Shown here piece after piece: positions 1 through 64,000 of a DNA stretch of 64,000 nucleotides. The stretch lies in the IMG/VR virus record IMGVR_UViG_3300013121_000046; one strand, 5' to 3'. Origin of the DNA: a virus. Taxonomy: Duplodnaviria; Caudoviricetes. Under the pieces are notes generated by a model, which was not told where the DNA came from, did no database searches, and saw nothing but the letters and a program-made list of their open reading frames with translations. Made by a program: the position numbers and the translations under genes. Every line of letters starts with the position of its first letter. Position 1 is the stretch's first letter.

Positions 1-395
1 CACCGTCGGCTGTAGAGGAAGGGACGCTTCTCGGCCTGGGCTGCCTCGCGCTCGGCCTGGATCTCTTCGGGCGTGGCGTAGTCTCGATAGGCCTGCCCCG
101 CTTCCAGCAGCCGGGTAACCGCAGCTTGGTAGCGGTCGAGCCGTTGCGATTGAAAGTACGGGGCATAAGGTCCACCCACCTCGGGTCCCTCGTCCCAATC
201 GAGACCCAGCCAGCGAAAGCCGTGCAGGATGGGGGCCAGGGCCGCCTCGACGTTGCGCACCTGGTCGGTATCGTCGATCCGCAGCAAGAACTGCCCGCCC
301 TGACGCCGGGCATAAAGCCAGTTGAAGAGCGCGGTGCGGACCCCGCCGATGTGCAGATAACCGGTCGGGCTGGGGGCGAAACGGGTGCGAACCAC
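1..395 (-). CDS. gltX: glutamate--tRNA ligase, N-terminal part (runs off window start)
   Basis: Manual minus-strand translation from GTG at 395: [85 protein letters not shown]. Contains the class I HIGH-type motif; the HIGG/RIDDTD variants resemble Planctomycetota GluRS. AAGGA RBS upstream; GC-rich codon usage. Confidence 0.95.
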
Positions 396-407
396 AAGAA
401 TTCCTTA

Positions 408-590
408 TCATCCCTGATTTTCAGGTTTACGTTCTTTCTTCCAAACTCGAATCTTTCTCTCGTCCTTAAGTTCATAACATTCAAAATAGTTATGAACCCT
501 CCAGTGCTTTTTCCCAAGGTGATCCTGACGAATCCCACGGCTGCAATTCCGTCGCCCACAAGCACAGGCCTCACTCTCAGGAATCGGCAT
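408..590 (-). CDS. small hypothetical protein (Cys/His-rich)
   Basis: ORF tightly coupled to 593-931 and to the gltX RBS. Confidence 0.5.
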   Translation of the reverse strand: MPIPESEACACGRRNCSRGIRQDHLGKKHWRVHNYFECYELKDERKIRVWKKERKPENQG

Positions 591-592
591 AG

Positions 593-931
593 CTAATCCC
601 CTCCTAGAACCAACTGGAGCAAGACTTCATTCAGATTTTCCACCAAAACTTGATCCCGCCTAGCAAGGAACCTTATGTCCGGAAAATCGTTTCTGAAAGC
701 AAAATCCGTCAAATCCATGTAGATTAGCGAATACGTATCATCTGGGCTCAGCCGCACCTGAAAGCGATAGTGTTTCCTAGGACGATCTGGGTGGGTAAGC
801 CGAAAAGAAAGAGAGTCATCAGAAAAAACAAAATCTCGTGCCTTCAGAACTTGTAAACTCTGAAGGCACTGCTCCCAAATCGTGCGAGAGACCTGAGGGA
901 GATCATCCGGAACTCTGACGTTAGCCGCCAT
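593..931 (-). CDS. hypothetical protein
   Basis: 112-aa ORF with GGAG upstream, downstream of the promoter motif at 992. Confidence 0.7.
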   Translation of the reverse strand: MAANVRVPDDLPQVSRTIWEQCLQSLQVLKARDFVFSDDSLSFRLTHPDRPRKHYRFQVRLSPDDTYSLIYMDLTDFAFRNDFPDIRFLARRDQVLVENLNEVLLQLVLGGD

Positions 932-991
932 TTACCCTAACTCCCCAAGCCTCTTGCAGGTTATGTCATACAATCACACACGACACTATTA

Positions 992-1003
992 TATACCCAA
1001 AAA
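992..1003 (-). promoter_or_regulatory. recurrent promoter motif TTTTTGGGTATA
   Basis: One of at least 10 intergenic copies of the same motif upstream of genes or RNAs. Confidence 0.65.
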
Positions 1004-1312
1004 TATTCTAATCTGGGGAAATAAATACCAAAAAAAGCCGAATGCTACTACCCCCATAGGGGGGGCTTTAGACTCACCCAGCTAGATATTGTGCAGGAAA
1101 GAGAGTCTAGGCAAAAAAGCTGGGATGGAGTAAATTAGACGAAAAAATCATTTCAGGGTCGCCACAACTGCTTTCCATGCCAGGCCCTCCGAAGTTCCTC
1201 CTAACTCACCACTAATCTGAGTAACGGTCACACCACTTCTATAGAAAAACCCTTCCGTCGCGTGCGGCAGGGCTCGTCGGTCTCTTTATGGACTGCTGTG
1301 TCGAACGATTAT

Positions 1313-1510
1313 CTATCTGTGTTTACGACGAGGGGTGACCGAGCGGCGAACAACGGCCGGTACTCGCTGGAGTGGCTGCTTTAGGCTGTATTGCCGTGGC
1401 CGTACGCCAATATCCGCTAACGCCTCTGCATCCTCAAGTGATCGCTCGAATGCCTTACGGTCAATCAGTGGGTTGTTTTCGAGCATCTTCTGTATTGATG
1501 TGGAACTCAT
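1313..1510 (-). CDS. small hypothetical protein, paralog of 56738-56941
   Basis: ENNPLIDRKAFERSLEDAEALADIGVRPRQY matches ENNSLIDREAFERSLEAAEALAEIDIRPRQY at 56.8 kb. Confidence 0.7.
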   Translation of the reverse strand: MSSTSIQKMLENNPLIDRKAFERSLEDAEALADIGVRPRQYSLKQPLQRVPAVVRRSVTPRRKHR

Positions 1511-1719
1511 ATCTACCACCTATCCAAGGTAAAAAAAACCTGCTGAAGGTGTGTCCTAGTGTTACGCCACGACTTATCAATACGTTATCGGCCGCCAACC
1601 TTCCTGCCGGCAGCCTCGAAATCCGGCGATTCAAAATGAACCACTACTCTCTTTCCGCAATTCTCTTGTATATCTGATACTCTAATTCCCACTGTTTTTG
1701 GCTACTTCTTGTTGGATAC

Positions 1720-1926
1720 TCATAGCCTTATAGACTCCCCACTACCTCGTAAAGCCGAGTTAACTCGCGTGATAAAAATTCTATACGGAGCCCCTACATA
1801 CATACAAAGTTGCAGTCGCCAGACTCGAATGTCCAAAGCCCAATCTCGCCAAGTTAAATACACCAAATCCCTATGCAACCAAGAAGTCTTTTGCAGCTTG
1901 GGGATAAAATTAACCATGACTAACAT
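1720..1926 (-). CDS. hypothetical protein
   Basis: ORF on the coding strand following 1936-2508. Confidence 0.4.
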   Translation of the reverse strand: MLVMVNFIPKLQKTSWLHRDLVYLTWRDWALDIRVWRLQLCMYVGAPYRIFITRVNSALRGSGESIRL

Positions 1927-1935
1927 CTTATCCCT

Positions 1936-2508
1936 TTACTCTAACCCCTCGGACACCCCTAAAGACTCAGCAGGCTCTTTCTTCTTCCTCGGCCGATCAT
2001 CCCAGGTCAATAATCCTAGCGGGCCCTGCCCTTTGAGTATCTCCGTACTCTCAGCCAGAGAGGTTGACAAGAAGGTACCGGACAACTGGGGCAACTGAGG
2101 AAGTGCTTCCGAAGAGAATATCTCAAACAATTCACAAACTGGGACAAGCCGAAGATATCCTTCCTGCTTGAACACTAGGAAGTACAAAAATTTGTACTTA
2201 CCTCGCTTTGTGCGATCTCTAAAATGCTTAACTCTAACTAAATCTCCCGGAAATATAGGATACCCCTTACAATCAGTAACAAGGGGTTGTACATTATCTG
2301 ATATTTTGTACTTGTCCTCTTTGGTTAAATACTCCACCCTACCACTGAATAGTAATTCCCAGAGGGCCGGATGCACATGCCTTTTAGAAATTCTCTCAGC
2401 AGCTAATCCAGCTTCAATCTGGCGTAGGCAGACCGGCTTTTGTGCCCACCAGACTAAACGATCAACTGCCGCTACAGCTTGCCTGAAAGGGCTGATTTTG
2501 GTTGGCAT
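1936..2508 (-). CDS. hypothetical phage protein (YopX-like D-x-x-G-x-x-I-x-x-GD motif)
   Basis: DCKGYPIFPGDLVRV motif. Confidence 0.6.
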   Translation of the reverse strand: MPTKISPFRQAVAAVDRLVWWAQKPVCLRQIEAGLAAERISKRHVHPALWELLFSGRVEYLTKEDKYKISDNVQPLVTDCKGYPIFPGDLVRVKHFRDRTKRGKYKFLYFLVFKQEGYLRLVPVCELFEIFSSEALPQLPQLSGTFLSTSLAESTEILKGQGPLGLLTWDDRPRKKKEPAESLGVSEGLE

Positions 2509-2565
2509 ACACTAAAGTTTGTTGAGGGCAAAAACCCTAAAGCCCTAGGGTAATATACTCAAAAA

Positions 2566-2877
2566 CTACCCGAGTCTCCGTGCATCCTCGGGAGTTATCC
2601 CGGAATCCTTCAAAATCCTAAAAAGAGTTCCCGGGGGTATTTGCTTCCCATGCCCAGGAATGGCTACCGTACGAGACGGCACAGTCTCATTCCTCATTAC
2701 AACATGACCACCCGTCGTCCGGACTTCTTGAAAACCTACTTTCTCTAGAATTCTTTTCAATTCCCGAGGACTTAACACCGGTAGTCTACTACCAGACAGT
2801 ACATCCTCCGCCGTAATATCCTCGGAGGCCCTCAAAATCTCAGCCACTCTGTAAGCAATGATTAAGCGTCTTTGCAT
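2566..2877 (-). CDS. hicA: HicA-family toxin (mRNA interferase) with N-terminal extension
   Basis: LPVLSPRELKRILEKVGFQEVRTTGGHVVMRN...TVAIPGHGKQIPPGTLFRILKDSGI matches the HicA dsRBD-like consensus, including the catalytic His. Confidence 0.85.
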   Translation of the reverse strand: MQRRLIIAYRVAEILRASEDITAEDVLSGSRLPVLSPRELKRILEKVGFQEVRTTGGHVVMRNETVPSRTVAIPGHGKQIPPGTLFRILKDSGITPEDARRLG

Positions 2878-2931
2878 TTCAACACCCTCAAATTAACTAT
2901 ACCAATAGCGGTACTCTCTACCCTAAAATAC

Positions 2932-3537
2932 CTAGTTATCTACTTTGTACATAGCTCTCCTTAGTTCATCTGTATAAAAATCACTAATTTTTTTAGAACA
3001 AATTACCCACCCAATCTTCGTCATCACTTCTCTGCCTCGATAATTCCCGGGAGAAAGGAGTACCTCTTTTCTCTCTCCCAAGAAGCCAATAGAATCACCT
3101 GATTGCCAGTCTAAACCTTCTACCCGAATCTCTAGTACAAAATTTTCTTCCGGAGACTCTATCTTATACACCCTATTCCGAATATTTGCTACCCTAAGCC
3201 TACAGATGCCGGGACCAGATATATCAAACAAAAAATCCCCATAGAGATTCCCTATACGGGCATCGGATACCACCCATTCCTTTATATCCTGAATTCTCCA
3301 AACTCCATTAATAACCTTCCTAATATCTAGAGAAGACTCGGATTCCATATTTAATCTGAGTAATTGATTAAACATCTGCCTGGAGACTGGTATAGCATTA
3401 TTAAAATGCTCCATCTGACCCACTCTGTTTATATAACATAATCCTAAACTGGGTGATGAGAATAACTTCTCGTCACCCTCCCCCCTAAAAATAATATCAT
3501 CAGATAAGACTAGCACTAAAAATCTCCTTATGAGCAA
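2932..3537 (-). CDS. ~200-aa paralog family member (GxGxE...VS...DIxxW...GDF)
   Basis: GEGDEKL, PVS, QDIKEW, LYGDF motifs. Confidence 0.8.
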   Translation of the reverse strand: MLIRRFLVLVLSDDIIFRGEGDEKLFSSPSLGLCYINRVGQMEHFNNAIPVSRQMFNQLLRLNMESESSLDIRKVINGVWRIQDIKEWVVSDARIGNLYGDFLFDISGPGICRLRVANIRNRVYKIESPEENFVLEIRVEGLDWQSGDSIGFLGERKEVLLSPGNYRGREVMTKIGWVICSKKISDFYTDELRRAMYKVDN

Positions 3538-3555
3538 TCAGAGTACACTATGGAC

Positions 3556-4195
3556 TCACTCTCTACCCAGTTCATGGTTAATTAAAGATAGGATATTGAC
3601 TTTATCCACAATTATAGGTATCCGACGCAAGTCTGATTCCACCCTCAATCCCCTTAAAGTATTAGGAGACTGTATTATAATCGGAGCCCTATGAGTACCT
3701 CCGGACCAACCGATAACAAAACTGAAGGGGTCATCACTATAATATATTTCCGAACAAGAAACCTCAATCGCCAAAGAATCAATGATACCAGAGTCTAACA
3801 AAATAGTGACAACACGGTAATCCATACATTGCAAAGCAACATCTACTGAACCCGCACCGAGGAGCGAAAACATAAAATCACCCGAAAATTGAACCTTCTC
3901 AGCACCTAATCTATCCCTTACCACTTCCCTATTAGTAACATTCCAAGATAGAATGTTCTTCAGATAGAATGTCCTTCAGATAGAGACGCTCACTCGTGAA
4001 ACTAAAATCTCCGGGAATACTCCGCAATCTCCCCAAAAAGTCGGTTGAAACTTTTATAATATTCCCTGTAGGTATCATTCTTATATCCTGTATGGAGCCT
4101 TGCTCGTCCTGATAAACTGGCTCGCCTCGGATATTGAAGCTTATCTGCTCCTTACCTCTCCCTCGAATAACATCACCAATCTTTATGGTAATCAT
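3556..4195 (-). pseudogene. ~200-aa family member split by a 16-bp tandem duplication
   Basis: Removing one copy of the duplication at 3946-3977 restores ...LKDILSWNVTNREVVRDRLGAEKVQFSGDF, matching the neighbouring paralog. Confidence 0.85.
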
Positions 4196-4211
4196 AGTAA
4201 TACCTGTACTA

Positions 4212-4853
4212 CTAAGTGGAATCTCGATCTACTTCATACTTAAATAAGTTCAACATACTCACTTTAGGTAAAGATACCCCCATACTAACAAAATAGTTTC
4301 TAACCTCCAGCCCGTATAGATCTCTAGGGGCAGTAAGCTGTATACACATCAGATCCCTGGAATTAGAATTACCTATTGACATTTCTCTTTTAGAGGCCGC
4401 AGACCAATAAATGTATCCACAAGACACCTCTCCACTCACATAGTCGTTATTATTGGTACCAATAGAAAAAGTAGATACCGGAGCAGTGCCATAGTATCCT
4501 ACAGTAGTAAGTATCATCCCCTTAGTACCAACCACAAACGTAAAATCACCATATAAATAGTAGTTCTTACTCCCGGGAGAAGAGGTGGGGGATTGCTCTA
4601 CTCGCGTAACATTCCAAGACAAAATATCTTGAGCCAGCCACCGCTCATCTGGTCGTACATAAAAGTTAACCCCAGGAAAGTTCCTTAAATTCGACAGTAA
4701 CTTAGCAGATACTATATTAGGGGTTATAGTACTGTCCAACAATTTAATTTCTACCCCACTCTCATCATAGTATCTAATATTACCGGAATCATCCAAAATT
4801 AGTCTCTCTTTACCATGCCCTGAAACAATATCCCCGATTCTTAATTGAATCAT
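4212..4853 (-). CDS. ~200-aa paralog family member
   Basis: GHGKERL, IVS, QDILSW, LYGDF. Confidence 0.85.
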   Translation of the reverse strand: MIQLRIGDIVSGHGKERLILDDSGNIRYYDESGVEIKLLDSTITPNIVSAKLLSNLRNFPGVNFYVRPDERWLAQDILSWNVTRVEQSPTSSPGSKNYYLYGDFTFVVGTKGMILTTVGYYGTAPVSTFSIGTNNNDYVSGEVSCGYIYWSAASKREMSIGNSNSRDLMCIQLTAPRDLYGLEVRNYFVSMGVSLPKVSMLNLFKYEVDRDST

Positions 4854-4871
4854 ATAAAAATCCGCCTTTCT

Positions 4872-5489
4872 CTAAACAGAATCTGAACGTAATTCAGCAC
4901 TAATTAAATCCGCAATACCGGGATTACTCAAAGCCACACCCAGACCAGAAGTGTATGTCCGAGCCATTAACCCATGTAGCTCGCTAGGTGCTATCATTTG
5001 CATATCCGATAAAAGATCCTTACCCTCAGCATAAAGGATAACTCTGCTCAAATTTCCCTCTCGCCAATAAATGTTAGGGCATTCTATCCGTCCTACTAAG
5101 GGGTCGATAGTAAGTGTATCGCAAGTGATGAAATTTTGAAGACCGTTAATCCCACTAGATAGAACTGCCTGTATTCGCCCAGTACCACTAAGCTCAAGAA
5201 TAAAATCCCCGCACAAGACCCTATAATCACCATCTATCTGCGCCTGCTTAACCTCCCAGGACAAAATATCTGTAACAGTCAGGTCGGGGTACTGGATTTG
5301 AAAGTTAGCCCCAGGAATACGGGATAACTTTCGCATGAACTTAGTTGAGACTGTAACTTCGGCTAATCTCTGGTCTTTTACAATGAGTTTCCCGCTCTCA
5401 TCAAAGTAGCTAACACCGCCTACGTCATCAACAGACAGTAACTCCCTATCTTGACCGTACAGAGTAGAATTTACCCCTAAATGTATCAT
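4872..5489 (-). CDS. ~200-aa paralog family member
   Basis: GQDRELL, TVS, TDILSW, LCGDF. Confidence 0.85.
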   Translation of the reverse strand: MIHLGVNSTLYGQDRELLSVDDVGGVSYFDESGKLIVKDQRLAEVTVSTKFMRKLSRIPGANFQIQYPDLTVTDILSWEVKQAQIDGDYRVLCGDFILELSGTGRIQAVLSSGINGLQNFITCDTLTIDPLVGRIECPNIYWREGNLSRVILYAEGKDLLSDMQMIAPSELHGLMARTYTSGLGVALSNPGIADLISAELRSDSV

Positions 5490-5496
5490 GGCTCAA

Positions 5497-6174
5497 CTAC
5501 CCAGTATAAGTATCTATAGAGTACTGAATTAAATCCCAAACATTTTCTGATAGCTCTAACTCTAAATTTACACCGGGTATAGCAAAAAATAAATTCCTAA
5601 GCTTCTGAGGGGATTCAATTCTAGCTCGAAAGCTAACATCGTTAGCTGCATACCCAGTTAAATAAGTAGACACCCTCCCACTTGACTCATCCTTTATGTA
5701 AATTTTTAACCCGGAAACCCCTATTACCATATCCCGAACATAGGAACTAAAAACATGAAACATAAATCTAGGGGGAGAAGGTTGTGCAAAGTCTACCCCC
5801 AATACAAAAGAAGCTTCTAGTGAAAGCTCAAATTCACCTTCTAAAGTTGTCTTCAGACCGCCTTTCTCTGATTCCAAACCCAACACATGTCTAAAAGAAG
5901 GCAGAAATTCCTCTTCCCGAACACGATCTACACCCCAATATAACACATCTTTAACTTTATACCTATGATCTAAATCCTTAGAAGAGACCGAAGTTATACC
6001 GGTGTCATTAGCTAGAGCTAATTGTCCCAACAGAGTTGGGGATACCCAAAGGGATCTACCGGCCTGCCTCTCTGTAACAGTAACTCCCCTGGAGTCCGTG
6101 AATTGCCATTCGTCACCCATTACTAATCGCTCCTGCCCCTCCCCAATAAAAATCCTCTGCTTATCCCAAATCAT
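5497..6174 (-). CDS. ~200-aa paralog family member
   Basis: GEGQERL, WVSPTL, KDVLYW, LEGEF. Confidence 0.85.
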   Translation of the reverse strand: MIWDKQRIFIGEGQERLVMGDEWQFTDSRGVTVTERQAGRSLWVSPTLLGQLALANDTGITSVSSKDLDHRYKVKDVLYWGVDRVREEEFLPSFRHVLGLESEKGGLKTTLEGEFELSLEASFVLGVDFAQPSPPRFMFHVFSSYVRDMVIGVSGLKIYIKDESSGRVSTYLTGYAANDVSFRARIESPQKLRNLFFAIPGVNLELELSENVWDLIQYSIDTYTG

Positions 6175-6806
6175 GGTCGGGCTCCTTGAAGGAACTCACG
6201 GATAAAAAAATCCCCCACCTCTGGCCTGCACAATACGTACTGGGGATGGACGTAGTATGGAACAGATACTCGGAGCCCCTTAAGCTCCGAGGGGGACACA
6301 AACATAGATATCCTATTATCCATTAACGGTAATCCAGAGACATTGCTACTACCACCTATCTGCCAATCTACTCTATTATTTGAATATTGTCTAAGATTAA
6401 GATACGTACAAAATAGAGTGAAGCTTGTTTCCGGTAGATATACAAGTAGGGGTTCTTTCTGGGTACTCCAAGTTGAGGGATACACAGACAGTTGACTAAA
6501 ACAAGTTAAAAGCAGTTGAATATCCCCGACAATTTTTCCGTTTAATCTGCCCCCTGAAATACTCTCTACTCCCCAACTCAAAACATCAGTAACAGTTGCC
6601 ATAGTTGTTGGCGTCAAAACTATTTCTGCCCCCGGCAACTTGCATAACCTATACTTCAATGTCAGCGATAGCTTTGTAGGGAGTTTACTAATAACTGAGG
6701 TTTTCCCTAATTCATCTGTGAATTGAAGACGACCACCATCCCAGGACAACTCTTCCAAACCCTCTCCCCTAACACTAAATGAATCCAAGGTATTAGGCAT
6801 TTTCAC
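6171..6806 (-). CDS. ~200-aa paralog family member
   Basis: GEGLEEL, TDVLSW, IVGDI. Confidence 0.85.
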   Translation of the reverse strand: MKMPNTLDSFSVRGEGLEELSWDGGRLQFTDELGKTSVISKLPTKLSLTLKYRLCKLPGAEIVLTPTTMATVTDVLSWGVESISGGRLNGKIVGDIQLLLTCFSQLSVYPSTWSTQKEPLLVYLPETSFTLFCTYLNLRQYSNNRVDWQIGGSSNVSGLPLMDNRISMFVSPSELKGLRVSVPYYVHPQYVLCRPEVGDFFIREFLQGARP

Positions 6807-7428
6807 ACCCCCTGCGACCCCTCAGAATTTCGGATTTATCATGCCCTATAAGAGCTTTCAAACCTTCCGATAGTGGCAGAAACCTTCTAGATTCTGGGAC
6901 ATCCCAAAGTATATTCCCACCTAATTCAAAAGGTTTTATCAATGTTGGCCCAGAGCGAACCTTCGGATCAAAATACACCTTCTTATCTAAAACCTCCAAA
7001 CGTTCAACCTTAACTGATACCGATAGGGGTATTGGCGAGGTACTCAAATCCCAACTCATGAAGGGTATAAGATTATCCGGTGCTAAAACTATTTCACCAT
7101 AGTGACTAACTATGAATTCATAGTCCCCAATTAAAACATAATCATGTCTAATCACATCCGTATGCCAAATCAAAATATCCTCTATCTGAATGGGCCCATA
7201 CTCTGGAGAAATACGAACAAGAATATCCCTACTATCAATCAATCTCCGAAACTTATTCAATAGAGTTACTGATACCCCCCCAACACTTGCGTGGGTACCA
7301 ATATCACTGCGATACGACCGCATTTCCCCATCTGTAGAAGTATAATCAAATCTCAAATCATCAGAAGCTATCACCAACTTCTCAGGTCCTTCTCCCGTTA
7401 TAGTTACTCCATCCCAGTTAAAGGCCAT
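6793..7428 (-). CDS. ~200-aa paralog family member
   Basis: GEGPEKL, GVSVTL, EDILIW, LIGDY. Confidence 0.85.
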   Translation of the reverse strand: MAFNWDGVTITGEGPEKLVIASDDLRFDYTSTDGEMRSYRSDIGTHASVGGVSVTLLNKFRRLIDSRDILVRISPEYGPIQIEDILIWHTDVIRHDYVLIGDYEFIVSHYGEIVLAPDNLIPFMSWDLSTSPIPLSVSVKVERLEVLDKKVYFDPKVRSGPTLIKPFELGGNILWDVPESRRFLPLSEGLKALIGHDKSEILRGRRGCENA

Positions 7429-7461
7429 TATATGACTCCAATACTAGTGGATTAGTAGACT

Positions 7462-8079
7462 TTAATTTGGTTCTTTTGAAACCCATTCCCTAGTAGTCTC
7501 AGCTAATAAATCAAGAAGAAAATTGTCTGGGTATATACCGATAGAATTCGGCCTCAAAAATGAGTAGTTCAGACCTGAATCCGGAGATAGCCACCCGATC
7601 TTCCCACCCGTAAAACCCGCCACAAAACCCCTAAGGGGAGCATAGGATAAACCCTCTAAGGAAATCAACAACGGAATATTCTCCCAAAAGGTGCTAAGGG
7701 TAAAAGGTAAAACAGATATCTCCCCTTTTAATGCACTGGTTAAGGTGCCCTGAAAAGAGAAACTCCCAAACAAATGAAATAGAAGATTACTGTTGAAAGA
7801 CTCGATTGTACTCACATCCCATAAATCTATACCGGTAATATGCAGATCAGAACCAGTTGTTTGGGGTATAAGTAAAACACTTTTAGGGACCTTAGGATAG
7901 TCTTTAAGCAACTGAACAAAGAAATCCTTTGATACTACAATGTCTTCCCTTTCAAATACAGAATACGTTCTAGGTTTTTCCCCAGGCTGTGTGTACCAAA
8001 CCCGATTACCCGAATGAAGTATCTCCATACTTTCTCCGGTAGCCTCGCAATGAATCAGTATTTTATTACTCTTCGCCAT
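7462..8079 (-). CDS. ~200-aa paralog family member (divergent)
   Basis: ATGESME, VVS, GIDLW, LFGSF. Confidence 0.7.
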   Translation of the reverse strand: MAKSNKILIHCEATGESMEILHSGNRVWYTQPGEKPRTYSVFEREDIVVSKDFFVQLLKDYPKVPKSVLLIPQTTGSDLHITGIDLWDVSTIESFNSNLLFHLFGSFSFQGTLTSALKGEISVLPFTLSTFWENIPLLISLEGLSYAPLRGFVAGFTGGKIGWLSPDSGLNYSFLRPNSIGIYPDNFLLDLLAETTREWVSKEPN

Positions 8080-8152
8080 CAGTTTACCTCTCTAAACTTC
8101 CTCAAGTCAGACTCTATAAGAGCCTCCAACCCAACTGATCGGGGAAGACTTC

Positions 8153-8240
8153 TCAAACCACAAATTGATACCCTTCCGGATACCAAATAAACTTCTCCTG
8201 ACCGCTACCAGGGATATTTACGTTATAGGTATTGTTAGCC
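8153..8240 (-). pseudogene. remnant N-terminus of the ~200-aa family
   Basis: Frame reads ...VNIPGSGQEKFIWYPEGYQFVV* (family GxGxE motif), then stops. Confidence 0.45.
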
Positions 8241-8308
8241 CTGCCAACTCCTTGAGTCAGAGTATCTTTCTAAATAGCCCGTACTCTTTGCCTATCAAAT
8301 AATGAACT

Positions 8309-9019
8309 TTAGTCGGATTCTTCAAGGCCCCAATCCCTAGCATACTCTACAACTAGAGCGACAAAATTTTCAGAGTTAATAAGCTCATACTCTTGATCCC
8401 CGATTACATCCATCAATACCCTACCTACCCTCGGATATAAAGTACGGATACTATCAATGCCAGAAAATAAGCACTTATAACCTGCTGGGTGCTCAAGAGC
8501 GGGTAGCAATCTGATCGTTTTACCGAGTACAATAACAGATGCGGGTACGACCTGAGATTCCAAGGAAATCCAAGCCATCTCAGCTATTCCAGGAGTTGGC
8601 TCCATAATCGCCACAGCCTCCAATGAGGCTAAGACAGATAGCTCTAATTGAAAGTCTCCGAATAAATCTATGCCGTACCGTGTATCAAATTCCTGCGGAC
8701 TCTGTACCATCTTACTGGAGCGATTCACAGCCCAACTCAGAATATCCTTTACCTCGCCCTTAAGTTCTTTCGGAGACAAGGTTATGGGAACGCCCCCCGC
8801 CAATCTCCGAACATTATTAATAAGGGCGACAGATACATTAGGGATATGCACCCCATCCCCATAGTAAAAAAATTGTTCAGTCCCATTTCCCTGAGAATCT
8901 ATATACGTAAGGTGATACACCAATTTACCATAGCCAAAATAAGGGTGGTCCTCAGGCTGAATGCTCAGCCTCTCTGGTCCCTCACCCAAAATCACCACAT
9001 CTGGACTAATGTATCCCAT
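8309..9019 (-). CDS. ~200-aa paralog family member
   Basis: GEGPERL, NVSVAL, KDILSW, LFGDF. Confidence 0.85.
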   Translation of the reverse strand: MGYISPDVVILGEGPERLSIQPEDHPYFGYGKLVYHLTYIDSQGNGTEQFFYYGDGVHIPNVSVALINNVRRLAGGVPITLSPKELKGEVKDILSWAVNRSSKMVQSPQEFDTRYGIDLFGDFQLELSVLASLEAVAIMEPTPGIAEMAWISLESQVVPASVIVLGKTIRLLPALEHPAGYKCLFSGIDSIRTLYPRVGRVLMDVIGDQEYELINSENFVALVVEYARDWGLEESD

Positions 9020-9063
9020 GCCTAATCCTCAGAATATATGCCCGACATACCTCTTAGAAGCTA

Positions 9064-9666
9064 TCACTTACTCGGTAAGTCCTTAAGACTTTCCCAATAT
9101 TCTTTTAGTGTGGAATTCACCCCAAGGTTGTTAACATCGGTCCAGTCTACTGCATCAGATTCAAAACCCCTAAAAATATGAGGAAACTCAACTACCGCCT
9201 TCTCTATGTTGAAAAATTGAAAATAATGGTTTTCTGACTCCCTATCAGCTAACGTTATTCTCTGAACCTTAACCGATAGTATGAATTCCCTAGGTTCCGT
9301 CCATAAGGAATAGGAGTGCAGTCTCTCAGACCAAAACCGTACATTCATAAAAGCTGGGGTTTCAACCAGGAATGTAAAATCACCTACTAAAGTATCGGGA
9401 ATACTTCTATCCCAATACTCAGGAGAGAACTCTCTGATATCTTTTATTCTAGCCTGTCTATGGAGGAATAATCGAGTATCCCCCTTAATATTAGACGAAA
9501 AATTTACAAGTAGCCTCTTAATCAATAGAGGAGAAACTCCAAATACCTCTCTAGTAAGTATCTGCTTCCCGCTAGTGTTAATATAAGTTACATCACCCGA
9601 ATCATCACAACCAAATTCTTCTAGACCCTCTCCACTAACTCCTTGACCTGGCTTGAGAGTTATCAT
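9064..9666 (-). CDS. ~200-aa family, recent tandem copy 1
   Basis: MITLKPGQGVSGEGLEE...VSPLLIKRLLVNFSS...IKDIREF...LVGDF. Confidence 0.9.
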   Translation of the reverse strand: MITLKPGQGVSGEGLEEFGCDDSGDVTYINTSGKQILTREVFGVSPLLIKRLLVNFSSNIKGDTRLFLHRQARIKDIREFSPEYWDRSIPDTLVGDFTFLVETPAFMNVRFWSERLHSYSLWTEPREFILSVKVQRITLADRESENHYFQFFNIEKAVVEFPHIFRGFESDAVDWTDVNNLGVNSTLKEYWESLKDLPSK

Positions 9667-10280
9667 TATCTTTTCTTCCACTTACGCGGTAAGTCCTTAA
9701 GACTTTCCCAGTATTCTTTTAGTGCGGAATTCACCCCAAAATTATTAATATCGGACCAGGTTATTGCATCAGCTTCAAAACCCCTAAAAATATGAGGAGA
9801 CTCAACTACCGCCTTCTTTATGTTGGAAAACTTAAAAAAATGGTTTTCTGACCCCCAATTAACTAACCCTACTTTCTGAACATTAACCGATAGTATGAAT
9901 TCTGTAAGTTCCATCCATAAGGAACCTATGTAATTTTCTTGTAACGGCACCCTTACACCTAAACGGGCTGGAATTTCAACCAGGAATGTAAAATCACCTG
10001 CTAAAGTATCGGGAGTACTTCTATCCCAATACGCAGGAGAGAATTCTCGGATATCTTTTATTCTAGCATGTCTATGGAGGTATAATTGAGAATCACTCTT
10101 AGGATCAGACGAAAAATTTACAAGTAGCCTCTTAATCAGTAGGGGAGAAACTTCATGTATCACCCCAGTAGATATCTTCTTCCCGCTAGTGTTAGTATAA
10201 TTTATACTACCTGACTCAGCACACCACAATTCTTCTAGACCCTCTCCCCTAACTCCTTGACCTGGCTTAATAGTTATCAT
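9666..10280 (-). CDS. ~200-aa family, recent tandem copy 2
   Basis: Near-identical paralog; TAATG overlap with copy 1. Confidence 0.9.
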   Translation of the reverse strand: MITIKPGQGVRGEGLEELWCAESGSINYTNTSGKKISTGVIHEVSPLLIKRLLVNFSSDPKSDSQLYLHRHARIKDIREFSPAYWDRSTPDTLAGDFTFLVEIPARLGVRVPLQENYIGSLWMELTEFILSVNVQKVGLVNWGSENHFFKFSNIKKAVVESPHIFRGFEADAITWSDINNFGVNSALKEYWESLKDLPRKWKKR

Positions 10281-10302
10281 TATTTGTACCTTTTAGAAGC
10301 TA

Positions 10303-10920
10303 TCACCTACTCGGTAAATCCTTAAGACTTTCCCAATAGTCTCTTAGTGCAAAACCCTCTTCAAGATTATGAACAACGGACCAGCTTACTGCGGACCAGT
10401 TTGTTGCATCAGATTCAAAACCCCTAAAAATATGAGGAAACTCAACTACCGCTTTCTTTACATCGGAAAGCAGAAAATAATCCCTTTCTGACTTTCCACT
10501 AACTAACGTTATTCTCTGAGTATTAACCGATAGTATGAACTCTGTAAGTTCCATCCATAAGAAACCTATGTAATTTTCTTGTAACGGCACCCTTACACCC
10601 AAACTGGCTGGAATTTCAACCAGGAATGTAAAATCACCTACTAAAATACTGGGGTTATCTCTATCCCAATACTCAGGAGAGAACTCTCTGATATCTTTTA
10701 TTCTAGCCTGTCTATGGAGGAATAATCGAGTATCCCCCTTAATGTTAGACGAAAAATTTACAAGTAGCCTCTTAATCAGTAGAGGAGAAACTCCAAATAC
10801 CTCTCTAGTAAGTAGCTGCTTCCCGCTAGTGTTAGTATAAGTTATCCTACCTGAATCAGCACACCTCAATTCTTCTAGACCCTCTCCACTAACTCCTTGA
10901 CCTGACTTAAGAGTTATCAT
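10303..10920 (-). CDS. ~200-aa family, recent tandem copy 3
   Basis: Near-identical paralog. Confidence 0.9.
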   Translation of the reverse strand: MITLKSGQGVSGEGLEELRCADSGRITYTNTSGKQLLTREVFGVSPLLIKRLLVNFSSNIKGDTRLFLHRQARIKDIREFSPEYWDRDNPSILVGDFTFLVEIPASLGVRVPLQENYIGFLWMELTEFILSVNTQRITLVSGKSERDYFLLSDVKKAVVEFPHIFRGFESDATNWSAVSWSVVHNLEEGFALRDYWESLKDLPSR

Positions 10921-10942
10921 TATCTGTACCTCTTAGAAGCTA

Positions 10943-11545
10943 TCACCTACTCGGTAAGTCCTTAAGACTTTTCCAGTATTCTTTTAGTGCGGAATTCACC
11001 CCAAAATTATTAACATCGGACCAGTCTACTGCATCAGATTCAAAACCCCTAAAAGTATGAGGAGACTCAATTTCTGTTTTCTTTACATCAGAAAACAGAA
11101 AGTAATCCTCTTCTGGGTTCCTATCAACTAACGTTATTCTCTGAGTATTAACCGATAGTATGAATTCCCTGGGTTCCATCCATAAGACATAGGAGTGCGG
11201 TCTCTCAGAACGAATCCATACATTCATCTGGGCTAAGACTTTCACCAAGAATGTAAAGTCACCTACCAGAATATCATGCTTAGTTCTCCCCCAATACTCA
11301 GAAGAGAACTCTCTGATATCTTTTATTCTAGCCTGTCTATGGAGATATAGTCGAGTATCCCTCTTAATATTAGACGAAAAATTTACAAGTAGTCTCTTAA
11401 TTAGTAGGGGAGAAACTCCCCATATCTGTGATCCAAATGCCCGAAGCCCTCTAATATCAATAAAATCTATATTACCTGAATCATCAAACCCAAGTTCTTC
11501 TGAACCCTCTCCTTTAACTCTCTGACCCGGCTTAAGAGTTATCAT
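10943..11545 (-). CDS. ~200-aa family, recent tandem copy 4
   Basis: Near-identical paralog. Confidence 0.9.
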   Translation of the reverse strand: MITLKPGQRVKGEGSEELGFDDSGNIDFIDIRGLRAFGSQIWGVSPLLIKRLLVNFSSNIKRDTRLYLHRQARIKDIREFSSEYWGRTKHDILVGDFTFLVKVLAQMNVWIRSERPHSYVLWMEPREFILSVNTQRITLVDRNPEEDYFLFSDVKKTEIESPHTFRGFESDAVDWSDVNNFGVNSALKEYWKSLKDLPSR

Positions 11546-11564
11546 TATTTGTACCTCTTAGAAG

Positions 11565-12179
11565 CTACCCCTTACTCGGTAAGTCCTTAAGACTTTCCCA
11601 ATATTCTTTTAGTGCGGAATTCACCCCAAAATTATTAACATTGGACCAGTTTACTGCCTCAGATTCAAAACCCCTAAAAATATGAGGAAACTCAATTACT
11701 GTTTTCTTTACATCAGAAAGCAGAAAGTAAGCCTCTTCTGGGTTCCTATCAACTAACGTTATTCTTTGAACATTAACCGATAGTATGAATTCTGTAAGTT
11801 CCATCCATAGGGAATAGGAGTACCGTCTCTCAGACCGAATCCCTACATTCATCTGAGTTAAGACTTTCACCAAGAATGTAAAATCACCCACTAAAGTATT
11901 GGATGTATTTCTATCCCAATACTCAGGAGAGAACTCTCTAATATCTTTTATTCTAGCCTGGCTATGGAGGAATAACCAAATATCCCTCTTAATATTAGAC
12001 GAAAAATTTACAAGTAGCCTCTTAATCAGTAGAGGAGAAACTCTCCCTCTCTTGAATCCAAGTACCTGAATCCCTCTAGTATTAATATATTGTACATCAC
12101 CTGAATCATCAAACCCAAGCTCTTCTGAACCCTCTCCCTTAACTCTCTGACCCGGATTAAGAGTTATCATTATCGGCAT
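11565..12179 (-). CDS. ~200-aa family, recent tandem copy 5
   Basis: Near-identical paralog. Confidence 0.9.
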   Translation of the reverse strand: MPIMITLNPGQRVKGEGSEELGFDDSGDVQYINTRGIQVLGFKRGRVSPLLIKRLLVNFSSNIKRDIWLFLHSQARIKDIREFSPEYWDRNTSNTLVGDFTFLVKVLTQMNVGIRSERRYSYSLWMELTEFILSVNVQRITLVDRNPEEAYFLLSDVKKTVIEFPHIFRGFESEAVNWSNVNNFGVNSALKEYWESLKDLPSKG

Positions 12180-12193
12180 CCCGACATAAAAAT

Positions 12194-12235
12194 AAAAGAC
12201 CGCATAAACCCAAAAGGGTAAATAGGCGGTCTTTT
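12194..12235 (-). terminator. intrinsic terminator-like hairpin
   Basis: AAAAGACCGC ... GCGGTCTTTT inverted repeat with T-tract. Confidence 0.6.
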
Positions 12236-12253
12236 GCCCTCAAGAGTACTCTA

Positions 12254-12553
12254 TTAACGTAGATTTCTGGTACGGTAGTCTGCTATCGTCTGAGATAGCA
12301 TCCCAGAATCCTGAATAGCTTGATCCTTCTGTGTCACCAGGTTAGTATAAGCGGCCCGGGTAGTCGTAACCTGCTGGGCAGTCTGACCCGTAGCCCCAAC
12401 CTGAGGCTGTACCACTGATCTGGTACTATTCAAGGCAGAGATCAGATTACCAACGTTGGTAGCCTCTATGCTCCGCAAGGAGGTACGGAACTTCTTTGGC
12501 CCCGGGAAACGTCTCTGATGGCTCACCTGCTCTGATTGTGGTAATTCGGACAT
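12254..12553 (-). CDS. hypothetical protein (Q/T-rich, helical)
   Basis: ATG at 12553 with GGAGG RBS. Confidence 0.7.
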   Translation of the reverse strand: MSELPQSEQVSHQRRFPGPKKFRTSLRSIEATNVGNLISALNSTRSVVQPQVGATGQTAQQVTTTRAAYTNLVTQKDQAIQDSGMLSQTIADYRTRNLR

Positions 12554-12746
12554 GTCGAACCCTCCAAATAAAAAAACCCAGGGAGATACTCTATCTTTCT
12601 GGGTCACCGACTTACTTACCTTCGCTGGGTAGAGGGGGTTTTCCTCCTACTTAACAAAAGGATTTTTTCGCAAAAGTAGAAGGTCGAAGTTGAAGGGATT
12701 AACACTTTCTTTTAGGTCACGGTGAATTTTTGTTTGACTCATCCTG

Positions 12747-13331
12747 CTACCCCATTTTTAATAGTAGCCGGGAAACTTCATCCCAGTGTGCTGCCACAGT
12801 ACACCGAGGATCCGGCATAGAAGCCACCGAAACATTCCACGGCTGCAAGAATAGCACTCCTTGGGTACCCTCGGTTTTCTCCAAGTAGTCTCTAATATTA
12901 TCTGGAGAATCGTCAATCAACCACTGAGTAGGAGGGTCTGTCAAATGCTTATCCCCCCCATTTCGGGTATGGTATGCCTCAAATGGGATATCCCAAAAAT
13001 CTAGCCATGCCCGAGTAGACTTCTCTGCCTGTGTCGGGCGAGCCGTCACAATAGCGATACGATAATGCTCGGATAAGTCCTGAAGAGCCTTCGCTGCCCC
13101 ATCTATTGGGGGGGTCTCTAAAACGAAGGTAGGGGAAATGCTCTGGAGACAATATAGAGTGTGAAATACATCCAAGACTCCATAGATTTTGTGCCTAAAA
13201 GATTTAACGTCTGAGCGAACTTCAGGAGTCTCTTGAGGTGCTAACTTGGTGGCATACGTCAATAAATGCTCCACCGAAGCAGCTAGGACACCATCTACAT
13301 CCACCGCAATCCAGGTATCTTTTATACCCAT
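12747..13331 (-). CDS. 5'(3')-deoxyribonucleotidase, NT5C/HAD family
   Basis: IAVDVDGVLA (HAD motif I), IVTAR (motif II), K, LIDDSP (motif IV), QPWN. Confidence 0.85.
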   Translation of the reverse strand: MGIKDTWIAVDVDGVLAASVEHLLTYATKLAPQETPEVRSDVKSFRHKIYGVLDVFHTLYCLQSISPTFVLETPPIDGAAKALQDLSEHYRIAIVTARPTQAEKSTRAWLDFWDIPFEAYHTRNGGDKHLTDPPTQWLIDDSPDNIRDYLEKTEGTQGVLFLQPWNVSVASMPDPRCTVAAHWDEVSRLLLKMG

Positions 13332-13429
13332 CTAAAGCCTCAAGTTAAACTGAGGAGCGTACGAGCCTCATCAAGGATTACAAATAATTCAATCTAAGGC
13401 GGAATTAAATCCCCCAGAGGAGGGGTGGA

Positions 13430-13726
13430 TCACTCATCCTCTCCCCTCTTTTTTTGTTCTCGAATAAGTTGCTCTAGAACTTTGCGAGGACAGTCGGCGG
13501 CATGATTTTCTTCTTCAAAACGAACCCACTCACAACAGCAGGCACGGCACGCATAGCCAGTAATACGTGCATGTGAATACGTATTACTGTCCCTGTCCAC
13601 GCACGAGTACTCGGTTTCAACATTGTCATCCTCGACCAGCAGCCTCTCTACAACATCAATAATTTTTTCTTTCCAACTCTCCAACTCAACCAATCTCGCC
13701 GAGCCTAAGTGGGTGTTGTCACTCAC
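13430..13726 (-). CDS. hypothetical protein (Cys-rich)
   Basis: GTGA overlap with the pentapeptide gene; CxxC...H...C. Confidence 0.6.
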   Translation of the reverse strand: MSDNTHLGSARLVELESWKEKIIDVVERLLVEDDNVETEYSCVDRDSNTYSHARITGYACRACCCEWVRFEEENHAADCPRKVLEQLIREQKKRGEDE

Positions 13727-14379
13727 TGCTTGACCCCCACTTCCTCGACAATCACACTCAAATCCCACCCCCGAGTCTTAGCCATTTGCCGCAGGTTGGA
13801 CAACATGGCCATCCGCTCGGCCTCGAATGGACCGCCTTCTTCGCGGATAAGCTGCTCGACCGCATCAATCGCAACGTCCCAACACCCCCCGCGAATTCGC
13901 CAGCCTCGCGACGTGTCCCACCACAAAAATACCCGATAGCCGTTTGAGAGGATGCCGCCATCCAGAATGCGGTTGTCGCCGCAATCCGCGCCGGCGAAGT
14001 TGGCTTGCCTGAAATCAGCACGCGAGATATAAGCCCTCGCGAGCGCGGCCAGCGTGAGATTAGCCATCGTGAGATTAGTCATCGTGAGATTAGCCATCAT
14101 GAGGCCAGCCCCCGCTAGATCGGCCCCTGTGAGATTAGCCCCTGCTAGATTGGCCCCCGCGAGATTGGCCCCTGCTAGATCAGCCCCTGCTAGATCCGCC
14201 CCCGCGAGATTGGCCCACCTGAGATCGGCACCCGCGAGATCGGCCGCGCGTAGGCTTATTCCCGCCACTATCGCCTTCCTTATCGCCGCTCCCAGGGCCT
14301 CGGATCGGCTTAGCCCTTTGGGTACGTGGCAGGAGTACAGGACGGCTGCGGTGCGCCTGTGCAAGATTTTGACATTCAT
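13723..14379 (-). CDS. pentapeptide repeat protein
   Basis: Tandem A(D/N)LxG pentapeptides; ATGA overlap with the DUF5131 gene. Confidence 0.9.
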   Translation of the reverse strand: MNVKILHRRTAAVLYSCHVPKGLSRSEALGAAIRKAIVAGISLRAADLAGADLRWANLAGADLAGADLAGANLAGANLAGANLTGADLAGAGLMMANLTMTNLTMANLTLAALARAYISRADFRQANFAGADCGDNRILDGGILSNGYRVFLWWDTSRGWRIRGGCWDVAIDAVEQLIREEGGPFEAERMAMLSNLRQMAKTRGWDLSVIVEEVGVKQ

Positions 14380-15230
14380 GGCATCCTTCCGAAGCTCGCG
14401 GGAAACTCTCGCCATTCCCGGCCGTCGAGCATGGCACCGGCCAATTTCTTGCCAACCCGACTGCTCACCGTGCCGTCCTGCCACAGAAAATTATGGCCAC
14501 AGCCTGGATGCTCGCCGCGTTCCGTCGGAACCCACTCGCCCCATTGCTTGAAAAAGAACGGGACGTGCCACTCGCATTGATCGCGAATAGACTTCACCCA
14601 CGCGGGGTGCATCGGGCGCGCATTGGGCCCGCTCTCGCCGCCTACAATGATCCACTGGACGATTTCGGAGAGTTCCCAACTCGGCGACCAAATTCGATCG
14701 AGCGGGCCGAGGAGCGGCTCCGCCGACAGAAACAGGCCGCCGAAGCTGTGCCTCACCGCCTGCGCCTGCGACAGTCTCGTCAGGTACTCTGCGCTCTCGA
14801 CGCTCACGCCGAGCCACGCATTGGGCCACCACTCGCGAGTCGAGGCCAGGCTGACAAGCCGCTCGACGTTCTCCGGCCGCTTGGTCAACAGCAGCCAAAC
14901 GAGGTGCGGCGTCCGTTCGATCAGTCCGAACAGCCGCCGTCTCGGCACCTCCAAGTCGGGTCGATCCTCGAACACATCGGCCAGGCTCGCGCAAAACACC
15001 AGCCGTCGCTCTCCGGCCAGGTTGGCCGCCCGGTCCCACACCAACGGTTGCCGCCAATAACTCTCAGCCGCTACGACTCGCGTTCCGTCGGGCCCCCACT
15101 CACCGAGCACACGGGGATTGCGCTTGCTCAGCGTCTCCGCGTAGCAATGTTGGCACCCCGGCGAGACCTTTGCGCAGCCACGCCAGGGGTTGAACGTGTA
15201 ATCGGCCCACTCGATTTTTGTTTCAGCCAC
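14376..15230 (-). CDS. DUF5131 / phage Gp37-Gp68 family protein
   Basis: TKIEW...FNPWRGCAKVSPGCQHCYAE, VFCASLADVFE, LLTKRPEN, SAEPLLG, WIIVGGESG, PFFFKQWG. Confidence 0.92.
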   Translation of the reverse strand: MAETKIEWADYTFNPWRGCAKVSPGCQHCYAETLSKRNPRVLGEWGPDGTRVVAAESYWRQPLVWDRAANLAGERRLVFCASLADVFEDRPDLEVPRRRLFGLIERTPHLVWLLLTKRPENVERLVSLASTREWWPNAWLGVSVESAEYLTRLSQAQAVRHSFGGLFLSAEPLLGPLDRIWSPSWELSEIVQWIIVGGESGPNARPMHPAWVKSIRDQCEWHVPFFFKQWGEWVPTERGEHPGCGHNFLWQDGTVSSRVGKKLAGAMLDGREWREFPASFGRMP

Positions 15231-15645
15231 AACCGATCTCCTTGGGCCACTCCGTAACCACCTCGGCTGCAACGTCCAAATACCGCAGTATGTCGTCTAC
15301 CGTACGCCTCGGATGGTCGTGCCAATAACTAAATCTCCCCTTAATTCCCATCACCCTATTGGCTCTGGGGATGATCGTCTCCCTTAATATCCGCTCGACT
15401 CGCTCGCGGTTGTCCAGCAGCAGAAGAGAATGACGGTCGATTGCCAGAAATAACGCCCCCTCGACAGTCCACCGAACGGCGGAATGGTCAATTACGGGGT
15501 GTACCACCCGCCAGTTTTTGTCTACTGCGTAACGCGGATAGCCGGAGCCACGCCGGTTTCGTGTCGAGTACATTCGACACCAGCCCGTCTCAAGGGTTAA
15601 TTTCGCATCCTCGATGATGCTCAGCAGGGCCTTGTTCATGTTCAT
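15223..15645 (-). CDS. hypothetical phage protein (DUF6197-like)
   Basis: GWCR...WTVEGAL...WHDHPRRTVDDIL; similar to 20880-21299. Confidence 0.6.
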   Translation of the reverse strand: MNMNKALLSIIEDAKLTLETGWCRMYSTRNRRGSGYPRYAVDKNWRVVHPVIDHSAVRWTVEGALFLAIDRHSLLLLDNRERVERILRETIIPRANRVMGIKGRFSYWHDHPRRTVDDILRYLDVAAEVVTEWPKEIGCG

Positions 15646-15647
15646 CG

Positions 15648-16016
15648 CTAAACAGCCCCCATCACATAGTAGTCGATACCAACCACCGACTGCCGCCACG
15701 GTGGGACAGACCGAACCGCCGCGATCCGCAAGGCCATTTCGCGATCAAGCCACTCAATCACATGATCCCCGCTTGATGTTACCACATAGACCGGCGAGCC
15801 GGCCTCGCGGAGCTTGCTATCCGTCGCCCATTGGGGCTTGGTAGGCACGTACCCTGGCTGCTTGGCCTCGATCCAGAACGTAAGACCGTGCGGTGGGACA
15901 ATCACCATCAGGTCAGGGAGCCCGGCCCTTTGGGGCAGTACCAGCCATCCGTGGTCGCGCATTTTTTTGGACAACGCCGCGACGATTGTTGATTTTTTGG
16001 GTTCTGTTTTTTTCAT
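15648..16016 (-). CDS. VRR-NUC-type nuclease
   Basis: AGLPDL...FWIEAKQPG..PTKPQ PD-(D/E)xK motif. Confidence 0.8.
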   Translation of the reverse strand: MKKTEPKKSTIVAALSKKMRDHGWLVLPQRAGLPDLMVIVPPHGLTFWIEAKQPGYVPTKPQWATDSKLREAGSPVYVVTSSGDHVIEWLDREMALRIAAVRSVPPWRQSVVGIDYYVMGAV

Positions 16017-16186
16017 GTAGGAATCCTCATCCTGTACCCGCCGGTTCGCTCGCCGGCGATTATCAGCCGATTACGGGCTCGGCTGCAAGCCACGTATGCC
16101 ATCCACTCTTATTCAATAAACACAATGAACTACTACCACTGGAAAATGTATTCGGTCACGGCTTGACCAACAATTTGTCACTTGTG

Positions 16187-16678
16187 CTACTGCCGAAATA
16201 CTCGCGTCCATCCACAGCACGGGCCGGATACACCTTCCTGATTCCACCATTCCATGTCGTTATCATCATAAAGTTCCGCACCACACAAAACACACGACGC
16301 GGTAGACGGGTAACCGGCCGCTAACAGCGTCTCAACCACTGAGAAGCTCGGCTCAAAAAGCCCACATTTATTGCCTTGCCACCGCCGCCAAATGGAGATA
16401 GGGAACACCGGTTCGTCTTCGCACCAGCGAATAAGCAGAGCCAGCGCCGCAGCCGCAGCGATTCCGTAACCCCAGTTCTTGTACCAAACTGGATAAAAAG
16501 CTTTCCCGCAAGTCTCCCAGGGTCTCAAGTACCGCTTATCATTTTCGTGGGCCCAGGTTACGCACAAGCCACGATACGTAGTCACAATCTGAGTGTTCCC
16601 GGCAAATGCCGAAAGCACTTGATTGGCTGCAAGAATCCTCGCATCTTTGTCGCGATCCCTCTTCGATGCTTTTTTCAT
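16187..16678 (-). CDS. hypothetical protein
   Basis: 163-aa ORF with RBS; CxxC near the C-terminus. Confidence 0.65.
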   Translation of the reverse strand: MKKASKRDRDKDARILAANQVLSAFAGNTQIVTTYRGLCVTWAHENDKRYLRPWETCGKAFYPVWYKNWGYGIAAAAALALLIRWCEDEPVFPISIWRRWQGNKCGLFEPSFSVVETLLAAGYPSTASCVLCGAELYDDNDMEWWNQEGVSGPCCGWTRVFRQ

Positions 16679-16764
16679 CCCTTCAACCTTCTCGCCTTTC
16701 CTATACCTTCAGACAATACGAAAACGGCAGCCCCCGTAACACTAAGTATTATTCCTAACAATAG

Positions 16765-16850
16765 TAGCCGAGGCGGGACTTGAACCCGCACAGGGGTTAC
16801 CCCCCACCGGATTTTAAGTCCGATGCGTCTGCCTATTCCGCCACTCGGCC
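16765..16850 (-). tRNA. tRNA-Leu(TAA)
   Basis: GGCCGAGTGGCGGAATAGGCAGACGCATCGGACTTAAAATCCG...GTTCAAGTCCCGCCTCGGCTA; cloverleaf with long variable arm; no encoded CCA. Confidence 0.95.
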
Positions 16851-16875
16851 AAAAATTCACTTAAAAAAACGACCA

Positions 16876-17304
16876 CTATCGCTTCTGAACCCAGTATTTC
16901 TCAATAAATCCCGCTATAACCTTAAAGGATACCCCCGAATCGTTAGCCTGAGCTAAGTCAACACAACAATATCCTTGGTATTCTGGCAACTTTTTATACG
17001 TATCAAAATTAGGCGACTTCTTAAAGAGCCCCCCAGGGGAATTCAACCCCAACCAGTCACAAACCACTTTATTTTTCCCAGATAGGACTAAATTACCAGA
17101 TCTGCCGAGGCTCTTTCCCTTGTTCTCATACTTCTCGTAAAGTTCCTTAGCCACACCCAAACAGCAGTATAGGCATTCCTCAGGATGTACTACATCCCGC
17201 TGCTTAAGCTTGCTCTTTCCCTGCTTGTATTTCCCAGATCGTAAGGCATTAATCCAAAGCCTTAATGCCTGACCTGGAGTCTTATTGAATTTCTTTTTGG
17301 GCAT
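16876..17304 (-). CDS. conserved hypothetical phage protein
   Basis: WINALRSGKYKQG..L...YCCLGV...NDSGVSFKVIA pattern typical of phage hypotheticals. Confidence 0.75.
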   Translation of the reverse strand: MPKKKFNKTPGQALRLWINALRSGKYKQGKSKLKQRDVVHPEECLYCCLGVAKELYEKYENKGKSLGRSGNLVLSGKNKVVCDWLGLNSPGGLFKKSPNFDTYKKLPEYQGYCCVDLAQANDSGVSFKVIAGFIEKYWVQKR

Positions 17305-17354
17305 GTTCTAGTATCCTATTCTGAACCGAGACCGAAGAGTCGCTGCGGAATTAT

Positions 17355-18230
17355 CTAGCTATCCCCGTAAGACACATAGATCAAAGTAGACCTCAACGAA
17401 CCCATCAACCACTGAGATTTTACTGGAGCCCTTTCAAACTGCTTCAGAAGCTCTGGACCCTTAGCCTTAAACTCCTTTACAAACAGACTGCCAGCAAAAT
17501 ATTTTAGATACCGTGCAAGATTATACCTCGCATCAACATCCGCCACAGCAGCCAAAAATAATGCGGCAGCTATTCCCGTATCTACGGCAACATGCTCATC
17601 AGGATTCCGCCGAAAAACCCGGTTCTGACTAGAAATGCACACGATTTCAAACAGTGCCTGACAAACCTCAGCAGAGGGAATGGCTGCCCAATGGGGCGAA
17701 ACTAAGAGTTTTTTAGTCCAGGCCTGAATTATCTCACCCTCAATTTGCGAGGTAAAACGGCTCTTACCTGGGGACACTAACATCTCCCCCAGCGATTCAA
17801 AAGACTCCAACGGTGCAATATCCACGACCTTCCGAATAGCTGCTCTCACAGCATCCTTTATTTCCGGTGTCGTTGTATTTTTGTATGCGTGAATGTAACG
17901 CAAGAGTGTCGGTACAATCTTAGGATACATCGACAAGTAAAAATCAGTTTCCTCCGCCTGAAGGATCTGACTTGGGGTTATCCCATCCCCCCCAGCAACC
18001 AAGCTGTTATAAAGAACCTCGACCTTATCCGTTTCCTTACTCGGAAGCTTGGACTGCTCTTCAACTGCAACAGGGGCCGGGTCTTGATCGGCATTATCCC
18101 CATTGGGGAATAATGTGGCCGACATTTTTTGGACTGTATCAATAGCCGCCTGAAGTTCCCGAATTAACGATACGGGAAGACACACCTCTTTATGGGCTTT
18201 GGTAGGCACGGCAATTTTCCTCAGCATCAT
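17355..18230 (-). CDS. hypothetical helical protein
   Basis: 291-aa ORF downstream of the promoter motif at 18259. Confidence 0.75.
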   Translation of the reverse strand: MMLRKIAVPTKAHKEVCLPVSLIRELQAAIDTVQKMSATLFPNGDNADQDPAPVAVEEQSKLPSKETDKVEVLYNSLVAGGDGITPSQILQAEETDFYLSMYPKIVPTLLRYIHAYKNTTTPEIKDAVRAAIRKVVDIAPLESFESLGEMLVSPGKSRFTSQIEGEIIQAWTKKLLVSPHWAAIPSAEVCQALFEIVCISSQNRVFRRNPDEHVAVDTGIAAALFLAAVADVDARYNLARYLKYFAGSLFVKEFKAKGPELLKQFERAPVKSQWLMGSLRSTLIYVSYGDS

Positions 18231-18235
18231 AAAAT

Positions 18236-18456
18236 CGCATTGAATACCGCTACTCTTATATACCCAAAAATTTGTATCCTAGAGGTAATTCTAGTCAAAT
18301 ACCAGAAATAAAGTTCTATCCAACATTAACCGGAGACTCTAAAGTACCCCAAATAAACCAGTTAGGGTATGTCTTGGGATTTGCCCCTTCCCTGGAAAAC
18401 CAAATCCCCCAAATGTGGTAGTCCGGGTCCCAGAAAAATTCAAGAACCATAAGCTG
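18236..18456. repeat. dispersed ~215-bp duplication, copy A (promoter + 3' end of a YS-DL gene)
   Basis: Near-identical to 26301-26514. Confidence 0.9.
18259..18270 (-). promoter_or_regulatory. recurrent promoter motif TTTTTGGGTATA
   Basis: Motif copy upstream of 17355-18230. Confidence 0.65.
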
Positions 18457-18585
18457 TAAAGATGGGGAGATCCCTGGATAAGTACCTGTCCCATTCTTAT
18501 AAGCCCGAGGCCAATAGCTAAAAGTAAGCCCTGGGAACATTTTCTCAAGAAAATTCTGTATATGCTTGACCGAGTACATATGCAA
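18316..18585 (-). CDS. YS-DL family small protein
   Basis: MYSVKHIQNFLEKM...PNWFIWG. Confidence 0.75.
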   Translation of the reverse strand: MHMYSVKHIQNFLEKMFPGLTFSYWPRAYKNGTGTYPGISPSLQLMVLEFFWDPDYHIWGIWFSREGANPKTYPNWFIWGTLESPVNVG

Positions 18586-18651
18586 TACAATCCCACAATA
18601 ACCAGCATTGAATAATATTGGGGTCCCCCCATGCCAACTCCCTTGCCTATT

Positions 18652-18999
18652 TTAAGCTGCTGGGGCTGGATCAAAAGGATCCAATTCCTGGGCATCCTGA
18701 AGTGGAGCCGGAACATATTTGGGGGCCGGAACCCATTTTCTCTTCCAAGGGAGGCACTTTGGCTCCTCTGCATTAATATCCTCTCCCTTGGCTGCCTCCT
18801 TTAGGCGAAGCTCAAGCTCCTCGACCCGTACCTCCAAGTCATGCAATCGCACAGCCTGAGCCTCATCCCTGGCTGTAGCTGCCCCGGCTTCTGCCTCAAG
18901 GGCTCGCACCCGGCACTGCCAAGCTTCTGAAAGCTCTATACCGCGAAAAGCAAACAAAAGCGAAGCTAAACCCAATACAAACTGCAAGAACATAGACAT
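18652..18999 (-). CDS. membrane-anchored coiled-coil protein
   Basis: N-terminal hydrophobic helix followed by heptads; GAGGAGG RBS. Confidence 0.7.
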   Translation of the reverse strand: MSMFLQFVLGLASLLFAFRGIELSEAWQCRVRALEAEAGAATARDEAQAVRLHDLEVRVEELELRLKEAAKGEDINAEEPKCLPWKRKWVPAPKYVPAPLQDAQELDPFDPAPAA

Positions 19000-19005
19000 A
19001 CCTCC

Positions 19006-19287
19006 TCAGAGATTAAGACCAGACACATTGTATCCGCAGACCCTCAGAATTCTCTTGTTGGTGTTAAAGCTTTCCCAGACTCTGGTATAGTTATACCAAG
19101 TAAATATTTTAAGGTCGGGATCATTAGCCTCCCCATAGGCAAGAATAAAGCCTAAAAACCGTATCTCCCGACCTTGGGAATCCCGGTAATTTTGACCATT
19201 GTTAGTGGCAAAAAACACCGTTGGATTACCGTAAGCCGTCTCCCCTAACTTTTCTAGTAGCTTTTTTACCCCCTCCTTTGAGTACAT
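19006..19287 (-). CDS. YS-DL family small protein
   Basis: MYSKEGVKKLLEKL. Confidence 0.75.
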   Translation of the reverse strand: MYSKEGVKKLLEKLGETAYGNPTVFFATNNGQNYRDSQGREIRFLGFILAYGEANDPDLKIFTWYNYTRVWESFNTNKRILRVCGYNVSGLNL

Positions 19288-19303
19288 CTCAGCTATTCCC
19301 TAC

Positions 19304-19594
19304 TCAGACGGGGGTAAACTTCCGCCAAATTTTCCGTAGGTTTGACTCTATATCGATAAGACCCTTCTGGATGGGGGGGTCAGGTATATACTTAAGCGGA
19401 GGGAGATAGAGTGGAACATAATAAAAATACCACACTTTGTTCGATGCTAAACGTAGGACCAAACTCCCCGTAAAAGCTTCCGAAAGCACGATCTTCATTA
19501 TGCCGTCACTGTCATAACTCATACCCATTGTATACACAGCGGAACTACTGATCTTATCAATAATTCTGTACAGGTCATTCAGTGAGTATTTCAT
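19304..19594 (-). CDS. YS-DL family small protein
   Basis: MKYSLNDLYRIIDKI. Confidence 0.75.
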   Translation of the reverse strand: MKYSLNDLYRIIDKISSSAVYTMGMSYDSDGIMKIVLSEAFTGSLVLRLASNKVWYFYYVPLYLPPLKYIPDPPIQKGLIDIESNLRKIWRKFTPV

Positions 19595-19595
19595 A

Positions 19596-19671
19596 GTTAC
19601 GCCCCTACAATAATACCCCGACACCCTAAGTTTTTTACAAGAGCCTATATGTCTTCGAGGGAATACTTCAT
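19596..19671 (-). pseudogene. truncated YS-DL family remnant
   Basis: MKYSLEDI*ALVKNLG. Confidence 0.55.
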
Positions 19672-19687
19672 GTCAACATCTATAACA

Positions 19688-20002
19688 CTAGACATGGTGA
19701 CTACCACTTGCCCCCTCGGGATATGGGTATCCCGATTCCCTAAAAACCTGATCGCTTTCACGCATAAAAACTAATCGCCACTCAGGTTTATTATAACATC
19801 CCATGTGACATAGATAGGCTGGGGCTAAATTCCCTAAACACAAAGTATAGAAATAGCAAGTTTCATGGGACAAAACACGACTTAAAGGAATTGATCGAGG
19901 AAAACGGCTATCTGCCCGATGAACTATAAGCTCGGGCTTCCCCAACAATTTCTTGTATAAGCTTATTACGATAGAGTCTGAGTAGTATATACCCAAGGCC
20001 AT
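19688..20002 (-). CDS. YS-DL family small protein
   Basis: IYYSDSIVISLYKKL. Confidence 0.65.
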   Translation of the reverse strand: MALGIYYSDSIVISLYKKLLGKPELIVHRADSRFPRSIPLSRVLSHETCYFYTLCLGNLAPAYLCHMGCYNKPEWRLVFMRESDQVFRESGYPYPEGASGSHHV

Positions 20003-20165
20003 AGAAACCCTTAACGAGATGAGTATGGGGCTACTTACCCCAAACAAAAACACTCATTACCATACAGAATATTACTACTGGTATAAGTAAAAGAATTGCC
20101 CCCACAAACACGACATGTCCCGGGGGATTGTTTTTAGACTTAAGATCGCTCATCTGCTTCTCCTG

Positions 20166-20438
20166 TTAGTTCTGAGATATTCTTAGGGCCTCATCAACCA
20201 ATTGACTAAGCTCTTCGGCAAAACCAACCTTACGACTATCAATATCTGGAGTATACTCCCCAGAGAAATCATCATCAATATATTGAAATAGTCGCATCCC
20301 ATATCCTGAGGAATTGATGTAAAGCTCAATTTCAAAACCTTCAGGAAGGGCCTTCGCCACCCGATCAATAAAATTCCTGAGCCCCGCCTCGTCGAATTGT
20401 TCGGCCAATTGTGTCAAATTCAATTTAGTATAAACCAT
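20166..20438 (-). CDS. acidic hypothetical protein, paralog of 20470-20781
   Basis: GLRNFIDRVAKALPEG...GYG...GFAEEL. Confidence 0.75.
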   Translation of the reverse strand: MVYTKLNLTQLAEQFDEAGLRNFIDRVAKALPEGFEIELYINSSGYGMRLFQYIDDDFSGEYTPDIDSRKVGFAEELSQLVDEALRISQN

Positions 20439-20469
20439 TAAATTAATCTCAGGAAGAGACTAACTCAAC

Positions 20470-20781
20470 TCAACCCAGTAAGTTTACAGACTGGGGCTTT
20501 TGATCGGTTGAATTTTGTTGACTTTCTTCTTCAATTGCGTCCAGCCGTTTCGCCTCTTGCATTAAACGAACAATCGCTTCTGCAAAACCCTCCTCATCAA
20601 TGGGTCCGTAGTCGGCATCTTCCCCATCAAAATCTTCTAGTGAGATACCGCCATAACCATTTTCTAAATGGGGTTTGATTACTAACCCAGGGGGTAACCC
20701 AGCACATATTTCATTAAGAAACTTTCGCAGCCCGATGGTATCAATAGCCGCCGCTAGTTCCTCAAGGGTTTCTCCGCTCAT
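20470..20781 (-). CDS. acidic hypothetical protein, paralog of 20166-20438
   Basis: GLRKFLNEICAGLPPG...GYG...GFAEAI. Confidence 0.75.
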   Translation of the reverse strand: MSGETLEELAAAIDTIGLRKFLNEICAGLPPGLVIKPHLENGYGGISLEDFDGEDADYGPIDEEGFAEAIVRLMQEAKRLDAIEEESQQNSTDQKPQSVNLLG

Positions 20782-20879
20782 TCACTTCCTCCTAACCAAT
20801 AAAATTCCGGAGTCCCGCCCCATCAAATTCTCCTGCAATGAACAAGCACTTCCGCAAAATCCTCTTCAGCATTAAGGGG

Positions 20880-21299
20880 TCAACATCTCCCCTCAAAATC
20901 TTTTAACGAGATGCTGTCGCGTTCCTGGTTTCGCTCCGCATCTCTTTCAATTCGGCGAATTATCCGGTCGAGCACAGCCAAAACTTGCTGCTTAGTACGC
21001 CCTGGAACATCATTCCAGGTGAGTAGAAAATCGAACATATCCTCCTGATTCTTTGAGAAATATTTGGGCCGAATACACGCACAAAAATTTTCTAACCACT
21101 GCTCTTTTTTCTTAGTATTTTTAGGCTTTTCGTTACTAGCCGCAAGCAATGCGCCTAGAACACAAAATTTCTTCGCGTGTACACTGTAAGGGCTAATACG
21201 TTTTTCAGACCGTGTTCTCGCATATGTATATTGCGTCCAGCCTCGATCAATAAGCTTCCGTGCTCGTCGAAGAATTTTTACCTTATCTCTGGTTCTCAT
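20880..21299 (-). CDS. DUF6197-like phage protein
   Basis: RARKLIDRGWTQ...FCVLGAL...WNDVPGRTKQQVLAVLD. Confidence 0.7.
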   Translation of the reverse strand: MRTRDKVKILRRARKLIDRGWTQYTYARTRSEKRISPYSVHAKKFCVLGALLAASNEKPKNTKKKEQWLENFCACIRPKYFSKNQEDMFDFLLTWNDVPGRTKQQVLAVLDRIIRRIERDAERNQERDSISLKDFEGRC

Positions 21300-21363
21300 A
21301 ATTTCATTCCTTCCTTTCTAATCCAGTACCCTGCCCAGTCAGCTAGGTATCCAACCACATCAC

Positions 21364-21630
21364 CTAGATAAGAATTCTTTTTCCGACACCCCTCTCCCAA
21401 ATATTATAACACCAACGGTAGCCCCGCATTGAATCTCCAATCAAAAAGATATAGGATAGAAAAGAGTGTAACCTAATCTCAATAGTGTACCGTATAAACT
21501 GAGGCTTAAATCCTTCCTTAAGGAGGTTATACTCAGTCTTTTTAACCTGCGACCATCTCTCCCATAATTTCATATCTTCTTCCAATTTTATATAAAGAAT
21601 ATAGATATCCCTTTGTGAATACCTACCCAT
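21364..21630 (-). CDS. YS-DL family small protein
   Basis: MGRYSQRDIYILYIKL. Confidence 0.7.
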   Translation of the reverse strand: MGRYSQRDIYILYIKLEEDMKLWERWSQVKKTEYNLLKEGFKPQFIRYTIEIRLHSFLSYIFLIGDSMRGYRWCYNIWERGVGKRILI

Positions 21631-21642
21631 AATCCACCCCTA

Positions 21643-21689
21643 ATAAAGACACCCTATCCAGAAGACTAGTCTAGATAGGGTGTCTTTAT
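21643..21689 (-). terminator. 16-bp inverted repeat, terminator-like
   Basis: ATAAAGACACCCTATC / GATAGGGTGTCTTTAT downstream of the AAA ATPase gene. Confidence 0.65.
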
Positions 21690-21739
21690 AGTACCTAGGT
21701 CAATTGTGGGTTTGAGATCGTGGTTCCCCACCCTCAAGA

Positions 21740-22603
21740 TTAGAGATCACGGGTGGACTTAGTTGCAGTCTTCACCTGTACCTCTTCTTTTTCATTTTCA
21801 TCCTCTTCATCCTCATCCGCCAGAAGCCTGCTCAGTCCCTGAAGGGCTTCCCCGGGGGGGATTCGGTTAATCATAATCTGAATGACCAACTCCTTCAGCA
21901 TCGCCACTGTATACCCATCAGTAGCTGGCCCTAACTGCTCAATTCCAGACTGAGAAACACCCCACCTATCCAACAGATACTCCCTCTGCGGAAGAGCCAG
22001 ACCCAGAACCTTAAAGCGACGATCAATTCGTCCCGGTCGCTTCGACACTCGATCCGGAATTCGCTCCAAATAGTTTGTTGTAGCAATCAAAACCGTCTGT
22101 GAACTAGCATCAGTCAAACCGTCTGTAAGCTGAAGAAATTCAGCTTCCTGATAGTTCAACATATTGTCCAGGTCTTCAATCAGGAGCAAAACTAGCCGGT
22201 TGTCAACCTCCCGGAGTTTTTCCATCGCTGAAATTATTCCCCGAGGGTTGCTCACCATAATCGCCAAACTGTTCTGAGCAATAAAATGTTTGGCAACCTG
22301 AAGCATCATGGTAGTTTTACCCGTCCCTGGGGGCCCATGAAGAAGGTATCCACGGCGATGCGGAAACCCTAACTTTTGGTACTCTTCAGCCTGACCTTGG
22401 AATCGTTTGATATCCTCAATCAAATCGTAGCCAGGGCCACCCAGAAGGTCCACAATCTCCCCCTGACGCATGATCTGTTCTTTGACCCACAACATCCCTG
22501 ATGGAGAAACCCCCATCTCATAAAGACCTGAGGGCAAATCCTGATAATGCGGCTTAGGGGGCAGAAGATAGTGAGTACTCTTTCTTCTATACCAGTTGCT
22601 CAT
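21740..22603 (-). CDS. AAA+ ATPase (BCS1-like clade, no TM)
   Basis: LGFPHRRGYLLHGPPGTGKT (Walker A), LLLIEDLD (Walker B), TTNY, KRPGRID (arginine finger). Confidence 0.9.
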   Translation of the reverse strand: MSNWYRRKSTHYLLPPKPHYQDLPSGLYEMGVSPSGMLWVKEQIMRQGEIVDLLGGPGYDLIEDIKRFQGQAEEYQKLGFPHRRGYLLHGPPGTGKTTMMLQVAKHFIAQNSLAIMVSNPRGIISAMEKLREVDNRLVLLLIEDLDNMLNYQEAEFLQLTDGLTDASSQTVLIATTNYLERIPDRVSKRPGRIDRRFKVLGLALPQREYLLDRWGVSQSGIEQLGPATDGYTVAMLKELVIQIMINRIPPGEALQGLSRLLADEDEEDENEKEEVQVKTATKSTRDL

Positions 22604-22639
22604 AAGAACCTTTTCAGAGAGTAAAACTACCCAAAGTAA

Positions 22640-22885
22640 CTACTTTACCCAACCCATAGGAATAGTAAAAGACTTCCAGCCATGCTTGGGACTAGCCCGA
22701 TACCAATATATCACCGAATTTTCCCCCTCCTGAACAAAAAAATTATTGGTTTTCATCGAAAAGGGCCGAACTATCCCATACTCGGAAGAACTTCTTCGGA
22801 CTTTTCGCGGTTGCTCCCAGACTATGGATGCTGCCACTGGGGAAACCAAGGCCAGCCAAATCACCCAAAGAATAAAAAATCGCAT
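22640..22885 (-). CDS. small secreted or membrane protein
   Basis: Signal-peptide-like N-terminus. Confidence 0.55.
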   Translation of the reverse strand: MRFFILWVIWLALVSPVAASIVWEQPRKVRRSSSEYGIVRPFSMKTNNFFVQEGENSVIYWYRASPKHGWKSFTIPMGWVK

Positions 22886-22908
22886 CTAAAAGTCCCCCCC
22901 AAAAAATA

Positions 22909-23418
22909 CTAGAATCGAGACTCAATCCGGTCCTGCAAATCTTCCGATGGATAAACTCTTTCTCCAGAGATTACTCTCCCGTCGGGCAGTACCTCAACCT
23001 CCCACTCATGGACTTGGTAGATTCCATATTTTGAATGCCGAGAACACAAAGGATTATTAATCCCCTGCCTATACTCGGCTGCCACCGCTTCAGCTTCTTC
23101 TTTGCTCTGATAGAAACCCCGAGTAAACTCGTCCTCACAACAACAGGAACAGCCAGTGCTACACTCAATCACATATAAATTTTTGTTCTTGGGCTTACCC
23201 AACAGACTATTAATTTGCTGTTCTTGCCAAGCAATATGCTCCAAGAGTAATTGAGCCTCAACCAAATCAAACCAGTGATTTACTCCGTCGTATTGCAAAG
23301 ACCTAATCGCCTCAGTTTTCTCCATTGAGTCAGCAACCAACAGAGGTTCAGCCAAAGATTCCAAGATATTAGTACGATCTACCGGAACTACCCTAGACAT
23401 ACCTATCTTCTTAGACAT
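22909..23418 (-). CDS. hypothetical protein (CSTGCSCC motif)
   Basis: ORF coupled to the upstream gene. Confidence 0.7.
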   Translation of the reverse strand: MSKKIGMSRVVPVDRTNILESLAEPLLVADSMEKTEAIRSLQYDGVNHWFDLVEAQLLLEHIAWQEQQINSLLGKPKNKNLYVIECSTGCSCCCEDEFTRGFYQSKEEAEAVAAEYRQGINNPLCSRHSKYGIYQVHEWEVEVLPDGRVISGERVYPSEDLQDRIESRF

Positions 23419-23419
23419 T

Positions 23420-23770
23420 TTATTCCCAACTTTCAAAATACCTACCCCAAACCTCTTTATCGGCACACAGAAAGAAAAGAATCGCATCTTGCGGAACAAA
23501 AACCTCACCCAACTCCTCTAGATCGAGAGAATCGCATCTTCCTGAAATAGGGCCAGACTTTGCTAGTTCACCTAACCCAGTTAAACTATATACCGTGGTT
23601 GTTCTTCGTACAATTTTCGCACCTATTAAGTTCAGGTTGAAGCTATCACCCGGAGCAGGTAGACCAGAAGGTATTTTTCCGACTAAAATCTCCGGACGTT
23701 TCTTAAAGACCACAAGAACTATCTGGGATACTCCCGACATCAGATTAACCATTGTTACAGTCTCGTTCAT
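23420..23770 (-). CDS. hypothetical protein
   Basis: 116-aa ORF. Confidence 0.6.
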   Translation of the reverse strand: MNETVTMVNLMSGVSQIVLVVFKKRPEILVGKIPSGLPAPGDSFNLNLIGAKIVRRTTTVYSLTGLGELAKSGPISGRCDSLDLEELGEVFVPQDAILFFLCADKEVWGRYFESWE

Positions 23771-24054
23771 TTCTAATGCTTACCGGTAACCCTCGATAAA
23801 ACCAAGTAGGAAAAATCCCCATTGATCCAGGGATACGGCATTGGGGAGGCCTCATACATTTTAAGACCCTTTAACACACCCAATACAAACGCTCTAATTT
23901 TCGGCAGTGACTAAAAACTCCAAAACCTACCGAAGTGCTGAGTAATCCACAGCATACTCATCAGGCTCATCGTAACCCTTGAGGACAGGATTTGTGCCCA
24001 CCCAGGCAAAATCTTTAACCGGTATCCCCAATTCCTCCATACCCCAAACAAAAT

Positions 24055-24354
24055 TCAAAATTGATAATACTCCATGCTATACTTAAACCACTCCGGGAGT
24101 CGTTTTCTAAGCTTATCTATTCTCAAATTAGCCTCAGGATACCCGGGAATCATCCCAAAACACCAATAAGTACCATTAAAAATTAGGCCTGATCCATAAT
24201 AAATATTCAACGGACCAAAAAAATCAACGCACAAATTAGGCCCGTAGTCTTTGTGAATATCCACAAAGACCAATCCAACCTTACTCAATACGCTAGCTAA
24301 ATACTCTACGGAATATAGGTCCTTTTGAGAATGGAGAAGATTACTAGCCATCAA
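24055..24354 (-). CDS. YS-DL family small protein
   Basis: LYSVEYLASVLSKV...PEWFKYSM. Confidence 0.75.
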   Translation of the reverse strand: MMASNLLHSQKDLYSVEYLASVLSKVGLVFVDIHKDYGPNLCVDFFGPLNIYYGSGLIFNGTYWCFGMIPGYPEANLRIDKLRKRLPEWFKYSMEYYQF

Positions 24355-24374
24355 ATTAGAAAGCCTTAGTTACA

Positions 24375-24656
24375 CTAAAGACCTGTTAAAACCCATTCGG
24401 GAAAAATCTCCCTTATTCCATAGTCGCCCACCCAATGACCTATTCCATAGGAGCCCACCCAACGACCTACAGCAGTGTGCCTAACGACAGTTGACCCAAC
24501 CAGGCTATATATCCCGTTCTGCATCTGAAAATTCATTACTTCATACCCACCTATAACGTTAATTGGCTGATTACCTGAAGTCCCTAAATACACAGGAACC
24601 CTTGCGAGCTTCCGCCAAATACGACTCAAATCTTTCCGAGAGTAAAAACTCCTCAT
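24375..24656 (-). CDS. YS-DL family small protein
   Basis: FYSRKDLSRIWRKL...PEWVLTGL. Confidence 0.8.
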   Translation of the reverse strand: MRSFYSRKDLSRIWRKLARVPVYLGTSGNQPINVIGGYEVMNFQMQNGIYSLVGSTVVRHTAVGRWVGSYGIGHWVGDYGIREIFPEWVLTGL

Positions 24657-24782
24657 TTGGAATCTCGATCTACAGCCACATTAGAAATAGACCAGTGAGA
24701 GGCTCATGTAAAGTTTGGCACCTAAGATCTTCTGAGTCATTAGACTCTGAAGTAACATCCATGCGAGCCATCAGATTGAAAA

Positions 24783-25052
24783 TCAATTATAGTATTGCAG
24801 GCTAACTACAAGCCAAGTGGGGAGAAGCTCATCTGTTATTCCATAGTATAGTATCCAGAAACCATCAGAAGTATGCCTAGCGAACGTTATCCCGGTATAA
24901 CCACATTCCCCACTCTTAATGGGAAACTTAAAGGAAACCTCATATCCATCATAGTTAATTGGCACCCATAGATACACCGAATTATTTATCAGCTTTCGCC
25001 AAACACAAGTTAAATCTTTCTGAGAATAGAAACTCCTCATTTGGAATCTCAA
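24783..25052 (-). CDS. YS-DL family small protein
   Basis: FYSQKDLTCVWRKL...PTWLVVSL. Confidence 0.8.
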   Translation of the reverse strand: MRFQMRSFYSQKDLTCVWRKLINNSVYLWVPINYDGYEVSFKFPIKSGECGYTGITFARHTSDGFWILYYGITDELLPTWLVVSLQYYN

Positions 25053-25297
25053 TCTACTGCCACACTCACAGCCCAGTCGCGGCTATCAACCCAGTCACGG
25101 CTATAATAATCATGAAACATAGACCAACGCGGTCTCTTCAAAGTACTCGGAGAGCAAGATAGTAAGACCCGAAAGATTCCAGGGAAATGAATGTTTACTA
25201 TTAGAGCCTTTCCCGGTATGATACGATAACGTACAAACCCATTATTTGCATCAACCATTTTCTTTGCGAGGCGAACTAAATCCTTTCCGGGATACAT
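25049..25297 (-). CDS. YS-DL family small protein
   Basis: MYPGKDLVRLAKKM. Confidence 0.75.
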   Translation of the reverse strand: MYPGKDLVRLAKKMVDANNGFVRYRIIPGKALIVNIHFPGIFRVLLSCSPSTLKRPRWSMFHDYYSRDWVDSRDWAVSVAVD

Positions 25298-25554
25298 CAG
25301 TACGACTCCGCCCTAGGCAAACTCTCCCAAAACCAAGTCCTAACATGCAAGGGTTTCTTTGTACTATTAAGTACAGACAAGGACCAAAGTCCTGATTTGG
25401 ATACATAGAGGATGAGGTAACCTGGAGAACCCATCAAATAAGTACGGGTACTAAAGCTTAGCCTTCCTAACTGGAAAAATTCCGTATGACCAAATCCGCA
25501 CTTCAGGAAGACTTTATTGAGAGATTCAAAAGAATATCTACGCGGTGAGACCAC
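25297..25554 (-). CDS. YS-DL family small protein (tandem duplicate of 25605-25853)
   Basis: RYSFESLNKVFLKC...TWFWESL. Confidence 0.8.
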   Translation of the reverse strand: MVSPRRYSFESLNKVFLKCGFGHTEFFQLGRLSFSTRTYLMGSPGYLILYVSKSGLWSLSVLNSTKKPLHVRTWFWESLPRAESY

Positions 25555-25604
25555 GATTCATACCTCTCTAAATCCTTTCCAGAATACATCAATACGACTC
25601 CGCC

Positions 25605-25853
25605 CTACACCCTAGGCAAACTTTCCCAAAACCAAACCCTAACATGCTCAGGTCTCTCTGTAGTATTAAGTAAACCCAAGAACCAAAGGCCTGACTTGGA
25701 CACAAAGAGGGTGATGTAACCTGGAGAACCCATCAAATAAGTACGGGTACTAAATCTTGGCCTTCTTAACTGAAAAAATTCCGTATGACCAAATCCGCAC
25801 TTCAGGAGGAATTTATTGAGGGATTCAAAAGAATATCTACGCGGTAAGACCAC
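25605..25853 (-). CDS. YS-DL family small protein (tandem duplicate of 25297-25554)
   Basis: RYSFESLNKFLLKC...VWFWESL. Confidence 0.8.
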   Translation of the reverse strand: MVLPRRYSFESLNKFLLKCGFGHTEFFQLRRPRFSTRTYLMGSPGYITLFVSKSGLWFLGLLNTTERPEHVRVWFWESLPRV

Positions 25854-25968
25854 GATTCAACCCCCGCTACTTCTATTCACCAAACAGCCCGCAACACCGC
25901 CATCTGTAAACCGGAGTGGTTCTGCAAGATATCTGCTACGCATAGCCCTTTTCCTCTCTGACTAACAC

Positions 25969-26042
25969 TGGGACTGTCGGGGCTCGAACCCGAGACCTAC
26001 GGATTAAAAGTCCGTTGCTCTATCCAACTGAGCTACAGTCCC
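25969..26042 (-). tRNA. tRNA-Lys(TTT)
   Basis: GGGACTGTAGCTCAGTTGGATAGAGCAACGGACTTTTAATCCGTAGGTCTCGGGTTCGAGCCCCGACAGTCCCA. Confidence 0.95.
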
Positions 26043-26053
26043 GGATATAAATA

Positions 26054-26064
26054 TATACCCTAAA
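26054..26064 (-). promoter_or_regulatory. promoter motif TTTAGGGTATA directly upstream of tRNA-Lys
   Basis: Motif ends about 11 nt before the tRNA 5' end. Confidence 0.65.
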
Positions 26065-26105
26065 GCCAGGGTAGCTACTGCGTAAAAAATCTACCCTGGC
26101 TTTAG
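26060..26105 (-). terminator. 15-bp inverted repeat overlapping the promoter motif
   Basis: CTAAAGCCAGGGTAG / CTACCCTGGCTTTAG. Confidence 0.55.
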
Positions 26106-26300
26106 TCCCCCCCCCAGTGAGTCCTACTCTGGAACATCAATCTCTGGCTCTACGCCAGAGTCATTCCTTGACTCCCCGTAAGCACAATTCAGACTACCGC
26201 AGCAAGGACAAATCTCACCGCCTCTGGCGTAATAACAGTCTTCGCAATTGCAGTATTGGTCATGGGCATAGTCCATTGTCTTCTCCTAATAATCTCGCAG

Positions 26301-26514
26301 CGCATTGAATACCGCTACTCTTATATACCCAAAAATTTATATCCTAGAGGTAATTCTAGTCAAATACCAGAAATAAATTTCTGTCCAACATTAACCAGAG
26401 ACTCTAAAGTACCCCAAATAAACCAGTTGGAGTATGCCTTGGGATTTGCCTGGAAAACCAAACCCCCCCAAGGTAGTAGTCCGGGTCCAAAAAAATTCAA
26501 CAAGCATAAACTGT
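26301..26514. repeat. dispersed ~215-bp duplication, copy B (gene part decayed)
   Basis: Near-identical to 18236-18456; includes the promoter motif at 26324-26335. Confidence 0.9.
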
Positions 26515-26558
26515 CTCGATACGATACTTAAGTCTGTTAGTAATTTTCGTCGAGATCA

Positions 26559-26813
26559 CTAACCTAACCCACACCAAAACCAGTGCGGAACCAAATCTCG
26601 CACTTTTTGATTGGTACGGCCCGTAGAGATATACCAAAACCTCTGTGCGTCACATCGGGCTTTATAGTATGCTAAACACCCAATTAACCTCCCATTACAC
26701 GTCAGGTACAAACTTAAACCTAGAAAGTCGTTGTGAAGAGACACACTCTGTACACCCTTTCTCAGTACCTTTTTCGCTATCTTTTCTAGGTCTTTATTTG
26801 AATACTTATCCAT
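26559..26813 (-). CDS. YS-DL family small protein
   Basis: MDKYSNKDLEKIAKKV...PHWFWCGL. Confidence 0.8.
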   Translation of the reverse strand: MDKYSNKDLEKIAKKVLRKGVQSVSLHNDFLGLSLYLTCNGRLIGCLAYYKARCDAQRFWYISTGRTNQKVRDLVPHWFWCGLG

Positions 26814-26827
26814 AACCCTACTCCATA

Positions 26828-27133
26828 TCACACTAACAGTAATTCTAATTGAAACCAACTCGGAGCTTTTACTCTCGAAGCCATCCCCCTTTGACTATAC
26901 ACAACCGCTCGCGTTCCCGAATACCAGAGGCCATTTGTCCATTGTGCCACTTGGAAGGTAACTCTTAACCTGTTACTCTTCCGAAAATTCTGGTTAGGTA
27001 AAACATAATCTACAAATAATACTCCACCTAACCCTATTCCGGGTGTAACCTCGTGTCTGATAAGAACTTTATTATCGAGACTTTTTCGCAAGAGTTTCTT
27101 TAAGTCCCTATCCGAATACCTCCCCATGAACAA
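26828..27133 (-). CDS. YS-DL family small protein
   Basis: GRYSDRDLKKLLRKS...PSWFQLEL. Confidence 0.8.
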   Translation of the reverse strand: MFMGRYSDRDLKKLLRKSLDNKVLIRHEVTPGIGLGGVLFVDYVLPNQNFRKSNRLRVTFQVAQWTNGLWYSGTRAVVYSQRGMASRVKAPSWFQLELLLV

Positions 27134-27190
27134 CTCCTTTATTATTCAGAATCTTACCTACATCCTCGGTAGCATAGAGTCCTCTGTCTC

Positions 27191-27529
27191 TCACTTCATC
27201 CTGCTCTCCATATCCTCTCTACAGAGGAGCAAAGACTGCTTCGCCCAAAATGGCATAAAAGTGTCATCCCACTCCACCTCAGATACACCTAAATCTGGCC
27301 GAAGCCACACATTATTCTCCCAAACTAAACCAGCCTTATGCGTCCCATAATGATTATATGCACCCAATGCTGGCACGCTTGGTTGTCTAATTCGGTTCAG
27401 TACATTTTGTGCAGAAGGCCAATACCTAAAGGAGTGCATCTGAATTGAGGCACTGGATGAATCCCCCAAACTGATAGAGTCATAGAATCTGCACACATCC
27501 CTAAATGAGTAGAGATGCTCCGAAGCCAT
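27191..27529 (-). CDS. YS-DL family small protein
   Basis: LYSFRDVCRFY...PFWAKQSL. Confidence 0.75.
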   Translation of the reverse strand: MASEHLYSFRDVCRFYDSISLGDSSSASIQMHSFRYWPSAQNVLNRIRQPSVPALGAYNHYGTHKAGLVWENNVWLRPDLGVSEVEWDDTFMPFWAKQSLLLCREDMESRMK

Positions 27530-27573
27530 TTTTCCCCTTCACCTCTAGGACAAAACTCCAGAATTTTCTCAGC

Positions 27574-27843
27574 TTATAAAAATGCTTCCAGAGACTGCAT
27601 CACCCACGGAAAAGCCTTGGTCTGCATAAAATATCTCCAATTCCATTGACAACCATACTTCCAGATGCCGTCCTCATAAAAAATATTGAATCTATACCCG
27701 TACGGACTAGAGGACTCATTATACCCCAAAATAATACTCCCTTTGTGCGGATACGTGAACAAAGGACGACCCGATTCTTGAAATCCCATTGCACAAGTTA
27801 TTTTGAGTAAATCTTTTATGGAATAGGCTGTATTTCTCCGCAT
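27574..27843 (-). CDS. YS-DL family small protein
   Basis: AYSIKDLLKI...PWVMQSL. Confidence 0.75.
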   Translation of the reverse strand: MRRNTAYSIKDLLKITCAMGFQESGRPLFTYPHKGSIILGYNESSSPYGYRFNIFYEDGIWKYGCQWNWRYFMQTKAFPWVMQSLEAFL

Positions 27844-27907
27844 CTCGACTCTATACTCCTTTGCGGAGTATCATACCCCTCTATTGATGACTATGATACT
27901 CCAAAGA

Positions 27908-28180
27908 TCAATCTGAATCTAACTCCCGCATAGACAGAAATAAGTGAGTTCCTCTTACTGGGACCGTCTTCCAGACTATCTTATCGCCAAACACTGTGGG
28001 GTACGTATGACCACACCACACACCTGAAATGAATTTCCAATTCAAGAACAACCCTTGCAAATCCCCATGAGCCCAATCAAAACTCACGGTAAAAATTCCG
28101 GTATGGTCCGCCCAAAATGCACACCCACTTACCCCGGTACTCTCAAGAATCCTGAGCATATCCGATGATGAGTACCGCAT
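27908..28180 (-). CDS. YS-DL family small protein
   Basis: MRYSSSDMLRILES. Confidence 0.75.
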   Translation of the reverse strand: MRYSSSDMLRILESTGVSGCAFWADHTGIFTVSFDWAHGDLQGLFLNWKFISGVWCGHTYPTVFGDKIVWKTVPVRGTHLFLSMRELDSD

Positions 28181-28182
28181 AA

Positions 28183-28419
28183 CTAGCCTTGAATAGAATC
28201 TCTAAACCAAGGGGGCATATGCAGCAAAAAGCCGTAGTCCCACAAAATCTCCCATAAAATATGATCCACCTTAGGGTTACCCTTCTTTCTTGACCATCTC
28301 GTAACAAAGCTACGAGCCGTAACGTAATCCATACGCAACTCTCTCGCACTACCTAGCTTAAACTCCGACAGAGAGCCAACCTTATTCAGTAATTTCACCA
28401 GGTCCGAGACTGAGTACAT
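28183..28419 (-). CDS. YS-DL family small protein
   Basis: MYSVSDLVKLLNKV...PPWFRDSI. Confidence 0.8.
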   Translation of the reverse strand: MYSVSDLVKLLNKVGSLSEFKLGSARELRMDYVTARSFVTRWSRKKGNPKVDHILWEILWDYGFLLHMPPWFRDSIQG

Positions 28420-28679
28420 GAAAATAATACCTCACGAAACCAGCCGTCATTCTTCTCCCAGAACCACAAAGCATATCTTGATGTACAACCATACCAGCGA
28501 CCCTTATAAAAAAAGGCTAGCTCAATAGGGTTAAAAAATTCGTCTGAGTAGGAGATGCTTGCCTTCAAGGGATAACCCCCTAGTGTGGATAGGGCGGAGT
28601 GAAAACGAAGATTCATCCTCTTATTGGGCATAGTCTTTCCCAGCAATTTTGTTATGTCCGACGATGAGTACTTTCCCAT
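28395..28679 (-). CDS. YS-DL family small protein
   Basis: MGKYSSSDITKLLGKT...GWFREVL. Confidence 0.8.
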   Translation of the reverse strand: MGKYSSSDITKLLGKTMPNKRMNLRFHSALSTLGGYPLKASISYSDEFFNPIELAFFYKGRWYGCTSRYALWFWEKNDGWFREVLFSCTQSRTW

Positions 28680-28806
28680 CTCAACTCCCCCCAATCCTAA
28701 AAATTCCCACAGAAGGACACCATCCCATCATACTTATATGCCTGAAAATAAAGTTCAACCAGGGAGTGTTCCCAAAAAATATCTCTCCTCTGCCTCCCTC
28801 CCCTCG

Positions 28807-29079
28807 TCAGCCCTTGAATACAGGTAACCCCGCAAGAACCCAGTCTGGAAAATAGAAATGCTCCCGAAACAATTTTCTAGGTCGATACCATAATCCTCGA
28901 TAGAATCGTGCAAAAAGATCATACGGCACCATATTCTCTCCCGAAGGGAACATTAAGTCCACTGCGCAGCCAATACCCCCATTCGGTAAATATTGTTCAA
29001 CCCGAGATACTTCTGTTTGACCATACAGGGACATTTTAGCCAGAAGTGATATCAAGTCGCTGTAAGAATACTGAGTCAT
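28807..29079 (-). CDS. YS-DL family small protein
   Basis: MTQYSYSDLISLLAKM...PDWVLAGL. Confidence 0.8.
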   Translation of the reverse strand: MTQYSYSDLISLLAKMSLYGQTEVSRVEQYLPNGGIGCAVDLMFPSGENMVPYDLFARFYRGLWYRPRKLFREHFYFPDWVLAGLPVFKG

Positions 29080-29089
29080 GTCTGTATCT

Positions 29090-29344
29090 CTAAAGATCCG
29101 ACGGTCTAAAAAACCAGACACTCTTACGGAACCAATAGGGAACCGCCATATATACCAAGGCTTGAGACGTATTCAAGCTAAAATAAACTCTACTTTGAAT
29201 TCTCTCTCGGGTCTTAACCTCAGACTCGACCCAAAAACACAAGTACTCTCTTAGAAATATTTCCCCTGCATTCGGAAATACACTACCCTTGAAACCAACT
29301 TTTTCTACTAATCTAAACATGTCGAAGTATGAATACCGCGTCAT
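29090..29344 (-). CDS. YS-DL family small protein
   Basis: MTRYSYFDMFRLVEKV...PYWFRKSV. Confidence 0.8.
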   Translation of the reverse strand: MTRYSYFDMFRLVEKVGFKGSVFPNAGEIFLREYLCFWVESEVKTRERIQSRVYFSLNTSQALVYMAVPYWFRKSVWFFRPSDL

Positions 29345-29424
29345 CGCTGATCCTTCCCTAAGCCTCGATAGAACCGAGTGGCCTACTTAAGTCCCTTACT
29401 AGGTACTTTAACATAAAGTCTTTC

Positions 29425-29658
29425 CTACCGTAGAGAATCCTGAAACCAAGTTGGAGTCTGATCTAATATGTCCTGTACCCAAGAACTAACAGAGGCATAC
29501 CACTCACCTTCTGTATAGAAAATCAAATCATCATACAAATCATCAGTGACTCCTAGACAGAGAAAGACCTCATTCGGATGAAAAAATAAGTCTTCCACAA
29601 CACCTGAAAGAATCTTTCTCAGGATTCTTTCTAAGTCTGCAACTGAGTACCTATCCAT
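29425..29658 (-). CDS. YS-DL family small protein
   Basis: MDRYSVADLERILRKI...PTWFQDSL. Confidence 0.8.
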   Translation of the reverse strand: MDRYSVADLERILRKILSGVVEDLFFHPNEVFLCLGVTDDLYDDLIFYTEGEWYASVSSWVQDILDQTPTWFQDSLR

Positions 29659-30046
29659 TAAAATAGACCCTGCCTAAACCATTCAGGTAACGTCTCATGA
29701 ATTACGGGTTTCCCTAGTTTTTGGGTAGACCCCTAGTTAAGCTGGGGAAATACCCCAAGCTTTTGCCCCAAGTATTTGGTAAAACTTGCCTAAGCTCGGT
29801 ACTAGTCGTGGACAAAACAGGTCTCCAGTACCCATCTGATGGGAAAAATTTCAGATTTAAGTCCGTCCTACGACCAGAAAATACGATCCGAATTGAGCCA
29901 ATATTCATGCAAAGAAATTGCACATCAACAACACCGAAAAGAATTTTTCTCAGGATTCTTTCTAAGTCTACAACTGAGTACTTTTCCATTAAAATAAACC
30001 CTGCCTAAACCATTCAGGTAACGTCTCATGAATTACGGGTTTCCCT
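29598..30046. repeat. 118-bp direct repeat (29598-29715 and 29929-30046) spanning a gene junction
   Basis: Both copies encode ...GKPVIHETLPEW(F)RQGL* followed by M.(R/K)YSV.DLERILRKIL.GVV. Confidence 0.9.
29714..29989 (-). CDS. YS-DL family small protein (chimeric)
   Basis: MEKYSVVDLERILRKI...PNTWGKSL. Confidence 0.8.
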   Translation of the reverse strand: MEKYSVVDLERILRKILFGVVDVQFLCMNIGSIRIVFSGRRTDLNLKFFPSDGYWRPVLSTTSTELRQVLPNTWGKSLGYFPSLTRGLPKN

Positions 30047-30216
30047 GTTTTTTGGATAGACCACGTATACCAATAACCATTTGATCCAACCTTAGATATG
30101 AACCGATACTTAAGACCTAATATTATCTCTCCCCAATACCTATTGTATTTTCTATCCGTAGATGCCCCGATAGTACTTAGAAGTCGATCCAAATCTTCCA
30201 TTGAGTACTTACTCAT
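29989..30216 (-). CDS. YS-DL family small protein
   Basis: MSKYSMEDLDRLLSTI...PEWFRQGL. Confidence 0.8.
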   Translation of the reverse strand: MSKYSMEDLDRLLSTIGASTDRKYNRYWGEIILGLKYRFISKVGSNGYWYTWSIQKTGKPVIHETLPEWFRQGLF

Positions 30217-30413
30217 AACTTCATCTCCGTCTCCGGTACTATGCCCAATCGAAATCGGTTTGGTGGTTTGACTCTAACCATAAGCCCTCGGGGAACCACC
30301 TATTACCCACAATCGTCATACAAAATTATTTCCCAGGGGTCAACACATCGTACATTACCGCCTCACATTGTCCCAACTAGTCTGCGCAAGTGTTCTACAG
30401 AGTATTTAGTCAT
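30213..30413 (-). pseudogene. YS-DL family pseudogene (in-frame stops)
   Basis: MTKYSVEHLRRLVGTM*...CG**...PNRFRLGI in one frame. Confidence 0.65.
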
Positions 30414-30657
30414 TGAAAAGAGACTGAGGGATAATCCAAAGTCCTCCGAGAGCACGGGCCTCTTCACTATTTATGACTTTTCGATTCACATAAGCCAAGG
30501 CGGTGGGTTCGTCCCCCCATACCAGGTAGTAAGCATCTGACCCGGGATCTATTAGGGAGACATGATTACCTAATAACTTTTCCAACAGTTCATCTAAGTC
30601 CTTTTTTGAATACCTAGTACGCACTTGGCAATAGCCACACAATAAATACCCGCTCAT
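30406..30657 (-). CDS. YS-DL family small protein
   Basis: TRYSKKDLDELLEKL (likely start GTG at 30624). Confidence 0.75.
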   Translation of the reverse strand: MSGYLLCGYCQVRTRYSKKDLDELLEKLLGNHVSLIDPGSDAYYLVWGDEPTALAYVNRKVINSEEARALGGLWIIPQSLFND

Positions 30658-30826
30658 TAAAATGTACCATGACAGGCCAAGCCTTTATCGGTACCTGATA
30701 GACTCTCCATTCTGCCCTTGTACCCCTTAACCAATAAGTATCCGAAGCATCTAAGAGAGAGTGTCTATACCCAGGACATAGCTTTTGTATCAGCCAATTC
30801 AAATGTTGTTTTGAATACTTTACCAC
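30614..30826 (-). CDS. YS-DL family small protein
   Basis: MVKYSKQHLNWLIQKL. Confidence 0.75.
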   Translation of the reverse strand: MVKYSKQHLNWLIQKLCPGYRHSLLDASDTYWLRGTRAEWRVYQVPIKAWPVMVHFNERVFIVWLLPSAY

Positions 30827-31002
30827 TATACAAATTCAACCCGAAGCGTCACATGGTTAGGGGAGTACCAAAATATTTTAATCATCATATCCCGATACAT
30901 AACTTCCAAAAACCCGGTGCCCTGAAATGACCAACTACTTAGCTTAGCACAGCTAAACTTCCCCGCGAACTTTTCCATATCCTCTCTTGAGTACTTGGTC
31001 AA
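30826..31002 (-). CDS. YS-DL family small protein (58 aa, below ORF-track cutoff)
   Basis: TTG start: MTKYSREDMEKFAGKF... Confidence 0.6.
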   Translation of the reverse strand: MTKYSREDMEKFAGKFSCAKLSSWSFQGTGFLEVMYRDMMIKIFWYSPNHVTLRVEFV

Positions 31003-31185
31003 GACTCTCTCCTATTTGCTTCATGTCGAGACTTCCGGCCCCTGTCAAATACAAAGCCTGGAAGATAGTAACTTCTCCAGACTAATACATACTGAAGCCG
31101 TCCCCCCAAAAATCTTCTGAGGAAACTCTCGGATATCTTCACTCGAATACTTATCCCTCCTAAGCAGTATGTACCTCAAAATCAA

Positions 31186-31449
31186 CTATGGTAACAAATA
31201 GAAATTTCGCACAAACCAAGTTTCTATGGAAGGTAGGTTCTTTTCTACCACATGGTACCGGCCCCAAAGGCCGTCAACAAATCGGTAGGTGGTAGACCAC
31301 ACACTAAAGTCCTTTTTGTGTACAGTTATAGTCAGCCCAGTATTACTTGTGGTTATAAAGAATAACACATCATCGGACGTACCGGATACAATTAACATCT
31401 TTCTGCTTAACTTATAGATATCCCGCACAGAATACTTAGGCTTACCCAT
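31186..31449 (-). CDS. YS-DL family small protein
   Basis: PKYSVRDIYKLSRKM...TWFVRNF. Confidence 0.8.
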   Translation of the reverse strand: MGKPKYSVRDIYKLSRKMLIVSGTSDDVLFFITTSNTGLTITVHKKDFSVWSTTYRFVDGLWGRYHVVEKNLPSIETWFVRNFYLLP

Positions 31450-31714
31450 CACTAAGATATCCATACCAGTACCAGTGGTGCTCAGGTAGACCTAAAAAAA
31501 ACCATTTGGGAATACATCGGATAGTCCTAAGGCTCCTCCATCTCGAAGAATACCAACGGCTCTCCGCTGACCAGGCAATGGCTACCATATTAGTGGGCTC
31601 TTTGTCCGGGACATGTATCTTCAATACATAGTCCATACCATAAGAAGGTAGGGCTACTCTCCGACCCTCAAAAACCTTACCCAGGAGTCTTAGTAGATCC
31701 CTATTAGAATACAT
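31442..31714 (-). CDS. YS-DL family small protein
   Basis: MYSNRDLLRLLGKV...PKWFFLGL. Confidence 0.8.
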   Translation of the reverse strand: MYSNRDLLRLLGKVFEGRRVALPSYGMDYVLKIHVPDKEPTNMVAIAWSAESRWYSSRWRSLRTIRCIPKWFFLGLPEHHWYWYGYLSDG

Positions 31715-31734
31715 TAGTTTCCGGTCCTTATGAG

Positions 31735-31983
31735 TTATAGGCCTTCCCTCTCCTGTAAACTAAATCTAAACCATTGAGGCGTTGGGTCTTTTATACAATT
31801 AAAGACCCTAGTACTGCGCCATAACCGATCTTCGTAAAAAGCAATGTCCCAGAGTCCCTTATTTTCACCCACAAGATACAGTGGGTTCTCGAATGAAAAA
31901 GCAACAGTAAACTTAAATCCTTTAGCGTTAAACTTCCCAACCAACCTATTAAGGTCTGCATTAGAGTAAATTCGTGAGACCAT
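31735..31983 (-). CDS. YS-DL family small protein
   Basis: IYSNADLNRLVGKF...PQWFRFSL. Confidence 0.8.
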   Translation of the reverse strand: MVSRIYSNADLNRLVGKFNAKGFKFTVAFSFENPLYLVGENKGLWDIAFYEDRLWRSTRVFNCIKDPTPQWFRFSLQEREGL

Positions 31984-32041
31984 TTTACTCCTCTCAAAAA
32001 CTTATTTGTATCCTCATAATAATCGGGCAACAAATCTCTCC

Positions 32042-32329
32042 CTAGGATATCCCATCTAAAAACCAACGCGGGAGTTGTTTCACCAACTCTGGGGAATATA
32101 GCGTACTACTCTTAGTCCGTGACCACATTTTTTCATTAAAAATAGCTACTACTACTGAACTAATGTACTGACCATTCATACCTTTGAATGAAGACCTATC
32201 CTTTGATGGGCGTAGGGTCATAATTAAAGAGTAACCTTTATCATATCTTAAAGTCAAAACCTTCACATTTTTTACTCCAGCCTTACGTAAAAACTTCCTT
32301 AGAACCCTCTTGGGGTACCGATCAAGCAT
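32042..32329 (-). CDS. YS-DL family small protein
   Basis: RYPKRVLRKFLRKA...PRWFLDGI. Confidence 0.75.
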   Translation of the reverse strand: MLDRYPKRVLRKFLRKAGVKNVKVLTLRYDKGYSLIMTLRPSKDRSSFKGMNGQYISSVVVAIFNEKMWSRTKSSTLYSPELVKQLPRWFLDGIS

Positions 32330-32441
32330 AATATCTTATCCCCTCCAGACCCTTTCAGACCACAAAGAATACTCAGGTTCAAGTCGATCTTACTGATTAT
32401 CGCATTAAGATTCGTGCCGATGTATTTGGCTTTAGTATTTT

Positions 32442-32666
32442 TCAGGATACTCCTTTCCAAAACCAAGCCGGGACCTTATTCTTAGCTTCACTTGAAGACC
32501 ATAAATGCTCCCAGATGCCATCAAACCTAGATAGAACTATATAGATTTCATCTTGGTTATTAGGCATCCACCACGTTTCTTCCTCTTCTGAGTATAAGAA
32601 GTATATCTGAACCCCGAGTACACTTAACTTCCTCAATAACTTAAGCATGTCAAAATATGAATACAT
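32442..32666 (-). CDS. YS-DL family small protein
   Basis: MYSYFDMLKLLRKL...PAWFWKGV. Confidence 0.8.
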   Translation of the reverse strand: MYSYFDMLKLLRKLSVLGVQIYFLYSEEEETWWMPNNQDEIYIVLSRFDGIWEHLWSSSEAKNKVPAWFWKGVS

Positions 32667-32724
32667 AACTTAAACTAACCCTCGCCTATGCCGGCAGAGA
32701 AGTAGCCCTCGGAATAACTACACA

Positions 32725-32973
32725 TCAAGGTACTAGACTGTTCCAAACCCAATCGGGACACTTCTTGCTCTTGGAACAACCTCGCGACCAGTGATCTCTC
32801 CGCCTTACTGCTAATAAGCCGGAATCATTTGTATCTAATCGGGATCTCCCTACGGATACTAGAGTAGGGTAGAAAACCCCAGTAGATACTGTAACACTAA
32901 GGATATTTTGGTTTAGGGCCTTGGCCATTAATCTGGCGATATCAGGTCTCGAATAATGTCTTCTCCTAGCCAT
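32725..32973 (-). CDS. YS-DL family small protein
   Basis: HYSRPDIARLMAKA...PDWVWNSL. Confidence 0.8.
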   Translation of the reverse strand: MARRRHYSRPDIARLMAKALNQNILSVTVSTGVFYPTLVSVGRSRLDTNDSGLLAVRRRDHWSRGCSKSKKCPDWVWNSLVP

Positions 32974-32976
32974 AAT

Positions 32977-33252
32977 TTACCACAATCCCTCTAGCACCCA
33001 CTCTGGAACACCTCTAATACTGTGCATTTCTATATCAATCAGACGATGGGAGATATACCCCCAAATTTTTAACTCTCCTCTTGACTTTGGAAATAGAACA
33101 AAAGAGCCTTCGTCAATTAGAAAAAATACCCTTAAAACAAAAGGATTGTCATCAGGGTGGGAGGAATTACCAAAACCAGGGTAGATAAGCAGTTTCTCTC
33201 CCGTCACCCCCTCCATAAGCATCTTCAAATCCGAAAGACTGTACATACCCAT
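32977..33252 (-). CDS. YS-DL family small protein
   Basis: MYSLSDLKMLMEGV...PEWVLEGL. Confidence 0.8.
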   Translation of the reverse strand: MGMYSLSDLKMLMEGVTGEKLLIYPGFGNSSHPDDNPFVLRVFFLIDEGSFVLFPKSRGELKIWGYISHRLIDIEMHSIRGVPEWVLEGLW

Positions 33253-33362
33253 CTTTCCGCTCGTTTCCTAGCCCACTCCGGGCATAGTATCCCCCTGAAA
33301 ATATATACCTAAAAAGAAATAGCCAGTGGGGGGAATTCCACTGGAGATTGCTAGAAAGCGTA

Positions 33363-33644
33363 TTAGAAATGTCGAAAGCTTTTCCCCCAAATATGGGGTA
33401 GCAAGCTTTCTATTTCCTCTAGGGAGGTCTGCGCCAGGACTCGCCAGGTCTTATGCGACTCCACCCACCGTATGCCCGTGCAACCGTCGATACCCAAAAA
33501 ATGTATGCAGATCATCTGTAAATCCGCTACGATTTTCAAGGAAAGGGTCGAGCAAAGGATATTGACAAACACATACCGAGACCTGGAACAACTCATCTTT
33601 ACACAGGCTGCTTTCAGATACTTCAAATTATACCTTGTTAACAT
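33363..33644 (-). CDS. YS-DL family small protein
   Basis: TRYNLKYLKAACVKM...PHIWGKSF. Confidence 0.7.
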   Translation of the reverse strand: MLTRYNLKYLKAACVKMSCSRSRYVFVNILCSTLSLKIVADLQMICIHFLGIDGCTGIRWVESHKTWRVLAQTSLEEIESLLPHIWGKSFRHF

Positions 33645-33663
33645 TCCACCACCTTGTATGCGA

Positions 33664-33966
33664 TTAAGCTCCTAAACCAAGGTTACAAAAGTACTGGAGA
33701 CTATTACTCCAGGTGTCGGGTAAAACTCTTTTAAGCTCATTCAGGGTAGTAGCAAAAACGGGTCGCCAGTAGGCCTCGGGCTGAGAAAGTCTCAACAGAA
33801 TATTCCAACCGCCTTCAGCAACTAAAATTCTAATTGAGGTCATATTCACAAATGGGTCCATATCCACATAAGAAAATACCGTCTCCACAATTACCTGGGG
33901 TGATCCCGGCTCACAGGCCTTCTCCACCAATCTACCTACATGCCTAAAATTATACTTAGTTAGCAT
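33664..33966 (-). CDS. YS-DL family small protein
   Basis: TKYNFRHVGRLVEKA...PDTWSNSL. Confidence 0.75.
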   Translation of the reverse strand: MLTKYNFRHVGRLVEKACEPGSPQVIVETVFSYVDMDPFVNMTSIRILVAEGGWNILLRLSQPEAYWRPVFATTLNELKRVLPDTWSNSLQYFCNLGLGA

Positions 33967-33985
33967 TTTACCTAAATCCTACTGC

Positions 33986-34228
33986 CTACGCCTCGACTTG
34001 CGTACTTACCCACACCCAAAAAAAGTCCCTAGAGAAAGCCCACTGATGTTTCTTACAAATCGCAGCCCCTGACCGACCCGGGACAGTACTATTTCCGCTA
34101 TTCCAAATGGCGACACATACCCCCCTATTATCCTGCCCAATTATTGCCTCAGAATCCCTCCATAATCTACCGCTACCTTCAATTGTTCGGAATAACCTAC
34201 TCAAATGCCGCATGGAGTATCTAGGCAT
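33986..34228 (-). CDS. YS-DL family small protein
   Basis: MPRYSMRHLSRLFRTI. Confidence 0.7.
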   Translation of the reverse strand: MPRYSMRHLSRLFRTIEGSGRLWRDSEAIIGQDNRGVCVAIWNSGNSTVPGRSGAAICKKHQWAFSRDFFWVWVSTQVEA

Positions 34229-34271
34229 CGGAAAAACCTCCCGTGTACTTAGACTATTTCGAGACTACATA

Positions 34272-34496
34272 CTATGATCCCACAAGCATCTCTGGCAATC
34301 TTCGTTCGATCACACTAATCTTCCAAAGACACCTTGGGTAACGTGCATTAGGATTTACCCAAACTTGATCGGACAGCGTATCTCTACAAGACAACCAGTA
34401 AGAATTTAATAGGTCGTCTTTCGTTAAGAAAACATTCCTACCTAGTAACTTTTTCAATAGCCTAACCAACACGTTTCTTGAGTACTTAGAGGACAT
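34272..34496 (-). CDS. YS-DL family small protein
   Basis: SKYSRNVLVRLLKKL...LPEML. Confidence 0.75.
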   Translation of the reverse strand: MSSKYSRNVLVRLLKKLLGRNVFLTKDDLLNSYWLSCRDTLSDQVWVNPNARYPRCLWKISVIERRLPEMLVGS

Positions 34497-34573
34497 TCGA
34501 GGCGCACTCCACTGTTGTTTGATTAAGAAGAGTCTCTTTGGGTCAAAGCCCTGAAAGTACTTCCTTATCCATT

Positions 34574-34882
34574 TTAAGTATTTGTTCCGGCTCTTCTACG
34601 ATCTGCCCTGCGTCGAGACTTCTTAATTACAAAGCCTTCGGGGATCACCCAGAGGGTAAGGACCCTACCACTGGTGACAACTTCTCTTGGCCAAACTTTT
34701 AAGTGCAGATTTACTGCGGCATCGGCACAAGAGAGATTTTCGGGAGAGACTTTTTCTCGGGTAGCTAAGGTTGAAACTAACATATAACTTGTTAGCTTCT
34801 CGGGTAATATGTAAAATCTATACCCTCGCCGGATAAGCAGCTTATAAAAAAGCTTACTCAAATGTTCATAGGAGTACTGCAT
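34574..34882 (-). CDS. YS-DL family small protein
   Basis: MQYSYEHLSKLFYKL. Confidence 0.75.
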   Translation of the reverse strand: MQYSYEHLSKLFYKLLIRRGYRFYILPEKLTSYMLVSTLATREKVSPENLSCADAAVNLHLKVWPREVVTSGRVLTLWVIPEGFVIKKSRRRADRRRAGTNT

Positions 34883-34973
34883 AACCCAAAGGGGGCTGGA
34901 GGTAAAATATCCGGAGAGTGCTATAGGCAACCCGAGGCTGCAAGGCTGTAGATTAAACCGCCACAAAAACCTC

Positions 34974-35234
34974 CTAAGACGCTAGTCCCCGGTCACAAGT
35001 AAGACTATATATAAACCACTTCGGGTGGCTCTCTGCATGAAATGAACGCCAATAATAATTTCTCCAGTATAAAAATGGTCCAGATAAAGTAGGGGCGGAA
35101 GTAAACTCTAACCACCAACGGGAGGGAGAGTCTCCAAATCTGTCCCCGCAATTTAGAGGTGAAAATACTCCACACACTTTTTGGCGAAGTATCTTTTCCA
35201 TCAGAACATTCAAATCTAGATTAGTATACTTCAT
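34974..35234 (-). CDS. YS-DL family small protein
   Basis: MKYTNLDLNVLMEKI...PKWFIYSL. Confidence 0.8.
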   Translation of the reverse strand: MKYTNLDLNVLMEKILRQKVCGVFSPLNCGDRFGDSPSRWWLEFTSAPTLSGPFLYWRNYYWRSFHAESHPKWFIYSLTCDRGLAS

Positions 35235-35244
35235 TTTTTGATGC

Positions 35245-35529
35245 CTATTCTTGTCGCCAAGACGGTCCAAGCTTGAAGTGGCTAAAACTTACCCTGGTCC
35301 AGAGGGGCAACTCTTCCAGACCCGGTACTAAGCCATCCGAACATTCAAGTCGCCACTCATTAGACCACCAACGTAAATCCCCATAAGCTTCCCCTGTATC
35401 GCTATGGATTCTCCAGAATCTCGGGGAGGGATAAATGTTTACGAAGGTAGAAAATCCTAACTGCGCAAAGAACTTACTACCCAAAATTTTTTCCGTCAAA
35501 GCATTTAAGGCTGCAACAGAGTATTTCAT
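35245..35529 (-). CDS. YS-DL family small protein
   Basis: MKYSVAALNALTEKI...PLWTRVSF. Confidence 0.8.
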   Translation of the reverse strand: MKYSVAALNALTEKILGSKFFAQLGFSTFVNIYPSPRFWRIHSDTGEAYGDLRWWSNEWRLECSDGLVPGLEELPLWTRVSFSHFKLGPSWRQE

Positions 35530-35798
35530 ACTAACTTCTTTACTATGTCTGGATAACTTAAACTAATTTTAGCCCAGTTAGGAAATACTCCAAACTTTGG
35601 TCCATAGGGTTGTAGACAACACTCAATACTACCCCAACCCAAAAATATATAACACTCGCTATCCGCAGACATACTCCAATGTGGAGGCACCCTCTCTGAG
35701 AACTCAACATATGGAAAAAGGTTCAACGTTCCGAACAGTTCCCTACGGAGTATCTTCTCCATCAGAAAAGTTATGTCTGCTAAAGAATACCATATCAT
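35526..35798 (-). CDS. YS-DL family small protein
   Basis: WYSLADITFLMEKI...PNWAKISL. Confidence 0.8.
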   Translation of the reverse strand: MIWYSLADITFLMEKILRRELFGTLNLFPYVEFSERVPPHWSMSADSECYIFLGWGSIECCLQPYGPKFGVFPNWAKISLSYPDIVKKLV

Positions 35799-35827
35799 GT
35801 ACTAAGGACCTTCGCATTAAAAAATAG

Positions 35828-36145
35828 TTAAGAACGTGTCGGGTCATTACGCAATCGAGGGATGCTTGGGACAGCCCACAAGTGAAATATCCCATCAGAT
35901 TCCCACAGAAATTGCCGACCTCTGAGCCCTTCCAAATAACTAGTAAACACCCATTGCCCTCGAATGAAGTATAACATCAAAATATCTTCAGAAAAATTGT
36001 CCCTTACCCTAGAAAAGACATACCCTATTATATAAGAAGATGTATCAGAGGATCTACCATAGTAGGTACCGAGGTTCCTTATGGTTACCCCAGGCTTCCT
36101 AATGCTTCGCATCAGTTTCAGCACATCTATTTCAGAGTATCGCAT
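35828..36145 (-). CDS. YS-DL family small protein
   Basis: MRYSEIDVLKLMRSI. Confidence 0.8.
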   Translation of the reverse strand: MRYSEIDVLKLMRSIRKPGVTIRNLGTYYGRSSDTSSYIIGYVFSRVRDNFSEDILMLYFIRGQWVFTSYLEGLRGRQFLWESDGIFHLWAVPSIPRLRNDPTRS

Positions 36146-36201
36146 CTATCAGTAAGCCTTCTCAATTTTGGATTTTACCGTAATCAGTAAGTGCCCAATA
36201 A

Positions 36202-36501
36202 TCAAATTGGGTTAAGTGTCCAATAGTCAAAATAATTTAAGCTTTGCTTAAACCACTCAGGAATACATTTTCGATCCAGCCGGTATGTCTTTTTAGCCCA
36301 AAGAGTTCCAGATACCCAGTAAGCTCCACCAAAAAGTAAAAAAGCGGTATCCGGTTTTACCGTTGTCGCTATACTCCATAACCAAGGGGAACCTGGAAGA
36401 TTATCAAAATCTCCCACTGAGATTTGTGCAAGACTCTCAGAACTTTGGACACGGCTCTTTTGTAGAAGCCCATTCAAATCTCGAAAAGAGTAGTATCGCA
36501 C
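36202..36501 (-). CDS. YS-DL family small protein
   Basis: YYSFRDLNGLLQKS...PEWFKQSL. Confidence 0.8.
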   Translation of the reverse strand: MRYYSFRDLNGLLQKSRVQSSESLAQISVGDFDNLPGSPWLWSIATTVKPDTAFLLFGGAYWVSGTLWAKKTYRLDRKCIPEWFKQSLNYFDYWTLNPI

Positions 36502-36518
36502 TCATTATTCCTAGCTAA

Positions 36519-36788
36519 TTACGATTCCAGACTATCCACAAACCATTTAGGGATATCCACAGACTCTAAGTACAGCCCAAGGGTACGACAGTATATTCCC
36601 GCCAGTCCACAGATTGGCTCCAAGTAGATTTCTAAACTCTTACCATCACGGTAGCGAATAAGCTTCCATCTAATATCCTGCTTAAGCTTCTTTGCACTCC
36701 ACATTCCGGAAAAACCTCCTAGCGAATCTAAGTTAAAGATTTTTTCAAGGAGTCTACTCCTATCTGAATTAGAATATTTGATGTACAT
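36519..36788 (-). CDS. YS-DL family small protein
   Basis: IKYSNSDRSRLLEKI...PKWFVDSL. Confidence 0.8.
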   Translation of the reverse strand: MYIKYSNSDRSRLLEKIFNLDSLGGFSGMWSAKKLKQDIRWKLIRYRDGKSLEIYLEPICGLAGIYCRTLGLYLESVDIPKWFVDSLES

Positions 36789-36823
36789 AACCCCCGGGGA
36801 TTGGGTGTTATTCATTGTATCCC

Positions 36824-37087
36824 TTAAATTTCACTCTCTATGGGAAATAGAGCCAAACTTTTTTTTATCCACTTGGCATACCGACTTGACCGACGACACC
36901 TGTACATGGGCAACCATTGCTTGTACTTTGTGTCCCAAGCCAAGAACAGGTCTCCTCGCCCTTTACCGACCAGCTTCTCCGGCCCTAGCAACAGGGTCTC
37001 AGGGGGCATTGGGATGATCTTGCTCCGCTGCTTAGCAATTCGGAACACAAATCTCTTAACATCTGTGAATTGATACCAAGGCTGCAT
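36824..37087 (-). CDS. YS-DL family small protein
   Basis: WYQFTDVKRFVFRI...KWIKKSL. Confidence 0.7.
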   Translation of the reverse strand: MQPWYQFTDVKRFVFRIAKQRSKIIPMPPETLLLGPEKLVGKGRGDLFLAWDTKYKQWLPMYRCRRSSRYAKWIKKSLALFPIESEI

Positions 37088-37117
37088 AAGCCCACCCCCC
37101 TTATCGAGGTATAGTAC

Positions 37118-37966
37118 CTACGGAGTATGGATGGCTCGAAACATAGGTCGAGTAGGCAGATTCTTCAAAATGGCCAATCCAGCCCTTTCTTGAGCAATAT
37201 CAACGTATTCACGGACGATATCAGCACCAGCCGCCCTCCGATTATGAAGCAAAGCCGCACAGAGGGCAGAGCCTACCCCCATATAAGGATCTAGAAGAAG
37301 TTCCCCGGGCCTAGTCATGGATAGTACTAATCTCTCGACAAGCTCTACCGGAAACTGGCATGGATGCTCTGTTTTCTCTATGTGATTATGCTTCACATTA
37401 GGAATGATCCAAACATCCCCAGGGTTCTTGCCCAATGGGTTGCAAGATAGTTCCCCCTTCCGAGGACCTTTGAAATACTTCTTACCTGGATACTTCTGAG
37501 GAACCCTTACAGGGTCTAAGTTAAAATAATACGAGTCAGACTTGGTAAACCAGAGAATAGTTTCGTACCTTCCAGAGAATCTCTTTGCGCAATGTAAGCC
37601 GTGTTCAAAATGCCACACTATCCGATTCCTAAGCTTCATACCCATATTATGTATGATCGGATGGAGGGCTATATCTAAAGGCAATATCTCACCCTTTGAA
37701 ACTAACATATTTCCTACTTGCCAGCATAAGTGTCCCGTGGGTGATAAAACCCTAACACATTCCCTTAAAACATCTGTTTGACGACGTAGGTACTCGCTCA
37801 AGTCAGAAACCACCTCATACCTTTTTCCTAAATTATAGGGCGGTGAAGTAACCACTAACTGAACTTCATTATCCGGTATATCCTTTAACAGGTCTAAACC
37901 CTCGCCAAAATGTAGATTAACTTTGGCCTCCCTAACATACTTCCTTGCTGCTTCTTCTTGTGACAT
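37118..37966 (-). CDS. orphan site-specific DNA methyltransferase (beta-class N4-C/N6-A, SPPY)
   Basis: VVTSPPYN (motif IV) precedes HPCQFP and LLDPYMGVGS (motif I); GGAGAGG RBS. Confidence 0.92.
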   Translation of the reverse strand: MSQEEAARKYVREAKVNLHFGEGLDLLKDIPDNEVQLVVTSPPYNLGKRYEVVSDLSEYLRRQTDVLRECVRVLSPTGHLCWQVGNMLVSKGEILPLDIALHPIIHNMGMKLRNRIVWHFEHGLHCAKRFSGRYETILWFTKSDSYYFNLDPVRVPQKYPGKKYFKGPRKGELSCNPLGKNPGDVWIIPNVKHNHIEKTEHPCQFPVELVERLVLSMTRPGELLLDPYMGVGSALCAALLHNRRAAGADIVREYVDIAQERAGLAILKNLPTRPMFRAIHTP

Positions 37967-38124
37967 ATCTAAACCTCTCCCGTATGATCGCTGACAGTAG
38001 GAAATGTACATTGCCCCTGGAGAGTGTTCCCTTTTCCAAGAGGGTCAACCCTCGACAAGTCAAAAAATATATATATTCTGCTCCGGATCCTCGCTAGTTA
38101 CACCCCAGAAGACTAACCTGCGAT

Positions 38125-38463
38125 CTACGTATTGTAGGCTCTGAGAATAAGCCAAAGTCTTCTTAATGTATTTACTAACGAATCTCTGTAGGTCCTTCTT
38201 GGGGTACAGCATAAATGTTTCAGACTCTCCTGATCCAAAGGTACAAGCCCTGATAACATAGAAGCATCACCTTGATCGTACAACCAAATTCTCCAGGGCT
38301 TAAGAATATACTCTGGATGATAGTATATTAACGTGTGTCTTGATTTATTAGGTACAAAACAAAAATAGTAAAGAGCACTAGACGCATCCCCCCTATAAAG
38401 GCCACAATGACCAAACATCTTCGCCATTAAATTCAAAATATCTTTCGGGGGATAATATCGCAT
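38125..38463 (-). CDS. YS-DL family small protein
   Basis: YYPPKDILNLMAKM. Confidence 0.75.
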   Translation of the reverse strand: MRYYPPKDILNLMAKMFGHCGLYRGDASSALYYFCFVPNKSRHTLIYYHPEYILKPWRIWLYDQGDASMLSGLVPLDQESLKHLCCTPRRTYRDSLVNTLRRLWLILRAYNT

Positions 38464-38487
38464 TTCTCTTATTGGCACTTAAAAATA

Positions 38488-38727
38488 CTAAACCAAAAAC
38501 CAAATAAGCCTTTCAGAGGTCTTTCCGACTCCCAAATCCGGCGACTCTTTGTATCCCCAAACAATGCGGAAGAAAGACCCCTTACACTCACCGAATACAG
38601 TAGCCGTAGCAGTAAACACTAATTTTAACGTTGGCGGTAATGCAAACGGATAGCTCTTAAAATTAGTCAAAGACATTCCAAAGTACTTACTTACAAGCAA
38701 TTTTACATCTTCACTTTGGTAGAACAT
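38488..38727 (-). CDS. YS-DL family small protein
   Basis: MFYQSEDVKLLVSKY. Confidence 0.75.
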   Translation of the reverse strand: MFYQSEDVKLLVSKYFGMSLTNFKSYPFALPPTLKLVFTATATVFGECKGSFFRIVWGYKESPDLGVGKTSERLIWFLV

Positions 38728-38987
38728 AAGTACCCCAGAATGCTGCCACTCAAAACCTCAAATTCTTTCAGACCTTCCCCTCCCAGTCTAGTATACCACA
38801 ACCCATCCTCGGCTTTTATTAGTTTATCCAAACCTGGCAATTGATATAAAAAAATGGTCTGCCTACTCTGCACCGTAAAATAACACATAATCGCAAAATT
38901 ATCAAATTTCGGAGCACCCCTCTCTACCTGATAGCCTAAAAGTTTCTCAAGCAATTGCCTAATAATTTTTGGTGGGAAGTATTTCAT
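38703..38987 (-). CDS. YS-DL family small protein
   Basis: KYFPPKIIRQLLEKL. Confidence 0.75.
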   Translation of the reverse strand: MKYFPPKIIRQLLEKLLGYQVERGAPKFDNFAIMCYFTVQSRQTIFLYQLPGLDKLIKAEDGLWYTRLGGEGLKEFEVLSGSILGYLCSTKVKM

Positions 38988-39244
38988 ATGGGGTACTGCA
39001 AAACAGGAGAGTCGATTAATGGTCCCGAATATCGCAGCTTTCTCCTAAGATATACCTTAGCAAAATATGTGGTGCTAATAACTACTCCCTGTTGCTTAGG
39101 TAATTTATAAAATACATTACCCCAGTAGACATACGGCTCACACTGCTCATCCTGAAGCGTAATGTAATTCCCCTTTTGCTTCAAGCACAAAAGGGGAGCC
39201 CAAAGTTTACTCGTAAGCCTAAAAACATCTTCTAAAGAGTACAT
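38984..39244 (-). CDS. YS-DL family, recent tandem copy 1
   Basis: MYSLEDVFRLTSKLWAPL. Confidence 0.85.
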   Translation of the reverse strand: MYSLEDVFRLTSKLWAPLLCLKQKGNYITLQDEQCEPYVYWGNVFYKLPKQQGVVISTTYFAKVYLRRKLRYSGPLIDSPVLQYPI

Positions 39245-39368
39245 CTCACCAAACCCGAGAAGGTTTACCTAATCTAGTATTACTCTTTTTAATAGCACTA
39301 GAAGCTCGCCAAATCTGTATCGCCTCTCTATTCCAAGCAGTAGGTTTTAGTTCTTTAGCTGTGCTGCT

Positions 39369-39644
39369 TCATAGAGGGTACCGCAAAACAGGAGAGAAGG
39401 TTGATGATCCCTGATCGTGCAGCTTTTCCCTAAGTTTGATTCTAGCCCAAAGTGAGACACCCATAACTAAATTAATACTATTCTGTCTCCCCTTAAAACA
39501 CCTAGAAGGGAAGTAAAAGATATTACCGCAGTAGCGACCCAGATCATCCTGAAGCCTAATATTACCTGTCATATTCCTCTTTGAACACAAAATGGGAGCC
39601 CAAAGTTTACCTGTAAGCCTAAGAAGATCTTCTGAAGAGTACAT
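39369..39644 (-). CDS. YS-DL family, recent tandem copy 2
   Basis: MYSSEDLLRLTGKLWAPI. Confidence 0.85.
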   Translation of the reverse strand: MYSSEDLLRLTGKLWAPILCSKRNMTGNIRLQDDLGRYCGNIFYFPSRCFKGRQNSINLVMGVSLWARIKLREKLHDQGSSTFSPVLRYPL

Positions 39645-39750
39645 CTCACCAAACCCGAGAGGGCCTACCTAATCTAAACTACGAAGGGTTGATTGCAATC
39701 TCCGCCTCTCTATTCCAAGCAGTAGGTTTCAGTTCTTTAGCTGTGCTGCT

Positions 39751-40026
39751 TCATAGAGGGTACTGCAAAACAGGAGAGAAAGTTGATGACCCCTGATCGT
39801 GCAGCTTGTCCCTAAGATATAGCCTAGCCGAAAATGAGACACCCATAACTAAATTAATACTATTCGGTCTCCTCTTAAAACACCTAGAAGGGACGTAAAA
39901 GATATTACCGCAGTAGCCACCCCGCTCATCCTGAAGCCTAATATTACCTGTCGTACTCCTCCTTGAGCACACAAGAGGAGCCCAAAGTTTACTCGTAAGC
40001 CTAAGAATATCTTCTGGAGAGTACAT
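39751..40026 (-). CDS. YS-DL family, recent tandem copy 3
   Basis: MYSPEDILRLTSKLWAPL. Confidence 0.85.
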   Translation of the reverse strand: MYSPEDILRLTSKLWAPLVCSRRSTTGNIRLQDERGGYCGNIFYVPSRCFKRRPNSINLVMGVSFSARLYLRDKLHDQGSSTFSPVLQYPL

Positions 40027-40134
40027 ATCACCAAACCCGAGAGGGTCTACCTAATCTACTAACTACGAAGGGTTAATTGCAATCTCCGTCTCTCTATTCC
40101 AAGCAGTAGATTTCAGTTCTTTAGCTGTGCTGCT

Positions 40135-40386
40135 TCATATAGGGTACTGCAAAACAGGAGAGAAAGTTGATGACCCCTGCTTTCGCAGCTTTTCCCTAAG
40201 ATATGTCCTAGCCAAATATGTGGTTTTAATAACTACTCCCCATTGCCCAGGTATTATATAATATACATCACCGCAATAGCCACCCCGCTCATCCTGAAGC
40301 ATAATGTAATTATCCTTTTGCTTCAAGCACACAAGAGGAGCCCAAAGTTTACCCGTAAGCCTAATAATATCTTCTGAAGAGTACAT
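40135..40386 (-). CDS. YS-DL family, recent tandem copy 4 (mosaic)
   Basis: MYSSEDIIRLTGKLWAPL. Confidence 0.85.
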   Translation of the reverse strand: MYSSEDIIRLTGKLWAPLVCLKQKDNYIMLQDERGGYCGDVYYIIPGQWGVVIKTTYLARTYLREKLRKQGSSTFSPVLQYPI

Positions 40387-40492
40387 CTCACCAAACCCGA
40401 GAGGACCTACCTAATCTAAACTACGAAGGGCTAATTGCAATCTCCGTCTCTCTATTCCAAGCAGTAGATTTCAGTTCTTTAGCTGCGCTGCT

Positions 40493-40753
40493 TCATATGG
40501 GGTACTGCAAAACAGGAGGGTCGGTTAATGATCCCGAATCTCGCAGCTTTCTCCTAAGATATGCCTTAGCCGAATATGTGGTGCTAATAACTACTCCATG
40601 TTGCCCAGGTAATATAAAAGATACATTACCCCAGTAGCCATACTGCTCACCCCACTTACCCTGAAGCCTAATGCAATTCTTACTTTGCTTCAAGCACACA
40701 AGAGGAGCCCAAAGTTTACCCGTAAGCCTAAGAAGATCTTCTGGAGAGTACAT
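40493..40753 (-). CDS. YS-DL family, recent tandem copy 5
   Basis: MYSPEDLLRLTGKLWAPL. Confidence 0.85.
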   Translation of the reverse strand: MYSPEDLLRLTGKLWAPLVCLKQSKNCIRLQGKWGEQYGYWGNVSFILPGQHGVVISTTYSAKAYLRRKLRDSGSLTDPPVLQYPI

Positions 40754-40754
40754 C

Positions 40755-41015
40755 TCACCAAACCCGAGAGGGTCTACCTAATCTAGTATTACTCTTTTTA
40801 ATCGCACTAGAAGCTCGCCAAATCTGTATCGCCTCTCGATTCCTTCTCCCTAAAATTTTATTTACGTAGGTAACCTGCTCATCCACCCGACCCCAAGTCA
40901 AAATCCCAAATTGGGTTCGTACTTGATAAATATCTTCCAACGTAATGTGCATCCAAACATCCATTCCAAATAATCTCTCAACGAGCGATGCTAAATTCTC
41001 CTTAGAGTAAAACAT
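40755..41015 (-). CDS. YS-DL family small protein
   Basis: MFYSKENLASLVERL. Confidence 0.75.
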   Translation of the reverse strand: MFYSKENLASLVERLFGMDVWMHITLEDIYQVRTQFGILTWGRVDEQVTYVNKILGRRNREAIQIWRASSAIKKSNTRLGRPSRVW

Positions 41016-41028
41016 CTCAAGCCTCTAT

Positions 41029-41307
41029 CTATCTGCGAGGGGATATCTTAAACTTACCGTTAGAGTACTTGAGTCTGAATTCCATGTTGAGAAAATATGC
41101 GGAATTTACGGGAACTCCCAGGGGGCGAATCGCAATCTCCACCTCTCTATTCCCGGCAGCAGATTTCAGTTCACTAGTAGCAGATAGCCTGAAATAGAAA
41201 TCATTTCTAAAATGCACTACAAAAGTCGGCTCATCCAATTCCCAATCTATCTCGGGGAAGAGTTTGGTAGCCAACTGCACCAGAGATATTAGCGAGTAAC
41301 CTACCAT
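41029..41307 (-). CDS. YS-DL family small protein
   Basis: GYSLISLVQLATKL. Confidence 0.75.
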   Translation of the reverse strand: MVGYSLISLVQLATKLFPEIDWELDEPTFVVHFRNDFYFRLSATSELKSAAGNREVEIAIRPLGVPVNSAYFLNMEFRLKYSNGKFKISPRR

Positions 41308-41394
41308 CCATCCTCCCAGCTAGTTTATTTAGCTGAGTACATAGATACTACCTCTGAGGGGGGGGTAACATCCCGGGCCCTTCGGCTATACAGA

Positions 41395-41406
41395 TATACC
41401 CTAAAA
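41395..41406 (-). promoter_or_regulatory. promoter motif TTTTAGGGTATA
   Basis: Motif copy inside the YS-DL array. Confidence 0.6.
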
Positions 41407-41449
41407 TAGTCGGAGAGGCGTCTAGATAATACCAGAAATAGGTATACGC

Positions 41450-41752
41450 CTACAGAGCATCCAAACGGGGAACATCCTGGGAGATCCCGCCCCCGAAATA
41501 GATTTTCCCACCAAAGAGAAGTATGTCAGAGAGCTTTCGCTTAGAGAAATCCCCTGGAGTCACTTCCCAGGTCGCCTGAGACCATTGGTATTGAAATCCA
41601 TTAGAGAATACCTGGTCCCCTCGGTAGCGGATAAAGCAAAGCCGATACTGATAGCCCTCCCTGTAGCTCGCTACCAACCAATCAACGTGCGGGTGTAAAA
41701 TCCGCATAAGTCTAATTAGATCAGAAAAGTTAAACCTCTGAAGAATTCCCAT
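41450..41752 (-). CDS. YS-DL family small protein
   Basis: RFNFSDLIRLMRIL. Confidence 0.7.
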   Translation of the reverse strand: MGILQRFNFSDLIRLMRILHPHVDWLVASYREGYQYRLCFIRYRGDQVFSNGFQYQWSQATWEVTPGDFSKRKLSDILLFGGKIYFGGGISQDVPRLDAL

Positions 41753-41786
41753 TAGGGGGTACCTGTCGGATACGCTGTTCCCAGGA

Positions 41787-42128
41787 TCAGCCTACTACTA
41801 GAGGCGACTCTTGACTAACTATACCCCTACCCATAAAGAGTCTTCCCTGGAATCTTGGAAAGGACTCCATTAACCCGATACGAAGAAACTGGAATCTTGG
41901 CGAGGACTCCATTAACCCGATACGAAGAGAAGAGAGATTCTTAGGTTCTACTTTTTCACACAACTGGTCAAATAACAGGTCTGCATCCAAGGGGTGCATG
42001 TTCCGATCTGCCTTTAGCAGCAGATACCCAGGGGAATTCTTATCGTACACAGCACACCAATCCCGTGAATCAGTTAACTTATTACACAAGTTAATCAGTG
42101 TGTCAAAATTATATCGAGTATAGGGCAT
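41787..42128 (-). CDS. YS-DL family small protein with internal 14-aa duplication
   Basis: TRYNFDTLINLCNKL; LRIGLMES(S/F)PRFQ occurs twice. Confidence 0.75.
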   Translation of the reverse strand: MPYTRYNFDTLINLCNKLTDSRDWCAVYDKNSPGYLLLKADRNMHPLDADLLFDQLCEKVEPKNLSSLRIGLMESSPRFQFLRIGLMESFPRFQGRLFMGRGIVSQESPLVVG

Positions 42129-42379
42129 TATACCGGTACAAAATTTGAATCGCTACCAACTGCGGGTCGAATAAAGACGCGATAATAGAAAATTAAATAA
42201 GCATTGATGAGTCTCTCATATCTCAGAACGTGAGTCCCCTCCCCTTGTGATACAAAAAATGTAGCCTGGGGATCGGCTAGGCGGAGTAGGAAATCAAAAA
42301 ATGTACTCTGTAATTTCTCCCTGGGGACTGAAAGCAAAGCATCAGCAAGTGGGTACAAGTCCTTTCGTTCATAGAGCAT
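42128..42379 (-). CDS. YS-DL family small protein
   Basis: MLYERKDLYPLADAL. Confidence 0.7.
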   Translation of the reverse strand: MLYERKDLYPLADALLSVPREKLQSTFFDFLLRLADPQATFFVSQGEGTHVLRYERLINAYLIFYYRVFIRPAVGSDSNFVPV

Positions 42380-42390
42380 GTTGATATTCC

Positions 42391-42735
42391 CTACTTCCAA
42401 AAGTCGGCCCAGAATTTTCTAAACTTACCTTTAGGGGAAGAGCATGACAAACGCTCAATCCCTGCCCCGTCTAAAAAGCTTGAGCATACCAAACCCTCAA
42501 TCCCTGCCCAATCCAAATCCAAAAAGCTTGGGCAGGGACCATTGGCCCACACCCTGAAAGATAACTGCCAAACTCTGTGTTTATATCTTTCATAAGACAC
42601 CCATCGCCAACTACGCCCGTAGCGCCCGACATAAATAAAGGAGTCTGCTTCCTCAGGTTCCAACCTATTAGGTTTTGGATTAGGGCAAAGCTTGAAGAAG
42701 AGGTTAACAATATCCTTTCTAGGGTAGTAGATCAT
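42391..42735 (-). CDS. YS-DL family small protein
   Basis: YYPRKDIVNLFFKLCP. Confidence 0.8.
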   Translation of the reverse strand: MIYYPRKDIVNLFFKLCPNPKPNRLEPEEADSFIYVGRYGRSWRWVSYERYKHRVWQLSFRVWANGPCPSFLDLDWAGIEGLVCSSFLDGAGIERLSCSSPKGKFRKFWADFWK

Positions 42736-42738
42736 ATC

Positions 42739-43101
42739 CTACTTTCTGATAGCCCTTTTGTGTTCTCTTCGGCTCCAAACAACTTTACGCATTGTCCGCA
42801 TCTCCTCAGATGTGTGATTCAAGTATAGTACCCCTAAGGAATCAAAGAACAAATTGACGCCTATGCCCGGACTCCTCTTATAGTCTGGACAAATTCTCCA
42901 AGTATGTGGCCTAAAACCCCCATAGAAAAACCACTTCATATATCCTAAAGGATAGTAAGGCGATCCATGTTTACGGATGTAGGTACTGAGATAATCCTGC
43001 ATATCATTATCAAACTTAAGGGCCTCCGGACCCTCCCAATAAGGATCCGGACAAAGTTTGAAGAAGAAACTAACGATATCTTTCTTAGAGTAGTGACCCA
43101 T
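42739..43101 (-). CDS. YS-DL family small protein
   Basis: HYSKKDIVSFFFKLCP. Confidence 0.8.
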   Translation of the reverse strand: MGHYSKKDIVSFFFKLCPDPYWEGPEALKFDNDMQDYLSTYIRKHGSPYYPLGYMKWFFYGGFRPHTWRICPDYKRSPGIGVNLFFDSLGVLYLNHTSEEMRTMRKVVWSRREHKRAIRK

Positions 43102-43104
43102 GAC

Positions 43105-43500
43105 TTACTTTATTTCTACTCCTGACATTTTAATAAAGGGGAACCTCGACCATTCCCCGTACTTCTTCCAAATCAAGGAATTCAATACCCAATCAGGGAT
43201 TGTATTCCAGGCCTCTTCTGTCGCCCTAAGAATCTCCCACCTAACAATCGTAGACAAATTACCATTAGCCAAAGGAGCCGGGGCAACTCGATATTCCAAA
43301 CAACAGGATGACCGGCCGTCCTCATTTACCAAAGAGGGTAAACCTAAAATAACACTTCCCGCATCCAACAAGGCCTTTCTATTAAAATAAAATGTTGTTC
43401 CACAGTTGGTCCAGCCTGTTGAAGTACCTGCTATAGTAGGATGCCAAGAGCCACCTAAGCACCCTCTAAGTAACGTTAACACGTCCGAGATTGAATACAC
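43105..43500 (-). CDS. YS-DL family small protein
   Basis: MYSISDVLTLLRGC...PDWVLNSL. Confidence 0.8.
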   Translation of the reverse strand: MYSISDVLTLLRGCLGGSWHPTIAGTSTGWTNCGTTFYFNRKALLDAGSVILGLPSLVNEDGRSSCCLEYRVAPAPLANGNLSTIVRWEILRATEEAWNTIPDWVLNSLIWKKYGEWSRFPFIKMSGVEIK

Positions 43501-43562
43501 TACTAATCCCTTTTATTTTCAGGATACCTTAACCTGTATCTTAACTTTATACTGAAAGAGGT

Positions 43563-43844
43563 CTACGACTTCAAACTTTTAAGTACCCAATCTGGTATAT
43601 GGTTAAACAACCCTTTGTAATGATACATAATGCCCCATACCCTAGATGGGCCTAATAAACAAAGCCCTAAGCCCGCGAGAAGCTGCCCCTGCCTTTCAAC
43701 CCCCGAAACAATCTGCCTATCACCCAAATAAAGCCTTCCCAGGTCATCCGCACTCCACTCACAAAGAACCACTCCTCGATTACATGCCGCTCGCATCTTG
43801 TGAAAGAGCCTCTGTAGGTCTCTACCAGAATAGAAAGAACTCAT
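43563..43844 (-). CDS. YS-DL family small protein
   Basis: FYSGRDLQRLFHKM...PDWVLKSL. Confidence 0.8.
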   Translation of the reverse strand: MSSFYSGRDLQRLFHKMRAACNRGVVLCEWSADDLGRLYLGDRQIVSGVERQGQLLAGLGLCLLGPSRVWGIMYHYKGLFNHIPDWVLKSLKS

Positions 43845-44008
43845 GGAACAACCCGTAATAATTATTTCCTAAACTACTTGAGGCATAAAAACCAAGGCCC
43901 TAAAAATTTTTCACCTACCCCAATAAGAGGTATAGGCAAGCCTAAATAGGCCAGATTAAGCCAAAAGTAGGCTTCTTTTAAGCTCCTATATATACACTCA
44001 TCGGAGTC

Positions 44009-44524
44009 TTAATAAATCGCCCAAACAACCATCCTCACTAGGTAATCTAGCTTGGGTGATTTACTCTGTATCTCCGAAAGATTCTCAATCTCTACACCGG
44101 ACTCAAATATCATATCCCTGCAAACCCGGTCAAAAACTAATTTTCTATTACCCCCCGGCATGAAGAGAAAATAGACTCGATATGTAATATTAAGTTTCCC
44201 CTCTGTGTATAACCAAAAGGAATCCCCCAGATAGAGCAAAATCATCTTAGTCCGTTCAGGACTACTAATATCCTTACTTAATAGCACCGGAATTGATACC
44301 TTTCTCCATACCAAACCATCTCCCAATTTATTAACCAGGGCCTGAAAATCCTTCGGATGATACTTAGCTCGTTTGGGTAGGAAATACTTGATCTTCACCT
44401 TAAAAAACACATAAGAACAGATCAAAATCAAGAAGATCAGGCATAAACCGCAAAGAAATGATCCTAAGAAAATTACGGAGACTTCCCCGAGAATATCGAG
44501 AAAATCATTCCCATAGTTAGCCAT
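44009..44524 (-). CDS. membrane-anchored YS-DL family protein
   Basis: N-terminal TM helix, then KYHPKDFQALVNKL. Confidence 0.7.
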   Translation of the reverse strand: MANYGNDFLDILGEVSVIFLGSFLCGLCLIFLILICSYVFFKVKIKYFLPKRAKYHPKDFQALVNKLGDGLVWRKVSIPVLLSKDISSPERTKMILLYLGDSFWLYTEGKLNITYRVYFLFMPGGNRKLVFDRVCRDMIFESGVEIENLSEIQSKSPKLDYLVRMVVWAIY

Positions 44525-44963
44525 GATTCACCAGGGCTATTGGTAGGGTACCAAGGATTCGGGATACTGACCCCAAAGGGCCGGTCAGCTTATCGCCCAT
44601 AAAAATTGGGTATCTGACCGAATTATTTACTATGTGGTTTCCGGAGAATTTAGGATAATCATATTCATGGGATTTTAACATCAACCCCGCCATAAGCCAA
44701 ACTGTAAGCTGAGTCTTACGGATAAAAGTAGACTGCATCCCGACCTCTACAAGTGTGTTCCCGTAAATCACTAAGGGCTCCATTAGGAGAGTATTAAATG
44801 GCTCTGAGCAGCAGTCCGAACCCCTTTTTATACTATCCCCCAACAAATAGTAAGCTTCTGCATTACGCCAACCACACCGCCAAGAATACTTTGGCAGCAG
44901 CTTAGAGATTAGCTGTATTTGGTCTTGAGTGGAGTACTTAATTACTGAAGTACATTGCGCCAT
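44517..44963 (-). CDS. YS-DL family protein
   Basis: IKYSTQDQIQLISKL. Confidence 0.75.
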   Translation of the reverse strand: MAQCTSVIKYSTQDQIQLISKLLPKYSWRCGWRNAEAYYLLGDSIKRGSDCCSEPFNTLLMEPLVIYGNTLVEVGMQSTFIRKTQLTVWLMAGLMLKSHEYDYPKFSGNHIVNNSVRYPIFMGDKLTGPLGSVSRILGTLPIALVNHG

Positions 44964-45252
44964 TTTTTATCCCTATCTTCCCAAGCTCACCTAAATCCTT
45001 ACTGCGTACATCTGCAAAATTATGTGAGTACCAAACTTGCCGACACCCCCGCCACTCAAACCCATGAATATTATTTTCATTTTTCGGATTAAGCTGATTC
45101 GTGTATACCAAAAGGACAATCCTAGACGAAAAAGATGTATGCCGGAAACACCCTCTAGTAAAAGAACAGTCGTCCTCAACTACCGCCCACTCATATCTCG
45201 GCCACAATTTATTCAAAAGTTCAAGCCGAGTCTTCACTGTATAGAATCGCAT
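44938..45252 (-). CDS. YS-DL family small protein (first gene of the array)
   Basis: RFYTVKTRLELLNKL; ATG lies 5 nt after the TATACA hexamer. Confidence 0.75.
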   Translation of the reverse strand: MRFYTVKTRLELLNKLWPRYEWAVVEDDCSFTRGCFRHTSFSSRIVLLVYTNQLNPKNENNIHGFEWRGCRQVWYSHNFADVRSKDLGELGKIGIKNGAMYFSN

Positions 45253-45259
45253 ATACCTG

Positions 45260-45271
45260 TATACCCTAAAA
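45260..45271 (-). promoter_or_regulatory. promoter motif TTTTAGGGTATA heading the YS-DL array
   Basis: Motif fused to the terminator T-tract. Confidence 0.7.
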
Positions 45272-45313
45272 AATAAAGGCAGTCCCCCACAATTCAGGGG
45301 GACTGCCTTTATT
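45272..45313 (-). terminator. intrinsic terminator
   Basis: 17-bp IR AATAAAGGCAGTCCCCC / GGGGGACTGCCTTTATT followed by a T-run. Confidence 0.8.
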
Positions 45314-45336
45314 CTGATTCCACGGGCTTACCAACC

Positions 45337-45867
45337 CTAGATCCTAAAAGCTGCCCCGACCACGGACAAGGATCGAGCAGCCCGAGCTACAGCTATGTAG
45401 GAAGGTTTCCCTGGGGTCTCAGCAAACACAACCATCACTGTAGCCGCATACCCCTTGGGAAGAAATTCTGAAGCCTTGTTCGTAGCGTAGAAGAAAGCCC
45501 CAGAGGCATCTGGCCCAATTGGAGTCATCTGCACCCCAGGAATCATAAACTCGGGAGAGACCTCCTTTACTCCGATTTCTGGGGCTGATTTACCCATAAC
45601 CAGGGCTGTCTGAGCCGCCAAATTGATAGTCTGCAACTTCGTATCCTCAAGCCTTTCTGGCTTAAACACATACAGAGTCGCTTCCTTATATTGCCCTTGC
45701 CCCAACTCTACTCCTACTGACCAGGAGGACTCTGTTCCAGATTCATCTACCTGCTGATAGGTTTGCTGAACTACATCACACAAACATAATTCGTAGACTT
45801 GAGTCTCCGCAGTCAAACTATCCGGCTGAAACACCCGAGGAAACTGCGAAGCTGTCTTCAAAAGCAT
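45337..45867 (-). CDS. hypothetical protein
   Basis: 176-aa ORF with AGGAG RBS. Confidence 0.75.
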   Translation of the reverse strand: MLLKTASQFPRVFQPDSLTAETQVYELCLCDVVQQTYQQVDESGTESSWSVGVELGQGQYKEATLYVFKPERLEDTKLQTINLAAQTALVMGKSAPEIGVKEVSPEFMIPGVQMTPIGPDASGAFFYATNKASEFLPKGYAATVMVVFAETPGKPSYIAVARAARSLSVVGAAFRI

Positions 45868-45891
45868 GGGAACACTCCTATTGGTATATGA

Positions 45892-47337
45892 CTAATCCAC
45901 ACTCACACCCAGTCGATTCCAAAAATTCGTATTATTAGACCTTGTAAAACTATCCTCCAACTGAATACTCCCAGTATCCCAGTCCTTTGTAAACTCACTA
46001 ACCTCTCGATATCGCACAAAGAGAGCCTGCAACTGAGCGGCACTTAACTCTGTAGCATATGCGGAAACTCTACGAAAGATTTCTTGATGCTCAGAATCCT
46101 CCGAATCCACATAGAAATTTCTAATCATGGTCAGCAAAGATTCTCCCTGAGGAGGAAGCATAGCCAACCTAAAATCGCACCGCCCAGGCCTAATTAAAGC
46201 AGCATCCAGACGCTCAGGATAATTCGTGGTCATAATCAGGACACGACCCTCGGTAGCCACCACCCCATCCAGGGCATTCAAAAAAGCTGCAAGAGAAACA
46301 AACTGAGACCCTGACCCCACCTCCTGGGCTAATATCTCCCCCTCATCCGTAAAACCACTAAACTCTTCCTCCGAATGATTAGCCTCTACTCGTTTTCGAT
46401 CTCCATACAAACAATCTATGTCCTCAATCAAAAGGACCGCATTCACCGCCACATTCGACATTAGGTCCAAGAGGGCGGCTTCTGCCTTGACACTACTCAG
46501 AGGGAGAACATAAACCGGCCGCTTAAAATGCGAGGCAATGGCCAAGGCGAGACTCGATTTCCCATTTCCTGGGGGGCCATGTAACAGATAACCTCGACGA
46601 TACGGAATACCCAAATTCTGGTACCAATCCTTTTGGTTAAAGAAAGTCTCTAGATCTCTGACTAAATGGTCCTTATCCTCTTTAGGCATAACCACTGACT
46701 CCAATCGCCGCTCCGGAGTTTCCCTAAGGACCTGCCACCGATTTCCATAAGCCAAAAATACCGGAACAGTTCTCCCCATAGAGTGGGGCCTAAACTGAGT
46801 TAAATTAGACACAAATTCCTTAAAGTGGGCTCTTGACAGACCAAAACTCTTAATGTTAACACTCTTTCGCCGAGAGCCACTATTACCCTCCGGGGTTTCT
46901 TCCACCAGAGTAATCAACAAAGGTCGCTTTTTATACCAAAGGAGATGCCATCCCCAAGAGGGGACTAAACAAATCTTAGGCTCCAATTCCAGATCAGAAT
47001 CATCCATGTAGTTAGTATTCTGCGCAAACTCTTGTGCTATATTGCAGAATTTATCCCTACTAAACTGAGTGACCGTTAAATATCTCCGGGCTCTCTTCGC
47101 TGTATAAGGGTGCTCCGCCAACCAAATGCACATCCAACCAAACGAAGCATCATACTCATAGAGAGTAGCCTCGAAAGAAATCCTAGAGACAAACCAACGG
47201 TACAATTCTCCTGGAAACTTTCTCAGGGAAGCCAGAATCACCCCCAAGAACCCAAGCATCGCCCCCCCAGTGAAGAAGGCGTTACTCTTTAGGGCTACCG
47301 TAGCCTCATTCACCAACGGGGATAGTATTTCCCACAT
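45892..47337 (-). CDS. BCS1-like AAA+ ATPase (N-terminal TM + BCS1_N-like domain + AAA)
   Basis: TM segment NAFFTGGAMLGFLGVILA; LVPSWGWHLLWYKKRPL (BCS1_N-like); WYQNLGIPYRRGYLLHGPPGNGKS; LLIEDID; LNALDGV; MTTNYPERLDAALIRPGRCD. Confidence 0.9.
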   Translation of the reverse strand: MWEILSPLVNEATVALKSNAFFTGGAMLGFLGVILASLRKFPGELYRWFVSRISFEATLYEYDASFGWMCIWLAEHPYTAKRARRYLTVTQFSRDKFCNIAQEFAQNTNYMDDSDLELEPKICLVPSWGWHLLWYKKRPLLITLVEETPEGNSGSRRKSVNIKSFGLSRAHFKEFVSNLTQFRPHSMGRTVPVFLAYGNRWQVLRETPERRLESVVMPKEDKDHLVRDLETFFNQKDWYQNLGIPYRRGYLLHGPPGNGKSSLALAIASHFKRPVYVLPLSSVKAEAALLDLMSNVAVNAVLLIEDIDCLYGDRKRVEANHSEEEFSGFTDEGEILAQEVGSGSQFVSLAAFLNALDGVVATEGRVLIMTTNYPERLDAALIRPGRCDFRLAMLPPQGESLLTMIRNFYVDSEDSEHQEIFRRVSAYATELSAAQLQALFVRYREVSEFTKDWDTGSIQLEDSFTRSNNTNFWNRLGVSVD

Positions 47338-47378
47338 ACTTTTTTATTACTCCCTGAAAACTGCGTTATTCCCTAAAA

Positions 47379-47452
47379 TGAGCAATGAGGGACTCGAACC
47401 CCCGACCCCCACGGTGTAAACGTGGTGCTCTAACCAACTGAGCTAATCGCTC
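47379..47452 (-). tRNA. tRNA-Val(TAC)
   Basis: GAGCGATTAGCTCAGTTGGTTAGAGCACCACGTTTACACCGTGGGGGTCGGGGGTTCGAGTCCCTCATTGCTCA. Confidence 0.93.
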
Positions 47453-47493
47453 GATTCTTACTCTGCTCTTCTGCGTTATTCCCTACTAAGATA

Positions 47494-47727
47494 CTATCCT
47501 CGCCGGGGGGTTCCCCAGAAATTCTGTTCGTAATCTTCGACCTCCCACTGTTCTCGCTTCTGGATTTCTTGGCCCTGCCGAAAAATCCGATTCTCGATAG
47601 ACCCGGGTGGGTACGGGTTATTGGCCCGGGGGTGGTCTTTCCCCTCCTGACAAATACGGTCAAAATACCGCTCATTCTCCGTCAGATAGATAGAGCCACC
47701 CCGAGTATTGACGATGCGCCGACTCAT
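47494..47727 (-). CDS. hypothetical protein
   Basis: 77-aa ORF with GGGAGGG RBS. Confidence 0.65.
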   Translation of the reverse strand: MSRRIVNTRGGSIYLTENERYFDRICQEGKDHPRANNPYPPGSIENRIFRQGQEIQKREQWEVEDYEQNFWGTPRRG

Positions 47728-47782
47728 CTTTCCCTCCCTGCGTGACTCGAACAGACCAGCGATTTCGGATTGTTGCCCAACT

Positions 47783-48010
47783 TCACACCGGCAAAGTTTC
47801 CGAGACAGACAGCTTCAGACTGAACTTGTCCGTCTCCGCTCCGTCCCGGTAAAAAGCCATGACTCCGTTCAGATAATCCACAAAGATGGACTCAACCTTC
47901 TCTCCCACCGGATATGGCCCTACCGGCTGTACCAAGGTGCAGCCGTAGAACTGATACCCACCCTCCCCCATGTCATCCCACCGTTCCCAGTCGAAAAGTT
48001 GCTTCTCCAT
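47783..48010 (-). CDS. hypothetical protein
   Basis: 75-aa ORF downstream of the promoter motif at 48064. Confidence 0.65.
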   Translation of the reverse strand: MEKQLFDWERWDDMGEGGYQFYGCTLVQPVGPYPVGEKVESIFVDYLNGVMAFYRDGAETDKFSLKLSVSETLPV

Positions 48011-48063
48011 TTAATGAACCCCCAAGTTTGTGACCAAAGTTTGAATTCTCCCCGTTAAGGTGC

Positions 48064-48075
48064 TATACCCCAAAA
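48064..48075 (-). promoter_or_regulatory. promoter motif TTTTGGGGTATA
   Basis: Motif copy. Confidence 0.6.
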
Positions 48076-48320
48076 TAAACCTGGTTTGAAGAAGCTTTGT
48101 CAAAAATCCATAGGAATCACTAACACCTTTTTCAAAGATACGTATTTAGGCAACTCACAACTATACTACGGCTTTCTCCCAAGGATCGGAGGTTTCTTCC
48201 TCCGCTGATCGGAAAGAACAAACCAATGATAAAGAACCCAAGAGAGTCCTGCGGTGAGTATCAGGGACACAATTGAGCAAAGCACAATCAAAAACAGCGC
48301 CATAAGTATCTCAGCCATAA

Positions 48321-48758
48321 TCACACCTCTTCTTTGGTACAACTCCTGCCTACTACCTTAAAATACTCCTCCGGAGTGACGGAGACAAAAGCCTTAGCCG
48401 GATCAGATTGCTTGCCGAAAACCAAGTAGACATTAGACGGCTTAATATTACGCTTGTCCAGTAACTCCCGCATCTCGGTAATATTGGTAGCATAGGCGAC
48501 AAACTTGGCATCGACGGTAAAAGCAAAAACACCCGAATATGGGGCCACCAAGTCTGACACGTATTCGGATGGTCGGGCTCTTGCTCCAGTGTATTTGCCT
48601 TCCTCTTGAAAATCCTTCTCAGTCATTCGAGAAGAGCCCCTATCTGATCGCAACTGCAAATTATGACTCTCTCGTACCTGTGCATACACAATGAGATAAA
48701 TACCTAAGCTGAGTGACAGACCGATTCCGAATAAAAAAATTGTCAGACCTAAGAACAT
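48321..48758 (-). CDS. membrane-anchored hypothetical protein
   Basis: N-terminal TM helix. Confidence 0.65.
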   Translation of the reverse strand: MFLGLTIFLFGIGLSLSLGIYLIVYAQVRESHNLQLRSDRGSSRMTEKDFQEEGKYTGARARPSEYVSDLVAPYSGVFAFTVDAKFVAYATNITEMRELLDKRNIKPSNVYLVFGKQSDPAKAFVSVTPEEYFKVVGRSCTKEEV

Positions 48759-48786
48759 ATGGCTTGCTCCCTAGATTATTTCAATA

Positions 48787-49059
48787 CTATCTGTCTTTCT
48801 TATCACCCCCAACAAAAAACTTCAAAATGTCGAGTATCATGCTCAGAATAGACAAAAAACTGCATATTACTACCACCACCCCAAGGTACACACACGCAGC
48901 AAAAAAGATTGAATAGCTTAAGATAAAGCCTAAAAACAGCAGGTTCTCAAAGCCTATTCTATAGCACCCCCAAGAGACGAGGCATATGACCACAGACCCA
49001 AACACCACACTTATCGTCGTCCAGAATTCTGACCGCATTCTTTCTTTATAATCCGGCAT
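48787..49059 (-). CDS. small membrane protein
   Basis: Two hydrophobic segments. Confidence 0.65.
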   Translation of the reverse strand: MPDYKERMRSEFWTTISVVFGSVVICLVSWGCYRIGFENLLFLGFILSYSIFFAACVYLGVVVVICSFLSILSMILDILKFFVGGDKKDR

Positions 49060-49113
49060 ATTTTCCCTTTAACGCAACGACTACCCCGGATTAAGAATCG
49101 CCCCTATATACTG

Positions 49114-49125
49114 TATACCCAAAAA
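49114..49125 (-). promoter_or_regulatory. promoter motif TTTTTGGGTATA
   Basis: Motif fused to the terminator T-tract. Confidence 0.65.
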
Positions 49126-49177
49126 AAATCCCCACCAGGTTTCAAACTCCTAGAAGAGTCCTAAACCTGGTGGGGAT
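49121..49177 (-). terminator. intrinsic terminator ending the large ncRNA candidate
   Basis: 15-bp IR ATCCCCACCAGGTTT / AAACCTGGTGGGGAT followed by a T-run. Confidence 0.8.
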
Positions 49178-49187
49178 CAAAAAAAGA

Positions 49188-49868
49188 ATGGGCGGCTTTA
49201 GTTGGTTAGTCCGCCCGAGGGTGAAGTACTCCTTTCGGGAGTACCCTACACCGGTGTTTCAAGCCGTTCACCCTCTTGGTCCCTGTTATTGGATTTTAGG
49301 TCCGGGTAACAGCACCCAATTCAGGTTGGTCGCTTCTGACCTTAAACAATCGAAGCCGCTAAACTCCATTGCCATTAGTCAGGTGTCTTTTGCTTCGGGG
49401 GGAAGCGTCCAACACCTCTCTTTCGAGACTCTGCCTGACCTTTCGACCTGACAGATTAGACCCCTTCACAACTCAACCTGTGTACTTTGCCGTAGTAAAC
49501 GGCTTCCCCCAAACTACTATTTAGTATATAGTAATGGAGATTTCAAGTCTCCTCGTCAACCTAAACGCTCGATAAGTACAAATCCGAACGTCCCATAGCA
49601 GAATTCCCTAATTGACGTTAGGTATCTTGCACAGGGCTAACAGCAGGTTATACTCGCGTCACCGAGATTTACCCTGCACCGTAAGCAATCTTGTAAGAGT
49701 GGCTTAACACCCAACCCTTCGTTTCGGGGCTGTCCAAGATTCAGGCTTTACTCTATCCCCTCTAGGAGGGGCAACTTGGGTAGGTTGTTCCCAAAGTCGT
49801 TTTTTCGCCCGAGCACTAGGGGCGATTGGGAAGCATCCAAACTCTTTCGAGTATTGTCTGCTTCCCAT
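49188..49868 (-). ncRNA. candidate large, highly structured non-coding RNA (~680 nt), class unassigned
   Basis: No credible ORF; many helices with GAAA loops (ACTC-GAAA-GAGT, TCTC-GAAA-GAGA, GTACTCC-CGAAA-GGAGTAC, GTC-GAAA-GGT); longer-range stems GAGGGTGAA/TTCACCCTC and TGGGAAGCA/TGCTTCCCA; promoter motif upstream and terminator downstream. Confidence 0.75.
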
Positions 49869-49875
49869 GAACTAG

Positions 49876-49887
49876 TATACCCCAAAA
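49876..49887 (-). promoter_or_regulatory. promoter motif TTTTGGGGTATA upstream of the ncRNA candidate
   Basis: Motif ends about 8 nt before the first helix. Confidence 0.65.
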
Positions 49888-49926
49888 GATCACCTCCGTA
49901 GACCAAAAAAGGCCGAAAATTTTTTA

Positions 49927-50637
49927 CTAGCACAGCAGTTGAACTAACTCCCATATCCTATTGAGGTTACGACAATAAACCTCCGGATGAATCGCTTTCA
50001 GGTTATCCTGTGCAGTATGGATCCTAATTTTGCTCTGCGAACACCCATCCACAATCACAGTGGGAATATTGTGGTAACTAAAAACCAAACCATCACTGGG
50101 GCATCCCCAATACCTGGAACGAGGATCAGATAAACCCAAAGATATCCCCCATTCTTCTGGAAAATACTGAACAGCCAAATCTCCGCAGCCTAAACATTCC
50201 AAGTCTAAATTACAGAAAATTGTCTTCCGAATCTCAGGATCATCCAAATACTGTCTAGCTCCCCATCTCCCTTGTTCCTCTTGGGGAAACGAAACCAATC
50301 GGATATCTCTACGCGGAGCCCAGTCCCGAAGCTTCGACCATACTGCGGTCAAAGCAACTACTGAACTCCAATTATCCACGATCCCTTGACTAGGGGTACC
50401 CACGTAATCGTGATGGGCAGAAACTACCAAAGACTTTAACTCCGGGACTTTCCCAGGGAAAACCACCTCGATTATTGATCCACCATCCCGATCCTTCGCA
50501 CATTTAGTAACCGAGGGGGTTACCCCTAAGGATTCCCAGAAATCTATGAGGGCCCCTTGTCGGTAAAAAAGTGAGGCATCACTCGGCAGAGTCAGCCTAG
50601 GCAAAATCGTTTGGTAGTAGTCTTCCAGGGTTAGCAT
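49927..50637 (-). CDS. M28 family metallopeptidase
   Basis: VVSAHHD, GIVDNWSS, FPQEEQG, NLDLEC, PSD, IHTAQD Zn-ligand motifs. Confidence 0.85.
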   Translation of the reverse strand: MLTLEDYYQTILPRLTLPSDASLFYRQGALIDFWESLGVTPSVTKCAKDRDGGSIIEVVFPGKVPELKSLVVSAHHDYVGTPSQGIVDNWSSVVALTAVWSKLRDWAPRRDIRLVSFPQEEQGRWGARQYLDDPEIRKTIFCNLDLECLGCGDLAVQYFPEEWGISLGLSDPRSRYWGCPSDGLVFSYHNIPTVIVDGCSQSKIRIHTAQDNLKAIHPEVYCRNLNRIWELVQLLC

Positions 50638-51190
50638 TTGGCAGCAAAGTTCCTAAAAAATCCAAGATATGCAAATTTGCCTCAGGTAACCAGTTATGAC
50701 CTCCCGGGGGGAGCATAACAAACTTCCCCTTAGGTCCCCACCACTTCGCTAGTACCTCTCCACCATTTTCTTTTGGTGGTACCAAAGGATCGTCTGGGCT
50801 GCCCAAGAATAGAGCCGGGGGGCGTAATTCTACCGGGGTTTCTGGCATCTTTTCCGCCGCAGAATACTGCCCAGCGTACACAACTAAACCATCAATAGGT
50901 AGTCTAGCCAAGACTCGCTCAATCCCAATCCGCATAGCCATGTTAGCCCCAGCGGAGAAACCTAACGCTACCTTAGGAAGGAAACCCTCACACATTTGCT
51001 CGAATTTAGCCACGGTAGAGTGGACTGGCCAAGCCTCTGAGGCCCCAAAAAAATTCCAGAATCTCCAAGCAGATTTAGCAAACACCAATTCCCAGTCAGA
51101 GCCCTGTAAGGCCAGGTCCAATTGCGAATGTATTCGCAACAATCTAGCCGAACCACCCAACCCATGATAAGCCACCACACATCCACTCAT
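50597..51190 (-). CDS. alpha/beta hydrolase (esterase-like)
   Basis: AYHGLGG, GFSAG nucleophile elbow, DDPLVP, GGHNW. Confidence 0.85.
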   Translation of the reverse strand: MSGCVVAYHGLGGSARLLRIHSQLDLALQGSDWELVFAKSAWRFWNFFGASEAWPVHSTVAKFEQMCEGFLPKVALGFSAGANMAMRIGIERVLARLPIDGLVVYAGQYSAAEKMPETPVELRPPALFLGSPDDPLVPPKENGGEVLAKWWGPKGKFVMLPPGGHNWLPEANLHILDFLGTLLPNANPGRLLPNDFA

Positions 51191-51369
51191 TCTGGAATCT
51201 CCCTATCCCCAGATACGGGTAAATCCAGAGCCAACGTTTCCAAATGCTCCACCAGTTTTCTAACATCCTCATAAATTGGTGCCTTGGAGAAGTTGTAGTC
51301 TCCCAGAATGCTATCTCCCAGGTAGTCCGTAAGATGCTCAAGTAGGGCAAAATAGGAAGAAAATCGCAT
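51187..51369 (-). CDS. hypothetical protein
   Basis: ATGA coupling to the hydrolase gene. Confidence 0.5.
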   Translation of the reverse strand: MRFSSYFALLEHLTDYLGDSILGDYNFSKAPIYEDVRKLVEHLETLALDLPVSGDREIPE

Positions 51370-51398
51370 AGAACACCCCCCAAATTAAAACTGGTTCC

Positions 51399-51659
51399 CT
51401 ACTCAATCTCAACCAAATAGGGCAAAATTTGCTTGTACTTTCGGAGACAGCTTTCGCCTACGGGAAAATAGCCCATATCCCCAGCAGGATCCATTACAGT
51501 CGCTTCCTCTTTCGTGACGATGCTACTCCCCCCATTGTGTACCCGAACCCATCGCATAGTGGTATTAGCCGTAGCCTTACCACAAATCAAACAAGGGGTG
51601 TAGCCTTCCGGACAGGTCGCATTGTGCTTATAGACAGCCGATCTAGGGACTGGCATCAT
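51399..51659 (-). CDS. hypothetical protein (possible Zn-binding)
   Basis: CLICGK...FPVGESC. Confidence 0.65.
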   Translation of the reverse strand: MMPVPRSAVYKHNATCPEGYTPCLICGKATANTTMRWVRVHNGGSSIVTKEEATVMDPAGDMGYFPVGESCLRKYKQILPYLVEIE

Positions 51660-52264
51660 TCCATGCTCTCCTCGACAGGAGTTTCCGCCTCATCCTCCGG
51701 AGGCAGAGCTTTGTACCGCCGTACCTCCACCTCCAGAAGTCGGTTAACCGCATCCAACTCAGCCTTGTACCGCTTCTGCGCCTCAAGAAGCCGAGTTAAA
51801 ATTCGAGCTTGCTGGTGCTTACTACGCATCCTAGGTGAGTACTTCTCAAACCTACTAGCTCGCTGCCCGGGAGTCTCTATATGCAAATCCCCGGATCTCC
51901 AATAAAAAAGAGATCCTACATCTTCTGGCTTTACCAGATAGTTTCCAGCCCCTAATCCCCCAATCGTATCCGAAACTCGTAAACCAATATCAGACTCCCG
52001 AATCTCATAGGGACTGATTTTGGTTTGTTTCGCCACATTTTCGAGGGTTGCTTTCTTCCCTAAGGCTCCACCTACCACTTCCTGCCTAGCATTTATCTCC
52101 GCAATAAATTTCTTCCCTACATCCGAGGGACCTACCACTCCTTTTTCTTGAATCTCACCCTGCTCAGTATAGGGTGGAAGGCTTAACCCAACGTCCTCTG
52201 GCTGAATAACATACAGTCGCGGAGAACCCAATTCCCTGATCCTATCTAGTAAAGACTCACTCAT
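51656..52264 (-). CDS. hypothetical protein with repeated (Y/V)x(I/V)xxxD(V/I)G motifs
   Basis: YVIQPEDVG, VVGPSDVG, YEIRESDIG, YLVKPEDVG. Confidence 0.7.
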   Translation of the reverse strand: MSESLLDRIRELGSPRLYVIQPEDVGLSLPPYTEQGEIQEKGVVGPSDVGKKFIAEINARQEVVGGALGKKATLENVAKQTKISPYEIRESDIGLRVSDTIGGLGAGNYLVKPEDVGSLFYWRSGDLHIETPGQRASRFEKYSPRMRSKHQQARILTRLLEAQKRYKAELDAVNRLLEVEVRRYKALPPEDEAETPVEESME

Positions 52265-52266
52265 AG

Positions 52267-52464
52267 TTAGGACTCCAGAAAATAGGCCCATTTACTGGGC
52301 AATGTCAAATAGGGGCACTCTTGGTAAATTCGGTACATTACTGCTAACCCTTCTGAAGACAGATTAGCCTGACTTTGCATCACTTCCCACAATAATCGCA
52401 AAGATTCTTGCGATAACCCCATACAAATGGGGGGTTCTTGAGTCAAAAGAACATCGCTAGCCAT
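52267..52464 (-). CDS. hypothetical protein
   Basis: GGAGG RBS. Confidence 0.55.
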   Translation of the reverse strand: MASDVLLTQEPPICMGLSQESLRLLWEVMQSQANLSSEGLAVMYRIYQECPYLTLPSKWAYFLES

Positions 52465-52478
52465 GAGGGTACCTCCCG

Positions 52479-53387
52479 TTAGTCCAGGCTCAAGGCCAAA
52501 GACCGCCAATCGGTTCCAGTAGCTCGCGTGTACTGCAACAAGGACTTGATATGCACCAAAAGACGCAAACTTAAGTCCCGAACGTTGTCAGCGTTCAAAT
52601 GGAGAAACTCAATCACCTCCTTTTGGGTGTCTTCCGTCTCCCCCTTAAGCATCTTGGGCACAAGCCCCACAATTCTCTCCAAAATCTCCTCCCGAGTTGA
52701 TCCAATCACCACCGTAAGGGCTCGACTCAGGACCGCCTTCAAGTGCGGAGACTCAATCTTCTCCCGCTCCAAGTTGGAGATGAAGATAACTTGGCCCCGA
52801 AAAATAAACTCCGGAACCTCGACAGCCGCCGAGCTAGACCGCCAAGCCACCTTGCGTTCCGGATATGTGTCCAATACCGATTTAAGAACATTCAAACCAG
52901 TCTGATCCTTCAACACTCCGTCACAATCGTCGAAAATGACCAGACTATGACGATGCTCATACAGAGCATTGTACAGCCCTAGGCTGGTAGCATGACCTTG
53001 GATAATGTGGTAGTCATACCCCTCCGTCTTATTGGCACGACTCAGCACCTCTCGCACCGTATAGGTCTTGCCGGTACCGCCGGGGCCTGCCACAAACAGA
53101 GAGTTGGAAAAACCAGCCGCCACAACCTGGGTAAGGTGGGCAAGATTTTCAAACTGTGTGTCCACCGGAAGACGAGACTTGGCCGAAGTCGCCTTCCCCG
53201 AGGTTTCAACCTCCGGGGTAAGAACCTTACCCCCCGGAAGCACAACCTGCTCCGAACAAACCTGCACCGTATGTGACGGCACATGAAAAATGGTCCCGTC
53301 CTCCGCGATCAATGAGGTGTTGAACTTGGCCTTACGACGAATCTGATACACACCTTCCTGTCCGATCACCTTGGCAAAACGAGACAT
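52479..53387 (-). CDS. phage P-loop/AAA-type ATPase
   Basis: LFVAGPGGTGKT, LVIFDDCD, VIFISN, LSRA. Confidence 0.85.
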   Translation of the reverse strand: MSRFAKVIGQEGVYQIRRKAKFNTSLIAEDGTIFHVPSHTVQVCSEQVVLPGGKVLTPEVETSGKATSAKSRLPVDTQFENLAHLTQVVAAGFSNSLFVAGPGGTGKTYTVREVLSRANKTEGYDYHIIQGHATSLGLYNALYEHRHSLVIFDDCDGVLKDQTGLNVLKSVLDTYPERKVAWRSSSAAVEVPEFIFRGQVIFISNLEREKIESPHLKAVLSRALTVVIGSTREEILERIVGLVPKMLKGETEDTQKEVIEFLHLNADNVRDLSLRLLVHIKSLLQYTRATGTDWRSLALSLD

Positions 53388-53401
53388 TTTAGTGTTCCTC
53401 G

Positions 53402-53448
53402 TATTTAGAATTCTGAAGACACTGAAGTATACCTCAGAATTCTAAATA
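53402..53448. promoter_or_regulatory. 15-bp perfect inverted repeat flanking a promoter-like GGTATA
   Basis: TATTTAGAATTCTGA-N17-TCAGAATTCTAAATA just upstream of the ATPase RBS. Confidence 0.55.
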
Positions 53449-53645
53449 GGAGGGAAAAAAACCCGAAAAATGGAAAAATAGTACAAAAAAAGCAAAAAAA
53501 CCGATATTTAGGCTACCTAGGTTACCTAGATTACCCAAAATAAAAACTACCCCATTCAAGCTCCCCCTTATACCCCCTATTTAGGGATATCAGAGTAGCC
53601 TGAATGGGGTAGTGAAGGTAACTGGCCCGTGTAAAACTTGGTATT

Positions 53646-54224
53646 CTAATCCTCAAACGGATTATCGAACGCTCGAACATACCCCTCCCGCTCAACCTGA
53701 CCCTGGGAACGCAATCGAGCAGCCCAATCCACAAGGTACTGGCGAGTAGTCACGTTAAGCTCCCCAGTACCTGGAGCAGTTTGGGACAGGGCAAAGTTGT
53801 ACCAATCGTCCAAATCTTTAGCCATGAACCCCTTACTGACCAAAAAATCATACCCCCGCTGCTGGTACTCCATATAAGCCAACTCGGCTCCCGAGGGGGC
53901 TCCCTCTTTAGATTCTTTGCGTTCCTTAGAAGACTCGTCCGAATCCTCTTCAGAATCCTCGTCAGAATCCTTTTTGGATTTCCCACTAACCGCTTCGTAA
54001 ACATCCTCCTCTAGGATGGAGGATACTCGATTTGATTCCTGAACCTCCCCAGAAACATCGAAATCCGGATACTGCTGAGCCCAGTAACCAAAGGAACCCA
54101 AGATAACCTGAACCACATGCTTCTCCCAGCCCTCGACTGTACTCTCCAGGACTGCTGCCGGAGAAGAAGTGTCGATGGGAAAAGTCTCCTTAACCTCTGC
54201 TGATTTTTCTTCCTCAGACATCAC
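53646..54224 (-). CDS. acidic hypothetical protein
   Basis: 192-aa ORF with GGAGG RBS. Confidence 0.75.
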   Translation of the reverse strand: MMSEEEKSAEVKETFPIDTSSPAAVLESTVEGWEKHVVQVILGSFGYWAQQYPDFDVSGEVQESNRVSSILEEDVYEAVSGKSKKDSDEDSEEDSDESSKERKESKEGAPSGAELAYMEYQQRGYDFLVSKGFMAKDLDDWYNFALSQTAPGTGELNVTTRQYLVDWAARLRSQGQVEREGYVRAFDNPFED

Positions 54225-54292
54225 AAACTTCCTCCAAACTCTAAAAACCGCATTTGTAGTAAAAAACCCTCAAATCAGTATCAGTACAACAG

Positions 54293-54366
54293 TGGGTAGG
54301 GCCTGAGTCGAACAGGCGCTGACTCGGTTTTTCAGGCCGACGCTCTACCGTCTGAGCTACCTACCC
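54293..54366 (-). tRNA. tRNA-Phe(GAA)
   Basis: GGGTAGGTAGCTCAGACGGTAGAGCGTCGGCCTGAAAAACCGAGTCAGCGCCTGTTCGACTCAGGCCCTACCCA. Confidence 0.88.
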
Positions 54367-54373
54367 ACTATGA

Positions 54374-54386
54374 TATACCCCAAAAA
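54374..54386 (-). promoter_or_regulatory. promoter motif TTTTTGGGGTATA directly upstream of tRNA-Phe
   Basis: TATATC hexamer lies 5 nt before the tRNA 5' end. Confidence 0.7.
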
Positions 54387-54594
54387 TTTTATCTGGGACC
54401 TTTTTTCCCTTTCCAAGTTTTTGTACCCTTCGGATAACTACAAACCGGCTTCTTCTTTACTCCGATACTCTGTTGAACCAACAATCGCTGATAAATTAGG
54501 GCACCTAACTTTGGACCTAAAAGACTGCTCATTGCAAAACCTTACCCGAGAGGTAGTTAAGTCACTATACCCCTTGGTAAACACCTAATCAAAC

Positions 54595-54639
54595 AAAAGA
54601 GCCTGTTAGGGCCTAAAACTTTCCCTAACAGGCTCTTTT
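54595..54639 (-). terminator. intrinsic terminator
   Basis: 17-bp IR AAAAGAGCCTGTTAGGG / CCCTAACAGGCTCTTTT. Confidence 0.75.
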
Positions 54640-54675
54640 AGATTATCACAAAGAAGCACCCACGCTCAAAACAAT

Positions 54676-55200
54676 TTACTCCTCACCAACCGTAGTAATC
54701 CCCAAGACACCGGTAGGATTAACCGGAGCAAAGGTATCCAACAGCACACCAGAGGCAGTCAGAGGCGTATCTGAGGGATTTCCGGCATCATCCACCCAGA
54801 CAAAGGACAGATCGACTGTGGAATTCTGCTCGCCAGACAAGCCCTCAACAACAGTTTGATCCTTCTGAGTGGAGATCACCGACTCTTGGTCCCCATTCTT
54901 CAGTGTGAGTTGACCACCAGCAATTTCAGCAGCGTCCGATTCCTTCTCAGGCAAAGCCGGGAGATTCACCACGTACTTAATTCCCATTTCAGATTCTCCA
55001 ACACAAGTGAGAGATAGCCCATTTTTTGGATTAGGGAGTCTACAAACAGCTTGGGCTATACGATGTATCTGTTTATAGACACCAACGAGGAGCAAATTTT
55101 GATACCGAAGTATGCGAATTTGCTCATCTAGTCTATCCAGAAATCTTCGCTCCTGAATAGATGGTTGATTAAAACTACGAAAAAAGGAAAAAAGACCCAA
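54676..55200 (-). CDS. hypothetical protein with C-terminal Ig-like beta domain (strong internal start ATG 54987)
   Basis: VWVDDAGNPS...DTFAP Ig/Big-like motif; GGAG RBS before MGIKY. Confidence 0.6.
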   Translation of the reverse strand: MGLFSFFRSFNQPSIQERRFLDRLDEQIRILRYQNLLLVGVYKQIHRIAQAVCRLPNPKNGLSLTCVGESEMGIKYVVNLPALPEKESDAAEIAGGQLTLKNGDQESVISTQKDQTVVEGLSGEQNSTVDLSFVWVDDAGNPSDTPLTASGVLLDTFAPVNPTGVLGITTVGEE

Positions 55201-55204
55201 AGTC

Positions 55205-55408
55205 TTATCCCTCCAAAAGAGATACCCAAACAGCTTTGGGCCCTCGTTCTGAGGGCTCACATTCATACTCCACTTCATCCCCCTCCTGGAGAGCGTCAAA
55301 CTCAGAGTTTTTCACAATAGAAGCGTGAAAAAATATATCCTTTTGACCTTCAGCCCGGATGAAACCAAAACCTCGATCTGCTACAAGCTTTTTCACAGTA
55401 CCAGTCAC
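55205..55408 (-). CDS. cold-shock domain protein
   Basis: MTGTVKKLVADRGFGFI (RNP1)...DIFFHAS (RNP2)...GPKAVWV. Confidence 0.92.
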   Translation of the reverse strand: MTGTVKKLVADRGFGFIRAEGQKDIFFHASIVKNSEFDALQEGDEVEYECEPSERGPKAVWVSLLEG

Positions 55409-55643
55409 TCCGCACACCCTTTCAATTAAGGTCAATCATCCTTGAAAATAAACTTCCTACGATTACAAAGTCTGTTGTACTGCTGCCAGAGACTGGATGT
55501 GGGTTACTGGCAAACCGAAATCGAAGTAGAATTTTTCTAGTATACCCACAGAATCACTGAAAACACTAAATCAGTTTTACCGACTACAGCGAATGGACTC
55601 TCATTCACGGATTATACATACTTTGATTTATCTGCCTCTACTC

Positions 55644-55916
55644 CTACTCCCCATCATCTCCTAAATCATCAAATTCCTTGCGTATTTGATCTATAGAAAC
55701 TTCCTTACAGCTATCCCAAGGACTTGTAAATCTTGGGGGCCATCGGTGTTGCATATACTTTTTAAGTTGTGCAAGTTTAGCCTTCATACCGGAAATAAAT
55801 TCCTGAGAAGCCTCATCATCACAGCCTGCATAGGCAGCTATTAACCCTTCAATATCCTGAACTGCATGGGGGAGGGCCCATTGAAGCAAATCACTAACAG
55901 ACATTTTGGAATTCAT
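55644..55916 (-). CDS. hypothetical protein
   Basis: 90-aa ORF. Confidence 0.65.
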   Translation of the reverse strand: MNSKMSVSDLLQWALPHAVQDIEGLIAAYAGCDDEASQEFISGMKAKLAQLKKYMQHRWPPRFTSPWDSCKEVSIDQIRKEFDDLGDDGE

Positions 55917-56052
55917 TTAAGGCTGCCTATCTTCAATGATAGACTCTGCCTCAAGGTCGAAGAGAGTCTTGGTCAGTCTCCGGAGAAAGAGCTTATCTCT
56001 ATCCGCTCTTACACTAAACGGCCACCATTTCTTGAGGAAAAAGCTCAAAATG

Positions 56053-56255
56053 CTACCCTCCAATCAAAGAGACATAGGTCGCCTTAGGACCCTGCTCCAA
56101 GACTTGCATCTCGTACTCCACCGTATCTCCTACTTGAATGGAATCAAATTCCGCATTTTTAACCGCTGAGGCGTGGAAAAAATATCCTTTTAATTCTCCG
56201 CCCGAATGAACCCGAAACCACGATCTGATACCAGCTTCTTTACCGTACCAGTCAC
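56053..56255 (-). pseudogene. cold-shock protein pseudogene (nonsense + frameshift)
   Basis: MTGTVKKLVSDRGFGFIRAEN*KDI, then a 1-nt shift to FFHASAVKNAEFDSIQVGDTVEYE...GPKATYVSL. Confidence 0.85.
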
Positions 56256-56307
56256 TCAACACCTTACTTTCAGAAAAAGATTCATCCATGAAAAAACTAT
56301 CCCAAAC

Positions 56308-56736
56308 TTAAATTGTCTGCATTATCATGGCTGGCTGTTTAATTTCTGCTGAAAAGCCAAAATCCTGGCAAAATTGCACCAAAGAAGCCAAGGAATCAGA
56401 CCAGAGAGTTAATTCAAGGGCGCCCCCGGCTTGATACGGTGATTCATTCACCCAGTATACGAAGTCCTGCTCCGCATCATTTCCCACTGGGGCAAATCCC
56501 GTACAATACACCGTAGCCCCTTGTCGCTCGACGGCAATAGCCTCCCCCATAACGCGCCAAGAAGATCCGGGGACATAACACGGGAAGTCATCCCCAGGCG
56601 ATCTAGGGCAGTCATCTTCTGGAATATCCCCAGAGATTGCTTCCTCTAAACGAAGAAGGCCGGGAGGTTTATTTGGCTCGCCTCCCCAAACTTTTGTTTT
56701 ACAACCAACAGATATCCCCCGAGTTGATCGACCCAT
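56308..56736 (-). CDS. hypothetical protein, C-terminus paralogous to 57060-57278
   Basis: VYWVNES...AGG...LTLWSDS...QFCQDFG. Confidence 0.7.
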   Translation of the reverse strand: MGRSTRGISVGCKTKVWGGEPNKPPGLLRLEEAISGDIPEDDCPRSPGDDFPCYVPGSSWRVMGEAIAVERQGATVYCTGFAPVGNDAEQDFVYWVNESPYQAGGALELTLWSDSLASLVQFCQDFGFSAEIKQPAMIMQTI

Positions 56737-56737
56737 T

Positions 56738-56941
56738 TTAAGCGGCCCCCTCCAACAAACCCCAACCCAATCGGGGGGTAGTAGCCGGGGCACCTCGCTG
56801 GGATGGCGGCAATAGATCGTATTGCCGTGGTCGAATGTCAATTTCAGCTAACGCTTCCGCCGCCTCAAGGGATCGCTCGAAGGCCTCACGATCAATCAAT
56901 GAATTGTTCTCAATAATTTTTTGATCTATCCCCAAACCCAT
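56738..56941 (-). CDS. small hypothetical protein, paralog of 1313-1510
   Basis: ENNSLIDREAFERSLEAAEALAEIDIRPRQY. Confidence 0.7.
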   Translation of the reverse strand: MGLGIDQKIIENNSLIDREAFERSLEAAEALAEIDIRPRQYDLLPPSQRGAPATTPRLGWGLLEGAA

Positions 56942-57059
56942 CCCCCCCTTTAATCGCACTGCTTCCGCACCCAACTTAATGCTAGCTGGAACAATGGCAC
57001 TAATCCAAGAGTAACCCATAACCACATCCCCAGAACTGATGCCTATTTTAGCTGGACCC

Positions 57060-57278
57060 TTAAAGGGTCTGCCGGATAGATGCTGGACTCTGTATTTGAG
57101 ATTTATCGAGGCCAAAATCCGCACAGAACTGTTCCAAATTCTCTCGGGATTCAGCCCAATAAGTCAGTACAATATCTCCACCCGCCGCAAAGTCCGACTC
57201 ATTAAGTCGATATACGCTCTGGCCGGAAATTTTCCTCTCTAACATAACCACTACCACAGTATCGTCATTTTCCCCCAT
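57060..57278 (-). CDS. hypothetical protein, paralog of the 56308-56736 C-terminus
   Basis: VYRLNES...AGG...LTYWAES...QFCADFG. Confidence 0.65.
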   Translation of the reverse strand: MGENDDTVVVVMLERKISGQSVYRLNESDFAAGGDIVLTYWAESRENLEQFCADFGLDKSQIQSPASIRQTL

Positions 57279-57456
57279 TATGTGGGTTAACTCCGTTACC
57301 TCCCAAGAAGACTCTGCTACAGGTATCGGTAACTGTGGCTCCCGCTCCTTCCCACACCTCTCCCAAAAGCAACTCCAGGTTAACTATCTTTTCCGGTGCC
57401 GGAAAATCTTTAATTTCCCAGTATACACCGGAAAAAACTACTATCTTTGCCGACAC
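57265..57456 (-). CDS. hypothetical protein
   Basis: 63-aa ORF with GAGGGG RBS. Confidence 0.5.
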   Translation of the reverse strand: MSAKIVVFSGVYWEIKDFPAPEKIVNLELLLGEVWEGAGATVTDTCSRVFLGGNGVNPHNGGK

Positions 57457-57521
57457 CTGGATACCCCTCGTTCGCGTCCCCCATTTTATTCTTCCTGTCG
57501 CTGTCTATTTCTATTTTTCAG

Positions 57522-57879
57522 TGGAGGTGGCGGGAGTCGAACCCGCGTCTTGAAATAGTATCAATACTTGGCGTCTACGTGTGTGTCTCTGGGTCTATTT
57601 TCATTCTGGGTAGTGGGGCTCAGAGCGAAGCCGCCACTACCCCTATCTGGCTGTATCTCGACCCCCTAAAGTGCCAGCATACGGGGGATCACACCGAATT
57701 TAGCAACCAATTTTTGAACCCCTTCGGTTGGAGTCCGCAATTGGGACCGCCCAATCACTTAGGCAGCCAGAGCAAAAGTCTCAGCATCTGACGTTTGGTC
57801 GGCTTTTTACGTGGCCCGCTGACCAACCACGACACGCAACCAAATACTCTCACTATTCAATCGAAACCATTTCACCCCC
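57522..57879 (-). ncRNA. ssrA: tmRNA (SsrA), tag peptide (A)AETFALAA*
   Basis: 5' GGGGGTG pairs with 3' CACCTCC(A) with the G3-U Ala identity pair; T-arm GCGGGTTCGACTCCCGC; tag ORF 57785-57759 GCT GAG ACT TTT GCT CTG GCT GCC TAA. Confidence 0.95.
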
Positions 57880-58152
57880 TAAAGCCGGTGAAGTACAGAA
57901 TGTGTAGTTTTTTCAGAATACCTTAGTCTAACCCCCGTCAACCCATTCCAGATCAACTGAGGTTTAATATCCCTTGTTGGGAAAACCCCAACCCCATAAA
58001 CATCAACTCCGCACTTCAAAAAAATATGACTACCTCTCCCTGGTATTACTGGTATTAAAAACCATCTGGGAGACAACAAAAGTAACAACAAAAGCAACAA
58101 GAAAAGCAACAATATCCATTCTTCACCTAGTTTCAGTAAAAAAATAATACAA

Positions 58153-58227
58153 TCGGGGCTGAGAGATTTGAACTCCCGACCCCCTGCTCCCAAAGCAGGT
58201 GATCTAGCCAAGCTGAGCTAAGCCCCG
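58153..58227 (-). tRNA. tRNA-Pro(TGG)
   Basis: CGGGGCTTAGCTCAGCTTGGCTAGATCACCTGCTTTGGGAGCAGGGGGTCGGGAGTTCAAATCTCTCAGCCCCGA. Confidence 0.92.
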
Positions 58228-58289
58228 ACAGACAAACCAAACGCGAGAGCCTCCCACCCTATTTACCTCAAAAATTTCAGTTGTGCAAA

Positions 58290-58901
58290 CTAAACTTTTC
58301 CGGCTACAAATCTCTGGTCATCATCCTCATCGTAGTCTTCATCATAGTCCGTTTCCGGACTTTTAAGCCCCAAATCCTCAGGAATCAATTCTTTCAAAAC
58401 CGATAAGTCCCAAGGATTGACTTGCTCATGGTCATCAAAGACCCACTTAGTCCCTGCTCCCAAAGGGGGTAAGGAAAACTCCCTGATTATAGACCTAATC
58501 GCCGTAGATTCTACCATCGGGGCATCATTTCCATGATAAATATTGTAACCTTTTGACAGAGGGATGGCTACTCGACCCCTTGGAAGAGCCGAATAGTGCC
58601 CAGACAATCTGCCCATCTGCGGCCCCCAAATTTCTTTCAGCATAGGGACTACAGATACCTCCCAAACATGCTGATGGAGACTATTCCCATCTGAATCAAA
58701 ATACGACCAAATATCCCAGAGTATCTGAGTATCTGAACCCTTACCCTTTCGACTGGGAACCCAGTAGAAGGCTCCTGTCTTTGGTCTGCCCGCCTTACGG
58801 GTCTTCCCTCGATGCTGCTTAGCTCTACGCGCAGCCTCCTGCATGTACGCTCCCCAATCTGCCTCATTACTGGAAAAAAATTCCACTGGTGTATTTTTCA
58901 T
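58290..58901 (-). CDS. conserved phage protein (G.FYWVP...H..VW...PRGRV...DDH), paralog of 62347-63210
   Basis: Shared motifs with 62347-63210; ATGA overlap with the large gene. Confidence 0.75.
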   Translation of the reverse strand: MKNTPVEFFSSNEADWGAYMQEAARRAKQHRGKTRKAGRPKTGAFYWVPSRKGKGSDTQILWDIWSYFDSDGNSLHQHVWEVSVVPMLKEIWGPQMGRLSGHYSALPRGRVAIPLSKGYNIYHGNDAPMVESTAIRSIIREFSLPPLGAGTKWVFDDHEQVNPWDLSVLKELIPEDLGLKSPETDYDEDYDEDDDQRFVAGKV

Positions 58902-61900
58902 TTTTGTTGTCGCCAAATACTGTTAGGGGCGGTCAACCCTGAAACTGTAATAGGGACTAAACTAGGCGAATTCCTTGGATACTTTAACCCTCTAGTCCCT
59001 GGGAGGGCAGGTAGCTGCACAGAAAAACTCACATCTCCCGTCTGCCTAATCCATACCCCAAAAGGACTAGCCGAATCCTCCGTCAAAACACTCCCCTGAG
59101 GAAACACCAGGGTATTACCATCACAAGTCATCACGGCTGCCGGAGAATAACTTACCACATGTGGAACCACTGGATCTGACAAATCTCGGGCTTCTCCCGC
59201 CGGTTGAAAGGTCAATCTCAGTATCCTTTTCCCCCCACCAGCCATGCCTGACAGGATATAGCGAGTCCCCCATCTATGTATATACTCAGATATTTGGGGG
59301 ATTGGGGCCATTCCCTGGTTTTCTGTTAAACTTGCCACCTCCGAAATAGCGTCATATATAGTTTTACTGGATAAAAAGTGATCCTCATCCCCCTGTACCC
59401 AAAGCTGAAGAAACTCCCCCTGCAAAAAAGTATGGAAAACTATCTCAGCTAACCATCCAGGAGAATCTTTCCAAAGCCAGGCCCAAGAAAGATTTGTGAT
59501 CGTACTCAAATTCGTTGAACCCGCGTCCGGTACCAACGTACCCCTCGAATAGGTGATACCCCCCGAAAAAGCTTGAAACTCCTGCGGGGACTCCAAATAA
59601 AGGTACGCTGCGGTAGTAGAAGTAGCCCGAGAAAGGAGGTTCTGCGAGGCTGCCCCCCTAGTTGGAGAGTATGGCTCTTGGTAAATTATCCTGTCCACAA
59701 AGTTGGTATAGCTCCAACTCCCACCAGAAGTGTAGCTACCGTTACCGGTACTACCTACCAATCGAAAATTATCAGCGTCTACCTTCGTAATTCGCCAGGA
59801 ACCGTTTGCCGCAGTATTACCCCCAACACCAGATATAACAACAGTCATACCACTAAACAAACCATGCGCAGCACTAGTAATCTGAATTGGGGAGGCATTA
59901 GTCGCCCCACTAATACTGCCTGTTATCGTCGCAGGAACATTGTACTCCACACTCTCGACAACAAACATATTAACATAACTGGCCGTGATGTTTCCAGAAA
60001 CATTCCCATCGAAAATTACGTGGACTTCTCCAGTGTACCAATTTATACTCCCAGGCTCAGCCACATCTCCCTCAAAGATACCAGCACCAGTATCAGAGGC
60101 TGTCTTTCCCCCTACCGTCAAAGACAGTCTTGTGGATGCCGCACCTACTTCAGACCCGGGATATATGGGCAAATCCGGCAATGTAAATGTGTACTCCGCC
60201 CCACCATTCGCCACCTCCACAACCTTACTCACCGTGGAAGACGCAAAACTAGCTCCATAAGATCCTGACGGAATAATCCTAATCATATCCCCAGTTTGGT
60301 AGCCAATAGCCCCTAAGTCATTTCCGGAGGCATAGGCAATCCCGGAGAGAGCCGATTCCGCTTGTCGAAAGATATCAACTGTAACTTTACCTTGGGCTGT
60401 GCGAGAAAGACTTCTAATTTTCAATTCAGATCTTGGGTAGGTACAACGTCTTGTAGAGCTTAAAGGTACTGTCCGATTATCCGAAAAAGCATTGGCTATA
60501 AAATCAATGTTATAGCCATAATTTCTAGGTTGGGATAAACTTCCGGAAGGACCATTCAAAGTAAAGAGATTAGCCTTCTTAAAAAATACATTGGGAGCAA
60601 TAGGAGAGGTGCTAGTATGAATAAGCTCATCAAAATTAGACCCCAATAGATTCATACCCACATAAACTTGCCAAGCGGAGAAAGTGGTTACATATCTAGA
60701 GGCCCTAGAATAGAACCCCAACACGGACTCAATGGCTAACTGCTGCGTACTAGACTGAGTAAAATTAGTAGTCGGGTTCTGAGAAAATTGATATTGGAGA
60801 TACCTACCACATACATCCTGAATACCCTGTTCGTTGTCCTGCCACAACTTAGAAGCCAATAAAACCGTATGAAAATTATCGGTTTGATTGGCCATTGCAG
60901 CCGCATCCGAGAGATACCTCCACTGCTCTTCTTCTTGAGTAGAGCTAATGATGGTCACAATTTTTTCATCAAATTCAGCATCTTGACTCACAGCATAATC
61001 ATGGAGTCGGTTAACCCAATCCCCAATTTGTCTTGTATGGTACTCTTTCAGATGTTCATAATTAGGTAGATGCAGATTCTGTCCTACCAAAACAGCCGAC
61101 ACCCCATTCCCTCCAGGCTCTCTTGTAAACGACCAATCTGACTCTCTTTGATCCTGATAGACATACCGATAGGCATTAGCGTCCGCTAATGTCGCGACTG
61201 AAGCTACCCCAGTCAGGGAAGAAATATTAACGTCTATTCTACGAAGTTGCTCAGCCCGCTCATATCTCCAGTTTTCTTCATCATCATTATAAAACATCAA
61301 GGTAAATGATCGAATTACCCCCGAGGATACAGTAATATCCCCAATCCAAACATGAGTCACATTACTGAGAGCCTCTACCGCATCGACAATTTGTTGAGCA
61401 GTAGCATTGTAGGGGATAGATGCAGTTGTCTGGGGATTACTGTTAGATACTGTCCGACCGTTATAAGGATCATACACCGTTAGGGTAAATGAACCCCCGG
61501 TGGGAGTGGCATTCCAAGTGAAAGAACGACAAGCTATCCGCACCCCGCCAAAACCCAAGGTTCCATATAGACCGCGACGATCCTCGGGTACCGCGATTAG
61601 AGTAGGATAAATATCCTCTACGGCTGGAAGAAGGTCCGCAGCCTCTGCGGCCATGTCAGCTATCCCATAACCAGCCTGCACCACATGCTCTCGCATGGGG
61701 TATATTTTTGGCATATGGACGATCTTTTCAGAGATATCATCAGCATATGCTAAAGTCTCAGCATTACTGTTAGCCCTTTCAGAGACACAGAAATAATTTC
61801 TATTATTATCGCTATGATCTGTGTCAAAAGCTACCGCAGCATCCCACCGCTCTTGAAGTGTTCCCCAACCTTCAGGAGGTGTTAAGCCAAAAAAATCACT

Positions 61901-62350
61901 TGAACGATTCAAAAAATGTGTCTGGAGAACCGCCATCAATCGTTCCCCATCAGATATCTGCGTCCCTAACCCATAACTCGAAAGAAAGCTTAAGTTCGGT
62001 ACCAATAAACAGGAATAAACCGGCTGAGCCGCTGAGTCCGGCTGCGAATTCATCCATGCAGGTTCAGTTCGTAAGATCAAACATAACCCTAAGATCCCTT
62101 CTCCTCGCAGTGTATTAACATCCAAGTTCTCAGAATGGTAGGTTGCAATCTCTGTACCCAATAGAGTAAGAAGCGAACTTCCTGAAGTATCTCCAACCAA
62201 ACTTGGGTATCCGGCTGTCGCCAAACTACTACCCGTCGCAGTATTGATATACCCGTAGGTAGACAGAAACTCACAAGTTTCCTGAGGAGCCATCAAATAC
62301 AAAAGGCCCCGTAAAGTCGGGGCCGTAACATCATAAGTTACTTCGGTCAT
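58898..62350 (-). CDS. large virion/tail-associated protein with E1-FCCH-like beta domain
   Basis: 1,150 aa, S/T/G-rich; ISGATNASPIQITSAAHGLFSGMTVVISGVGGNTAANGSWRITKVDADNFRL domain and PTGGSFTL...SIPYNATAQQIVDAVEAL motif, both seen in phage structural proteins. Confidence 0.7.
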   Translation of the reverse strand: MTEVTYDVTAPTLRGLLYLMAPQETCEFLSTYGYINTATGSSLATAGYPSLVGDTSGSSLLTLLGTEIATYHSENLDVNTLRGEGILGLCLILRTEPAWMNSQPDSAAQPVYSCLLVPNLSFLSSYGLGTQISDGERLMAVLQTHFLNRSSDFFGLTPPEGWGTLQERWDAAVAFDTDHSDNNRNYFCVSERANSNAETLAYADDISEKIVHMPKIYPMREHVVQAGYGIADMAAEAADLLPAVEDIYPTLIAVPEDRRGLYGTLGFGGVRIACRSFTWNATPTGGSFTLTVYDPYNGRTVSNSNPQTTASIPYNATAQQIVDAVEALSNVTHVWIGDITVSSGVIRSFTLMFYNDDEENWRYERAEQLRRIDVNISSLTGVASVATLADANAYRYVYQDQRESDWSFTREPGGNGVSAVLVGQNLHLPNYEHLKEYHTRQIGDWVNRLHDYAVSQDAEFDEKIVTIISSTQEEEQWRYLSDAAAMANQTDNFHTVLLASKLWQDNEQGIQDVCGRYLQYQFSQNPTTNFTQSSTQQLAIESVLGFYSRASRYVTTFSAWQVYVGMNLLGSNFDELIHTSTSPIAPNVFFKKANLFTLNGPSGSLSQPRNYGYNIDFIANAFSDNRTVPLSSTRRCTYPRSELKIRSLSRTAQGKVTVDIFRQAESALSGIAYASGNDLGAIGYQTGDMIRIIPSGSYGASFASSTVSKVVEVANGGAEYTFTLPDLPIYPGSEVGAASTRLSLTVGGKTASDTGAGIFEGDVAEPGSINWYTGEVHVIFDGNVSGNITASYVNMFVVESVEYNVPATITGSISGATNASPIQITSAAHGLFSGMTVVISGVGGNTAANGSWRITKVDADNFRLVGSTGNGSYTSGGSWSYTNFVDRIIYQEPYSPTRGAASQNLLSRATSTTAAYLYLESPQEFQAFSGGITYSRGTLVPDAGSTNLSTITNLSWAWLWKDSPGWLAEIVFHTFLQGEFLQLWVQGDEDHFLSSKTIYDAISEVASLTENQGMAPIPQISEYIHRWGTRYILSGMAGGGKRILRLTFQPAGEARDLSDPVVPHVVSYSPAAVMTCDGNTLVFPQGSVLTEDSASPFGVWIRQTGDVSFSVQLPALPGTRGLKYPRNSPSLVPITVSGLTAPNSIWRQQK

Positions 62351-63210
62351 AGTGAGTATTCCCCTACGGCTAACCAAACTAAAACTTTACTACCACCCCT
62401 AGATTTTACTTCTTCCACCCTCTCTTCTCCCCCAATAACGGAAAAAAACCCGTCCTTAAAATAGACTACCGGAAGACCCTTGAGCGTAGGTCTCGAATCA
62501 TTCTTTGAGTACTGTAAGTCTTCTACCTTTAACAGTTTATCTATGTACACCACTAAATCCTGAGACACATAGACCTTCTCGCCCGGAATAAAATGCTCAC
62601 CGGGCATCCCTTGTAGCTCCTCCAATTTTTCCATTTGCCTTGAAGTTAAGCCTACACCATAGGAGGAAAAAGTCTTTCTCTGCACATCACCTCTATTTGT
62701 ATGACCAATCTGATTCAACAAAGACATCAACTTTTCATACGCCTTCGGGGTAGGGTCCCAATGCTCATCGGTGATTACCCTAATATTTTCTTCCTTACGA
62801 TTAAAAGCAGTCAGAACTTTTCCTGGAGCATAGGGAATCAAACGGTTCTCTAAAGAACCTTTCCCCCAATTATTCCCGGAGATTCTCCCACGAGGAAAAG
62901 CACTAAAATGCAAAGCTAGAGCATCGGTACTGATTTCCCAAGTCGCTCTTACGAAAGCCAAGACCTCTGAAAATACATGCGGGTGCTTTAGCTGATTGAA
63001 TCGTAAATAACGACTCTCTTCTGATTCTCCTGGAATAGACTCCAAGAACCAAGACAACAGCCTCCAGCCCTCAGGGACTGGAACCCAATAATAAATACCA
63101 TCCAGAGGACTATCAGCATAGGCCAATCGCATCGCCGCCGCAATGCGAGTAATCTCATAAGCCCGCTCTCGATCCCCCGCAAGAGGAGCCCTCGTCGGGT
63201 ACAAAGACAT
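62347..63210 (-). CDS. PRGR-motif phage protein with degenerate ParB-like C-terminal domain
   Basis: GIYYWVP...HPHVF...HFSAFPRGRI...DEH; C-terminus VSQD...LPVVY..DG...IGGEER. Confidence 0.65.
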   Translation of the reverse strand: MSLYPTRAPLAGDRERAYEITRIAAAMRLAYADSPLDGIYYWVPVPEGWRLLSWFLESIPGESEESRYLRFNQLKHPHVFSEVLAFVRATWEISTDALALHFSAFPRGRISGNNWGKGSLENRLIPYAPGKVLTAFNRKEENIRVITDEHWDPTPKAYEKLMSLLNQIGHTNRGDVQRKTFSSYGVGLTSRQMEKLEELQGMPGEHFIPGEKVYVSQDLVVYIDKLLKVEDLQYSKNDSRPTLKGLPVVYFKDGFFSVIGGEERVEEVKSRGGSKVLVWLAVGEYSL

Positions 63211-63240
63211 AGGGGAAATCTCCGGCAAAAACCTATAAAG

Positions 63241-63313
63241 AGCTAACGGAGGGACTTGAACCCACAACCTACTGATTACAAATCAGTCGCTCTGCCAATT
63301 GAGCTACGCTAGC
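63241..63313 (-). tRNA. tRNA-Thr(TGT)
   Basis: GCTAGCGTAGCTCAATTGGCAGAGCGACTGATTTGTAATCAGTAGGTTGTGGGTTCAAGTCCCTCCGTTAGCT. Confidence 0.93.
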
Positions 63314-63443
63314 TTTAATTTTTCTCAGCGGGGTAACTACCCCAAGGGCAGACTGGCTGCTCCATCTGACGTGCCACAATATCTTTTACATATCGGTACC
63401 CTACCCCATTCTTATGGGATATCTGCGAACCCCGATTCAATCA

Positions 63444-63729
63444 TCTCCACCCGCCGGGCTTCTCGGACAATTGTAACAGGATTCTAGGCAAGTATCGCTT
63501 AGTATTCACAACAGAAAATTTATACAGTAGGTTGTTTTGCTAATCCATAAACACTACCCTCCTTATATCATCGACCAAACATTACCTCTAGATACGAAAA
63601 CAGCCTGGTATAAACACCAGGCTGTTTTCAATGGTTTCATACTACCATCACGAACACTAACACTAACATTTAATTAATTTTTATGTAACACTCCACCGGT
63701 CTCGGCCAGTCTCCACCCGCCGGGCTTCT
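63444..63729. repeat. 20-nt exact direct repeat TCTCCACCCGCCGGGCTTCT (63444-63463, 63710-63729) in non-coding DNA
   Basis: Read directly from the sequence. Confidence 0.9.
63596..63629. terminator. perfect 14-bp hairpin, terminator-like
   Basis: GAAAACAGCCTGGT / ACCAGGCTGTTTTC. Confidence 0.7.
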
Positions 63730-64000
63730 TAGACCTTTCTACTCCGGTGTCCTTGTCTCGTGGCCCTCGATTCCAAGGGCGAGAGACTCGGCAAGTACCA
63801 TACGCTAAGACCTGGCATAATCACTCTAGCACGAAATTAGGCTTGCCTGAGAGTCAAAAAGTCGGCAAGTTACCCACATAGGAAGCTGTATATAACAGAC
63901 CTCGCTTAAAGTGGCCCCCTACTGGGTAACTTTAACCTTACTTCTCGTCAAACAGCTTGGCCCACTGAGTTAGAGCCGTCCGGGCGAAACTCACCGAACC
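63690..64000 (-). ncRNA. candidate structured ncRNA (5' end outside the window)
   Basis: No ORF of 60 aa or more; helices AAGTTACCCA/TGGGTAACTT, CTTGCC/GGCAAG, GTCTC/GAGAC with inner GCCCT/AGGGC; ends before a terminator. Confidence 0.5.

Follow-up and report, generated by a model that had tools for sequence, protein, structure and literature searches.

A tailed-phage contig encodes, on the minus strand of the 64-kb stretch analysed here (the window), 58 HMM-supported members of a family of small proteins, termed YS-DL after its N-terminal motif, all within 18.3-45.3 kb. Judged from the sequence, we interpret the array as a lineage-specific tandem multigene family of a jumbo phage and as a repertoire of binders or inhibitors directed against variable host targets, an interpretation whose chances we put at about even. 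The contig (236,349 bp) is of jumbo-phage scale and carries six tRNAs, a tmRNA and phage-type genes (phrog_7485, phrog_1250 and phrog_18067); no close relative of the phage was found.

Extent and membership of the array

The family HMM was iterated over the 1131 six-frame segments of the window and converged at 58 members (E < 0.01), with none on the plus strand, where the best E-value was ~1, or outside 18.3-45.3 kb. Weaker motif-bearing ORFs and fragments, ~6-8 in number, raise the total to ~64-68, and the ~64 co-oriented ORFs of the original prediction thus hold. The predicted layout, in which the array covers most of 24-45 kb with outliers to 18 kb and is interrupted by a methyltransferase and a tRNA, was likewise recovered (Table 1), and unrelated genes, among them an AAA ATPase, lie between the four outlying members and the main block. 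Eleven junctions between array genes overlap, 19 have gaps of 0-30 nt and the remainder are wider. The overlaps had been described as frequent and of 1-4 nt; they do occur, but span 1 to 26 nt, with only ~5 in the narrower range.

The strict N-terminal motif, Y[SNPT]xx[DHN][LIVMF]xx[LIFMV]xxK, has 38 matches, every one of them on the minus strand at 18.5-43.8 kb; the plus strand and the rest of the 64 kb have none. The C-terminal motif, PxW[FVLIA]xx[SG][LIVF], has 23, again on the minus strand only. Against a background of 0.9 million residues of six-frame translated, unrelated viral and metagenome DNA, which gave 5 and 7 matches, respectively, the array is enriched ~480-fold and ~200-fold. 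The C-terminal motif was also correctly recognized, but its frequency was underestimated at about half, PxW being present in 37 of the 54 aligned members (about two thirds) and the motif missing from about one third.

Table 1. Coordinates of the YS-DL array and associated features in the window
Feature	Position	Strand	Remarks
Full family extent	18316..45252	-	Motif regex and HMM
Main array block	24055..45252	-	54 of 58 HMM-supported members; listed family ORFs give 71% coverage
Four outlying members	18316-18579, 19006-19287, 19304-19594, 19688-20053 (18316..20053)	-
Examples of weaker motif-bearing ORFs	27191-27529, 33363-33644, 38703-38987, 41029-42400, 44517-44963
N6/N4 DNA methyltransferase, non-family insert	37118..38011	-	N6_N4_Mtase, E 7e-53
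tRNA-Lys(UUU), non-family insert	25969..26042	-	Own promoter-like box at 26053-26064
Promoter-like box TTTAGGGTATAC	45259..45270	-	7 nt upstream of first ATG (45252), immediately after terminator-like hairpin
Terminator-like long GC-rich hairpin and T-tract	45273..45312	-	Read from sequence; closes upstream AAA+ operon
Internal promoter-like box TTTAGGGTATAT with upstream TATTTCTGGTATT element	41394..41405	-	In 142-nt gap between two array genes
Youngest cluster, five copies	38984..40753	-	42-78% aa identity; ends conserved; conserved spacers of ~105 nt; pN/pS 0.9-4.4
Recent duplicate pair	25297..25853	-	78% aa and 88% nt identity
28-aa head stub between recent duplicates	25503-25589	-	Left by breakpoint within head of next gene
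Junction repeat D8	29581-29731 and 29912-30062	-	151 nt, 89% identity; gene tail into next head
Truncated tail-only copy and promoter box	26301..26503	-	95% identical to 18236-18385 (repeat D7)
16-codon head stub, pseudogene remnant	30363..30413	-
Representative modelled member, 90 aa	31442..31714	-	AlphaFold2 pLDDT 73; helix 4-14, four strands, short C-terminal helices

Coding potential and sequence relatives

Several properties indicate that the array ORFs are genuine protein-coding genes that are kept open. The annotated frame scores best by codon usage in 58 of 59 members, Shine-Dalgarno (SD) motifs precede 51% of member starts vs 21% of control ATGs (p = 2e-6), and the chance of 85 codons staying open is low (P = 0.004). 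Conserved residues are encoded with free use of synonymous codons (TAC/TAT 31:22, GAT/GAC 24:16 and all six Leu codons), and the indels in the ORFs of the young cluster (3, 9 and 21 nt) are all multiples of three.

The family was proposed to be undescribed, and no library searched gave a match: no homologue was detected in Pfam, PHROGs, PADLOC, 1.84 billion protein representatives or GenBank phages. The 47 members searched individually had no Pfam or PHROG match, and tblastn with two members against 50,697 phage records returned nothing at E <= 1. Comparison by fold yielded no clear match either. With regard to SUKH/SuFu-type immunity-protein arrays, Pfam gave no hit to the family, and the structural hits were weak (a SUFU homologue, 3k5j, Z 3.8; EndoGI, 3ism, Z 3.6), both within the noise of a list with a top Z of 5.0.

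Protein composition, conserved residues and predicted fold

The members have a median length of ~89 aa and, as first noted, are rich in aromatic residues (W 3.7 vs 1.9%, Y 6.0 vs 3.9%, F 5.4 vs 3.9%). Most are basic, with a median pI of 9.3, 41 of 59 above 9 and a K+R content of 13.2% vs 8.8% for D+E; twelve are acidic. The cores are indeed largely unalignable (median identity 11%), and the description of constant ends around a hypervariable core is accurate as regards the ends (Y in 53, S in 46 and K in 45 of 54 aligned members; in the C-terminal motif, P in 35 and W in all of 37). What it overlooked is a mid-protein Trp that is equally conserved (47/50).

AlphaFold2 models of two members, the representative in Table 1 and a second, divergent one (pLDDT 62), are moderately confident, their input alignment consisting of paralogs from one genome. 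Both have the same order of elements (helix, four strands, helix), in line with the suggestion that structure prediction might reveal one fold, and the family is therefore best described as one small domain and not as a variable linker between two handles. The first predicted helix begins directly after the conserved Ser, the central Trp lies in predicted strand 4 and P-x-W-F falls in the predicted last helix. In these models, Y-S-x-x-D-L fits a helix N-cap signal, with S as the N-cap, D at N3 and Y/L forming a hydrophobic staple, and because of this fit the conserved parts look like a scaffold and not a proven docking surface. No support emerged for the earlier proposal that the termini form a common docking surface; a simpler structural reading is that the conserved residues serve as a helix cap, a strand Trp and a last helix.

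Duplication, decay and selection

Core similarity between neighbouring members exceeds that of randomly drawn pairs (matched in 0 of 2000 permutations, and in 5 of 2000 once the recent clusters are removed), and five repeats (D4, D7, D8, D9 and D14) span gene junctions. These patterns indicate that the array expands locally by tandem duplication, that breakpoints fall where the tail of one gene meets the head of the next, and that truncated copies are left behind. At least seven truncated copies or stubs are present. The cores that follow the D8 repeats are saturated (dS ~1.3), and D7 is a duplicate of the end block of the array at a distance of 8 kb.

Older pairs have dN/dS values of 0.45-0.57. 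The middle regions of the two youngest independent pairs differ by 29 nonsynonymous and 0 synonymous changes, for which P is ~0.001 since ~20% synonymous changes are expected. For whole genes of the young cluster, pN/pS lies mostly near 1 (0.9-1.2 in most pairs), and of the ten pairs taken singly only one reaches significance (p = 0.014, uncorrected). Relaxed constraint accounts for part of the nonsynonymous signal, and mosaic recombination among copies could distort the substitution counts. The junction-spanning duplications, the truncated copies and the nonsynonymous excess in the youngest cores bear out the turnover ascribed to the family.

Transcription signals and neighbouring genes

The array was predicted to begin at its own promoter at 45260, and a promoter-like box is located at that position (Table 1). 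The same TTTAGGGTATAC box is found upstream of tRNA-Lys, tRNA-Phe and an ncRNA at 49.1-49.9 kb. Generic sigma-70-like sites are not enriched (20 and 22 found vs 28 and 27 expected), nor are terminator-like sites significantly so. A gene for a BCS1-like AAA+ protein lies directly upstream of the array, with the terminator-like hairpin between them. Such genes occur widely among jumbo phages and giant viruses, and no YS-DL member was found in 1.08 Mb around 98 other BCS1-like loci. The suggested link between the family and AAA+ ATPases is thus not borne out, the neighbouring gene being separated by a terminator and the 98 homologue loci being devoid of the family.

Discussion

The ~60 paralogs encode one small (~89 aa), mostly basic, aromatic-rich, predicted alpha/beta domain. 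New copies are produced locally by unequal recombination, with breakpoints in or at the conserved junction of gene tail and head, and some of them decay to stubs. In the model that we favour, the conserved Tyr, Trp, Trp and Leu may pack into the hydrophobic core of a scaffold that all members have in common, leaving the intervening strands and loops presumably free to diverge. Phage-specific GGGTATA(C/T) promoters may drive transcription of the array as long polycistronic mRNAs, and the products would act in the infected cell, each on a different variable host defence or takeover target. On the binder reading, the array would be a standing library kept by birth-and-death evolution. A binder or counter-defence role, though probable, is pure inference. 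The basic charge of the family would fit nucleic-acid binding equally well.

It is unlikely, though conceivable, that the genes encode multiplied nucleic-acid-binding proteins, either transcription or RNA regulators or DNA-coating proteins of the type proposed for the zinc ribbons of phage G. Besides the charge and aromatic content, the helix/sheet/helix layout is frequent in small RNA- and DNA-binding domains, and transcription-factor or structural DNA-binding roles were suggested for the phage G expansion (Iyer et al., PMC7824862); on the other hand, twelve members are acidic, no nucleic-acid-binding family was matched in Pfam or by fold, and, one Lys excepted, no particular core position keeps a positive charge. 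The extreme N-terminal location of the motif (M-x(0-3)-Y-S) and the small size and basic nature of the members are also reminiscent of internal proteins packaged in the head and ejected, where the first helix would be a capsid-targeting signal and the bodies diverse injected anti-restriction proteins. We consider this rather unlikely: the central Trp and the C-terminal PxWF are conserved too, two divergent models have the same element order, and the array is surrounded by tRNAs and accessory genes, not by head genes, and follows a promoter-like box of its own. In T4, the capsid-targeting signal ends in the prohead-protease cleavage motif L/I-x-E. No conserved Glu, and no acidic cleavage-type motif, follows the YS-DL helix, the columns after the conserved Lys being L/I/M, L/G/W and G/A/P, and sixty packaged species would be without precedent.

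The adaptor library originally envisaged, in which both termini dock a common hub (a phage AAA+ ATPase or host protease) and the cores recruit targets, by hypothetical analogy with F-box-type adaptors, draws on the constant ends and variable middle and on the proximity of two AAA+ genes, the BCS1-like one and that between the outliers and the main block. We find it improbable, given the simpler explanation by helix cap and aromatic core, the intervening hairpin, the wide occurrence of BCS1-like genes away from the family and the lack of the C-terminal motif in one third of the members. A germline-encoded binder library, in which one fixed miniature scaffold carries a handle of N-terminal and PxWF helices for a single phage or host hub and ~60 faces capture different host defence or takeover targets, has a similarly low probability; candidates for its hub would include a protease or the BCS1-like AAA+ translocase next to the array, which is membrane-anchored. 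We are equally doubtful that the array is largely functionless filler, with tandem duplication enlarging the genome to fill a bigger capsid (the ratchet model of Hua et al.) and the copies drifting. Genome growth along these lines has been put forward for phages G and 121Q (PMC5646251), and both the near-neutral whole-gene pN/pS of most young pairs and the truncated copies agree with it; however, ~58 copies at ~11% core identity are still open where neutral drift would have closed them, and fold-defining residues are retained through synonymous codon change, with older pairs under constraint. Programmed hypermutation by a diversity-generating retroelement, which variable cores between constant ends might bring to mind, is very improbable and is contradicted within the 64-kb window by the lack of a reverse transcriptase domain among the larger ORFs scanned, the lack of a template/variable repeat pair, and an ordinary substitution spectrum in the young copies (53-65% transitions, about half involving A, no adenine-specific bias).

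The T-even internal proteins IPI, IPII and IPIII are similarly small, basic and highly diverse with a short conserved N-terminal sequence; they carry a capsid-targeting sequence, and IPI* is a counter-defence protein (Rao and Black 2010, PMC3012670). Such a signal comprises 10-19 N-terminal residues on unrelated bodies, whereas the YS-DL motif is present on bodies that are related, with conservation reaching the central Trp and the C-terminal motif and a predicted fold common to members. Moreover, the YS-DL copy number is ~20 times higher. PeSL cassettes are mobile regulatory elements in hyperplastic regions of T4-type phages (Arbiol et al. 2010, PMC2839356), where, as here, small non-essential ORFs are reshuffled by recombination between short conserved flanking sequences. 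The PeSL element is, however, a non-coding promoter and stem-loop flanking unrelated ORFs, in contrast to the coding tail-head junction of paralogs in the YS-DL array, in which sigma-70 promoters and terminators are not enriched and many genes abut or overlap. Tandem duplication of viral genes by recombination is also seen in the 'genomic accordions' of poxviruses and T4, which arise during conflict with host defence, as in the adaptive amplification of the counter-defence gene tifA against toxIN (Srikant et al. 2022, PMC9391042). Whereas the copies in accordions are recent, near-identical and transient, the YS-DL array is ancient and deeply diverged, with copies separately maintained.

[quoted passage not shown] 2017, PMC5646251), and the zinc ribbons of phage G, present in ~35 copies (Iyer et al. 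2021, PMC7824862). These too are jumbo genomes in which dozens of co-oriented small-protein paralogs, of unassigned function, stem from tandem duplication. The YS-DL family is unrelated to them, lacks zinc-ribbon cysteines and a Pfam match, and comprises ~60 far more diverged copies with conserved head and tail motifs, junction breakpoints and a nonsynonymous excess in young copies. The protein family is thus new, while its kind, the lineage-specific tandem expansion of jumbo phages such as G and 121Q, is known. Were the germline-encoded library with a common hub correct, the array could be seen as the phage counterpart of F-box/adaptor or effector repertoires.

An array of small paralogs without recognizable relatives

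The YS-DL array, a run of small co-oriented genes, encodes proteins with an N-terminal head (Y-S-x-x-D-L-x-x-L-x-x-K) and a C-terminal tail (P-x-W-F-x-x-S-L) on either side of a variable core. The strict head and tail patterns matched 38 and 23 times, respectively, only on the minus strand and all within 18.3-45.3 kb; the plus strand and the remaining 37 kb of the window had no match. A six-frame translation of unrelated loci (0.9 million residues) gave only 5 head and 7 tail matches, and the patterns are thus ~480-fold (head) and ~200-fold (tail) commoner in the array. A hidden Markov model (HMM) built from seeds and iterated five times on the window's 1131 six-frame segments (cut-off E<0.01) converged at 58 members, none of them on the plus strand or outside the array (best plus-strand E ~1). 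Further ORFs carry a degenerate head, in particular a promoter-proximal group at 41.0-42.4 and 44.0-45.25 kb with P-x-x-x-W after the helix, and head-only and tail-only stubs are also present. The enrichment over unrelated loci and the minus-strand-only HMM members confirm the array as such, and the ~64 ORFs of the original prediction are a fair figure when degenerate-head ORFs and stubs are counted with the HMM members.

Searches of Pfam, PHROGs and PADLOC, with individual members and with all 47, gave isolated sub-threshold matches only, and a profile searched against 5.8 billion clustered proteins retrieved the window's own proteins alone. With HMMER, an exhaustive profile search among 1.84 billion representatives recovered 16 own proteins (16 of the 47 members pass its global threshold, and diverged relatives could be missed) and one other, a 386-aa repetitive low-complexity protein that was taken as spurious. 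Two members had no tblastn match among all GenBank phages, and the ESM Atlas, searched by features, yielded no usable match. In structure searches, the best values were E 0.28 for Foldseek against the PDB, Z 5.0 for VIA-align wide (under the usual noise level), E 0.086 for BFVD and TM <=0.57, with inconsistent families, for the ESM Atlas. The YS-DL HMM found nothing in 1.08 Mb around loci with homologues of the BCS1-like AAA+ ATPase that flanks the array. The family is recognized by no sequence or fold library searched, in agreement with the claim that it was undescribed. It is a new family of an already known kind, the tandem expansions of jumbo phages: phages G and 121Q carry tandem arrays of >30 similar genes (Hua et al., PMC5646251), and phage G has ~35 zinc-ribbon copies (Iyer et al., PMC7824862).

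Conserved features and predicted fold

The YS-DL proteins have a median length of 89 aa and a median pI of 9.3 (pI >9 in 41 of 59), and are enriched in Trp, Tyr and Phe. In the HMM alignment (n=54), the head is conserved at Y (53/54), S (46), D (39), L/I/V (49), L (39) and K (45). The tail, L-P-x-W-F-x-x-S/G-L, is real and occurs in two thirds of the members rather than about half, as had been estimated, with P in 35/37 and W in 37/37. Median core identity is 11%, in keeping with the hypervariable middle first described, but the ends are not the sole constant part: a central Trp after the head, missed in that reading, is conserved in 47 of 50 members.

AlphaFold2 models built with the paralog alignment had the same order of elements in the two divergent members modelled, consistent with a single predicted fold. 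Member 31442-31714 comprises a helix (residues 4-14), four strands and short C-terminal helices (pLDDT 73), and member 40493-40753, which comes from the most divergent robust subfamily and is without PxWF, a helix (4-15), four strands and a helix at 60-72 (pLDDT 62). In both models the first helix opens directly after the conserved Ser. Helix capping involves a capping box (S/T-x-x-E/D) and a hydrophobic staple between N' and N4, and we take Y-S-x-x-D-L to be N'-Ncap-N1-N2-N3-N4, a helix-start signal, with the next L, L and K on one face. The model of 31442-31714 places the central Trp in strand 4 and PxWF at the start of the last helix. Given the helix-cap reading of the head and these placements, the constant parts would most simply be the scaffold of a single small domain whose middle is highly variable.

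Transcription and coding status

The array was predicted to start at its own promoter (45260), and the promoter-like box TTTAGGGTATAC was found immediately before the first gene. A long GC-rich hairpin with a T-tract closes the upstream AAA+ operon and runs directly into this box. With at most one mismatch, the box recurs upstream of tRNA-Lys, tRNA-Phe and the ncRNA at 49.1-49.9 kb, as well as in the 41.4-kb gap and before the genes after the array. The downstream box of a composite element (see table) stands alone before tRNA-Lys (26053), tRNA-Phe (54373) and the ncRNA (49113/49875). The first ATG (45252) lies so close to its box as to suggest near-leaderless transcripts. No enrichment of generic sigma-70 promoters or terminators was seen, and the array would be transcribed as a few long polycistronic units with a phage-specific promoter as the driver.

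Scored with a codon-usage table trained on the window's other genes, the annotated frame was the best of six in 58 of 59 members, and the probability that a random 85-codon stretch of the same composition stays open is 0.004. Core Shine-Dalgarno motifs are found before 51% of the starts compared with 21% of the region's other ATGs (odds ratio 4, p = 2e-6), and a G-rich peak lies at -14 to -9 before YS-DL starts. Synonymous codons vary freely at conserved positions (Tyr TAC/TAT 31:22, Asp GAT/GAC 24:16, Lys AAG/AAA 28:15, all six for Leu); the head motif is thus kept at the protein level, and an RNA- or DNA-level element is ruled out. Every within-ORF indel in the five-copy cluster, the youngest copies of the array (38984-40753), is 3, 9 or 21 nt long.

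Birth, turnover and selection

Core similarity is higher between adjacent genes than between randomly chosen pairs (the observed value was reached in 0 of 2000 permutations, and in 5 of 2000 with the recent clusters left out), which argues for local tandem duplication followed by divergence. The direct repeat D8 (151 nt at 89% identity) covers the final 24 codons of one gene and the opening 26 codons of the following one. In its copy upstream of gene 29425-29658, a remnant of the tail of gene 29989-30216 survives out of frame, and the cores downstream of the D8 copies are saturated (dS ~1.3). In repeats D4 and D14, gene 25297-25554 was duplicated together with a few codons from the start of the gene after it, which left a head stub of 28 codons, while in D7 (150 nt, 95%) the tail of the terminal gene and the promoter box were copied from 18.3 kb to 26.3 kb, where a tail fragment is all that remains. 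A 55-nt conserved element from the spacers of the five-copy cluster has a further copy at 41123-41177 (minus strand, 84% identity) inside ORF 41029-41307, which was thus extended across former intergenic DNA. The junction-spanning repeats and the truncated copies (at least seven) point to birth-and-death evolution, with unequal recombination at or in the conserved tail-head junction, where one gene ends and the next begins. The predicted turnover is borne out by these repeats and stubs and by the likeness of neighbours.

For older pairs, dN/dS is 0.45-0.57. Across the five-copy cluster, pN/pS for whole genes ranges over 0.9-4.4, with one pair individually significant (2 synonymous vs 31 nonsynonymous changes; p = 0.014, uncorrected). 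Across the variable middle, the two youngest independent pairs have 29 nonsynonymous and 0 synonymous differences, for which our own binomial estimate gives P ~0.001 with a neutral expectation of about one fifth synonymous. The YS-DL core is probably under diversifying selection, a result to be read with caution given the small numbers and the mosaic exchange between cluster members. A diversity-generating retroelement was rejected, as the substitution spectrum is ordinary and the window ORFs scanned include no reverse transcriptase.

Phage and genome setting

The window comes from a contig of 236,349 bp, and all credible genes in the window are on the minus strand. It encodes six tRNAs, one tmRNA, one BCS1-like AAA+ ATPase, two further AAA-type ATPases and an N6/N4 DNA methyltransferase, and several proteins match phage families only (phrog_7485, phrog_1250, phrog_18067). 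The flanking BCS1-like AAA+, second AAA and 1159-aa proteins have nothing closer than ~36% identity in IMG/VR, JGI metagenomes, GenBank phages and a 5.8-billion-protein collection; the source is a jumbo phage without a close relative. Homologues of the BCS1-like protein at ~30% identity occur widely, both in jumbo phages (Caulobacter, Brevundimonas, Pseudomonas) and in giant-virus MAGs, and are labelled 'major head protein' or 'cell division protein' in some records. Two orphan multigene families, the ~205-aa paralogs and the YS-DL array, make up ~15% of the contig. The high-GC island includes a pentapeptide-repeat protein (13723-14484; E 1.5e-19), which may be a recent gain from a host. The acidic paralog pair adjoins a DUF6197 protein (20880-21299) and an AAA ATPase (21740-22603), and the Cys-rich ORF, with its own promoter box, sits between the array and tRNA-Lys.

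Features located in and around the YS-DL array
Feature	Position	Strand	Details
Promoter-like box TTTAGGGTATAC	7 nt upstream of first ATG	-	
Composite promoter-like element	41394-41440, 18258-18305, 26323-26370	-	TATTTCTGGTATT ~25-30 nt upstream of TTTNGGGTATAT
Internal 42-nt tandem duplication	41847-41928	-	In-frame 14-residue repeats; in member 41787-42128
Internal 42-nt tandem duplication	42440-42517	-	In-frame 14-residue repeats; in member 42391-42735
BCS1-like AAA+ ATPase	45892-47337	-	BCS1_N domain and N-terminal hydrophobic segment
tmRNA, phage-encoded	57519-57879	-	Rfam 130 bits; tag peptide AETFALAA; within tRNA cluster
Second tandem array, ~12-14 paralogs of ~205 aa	2932-12179	-	No Pfam match
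High-GC island	13723-15700		GC 0.61 vs ~0.43 around
M28-family peptidase	49927-50637	-	E 9e-16
NT5C-type 5'-deoxynucleotidase	12747-13331	-	E 5e-12
Two small acidic paralogs	20166-20438, 20470-20781	-	Unrelated to YS-DL family
50-aa Cys-rich ORF	26124-26276	-	Nine Cys; motifs such as CxC..C, CPCC..C

Possible functions and significance

The closest functional analogy to the YS-DL family is provided by the internal proteins of T-even phages, diverse counter-defence proteins whose only common part is an N-terminal capsid-targeting sequence (PMC3012670). The YS-DL proteins could themselves be packaged internal proteins, but conserved residues also lie beyond the N-terminus, and the head is not followed by a cleavage-type motif. 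The PeSL cassettes of T4-type phages (PMC2839356) are, like the YS-DL genes, shuffled at conserved flanks, whereas the conserved flank in the YS-DL array is coding. The array might also be relaxed filler; against this, all of the ~58 diverged copies keep the fold-defining residues, which argues that each is maintained.

Nucleic-acid binding is a further alternative, as is the adaptor library of the original prediction, in which the termini form a shared docking surface of F-box type. The latter idea has so far found no support, the constant parts being most simply scaffold; what stands of that interpretation is a genuine and new family that turns over and probably evolves under diversifying selection. 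Its likeliest function would be that of a repertoire of intracellular binders or inhibitors, at about even odds.

In the YS-DL family, ~60 variants of one tiny domain form a standing repertoire that is under selection and has a visible birth mechanism. Birth by junction recombination, combined with signs of diversifying selection, is the pattern expected of proteins that directly oppose host factors which themselves vary. Should targets be found, the array would constitute a natural collection of small binders or inhibitors. It would also serve as a model of the way in which giant phages gain both genome size and counter-defence breadth through duplication rather than gene capture. Such arrays may be a general, understudied trait of large phage genomes.

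Follow-up and report, generated by a model that had tools for sequence, protein, structure and literature searches.

A putative stand-alone structured non-coding RNA of about 745 nt, without a match to a described RNA family, in an uncultivated jumbo phage

Introduction

To our knowledge, just a handful of very large structured RNAs of unknown function have been described from bacteria or phages. GOLLD is a very large ornate RNA, often longer than 800 nt, that is encoded by phages and prophages, in many cases close to tRNA genes, and has no known protein partner, while ROOL is a large, abundant RNA of phages and prophages that lies near tRNA islands, is highly structured with pseudoknots and has no known function (PMC12286853). 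Both were recently shown to form RNA-only nanocages (PMC12286853).

A locus on the minus strand of an uncultivated phage of jumbo size (contig of 236,349 bp) raises the question of whether phages encode a further RNA of this size and kind. The DNA analyzed was a 64-kb stretch of this phage, referred to here as the window. An earlier note on this DNA had described the locus as an ornate non-coding RNA with its own promoter and terminator on the minus strand, and the sequence bears this out: the analysis supports a stand-alone, non-coding and strongly folding transcription unit on that strand. Its further assignment, as a structured RNA of an undescribed family, was weighed against four other explanations, each of which is taken up below with the evidence that bears on it.

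Transcription unit

The RNA gene extends over 49121-49886 (minus strand) and consists of a promoter motif, approximately 680 nt without coding signal, and a hairpin followed by a U-run. The RNA itself measures about 745 nt, made up of the core of about 680 nt (folded as 686 nt, 49185-49870) and the terminator. The promoter, TTTGGGGTATACT (49874-49886, minus strand), contains a T-run, GGG and the -10-like sequence TATACT. The motif within it (49876-49886), previously noted as the promoter of this unit, proved to be a recurrent element: TTTNGGGTATA is present in 12 copies in the 64-kb window, versus 0.28 expected from shuffles, and 11 of these are on the minus strand, in intergenic positions (992, 18259, 26054, 26324, 27720, 41395, 45260, 48064, 49114, 49876 and 54374). 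Copies stand upstream of tRNA-Phe, tRNA-Lys, the RNA gene, the gene that follows the RNA and several protein genes. TTTNGGGTATA resembles an extended -10 promoter, and no -35 element is shared among the copies.

The motif is located 8-12 nt ahead of the 5′ ends of tRNA-Phe and tRNA-Lys. With TATAYN read as the -10 element, transcription of tRNA-Phe is predicted to start at its 5′ end and that of tRNA-Lys 2-4 nt ahead of the gene; for the RNA, the predicted start is at about 49866-49868, precisely where its first helix has its base. On this spacing both tRNAs would be transcribed with almost no 5′ leader, and the RNA would likewise begin at the base of its first helix, as the tRNA genes of this phage appear to begin at theirs.

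At the other end, an intrinsic terminator (49121-49178, minus strand) consists of a 23-bp hairpin (16 + 7 bp, 49178-49127) followed by a U-run, in keeping with the strong terminator claimed earlier; it was recognized from sequence and fold together, with a predicted pair probability of 0.95. No T-run follows the hairpin on the plus strand, so the terminator is one-way only. It was absent from the list of a simple terminator scanner, an omission that we attribute, by assumption, to the internal mismatch. Directly past the terminator, a motif match at 49114-49124 (minus strand) marks the next copy of the promoter, which serves the small membrane-protein gene downstream (48787-49059). Since a fresh promoter is found there, the RNA unit was taken to end at this point.

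Coding potential

The three minus-strand frames of the RNA region contain 11, 17 and 12 stop codons, with all three stop codons represented. When single stop codons were reassigned, the longest frame opened in the RNA region was at most 87 codons; reassignment was therefore rejected, as no long frame was opened. A codon log-odds score trained on 31 genes of the window gave -0.21, -0.18 and -0.05 for the three minus frames, versus +0.29 ± 0.08 (minimum 0.02) for in-frame pieces of genes. These stop counts (11-17 per minus frame) and negative scores agree with the earlier statement that the region holds no credible ORF. The ORFs of 54, 68 and 93 aa gave no credible match in Pfam or PHROG (best E = 0.064 and 0.31, far from the cut-offs), and tblastn with six-frame read-through translations detected no protein-level paralogue of the RNA region in the window.

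One explanation on which these results bear is that the transcript is a messenger for a small protein, for instance from a leaderless 54-codon ORF at the predicted start, or else a long cis-regulatory leader. An ATG does lie at 49866-49868, about where transcription is predicted to begin. However, the ORF that it opens scored -0.02, against +0.29 ± 0.08 for genes, lacked a credible family match and spans just 165 of the 745 nt, and its ATG is sequestered within a 9-bp helix of predicted probability 0.98. A strong terminator and a fresh promoter also lie between the unit and the next gene. We therefore regard a messenger or leader as highly improbable.

Folding and predicted architecture

Folding strength was expressed as a z-score relative to shuffled sequences. 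For the core without the terminator (49185-49870), z was -4.5 on the minus strand and -4.05 on the plus strand, compared with +0.8 to -3.1 for six coding segments of equal length used as controls and -3.9 for the window's own tmRNA, used as a positive control. The core was thus more stable than its shuffles and, by z-score, than the coding controls, one of which reached -3.1. When folding energy was adjusted for GC content, the core lay only 1.5 SD below the mean of the window tiles (181 minus-strand tiles). Because of this small margin and the well-folding plus strand, energy alone was considered suggestive, not decisive.

The hairpin loops gave the most specific signal. GAAA-capped hairpins are typical of large, autonomously folding RNAs. 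With a stem of at least 4 bp required, 12 such hairpins were found on the minus strand of the 64-kb window, and three of the 12 fall inside the 686-nt core, a density about 31 times that elsewhere (Poisson probability about 3e-4, by our own calculation). The plus strand of the core contains none with a stem of at least 4 bp. Capped hairpins on one strand only, within the core, fix the strand of the RNA, as had been argued before. A fourth hairpin, of 9 bp and with a CGAAA loop, lies in the 3′ domain.

The predicted fold falls into four parts. The 5′ domain (49757-49867, minus strand) is composed of four consecutive hairpins, the first of which has a stem of 9 + 3 + 4 bp capped by GAAA; its helices have predicted probabilities of 0.82-0.99, and the domain as a whole gave z = -6.5 (200 shuffles). 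The central region (49481-49756, minus strand) is predicted to contain several shorter hairpins, together with long-range pairings to the 3′ part; helix probabilities in this region are 0.2-0.97, and the long-range helices are of low predicted probability (0.2-0.5). Complementarity between a loop and a junction suggests a possible 7-bp pseudoknot between UGUACUU (49574-49580) and AAGUACA (49481-49487). An apparent 11-nt tetraloop receptor (CCUAA...UAUGG, approximately 49592-49622) was judged by eye and dropped, as the flanking helices were unfit.

Next comes a domain predicted to be built on a five-way junction (49322-49480, minus strand; z = -3.1), which is closed by the helix CAGGUUG/CAACCUG and holds two adjacent GAAA-capped hairpins, a hairpin with a CCCCC loop and a long G-U-rich hairpin. 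Here the minimum free energy (MFE) and centroid structures are identical, and helix probabilities are 0.70-0.93. The 3′ domain (49185-49321, minus strand) is predicted to contain a CUGUUA/UAACAG hairpin, the 9-bp CGAAA-capped hairpin and a GGGCGG/CCGCCC hairpin with the loop AACCAACUAA. All 12 of the helices that the earlier note had listed are present in the sequence at the place given there. Most were also recovered in the MFE fold, with pair probabilities of 0.6-1.0, whereas three (AATCTTG/CAAGATT, GGAGA/TCTCC and GAGGGTGAA/TTCACCCTC) are better described as possible alternatives that compete with other pairings.

These results bear on the explanation that the region is a non-functional spacer or the remnant of a decayed gene, in which chance hairpins on a G/U-rich transcribed strand are flanked by a promoter and a terminator by accident. 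Such a spacer would be in keeping with a minus strand that folds well throughout, with a core just 1.5 SD below the GC-adjusted tile mean, with the coding control at z = -3.1 and with the failure to find a homologue in the databases searched (below). Against it, genes elsewhere are tightly packed, the recurrent promoter motif and the one-way terminator bracket the unit precisely, GAAA-capped hairpins are enriched 31-fold and on one strand only, the 5′ domain has z = -6.5, and no residual protein similarity was seen in any frame. On balance, a spacer or remnant was judged unlikely.

Search for known families and homologues

The Rfam scan proposed in the earlier note was run with cmscan against Rfam 15 (4227 families), first at the gathering score, where nothing matched, and then with the limit relaxed to E up to 10. 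Neither a 1.2-kb piece containing the RNA nor two half pieces (341-371 nt, searched with relaxed filters) matched any family at E up to 10, the sole signal being microRNA-like noise on the terminator hairpin. The covariance model of GOLLD (RF01998) gave no match at E up to 10 on the 1.2-kb piece or on the two halves, the model of ROOL (RF03087) gave none at E up to 10, and OLE and HEARO were not detectably present in the Rfam search at E up to 10. RNase P RNA was likewise not detected: the bacterial, archaeal and nuclear models, with their P4 helix and conserved regions CR-I and CR-V, gave no match at E up to 10, and no conserved-region sequences were seen by eye. Nor was a group I or II intron detected: no Rfam intron family matched, the genes on either side are uninterrupted, and the unit is bounded by a promoter and a terminator that belong to it. 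The scan agrees with the earlier note, in which the sequence could not be matched by eye to GOLLD or ROOL, nor to RNase P or group I/II introns.

A highly divergent member of one of these classes (GOLLD, ROOL, group I or II intron, RNase P RNA) might nevertheless have been missed by the Rfam models. The size of 680-745 nt, the location in a phage and the nearby tRNA genes all fit the context of GOLLD and ROOL. What speaks against such a member is the absence of any match among the 4227 families at E up to 10, including the 341-371 nt pieces searched with relaxed filters; moreover, an intron should have flanking exons, of which there are none, since promoter and terminator bound the unit, and RNase P RNA should have conserved-region sequences, of which none were seen by eye. 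We consider this explanation very unlikely.

Homologues were sought by several routes. With blastn against 50,697 phage records (GenBank phages), nothing was found at E 1e-5, and at E 10 only matches of 20-27 nt were returned, all inside coding regions. Within the window, no paralogue of the RNA was detected by blastn, by tblastn of six frames or with two covariance models, and the RNA contains no repeats. The route through synteny yielded little, the neighbouring proteins being without close relatives (the best for the AAA ATPase is 34% identical and the best for the M28 peptidase 40%). On the contigs that carry the best peptidase relatives, no RNA-sized gap was seen downstream where that part was visible (one contig is just 1,355 bp), and nhmmer on these loci returned nothing.

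Pattern searches were equally negative. The exact CGAAA-hairpin pattern had 0 matches in IMG/VR. Structure-aware patterns, in which loops were fixed and stems left free, were used for three domains and returned 24, 28 and 16 matches in IMG/VR, plus 48 matches in JGI metagenome contigs for one domain; none of these had complementary stems or a model score. RNA BLAST in 401 Planctomycetota genomes gave chance matches only. Single-sequence covariance models of two domains, which recover their own source sequence, found nothing below E 0.5 in five isolate jumbo phages and three IMG/VR jumbo contigs. In the literature, no phage RNA of such a type was found described beyond GOLLD and ROOL. The status of the RNA, a singleton, accordingly rests on single-sequence statistics.

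Nature and possible role of the RNA

We favor, with moderate confidence, the reading of this locus as a gene, transcribed as a unit of its own, for a structured non-coding RNA about 745 nt long that is represented by a single sequence and would belong to a family not yet described. The suggestion made earlier that it may be a new class is a reasonable conjecture drawn from that one sequence; it does not amount to a demonstrated class.

In kind, the RNA appears closest to GOLLD and ROOL, judging from its size, its location in a phage among scattered tRNA genes and a tmRNA, the absence of a partner gene and the many tetraloops in its design. Like GOLLD, it would be a large RNA in a phage near tRNA genes, here a stand-alone unit of about 745 nt with tRNA genes 1.7 and 4.4 kb away; unlike GOLLD, it has no match at E up to 10 to the RF01998 model, with its conserved 3′ domain and pseudoknots, and is a single sequence. 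With ROOL it shares being a large phage RNA, structured (here by prediction) and near tRNA genes. It differs from ROOL in having no RF03087 match and in its predicted architecture, in which a large multibranch body comes after four 5′ hairpins; moreover, ROOL forms a widespread family, whereas the RNA here is a singleton. The tmRNA and tRNA genes of the window provide a second comparison. They have the strand and the promoter motif in common with the RNA and are predicted to start at, or a few nt from, a structured 5′ end, and the fold z-score of the tmRNA (-3.9) is comparable to that of the RNA core. In contrast to the RNA, they have strong Rfam matches.

In the mechanism that we propose, the transcript would fold into a multi-domain body comprising the 5′ four-hairpin domain, the central region, the five-way junction domain and the 3′ domain, which are probably joined by docking of GAAA tetraloops and by at least one loop-junction pseudoknot. 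It would act in trans, as an RNA, during infection. Context and analogy suggest the role of an abundant architectural RNA of the GOLLD/ROOL kind, that is, a scaffold, cage or decoy tied to the takeover of translation.

Large structured RNAs often function as ribonucleoproteins. The RNA could belong to a protein-RNA machine whose other parts the phage encodes at a distance, and could serve there as guide, template or scaffold for a nuclease, reverse transcriptase or RNP that has gone unrecognized; many of the neighbouring proteins have no known family. However, no reverse transcriptase, TnpB/IscB, Cas or other RNA-guided protein was found within about 5 kb of the RNA, nor any nuclease or defence protein nearby, and the RNA has neither repeats nor similarity to the rest of the window. 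An RNP component is, in our estimate, quite unlikely.

A bolder form of the preferred reading is possible, if unlikely: with this RNA, a third family of giant ornate phage RNAs may stand beside GOLLD and ROOL, its first member about 700 nt in length, autonomously folding and held together by GAAA contacts, which would form RNA-only higher-order assemblies or be catalytic and would act in the takeover of translation. If a deeply divergent jumbo phage encodes one more RNA of GOLLD/ROOL size, unrelated to either, this kind of RNA becomes broader. Because promoter and terminator define the exact transcript, it could be synthesized directly in vitro for probing and cryo-EM.

Genomic surroundings

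All long ORFs of the window are on the minus strand. In addition to the RNA, the window contains six tRNA genes and a tmRNA gene, the tRNA genes nearest to the RNA being tRNA-Val, 1.7 kb downstream of it, and tRNA-Phe, 4.4 kb upstream, and it encodes a BCS1-like AAA ATPase (phrog_7485), a phrog_1250 ATPase, a DNA methylase and an M28 peptidase. The gene for the AAA ATPase lies at 45892-47337 (minus strand); across 5.8 billion protein clusters, the next-best relative shows 34% identity, by which the phage lineage was taken to be a singleton. Its best relatives in isolate phages, about 30% identical, are found in Dolichocephalovirinae of Caulobacter and Brevundimonas and in other jumbo phages.

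The small gene after the RNA terminator (48787-49059, minus strand) is preceded by a promoter motif of its own, has a ribosome-binding site and encodes a hydrophobic protein of 90 aa, with an atypical codon score of -0.04 and no family match. At 13700-15700, a GC-rich island (61%, versus about 43% elsewhere) encodes pentapeptide-repeat, DUF5131 and DUF6197 proteins; the relatives of the DUF5131 protein are just 36-48% identical and spread across many phyla, and thus give no clue to the host.

Of all tiles of the window, the one at 53390-53645 (minus strand) folds most strongly, at 4.6 SD below the GC-adjusted mean. In it, a long hairpin terminator follows the gene at 53646-54224; the tile also has a T-rich stretch, and a palindrome of about 15 bp (TATTTAGAATTCTGA...TCAGAATTCTAAATA) surrounds the promoter motif GGTATACT; from its sequence, the palindrome looks like an operator placed over the promoter ahead of the phrog_1250 ATPase gene. 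A complete phage tmRNA is encoded at 57519-57879 (minus strand), with a score of 130 bits against RF00023 and the tag AETFALAA, and is closely preceded, on the coding strand, by tRNA-Pro.
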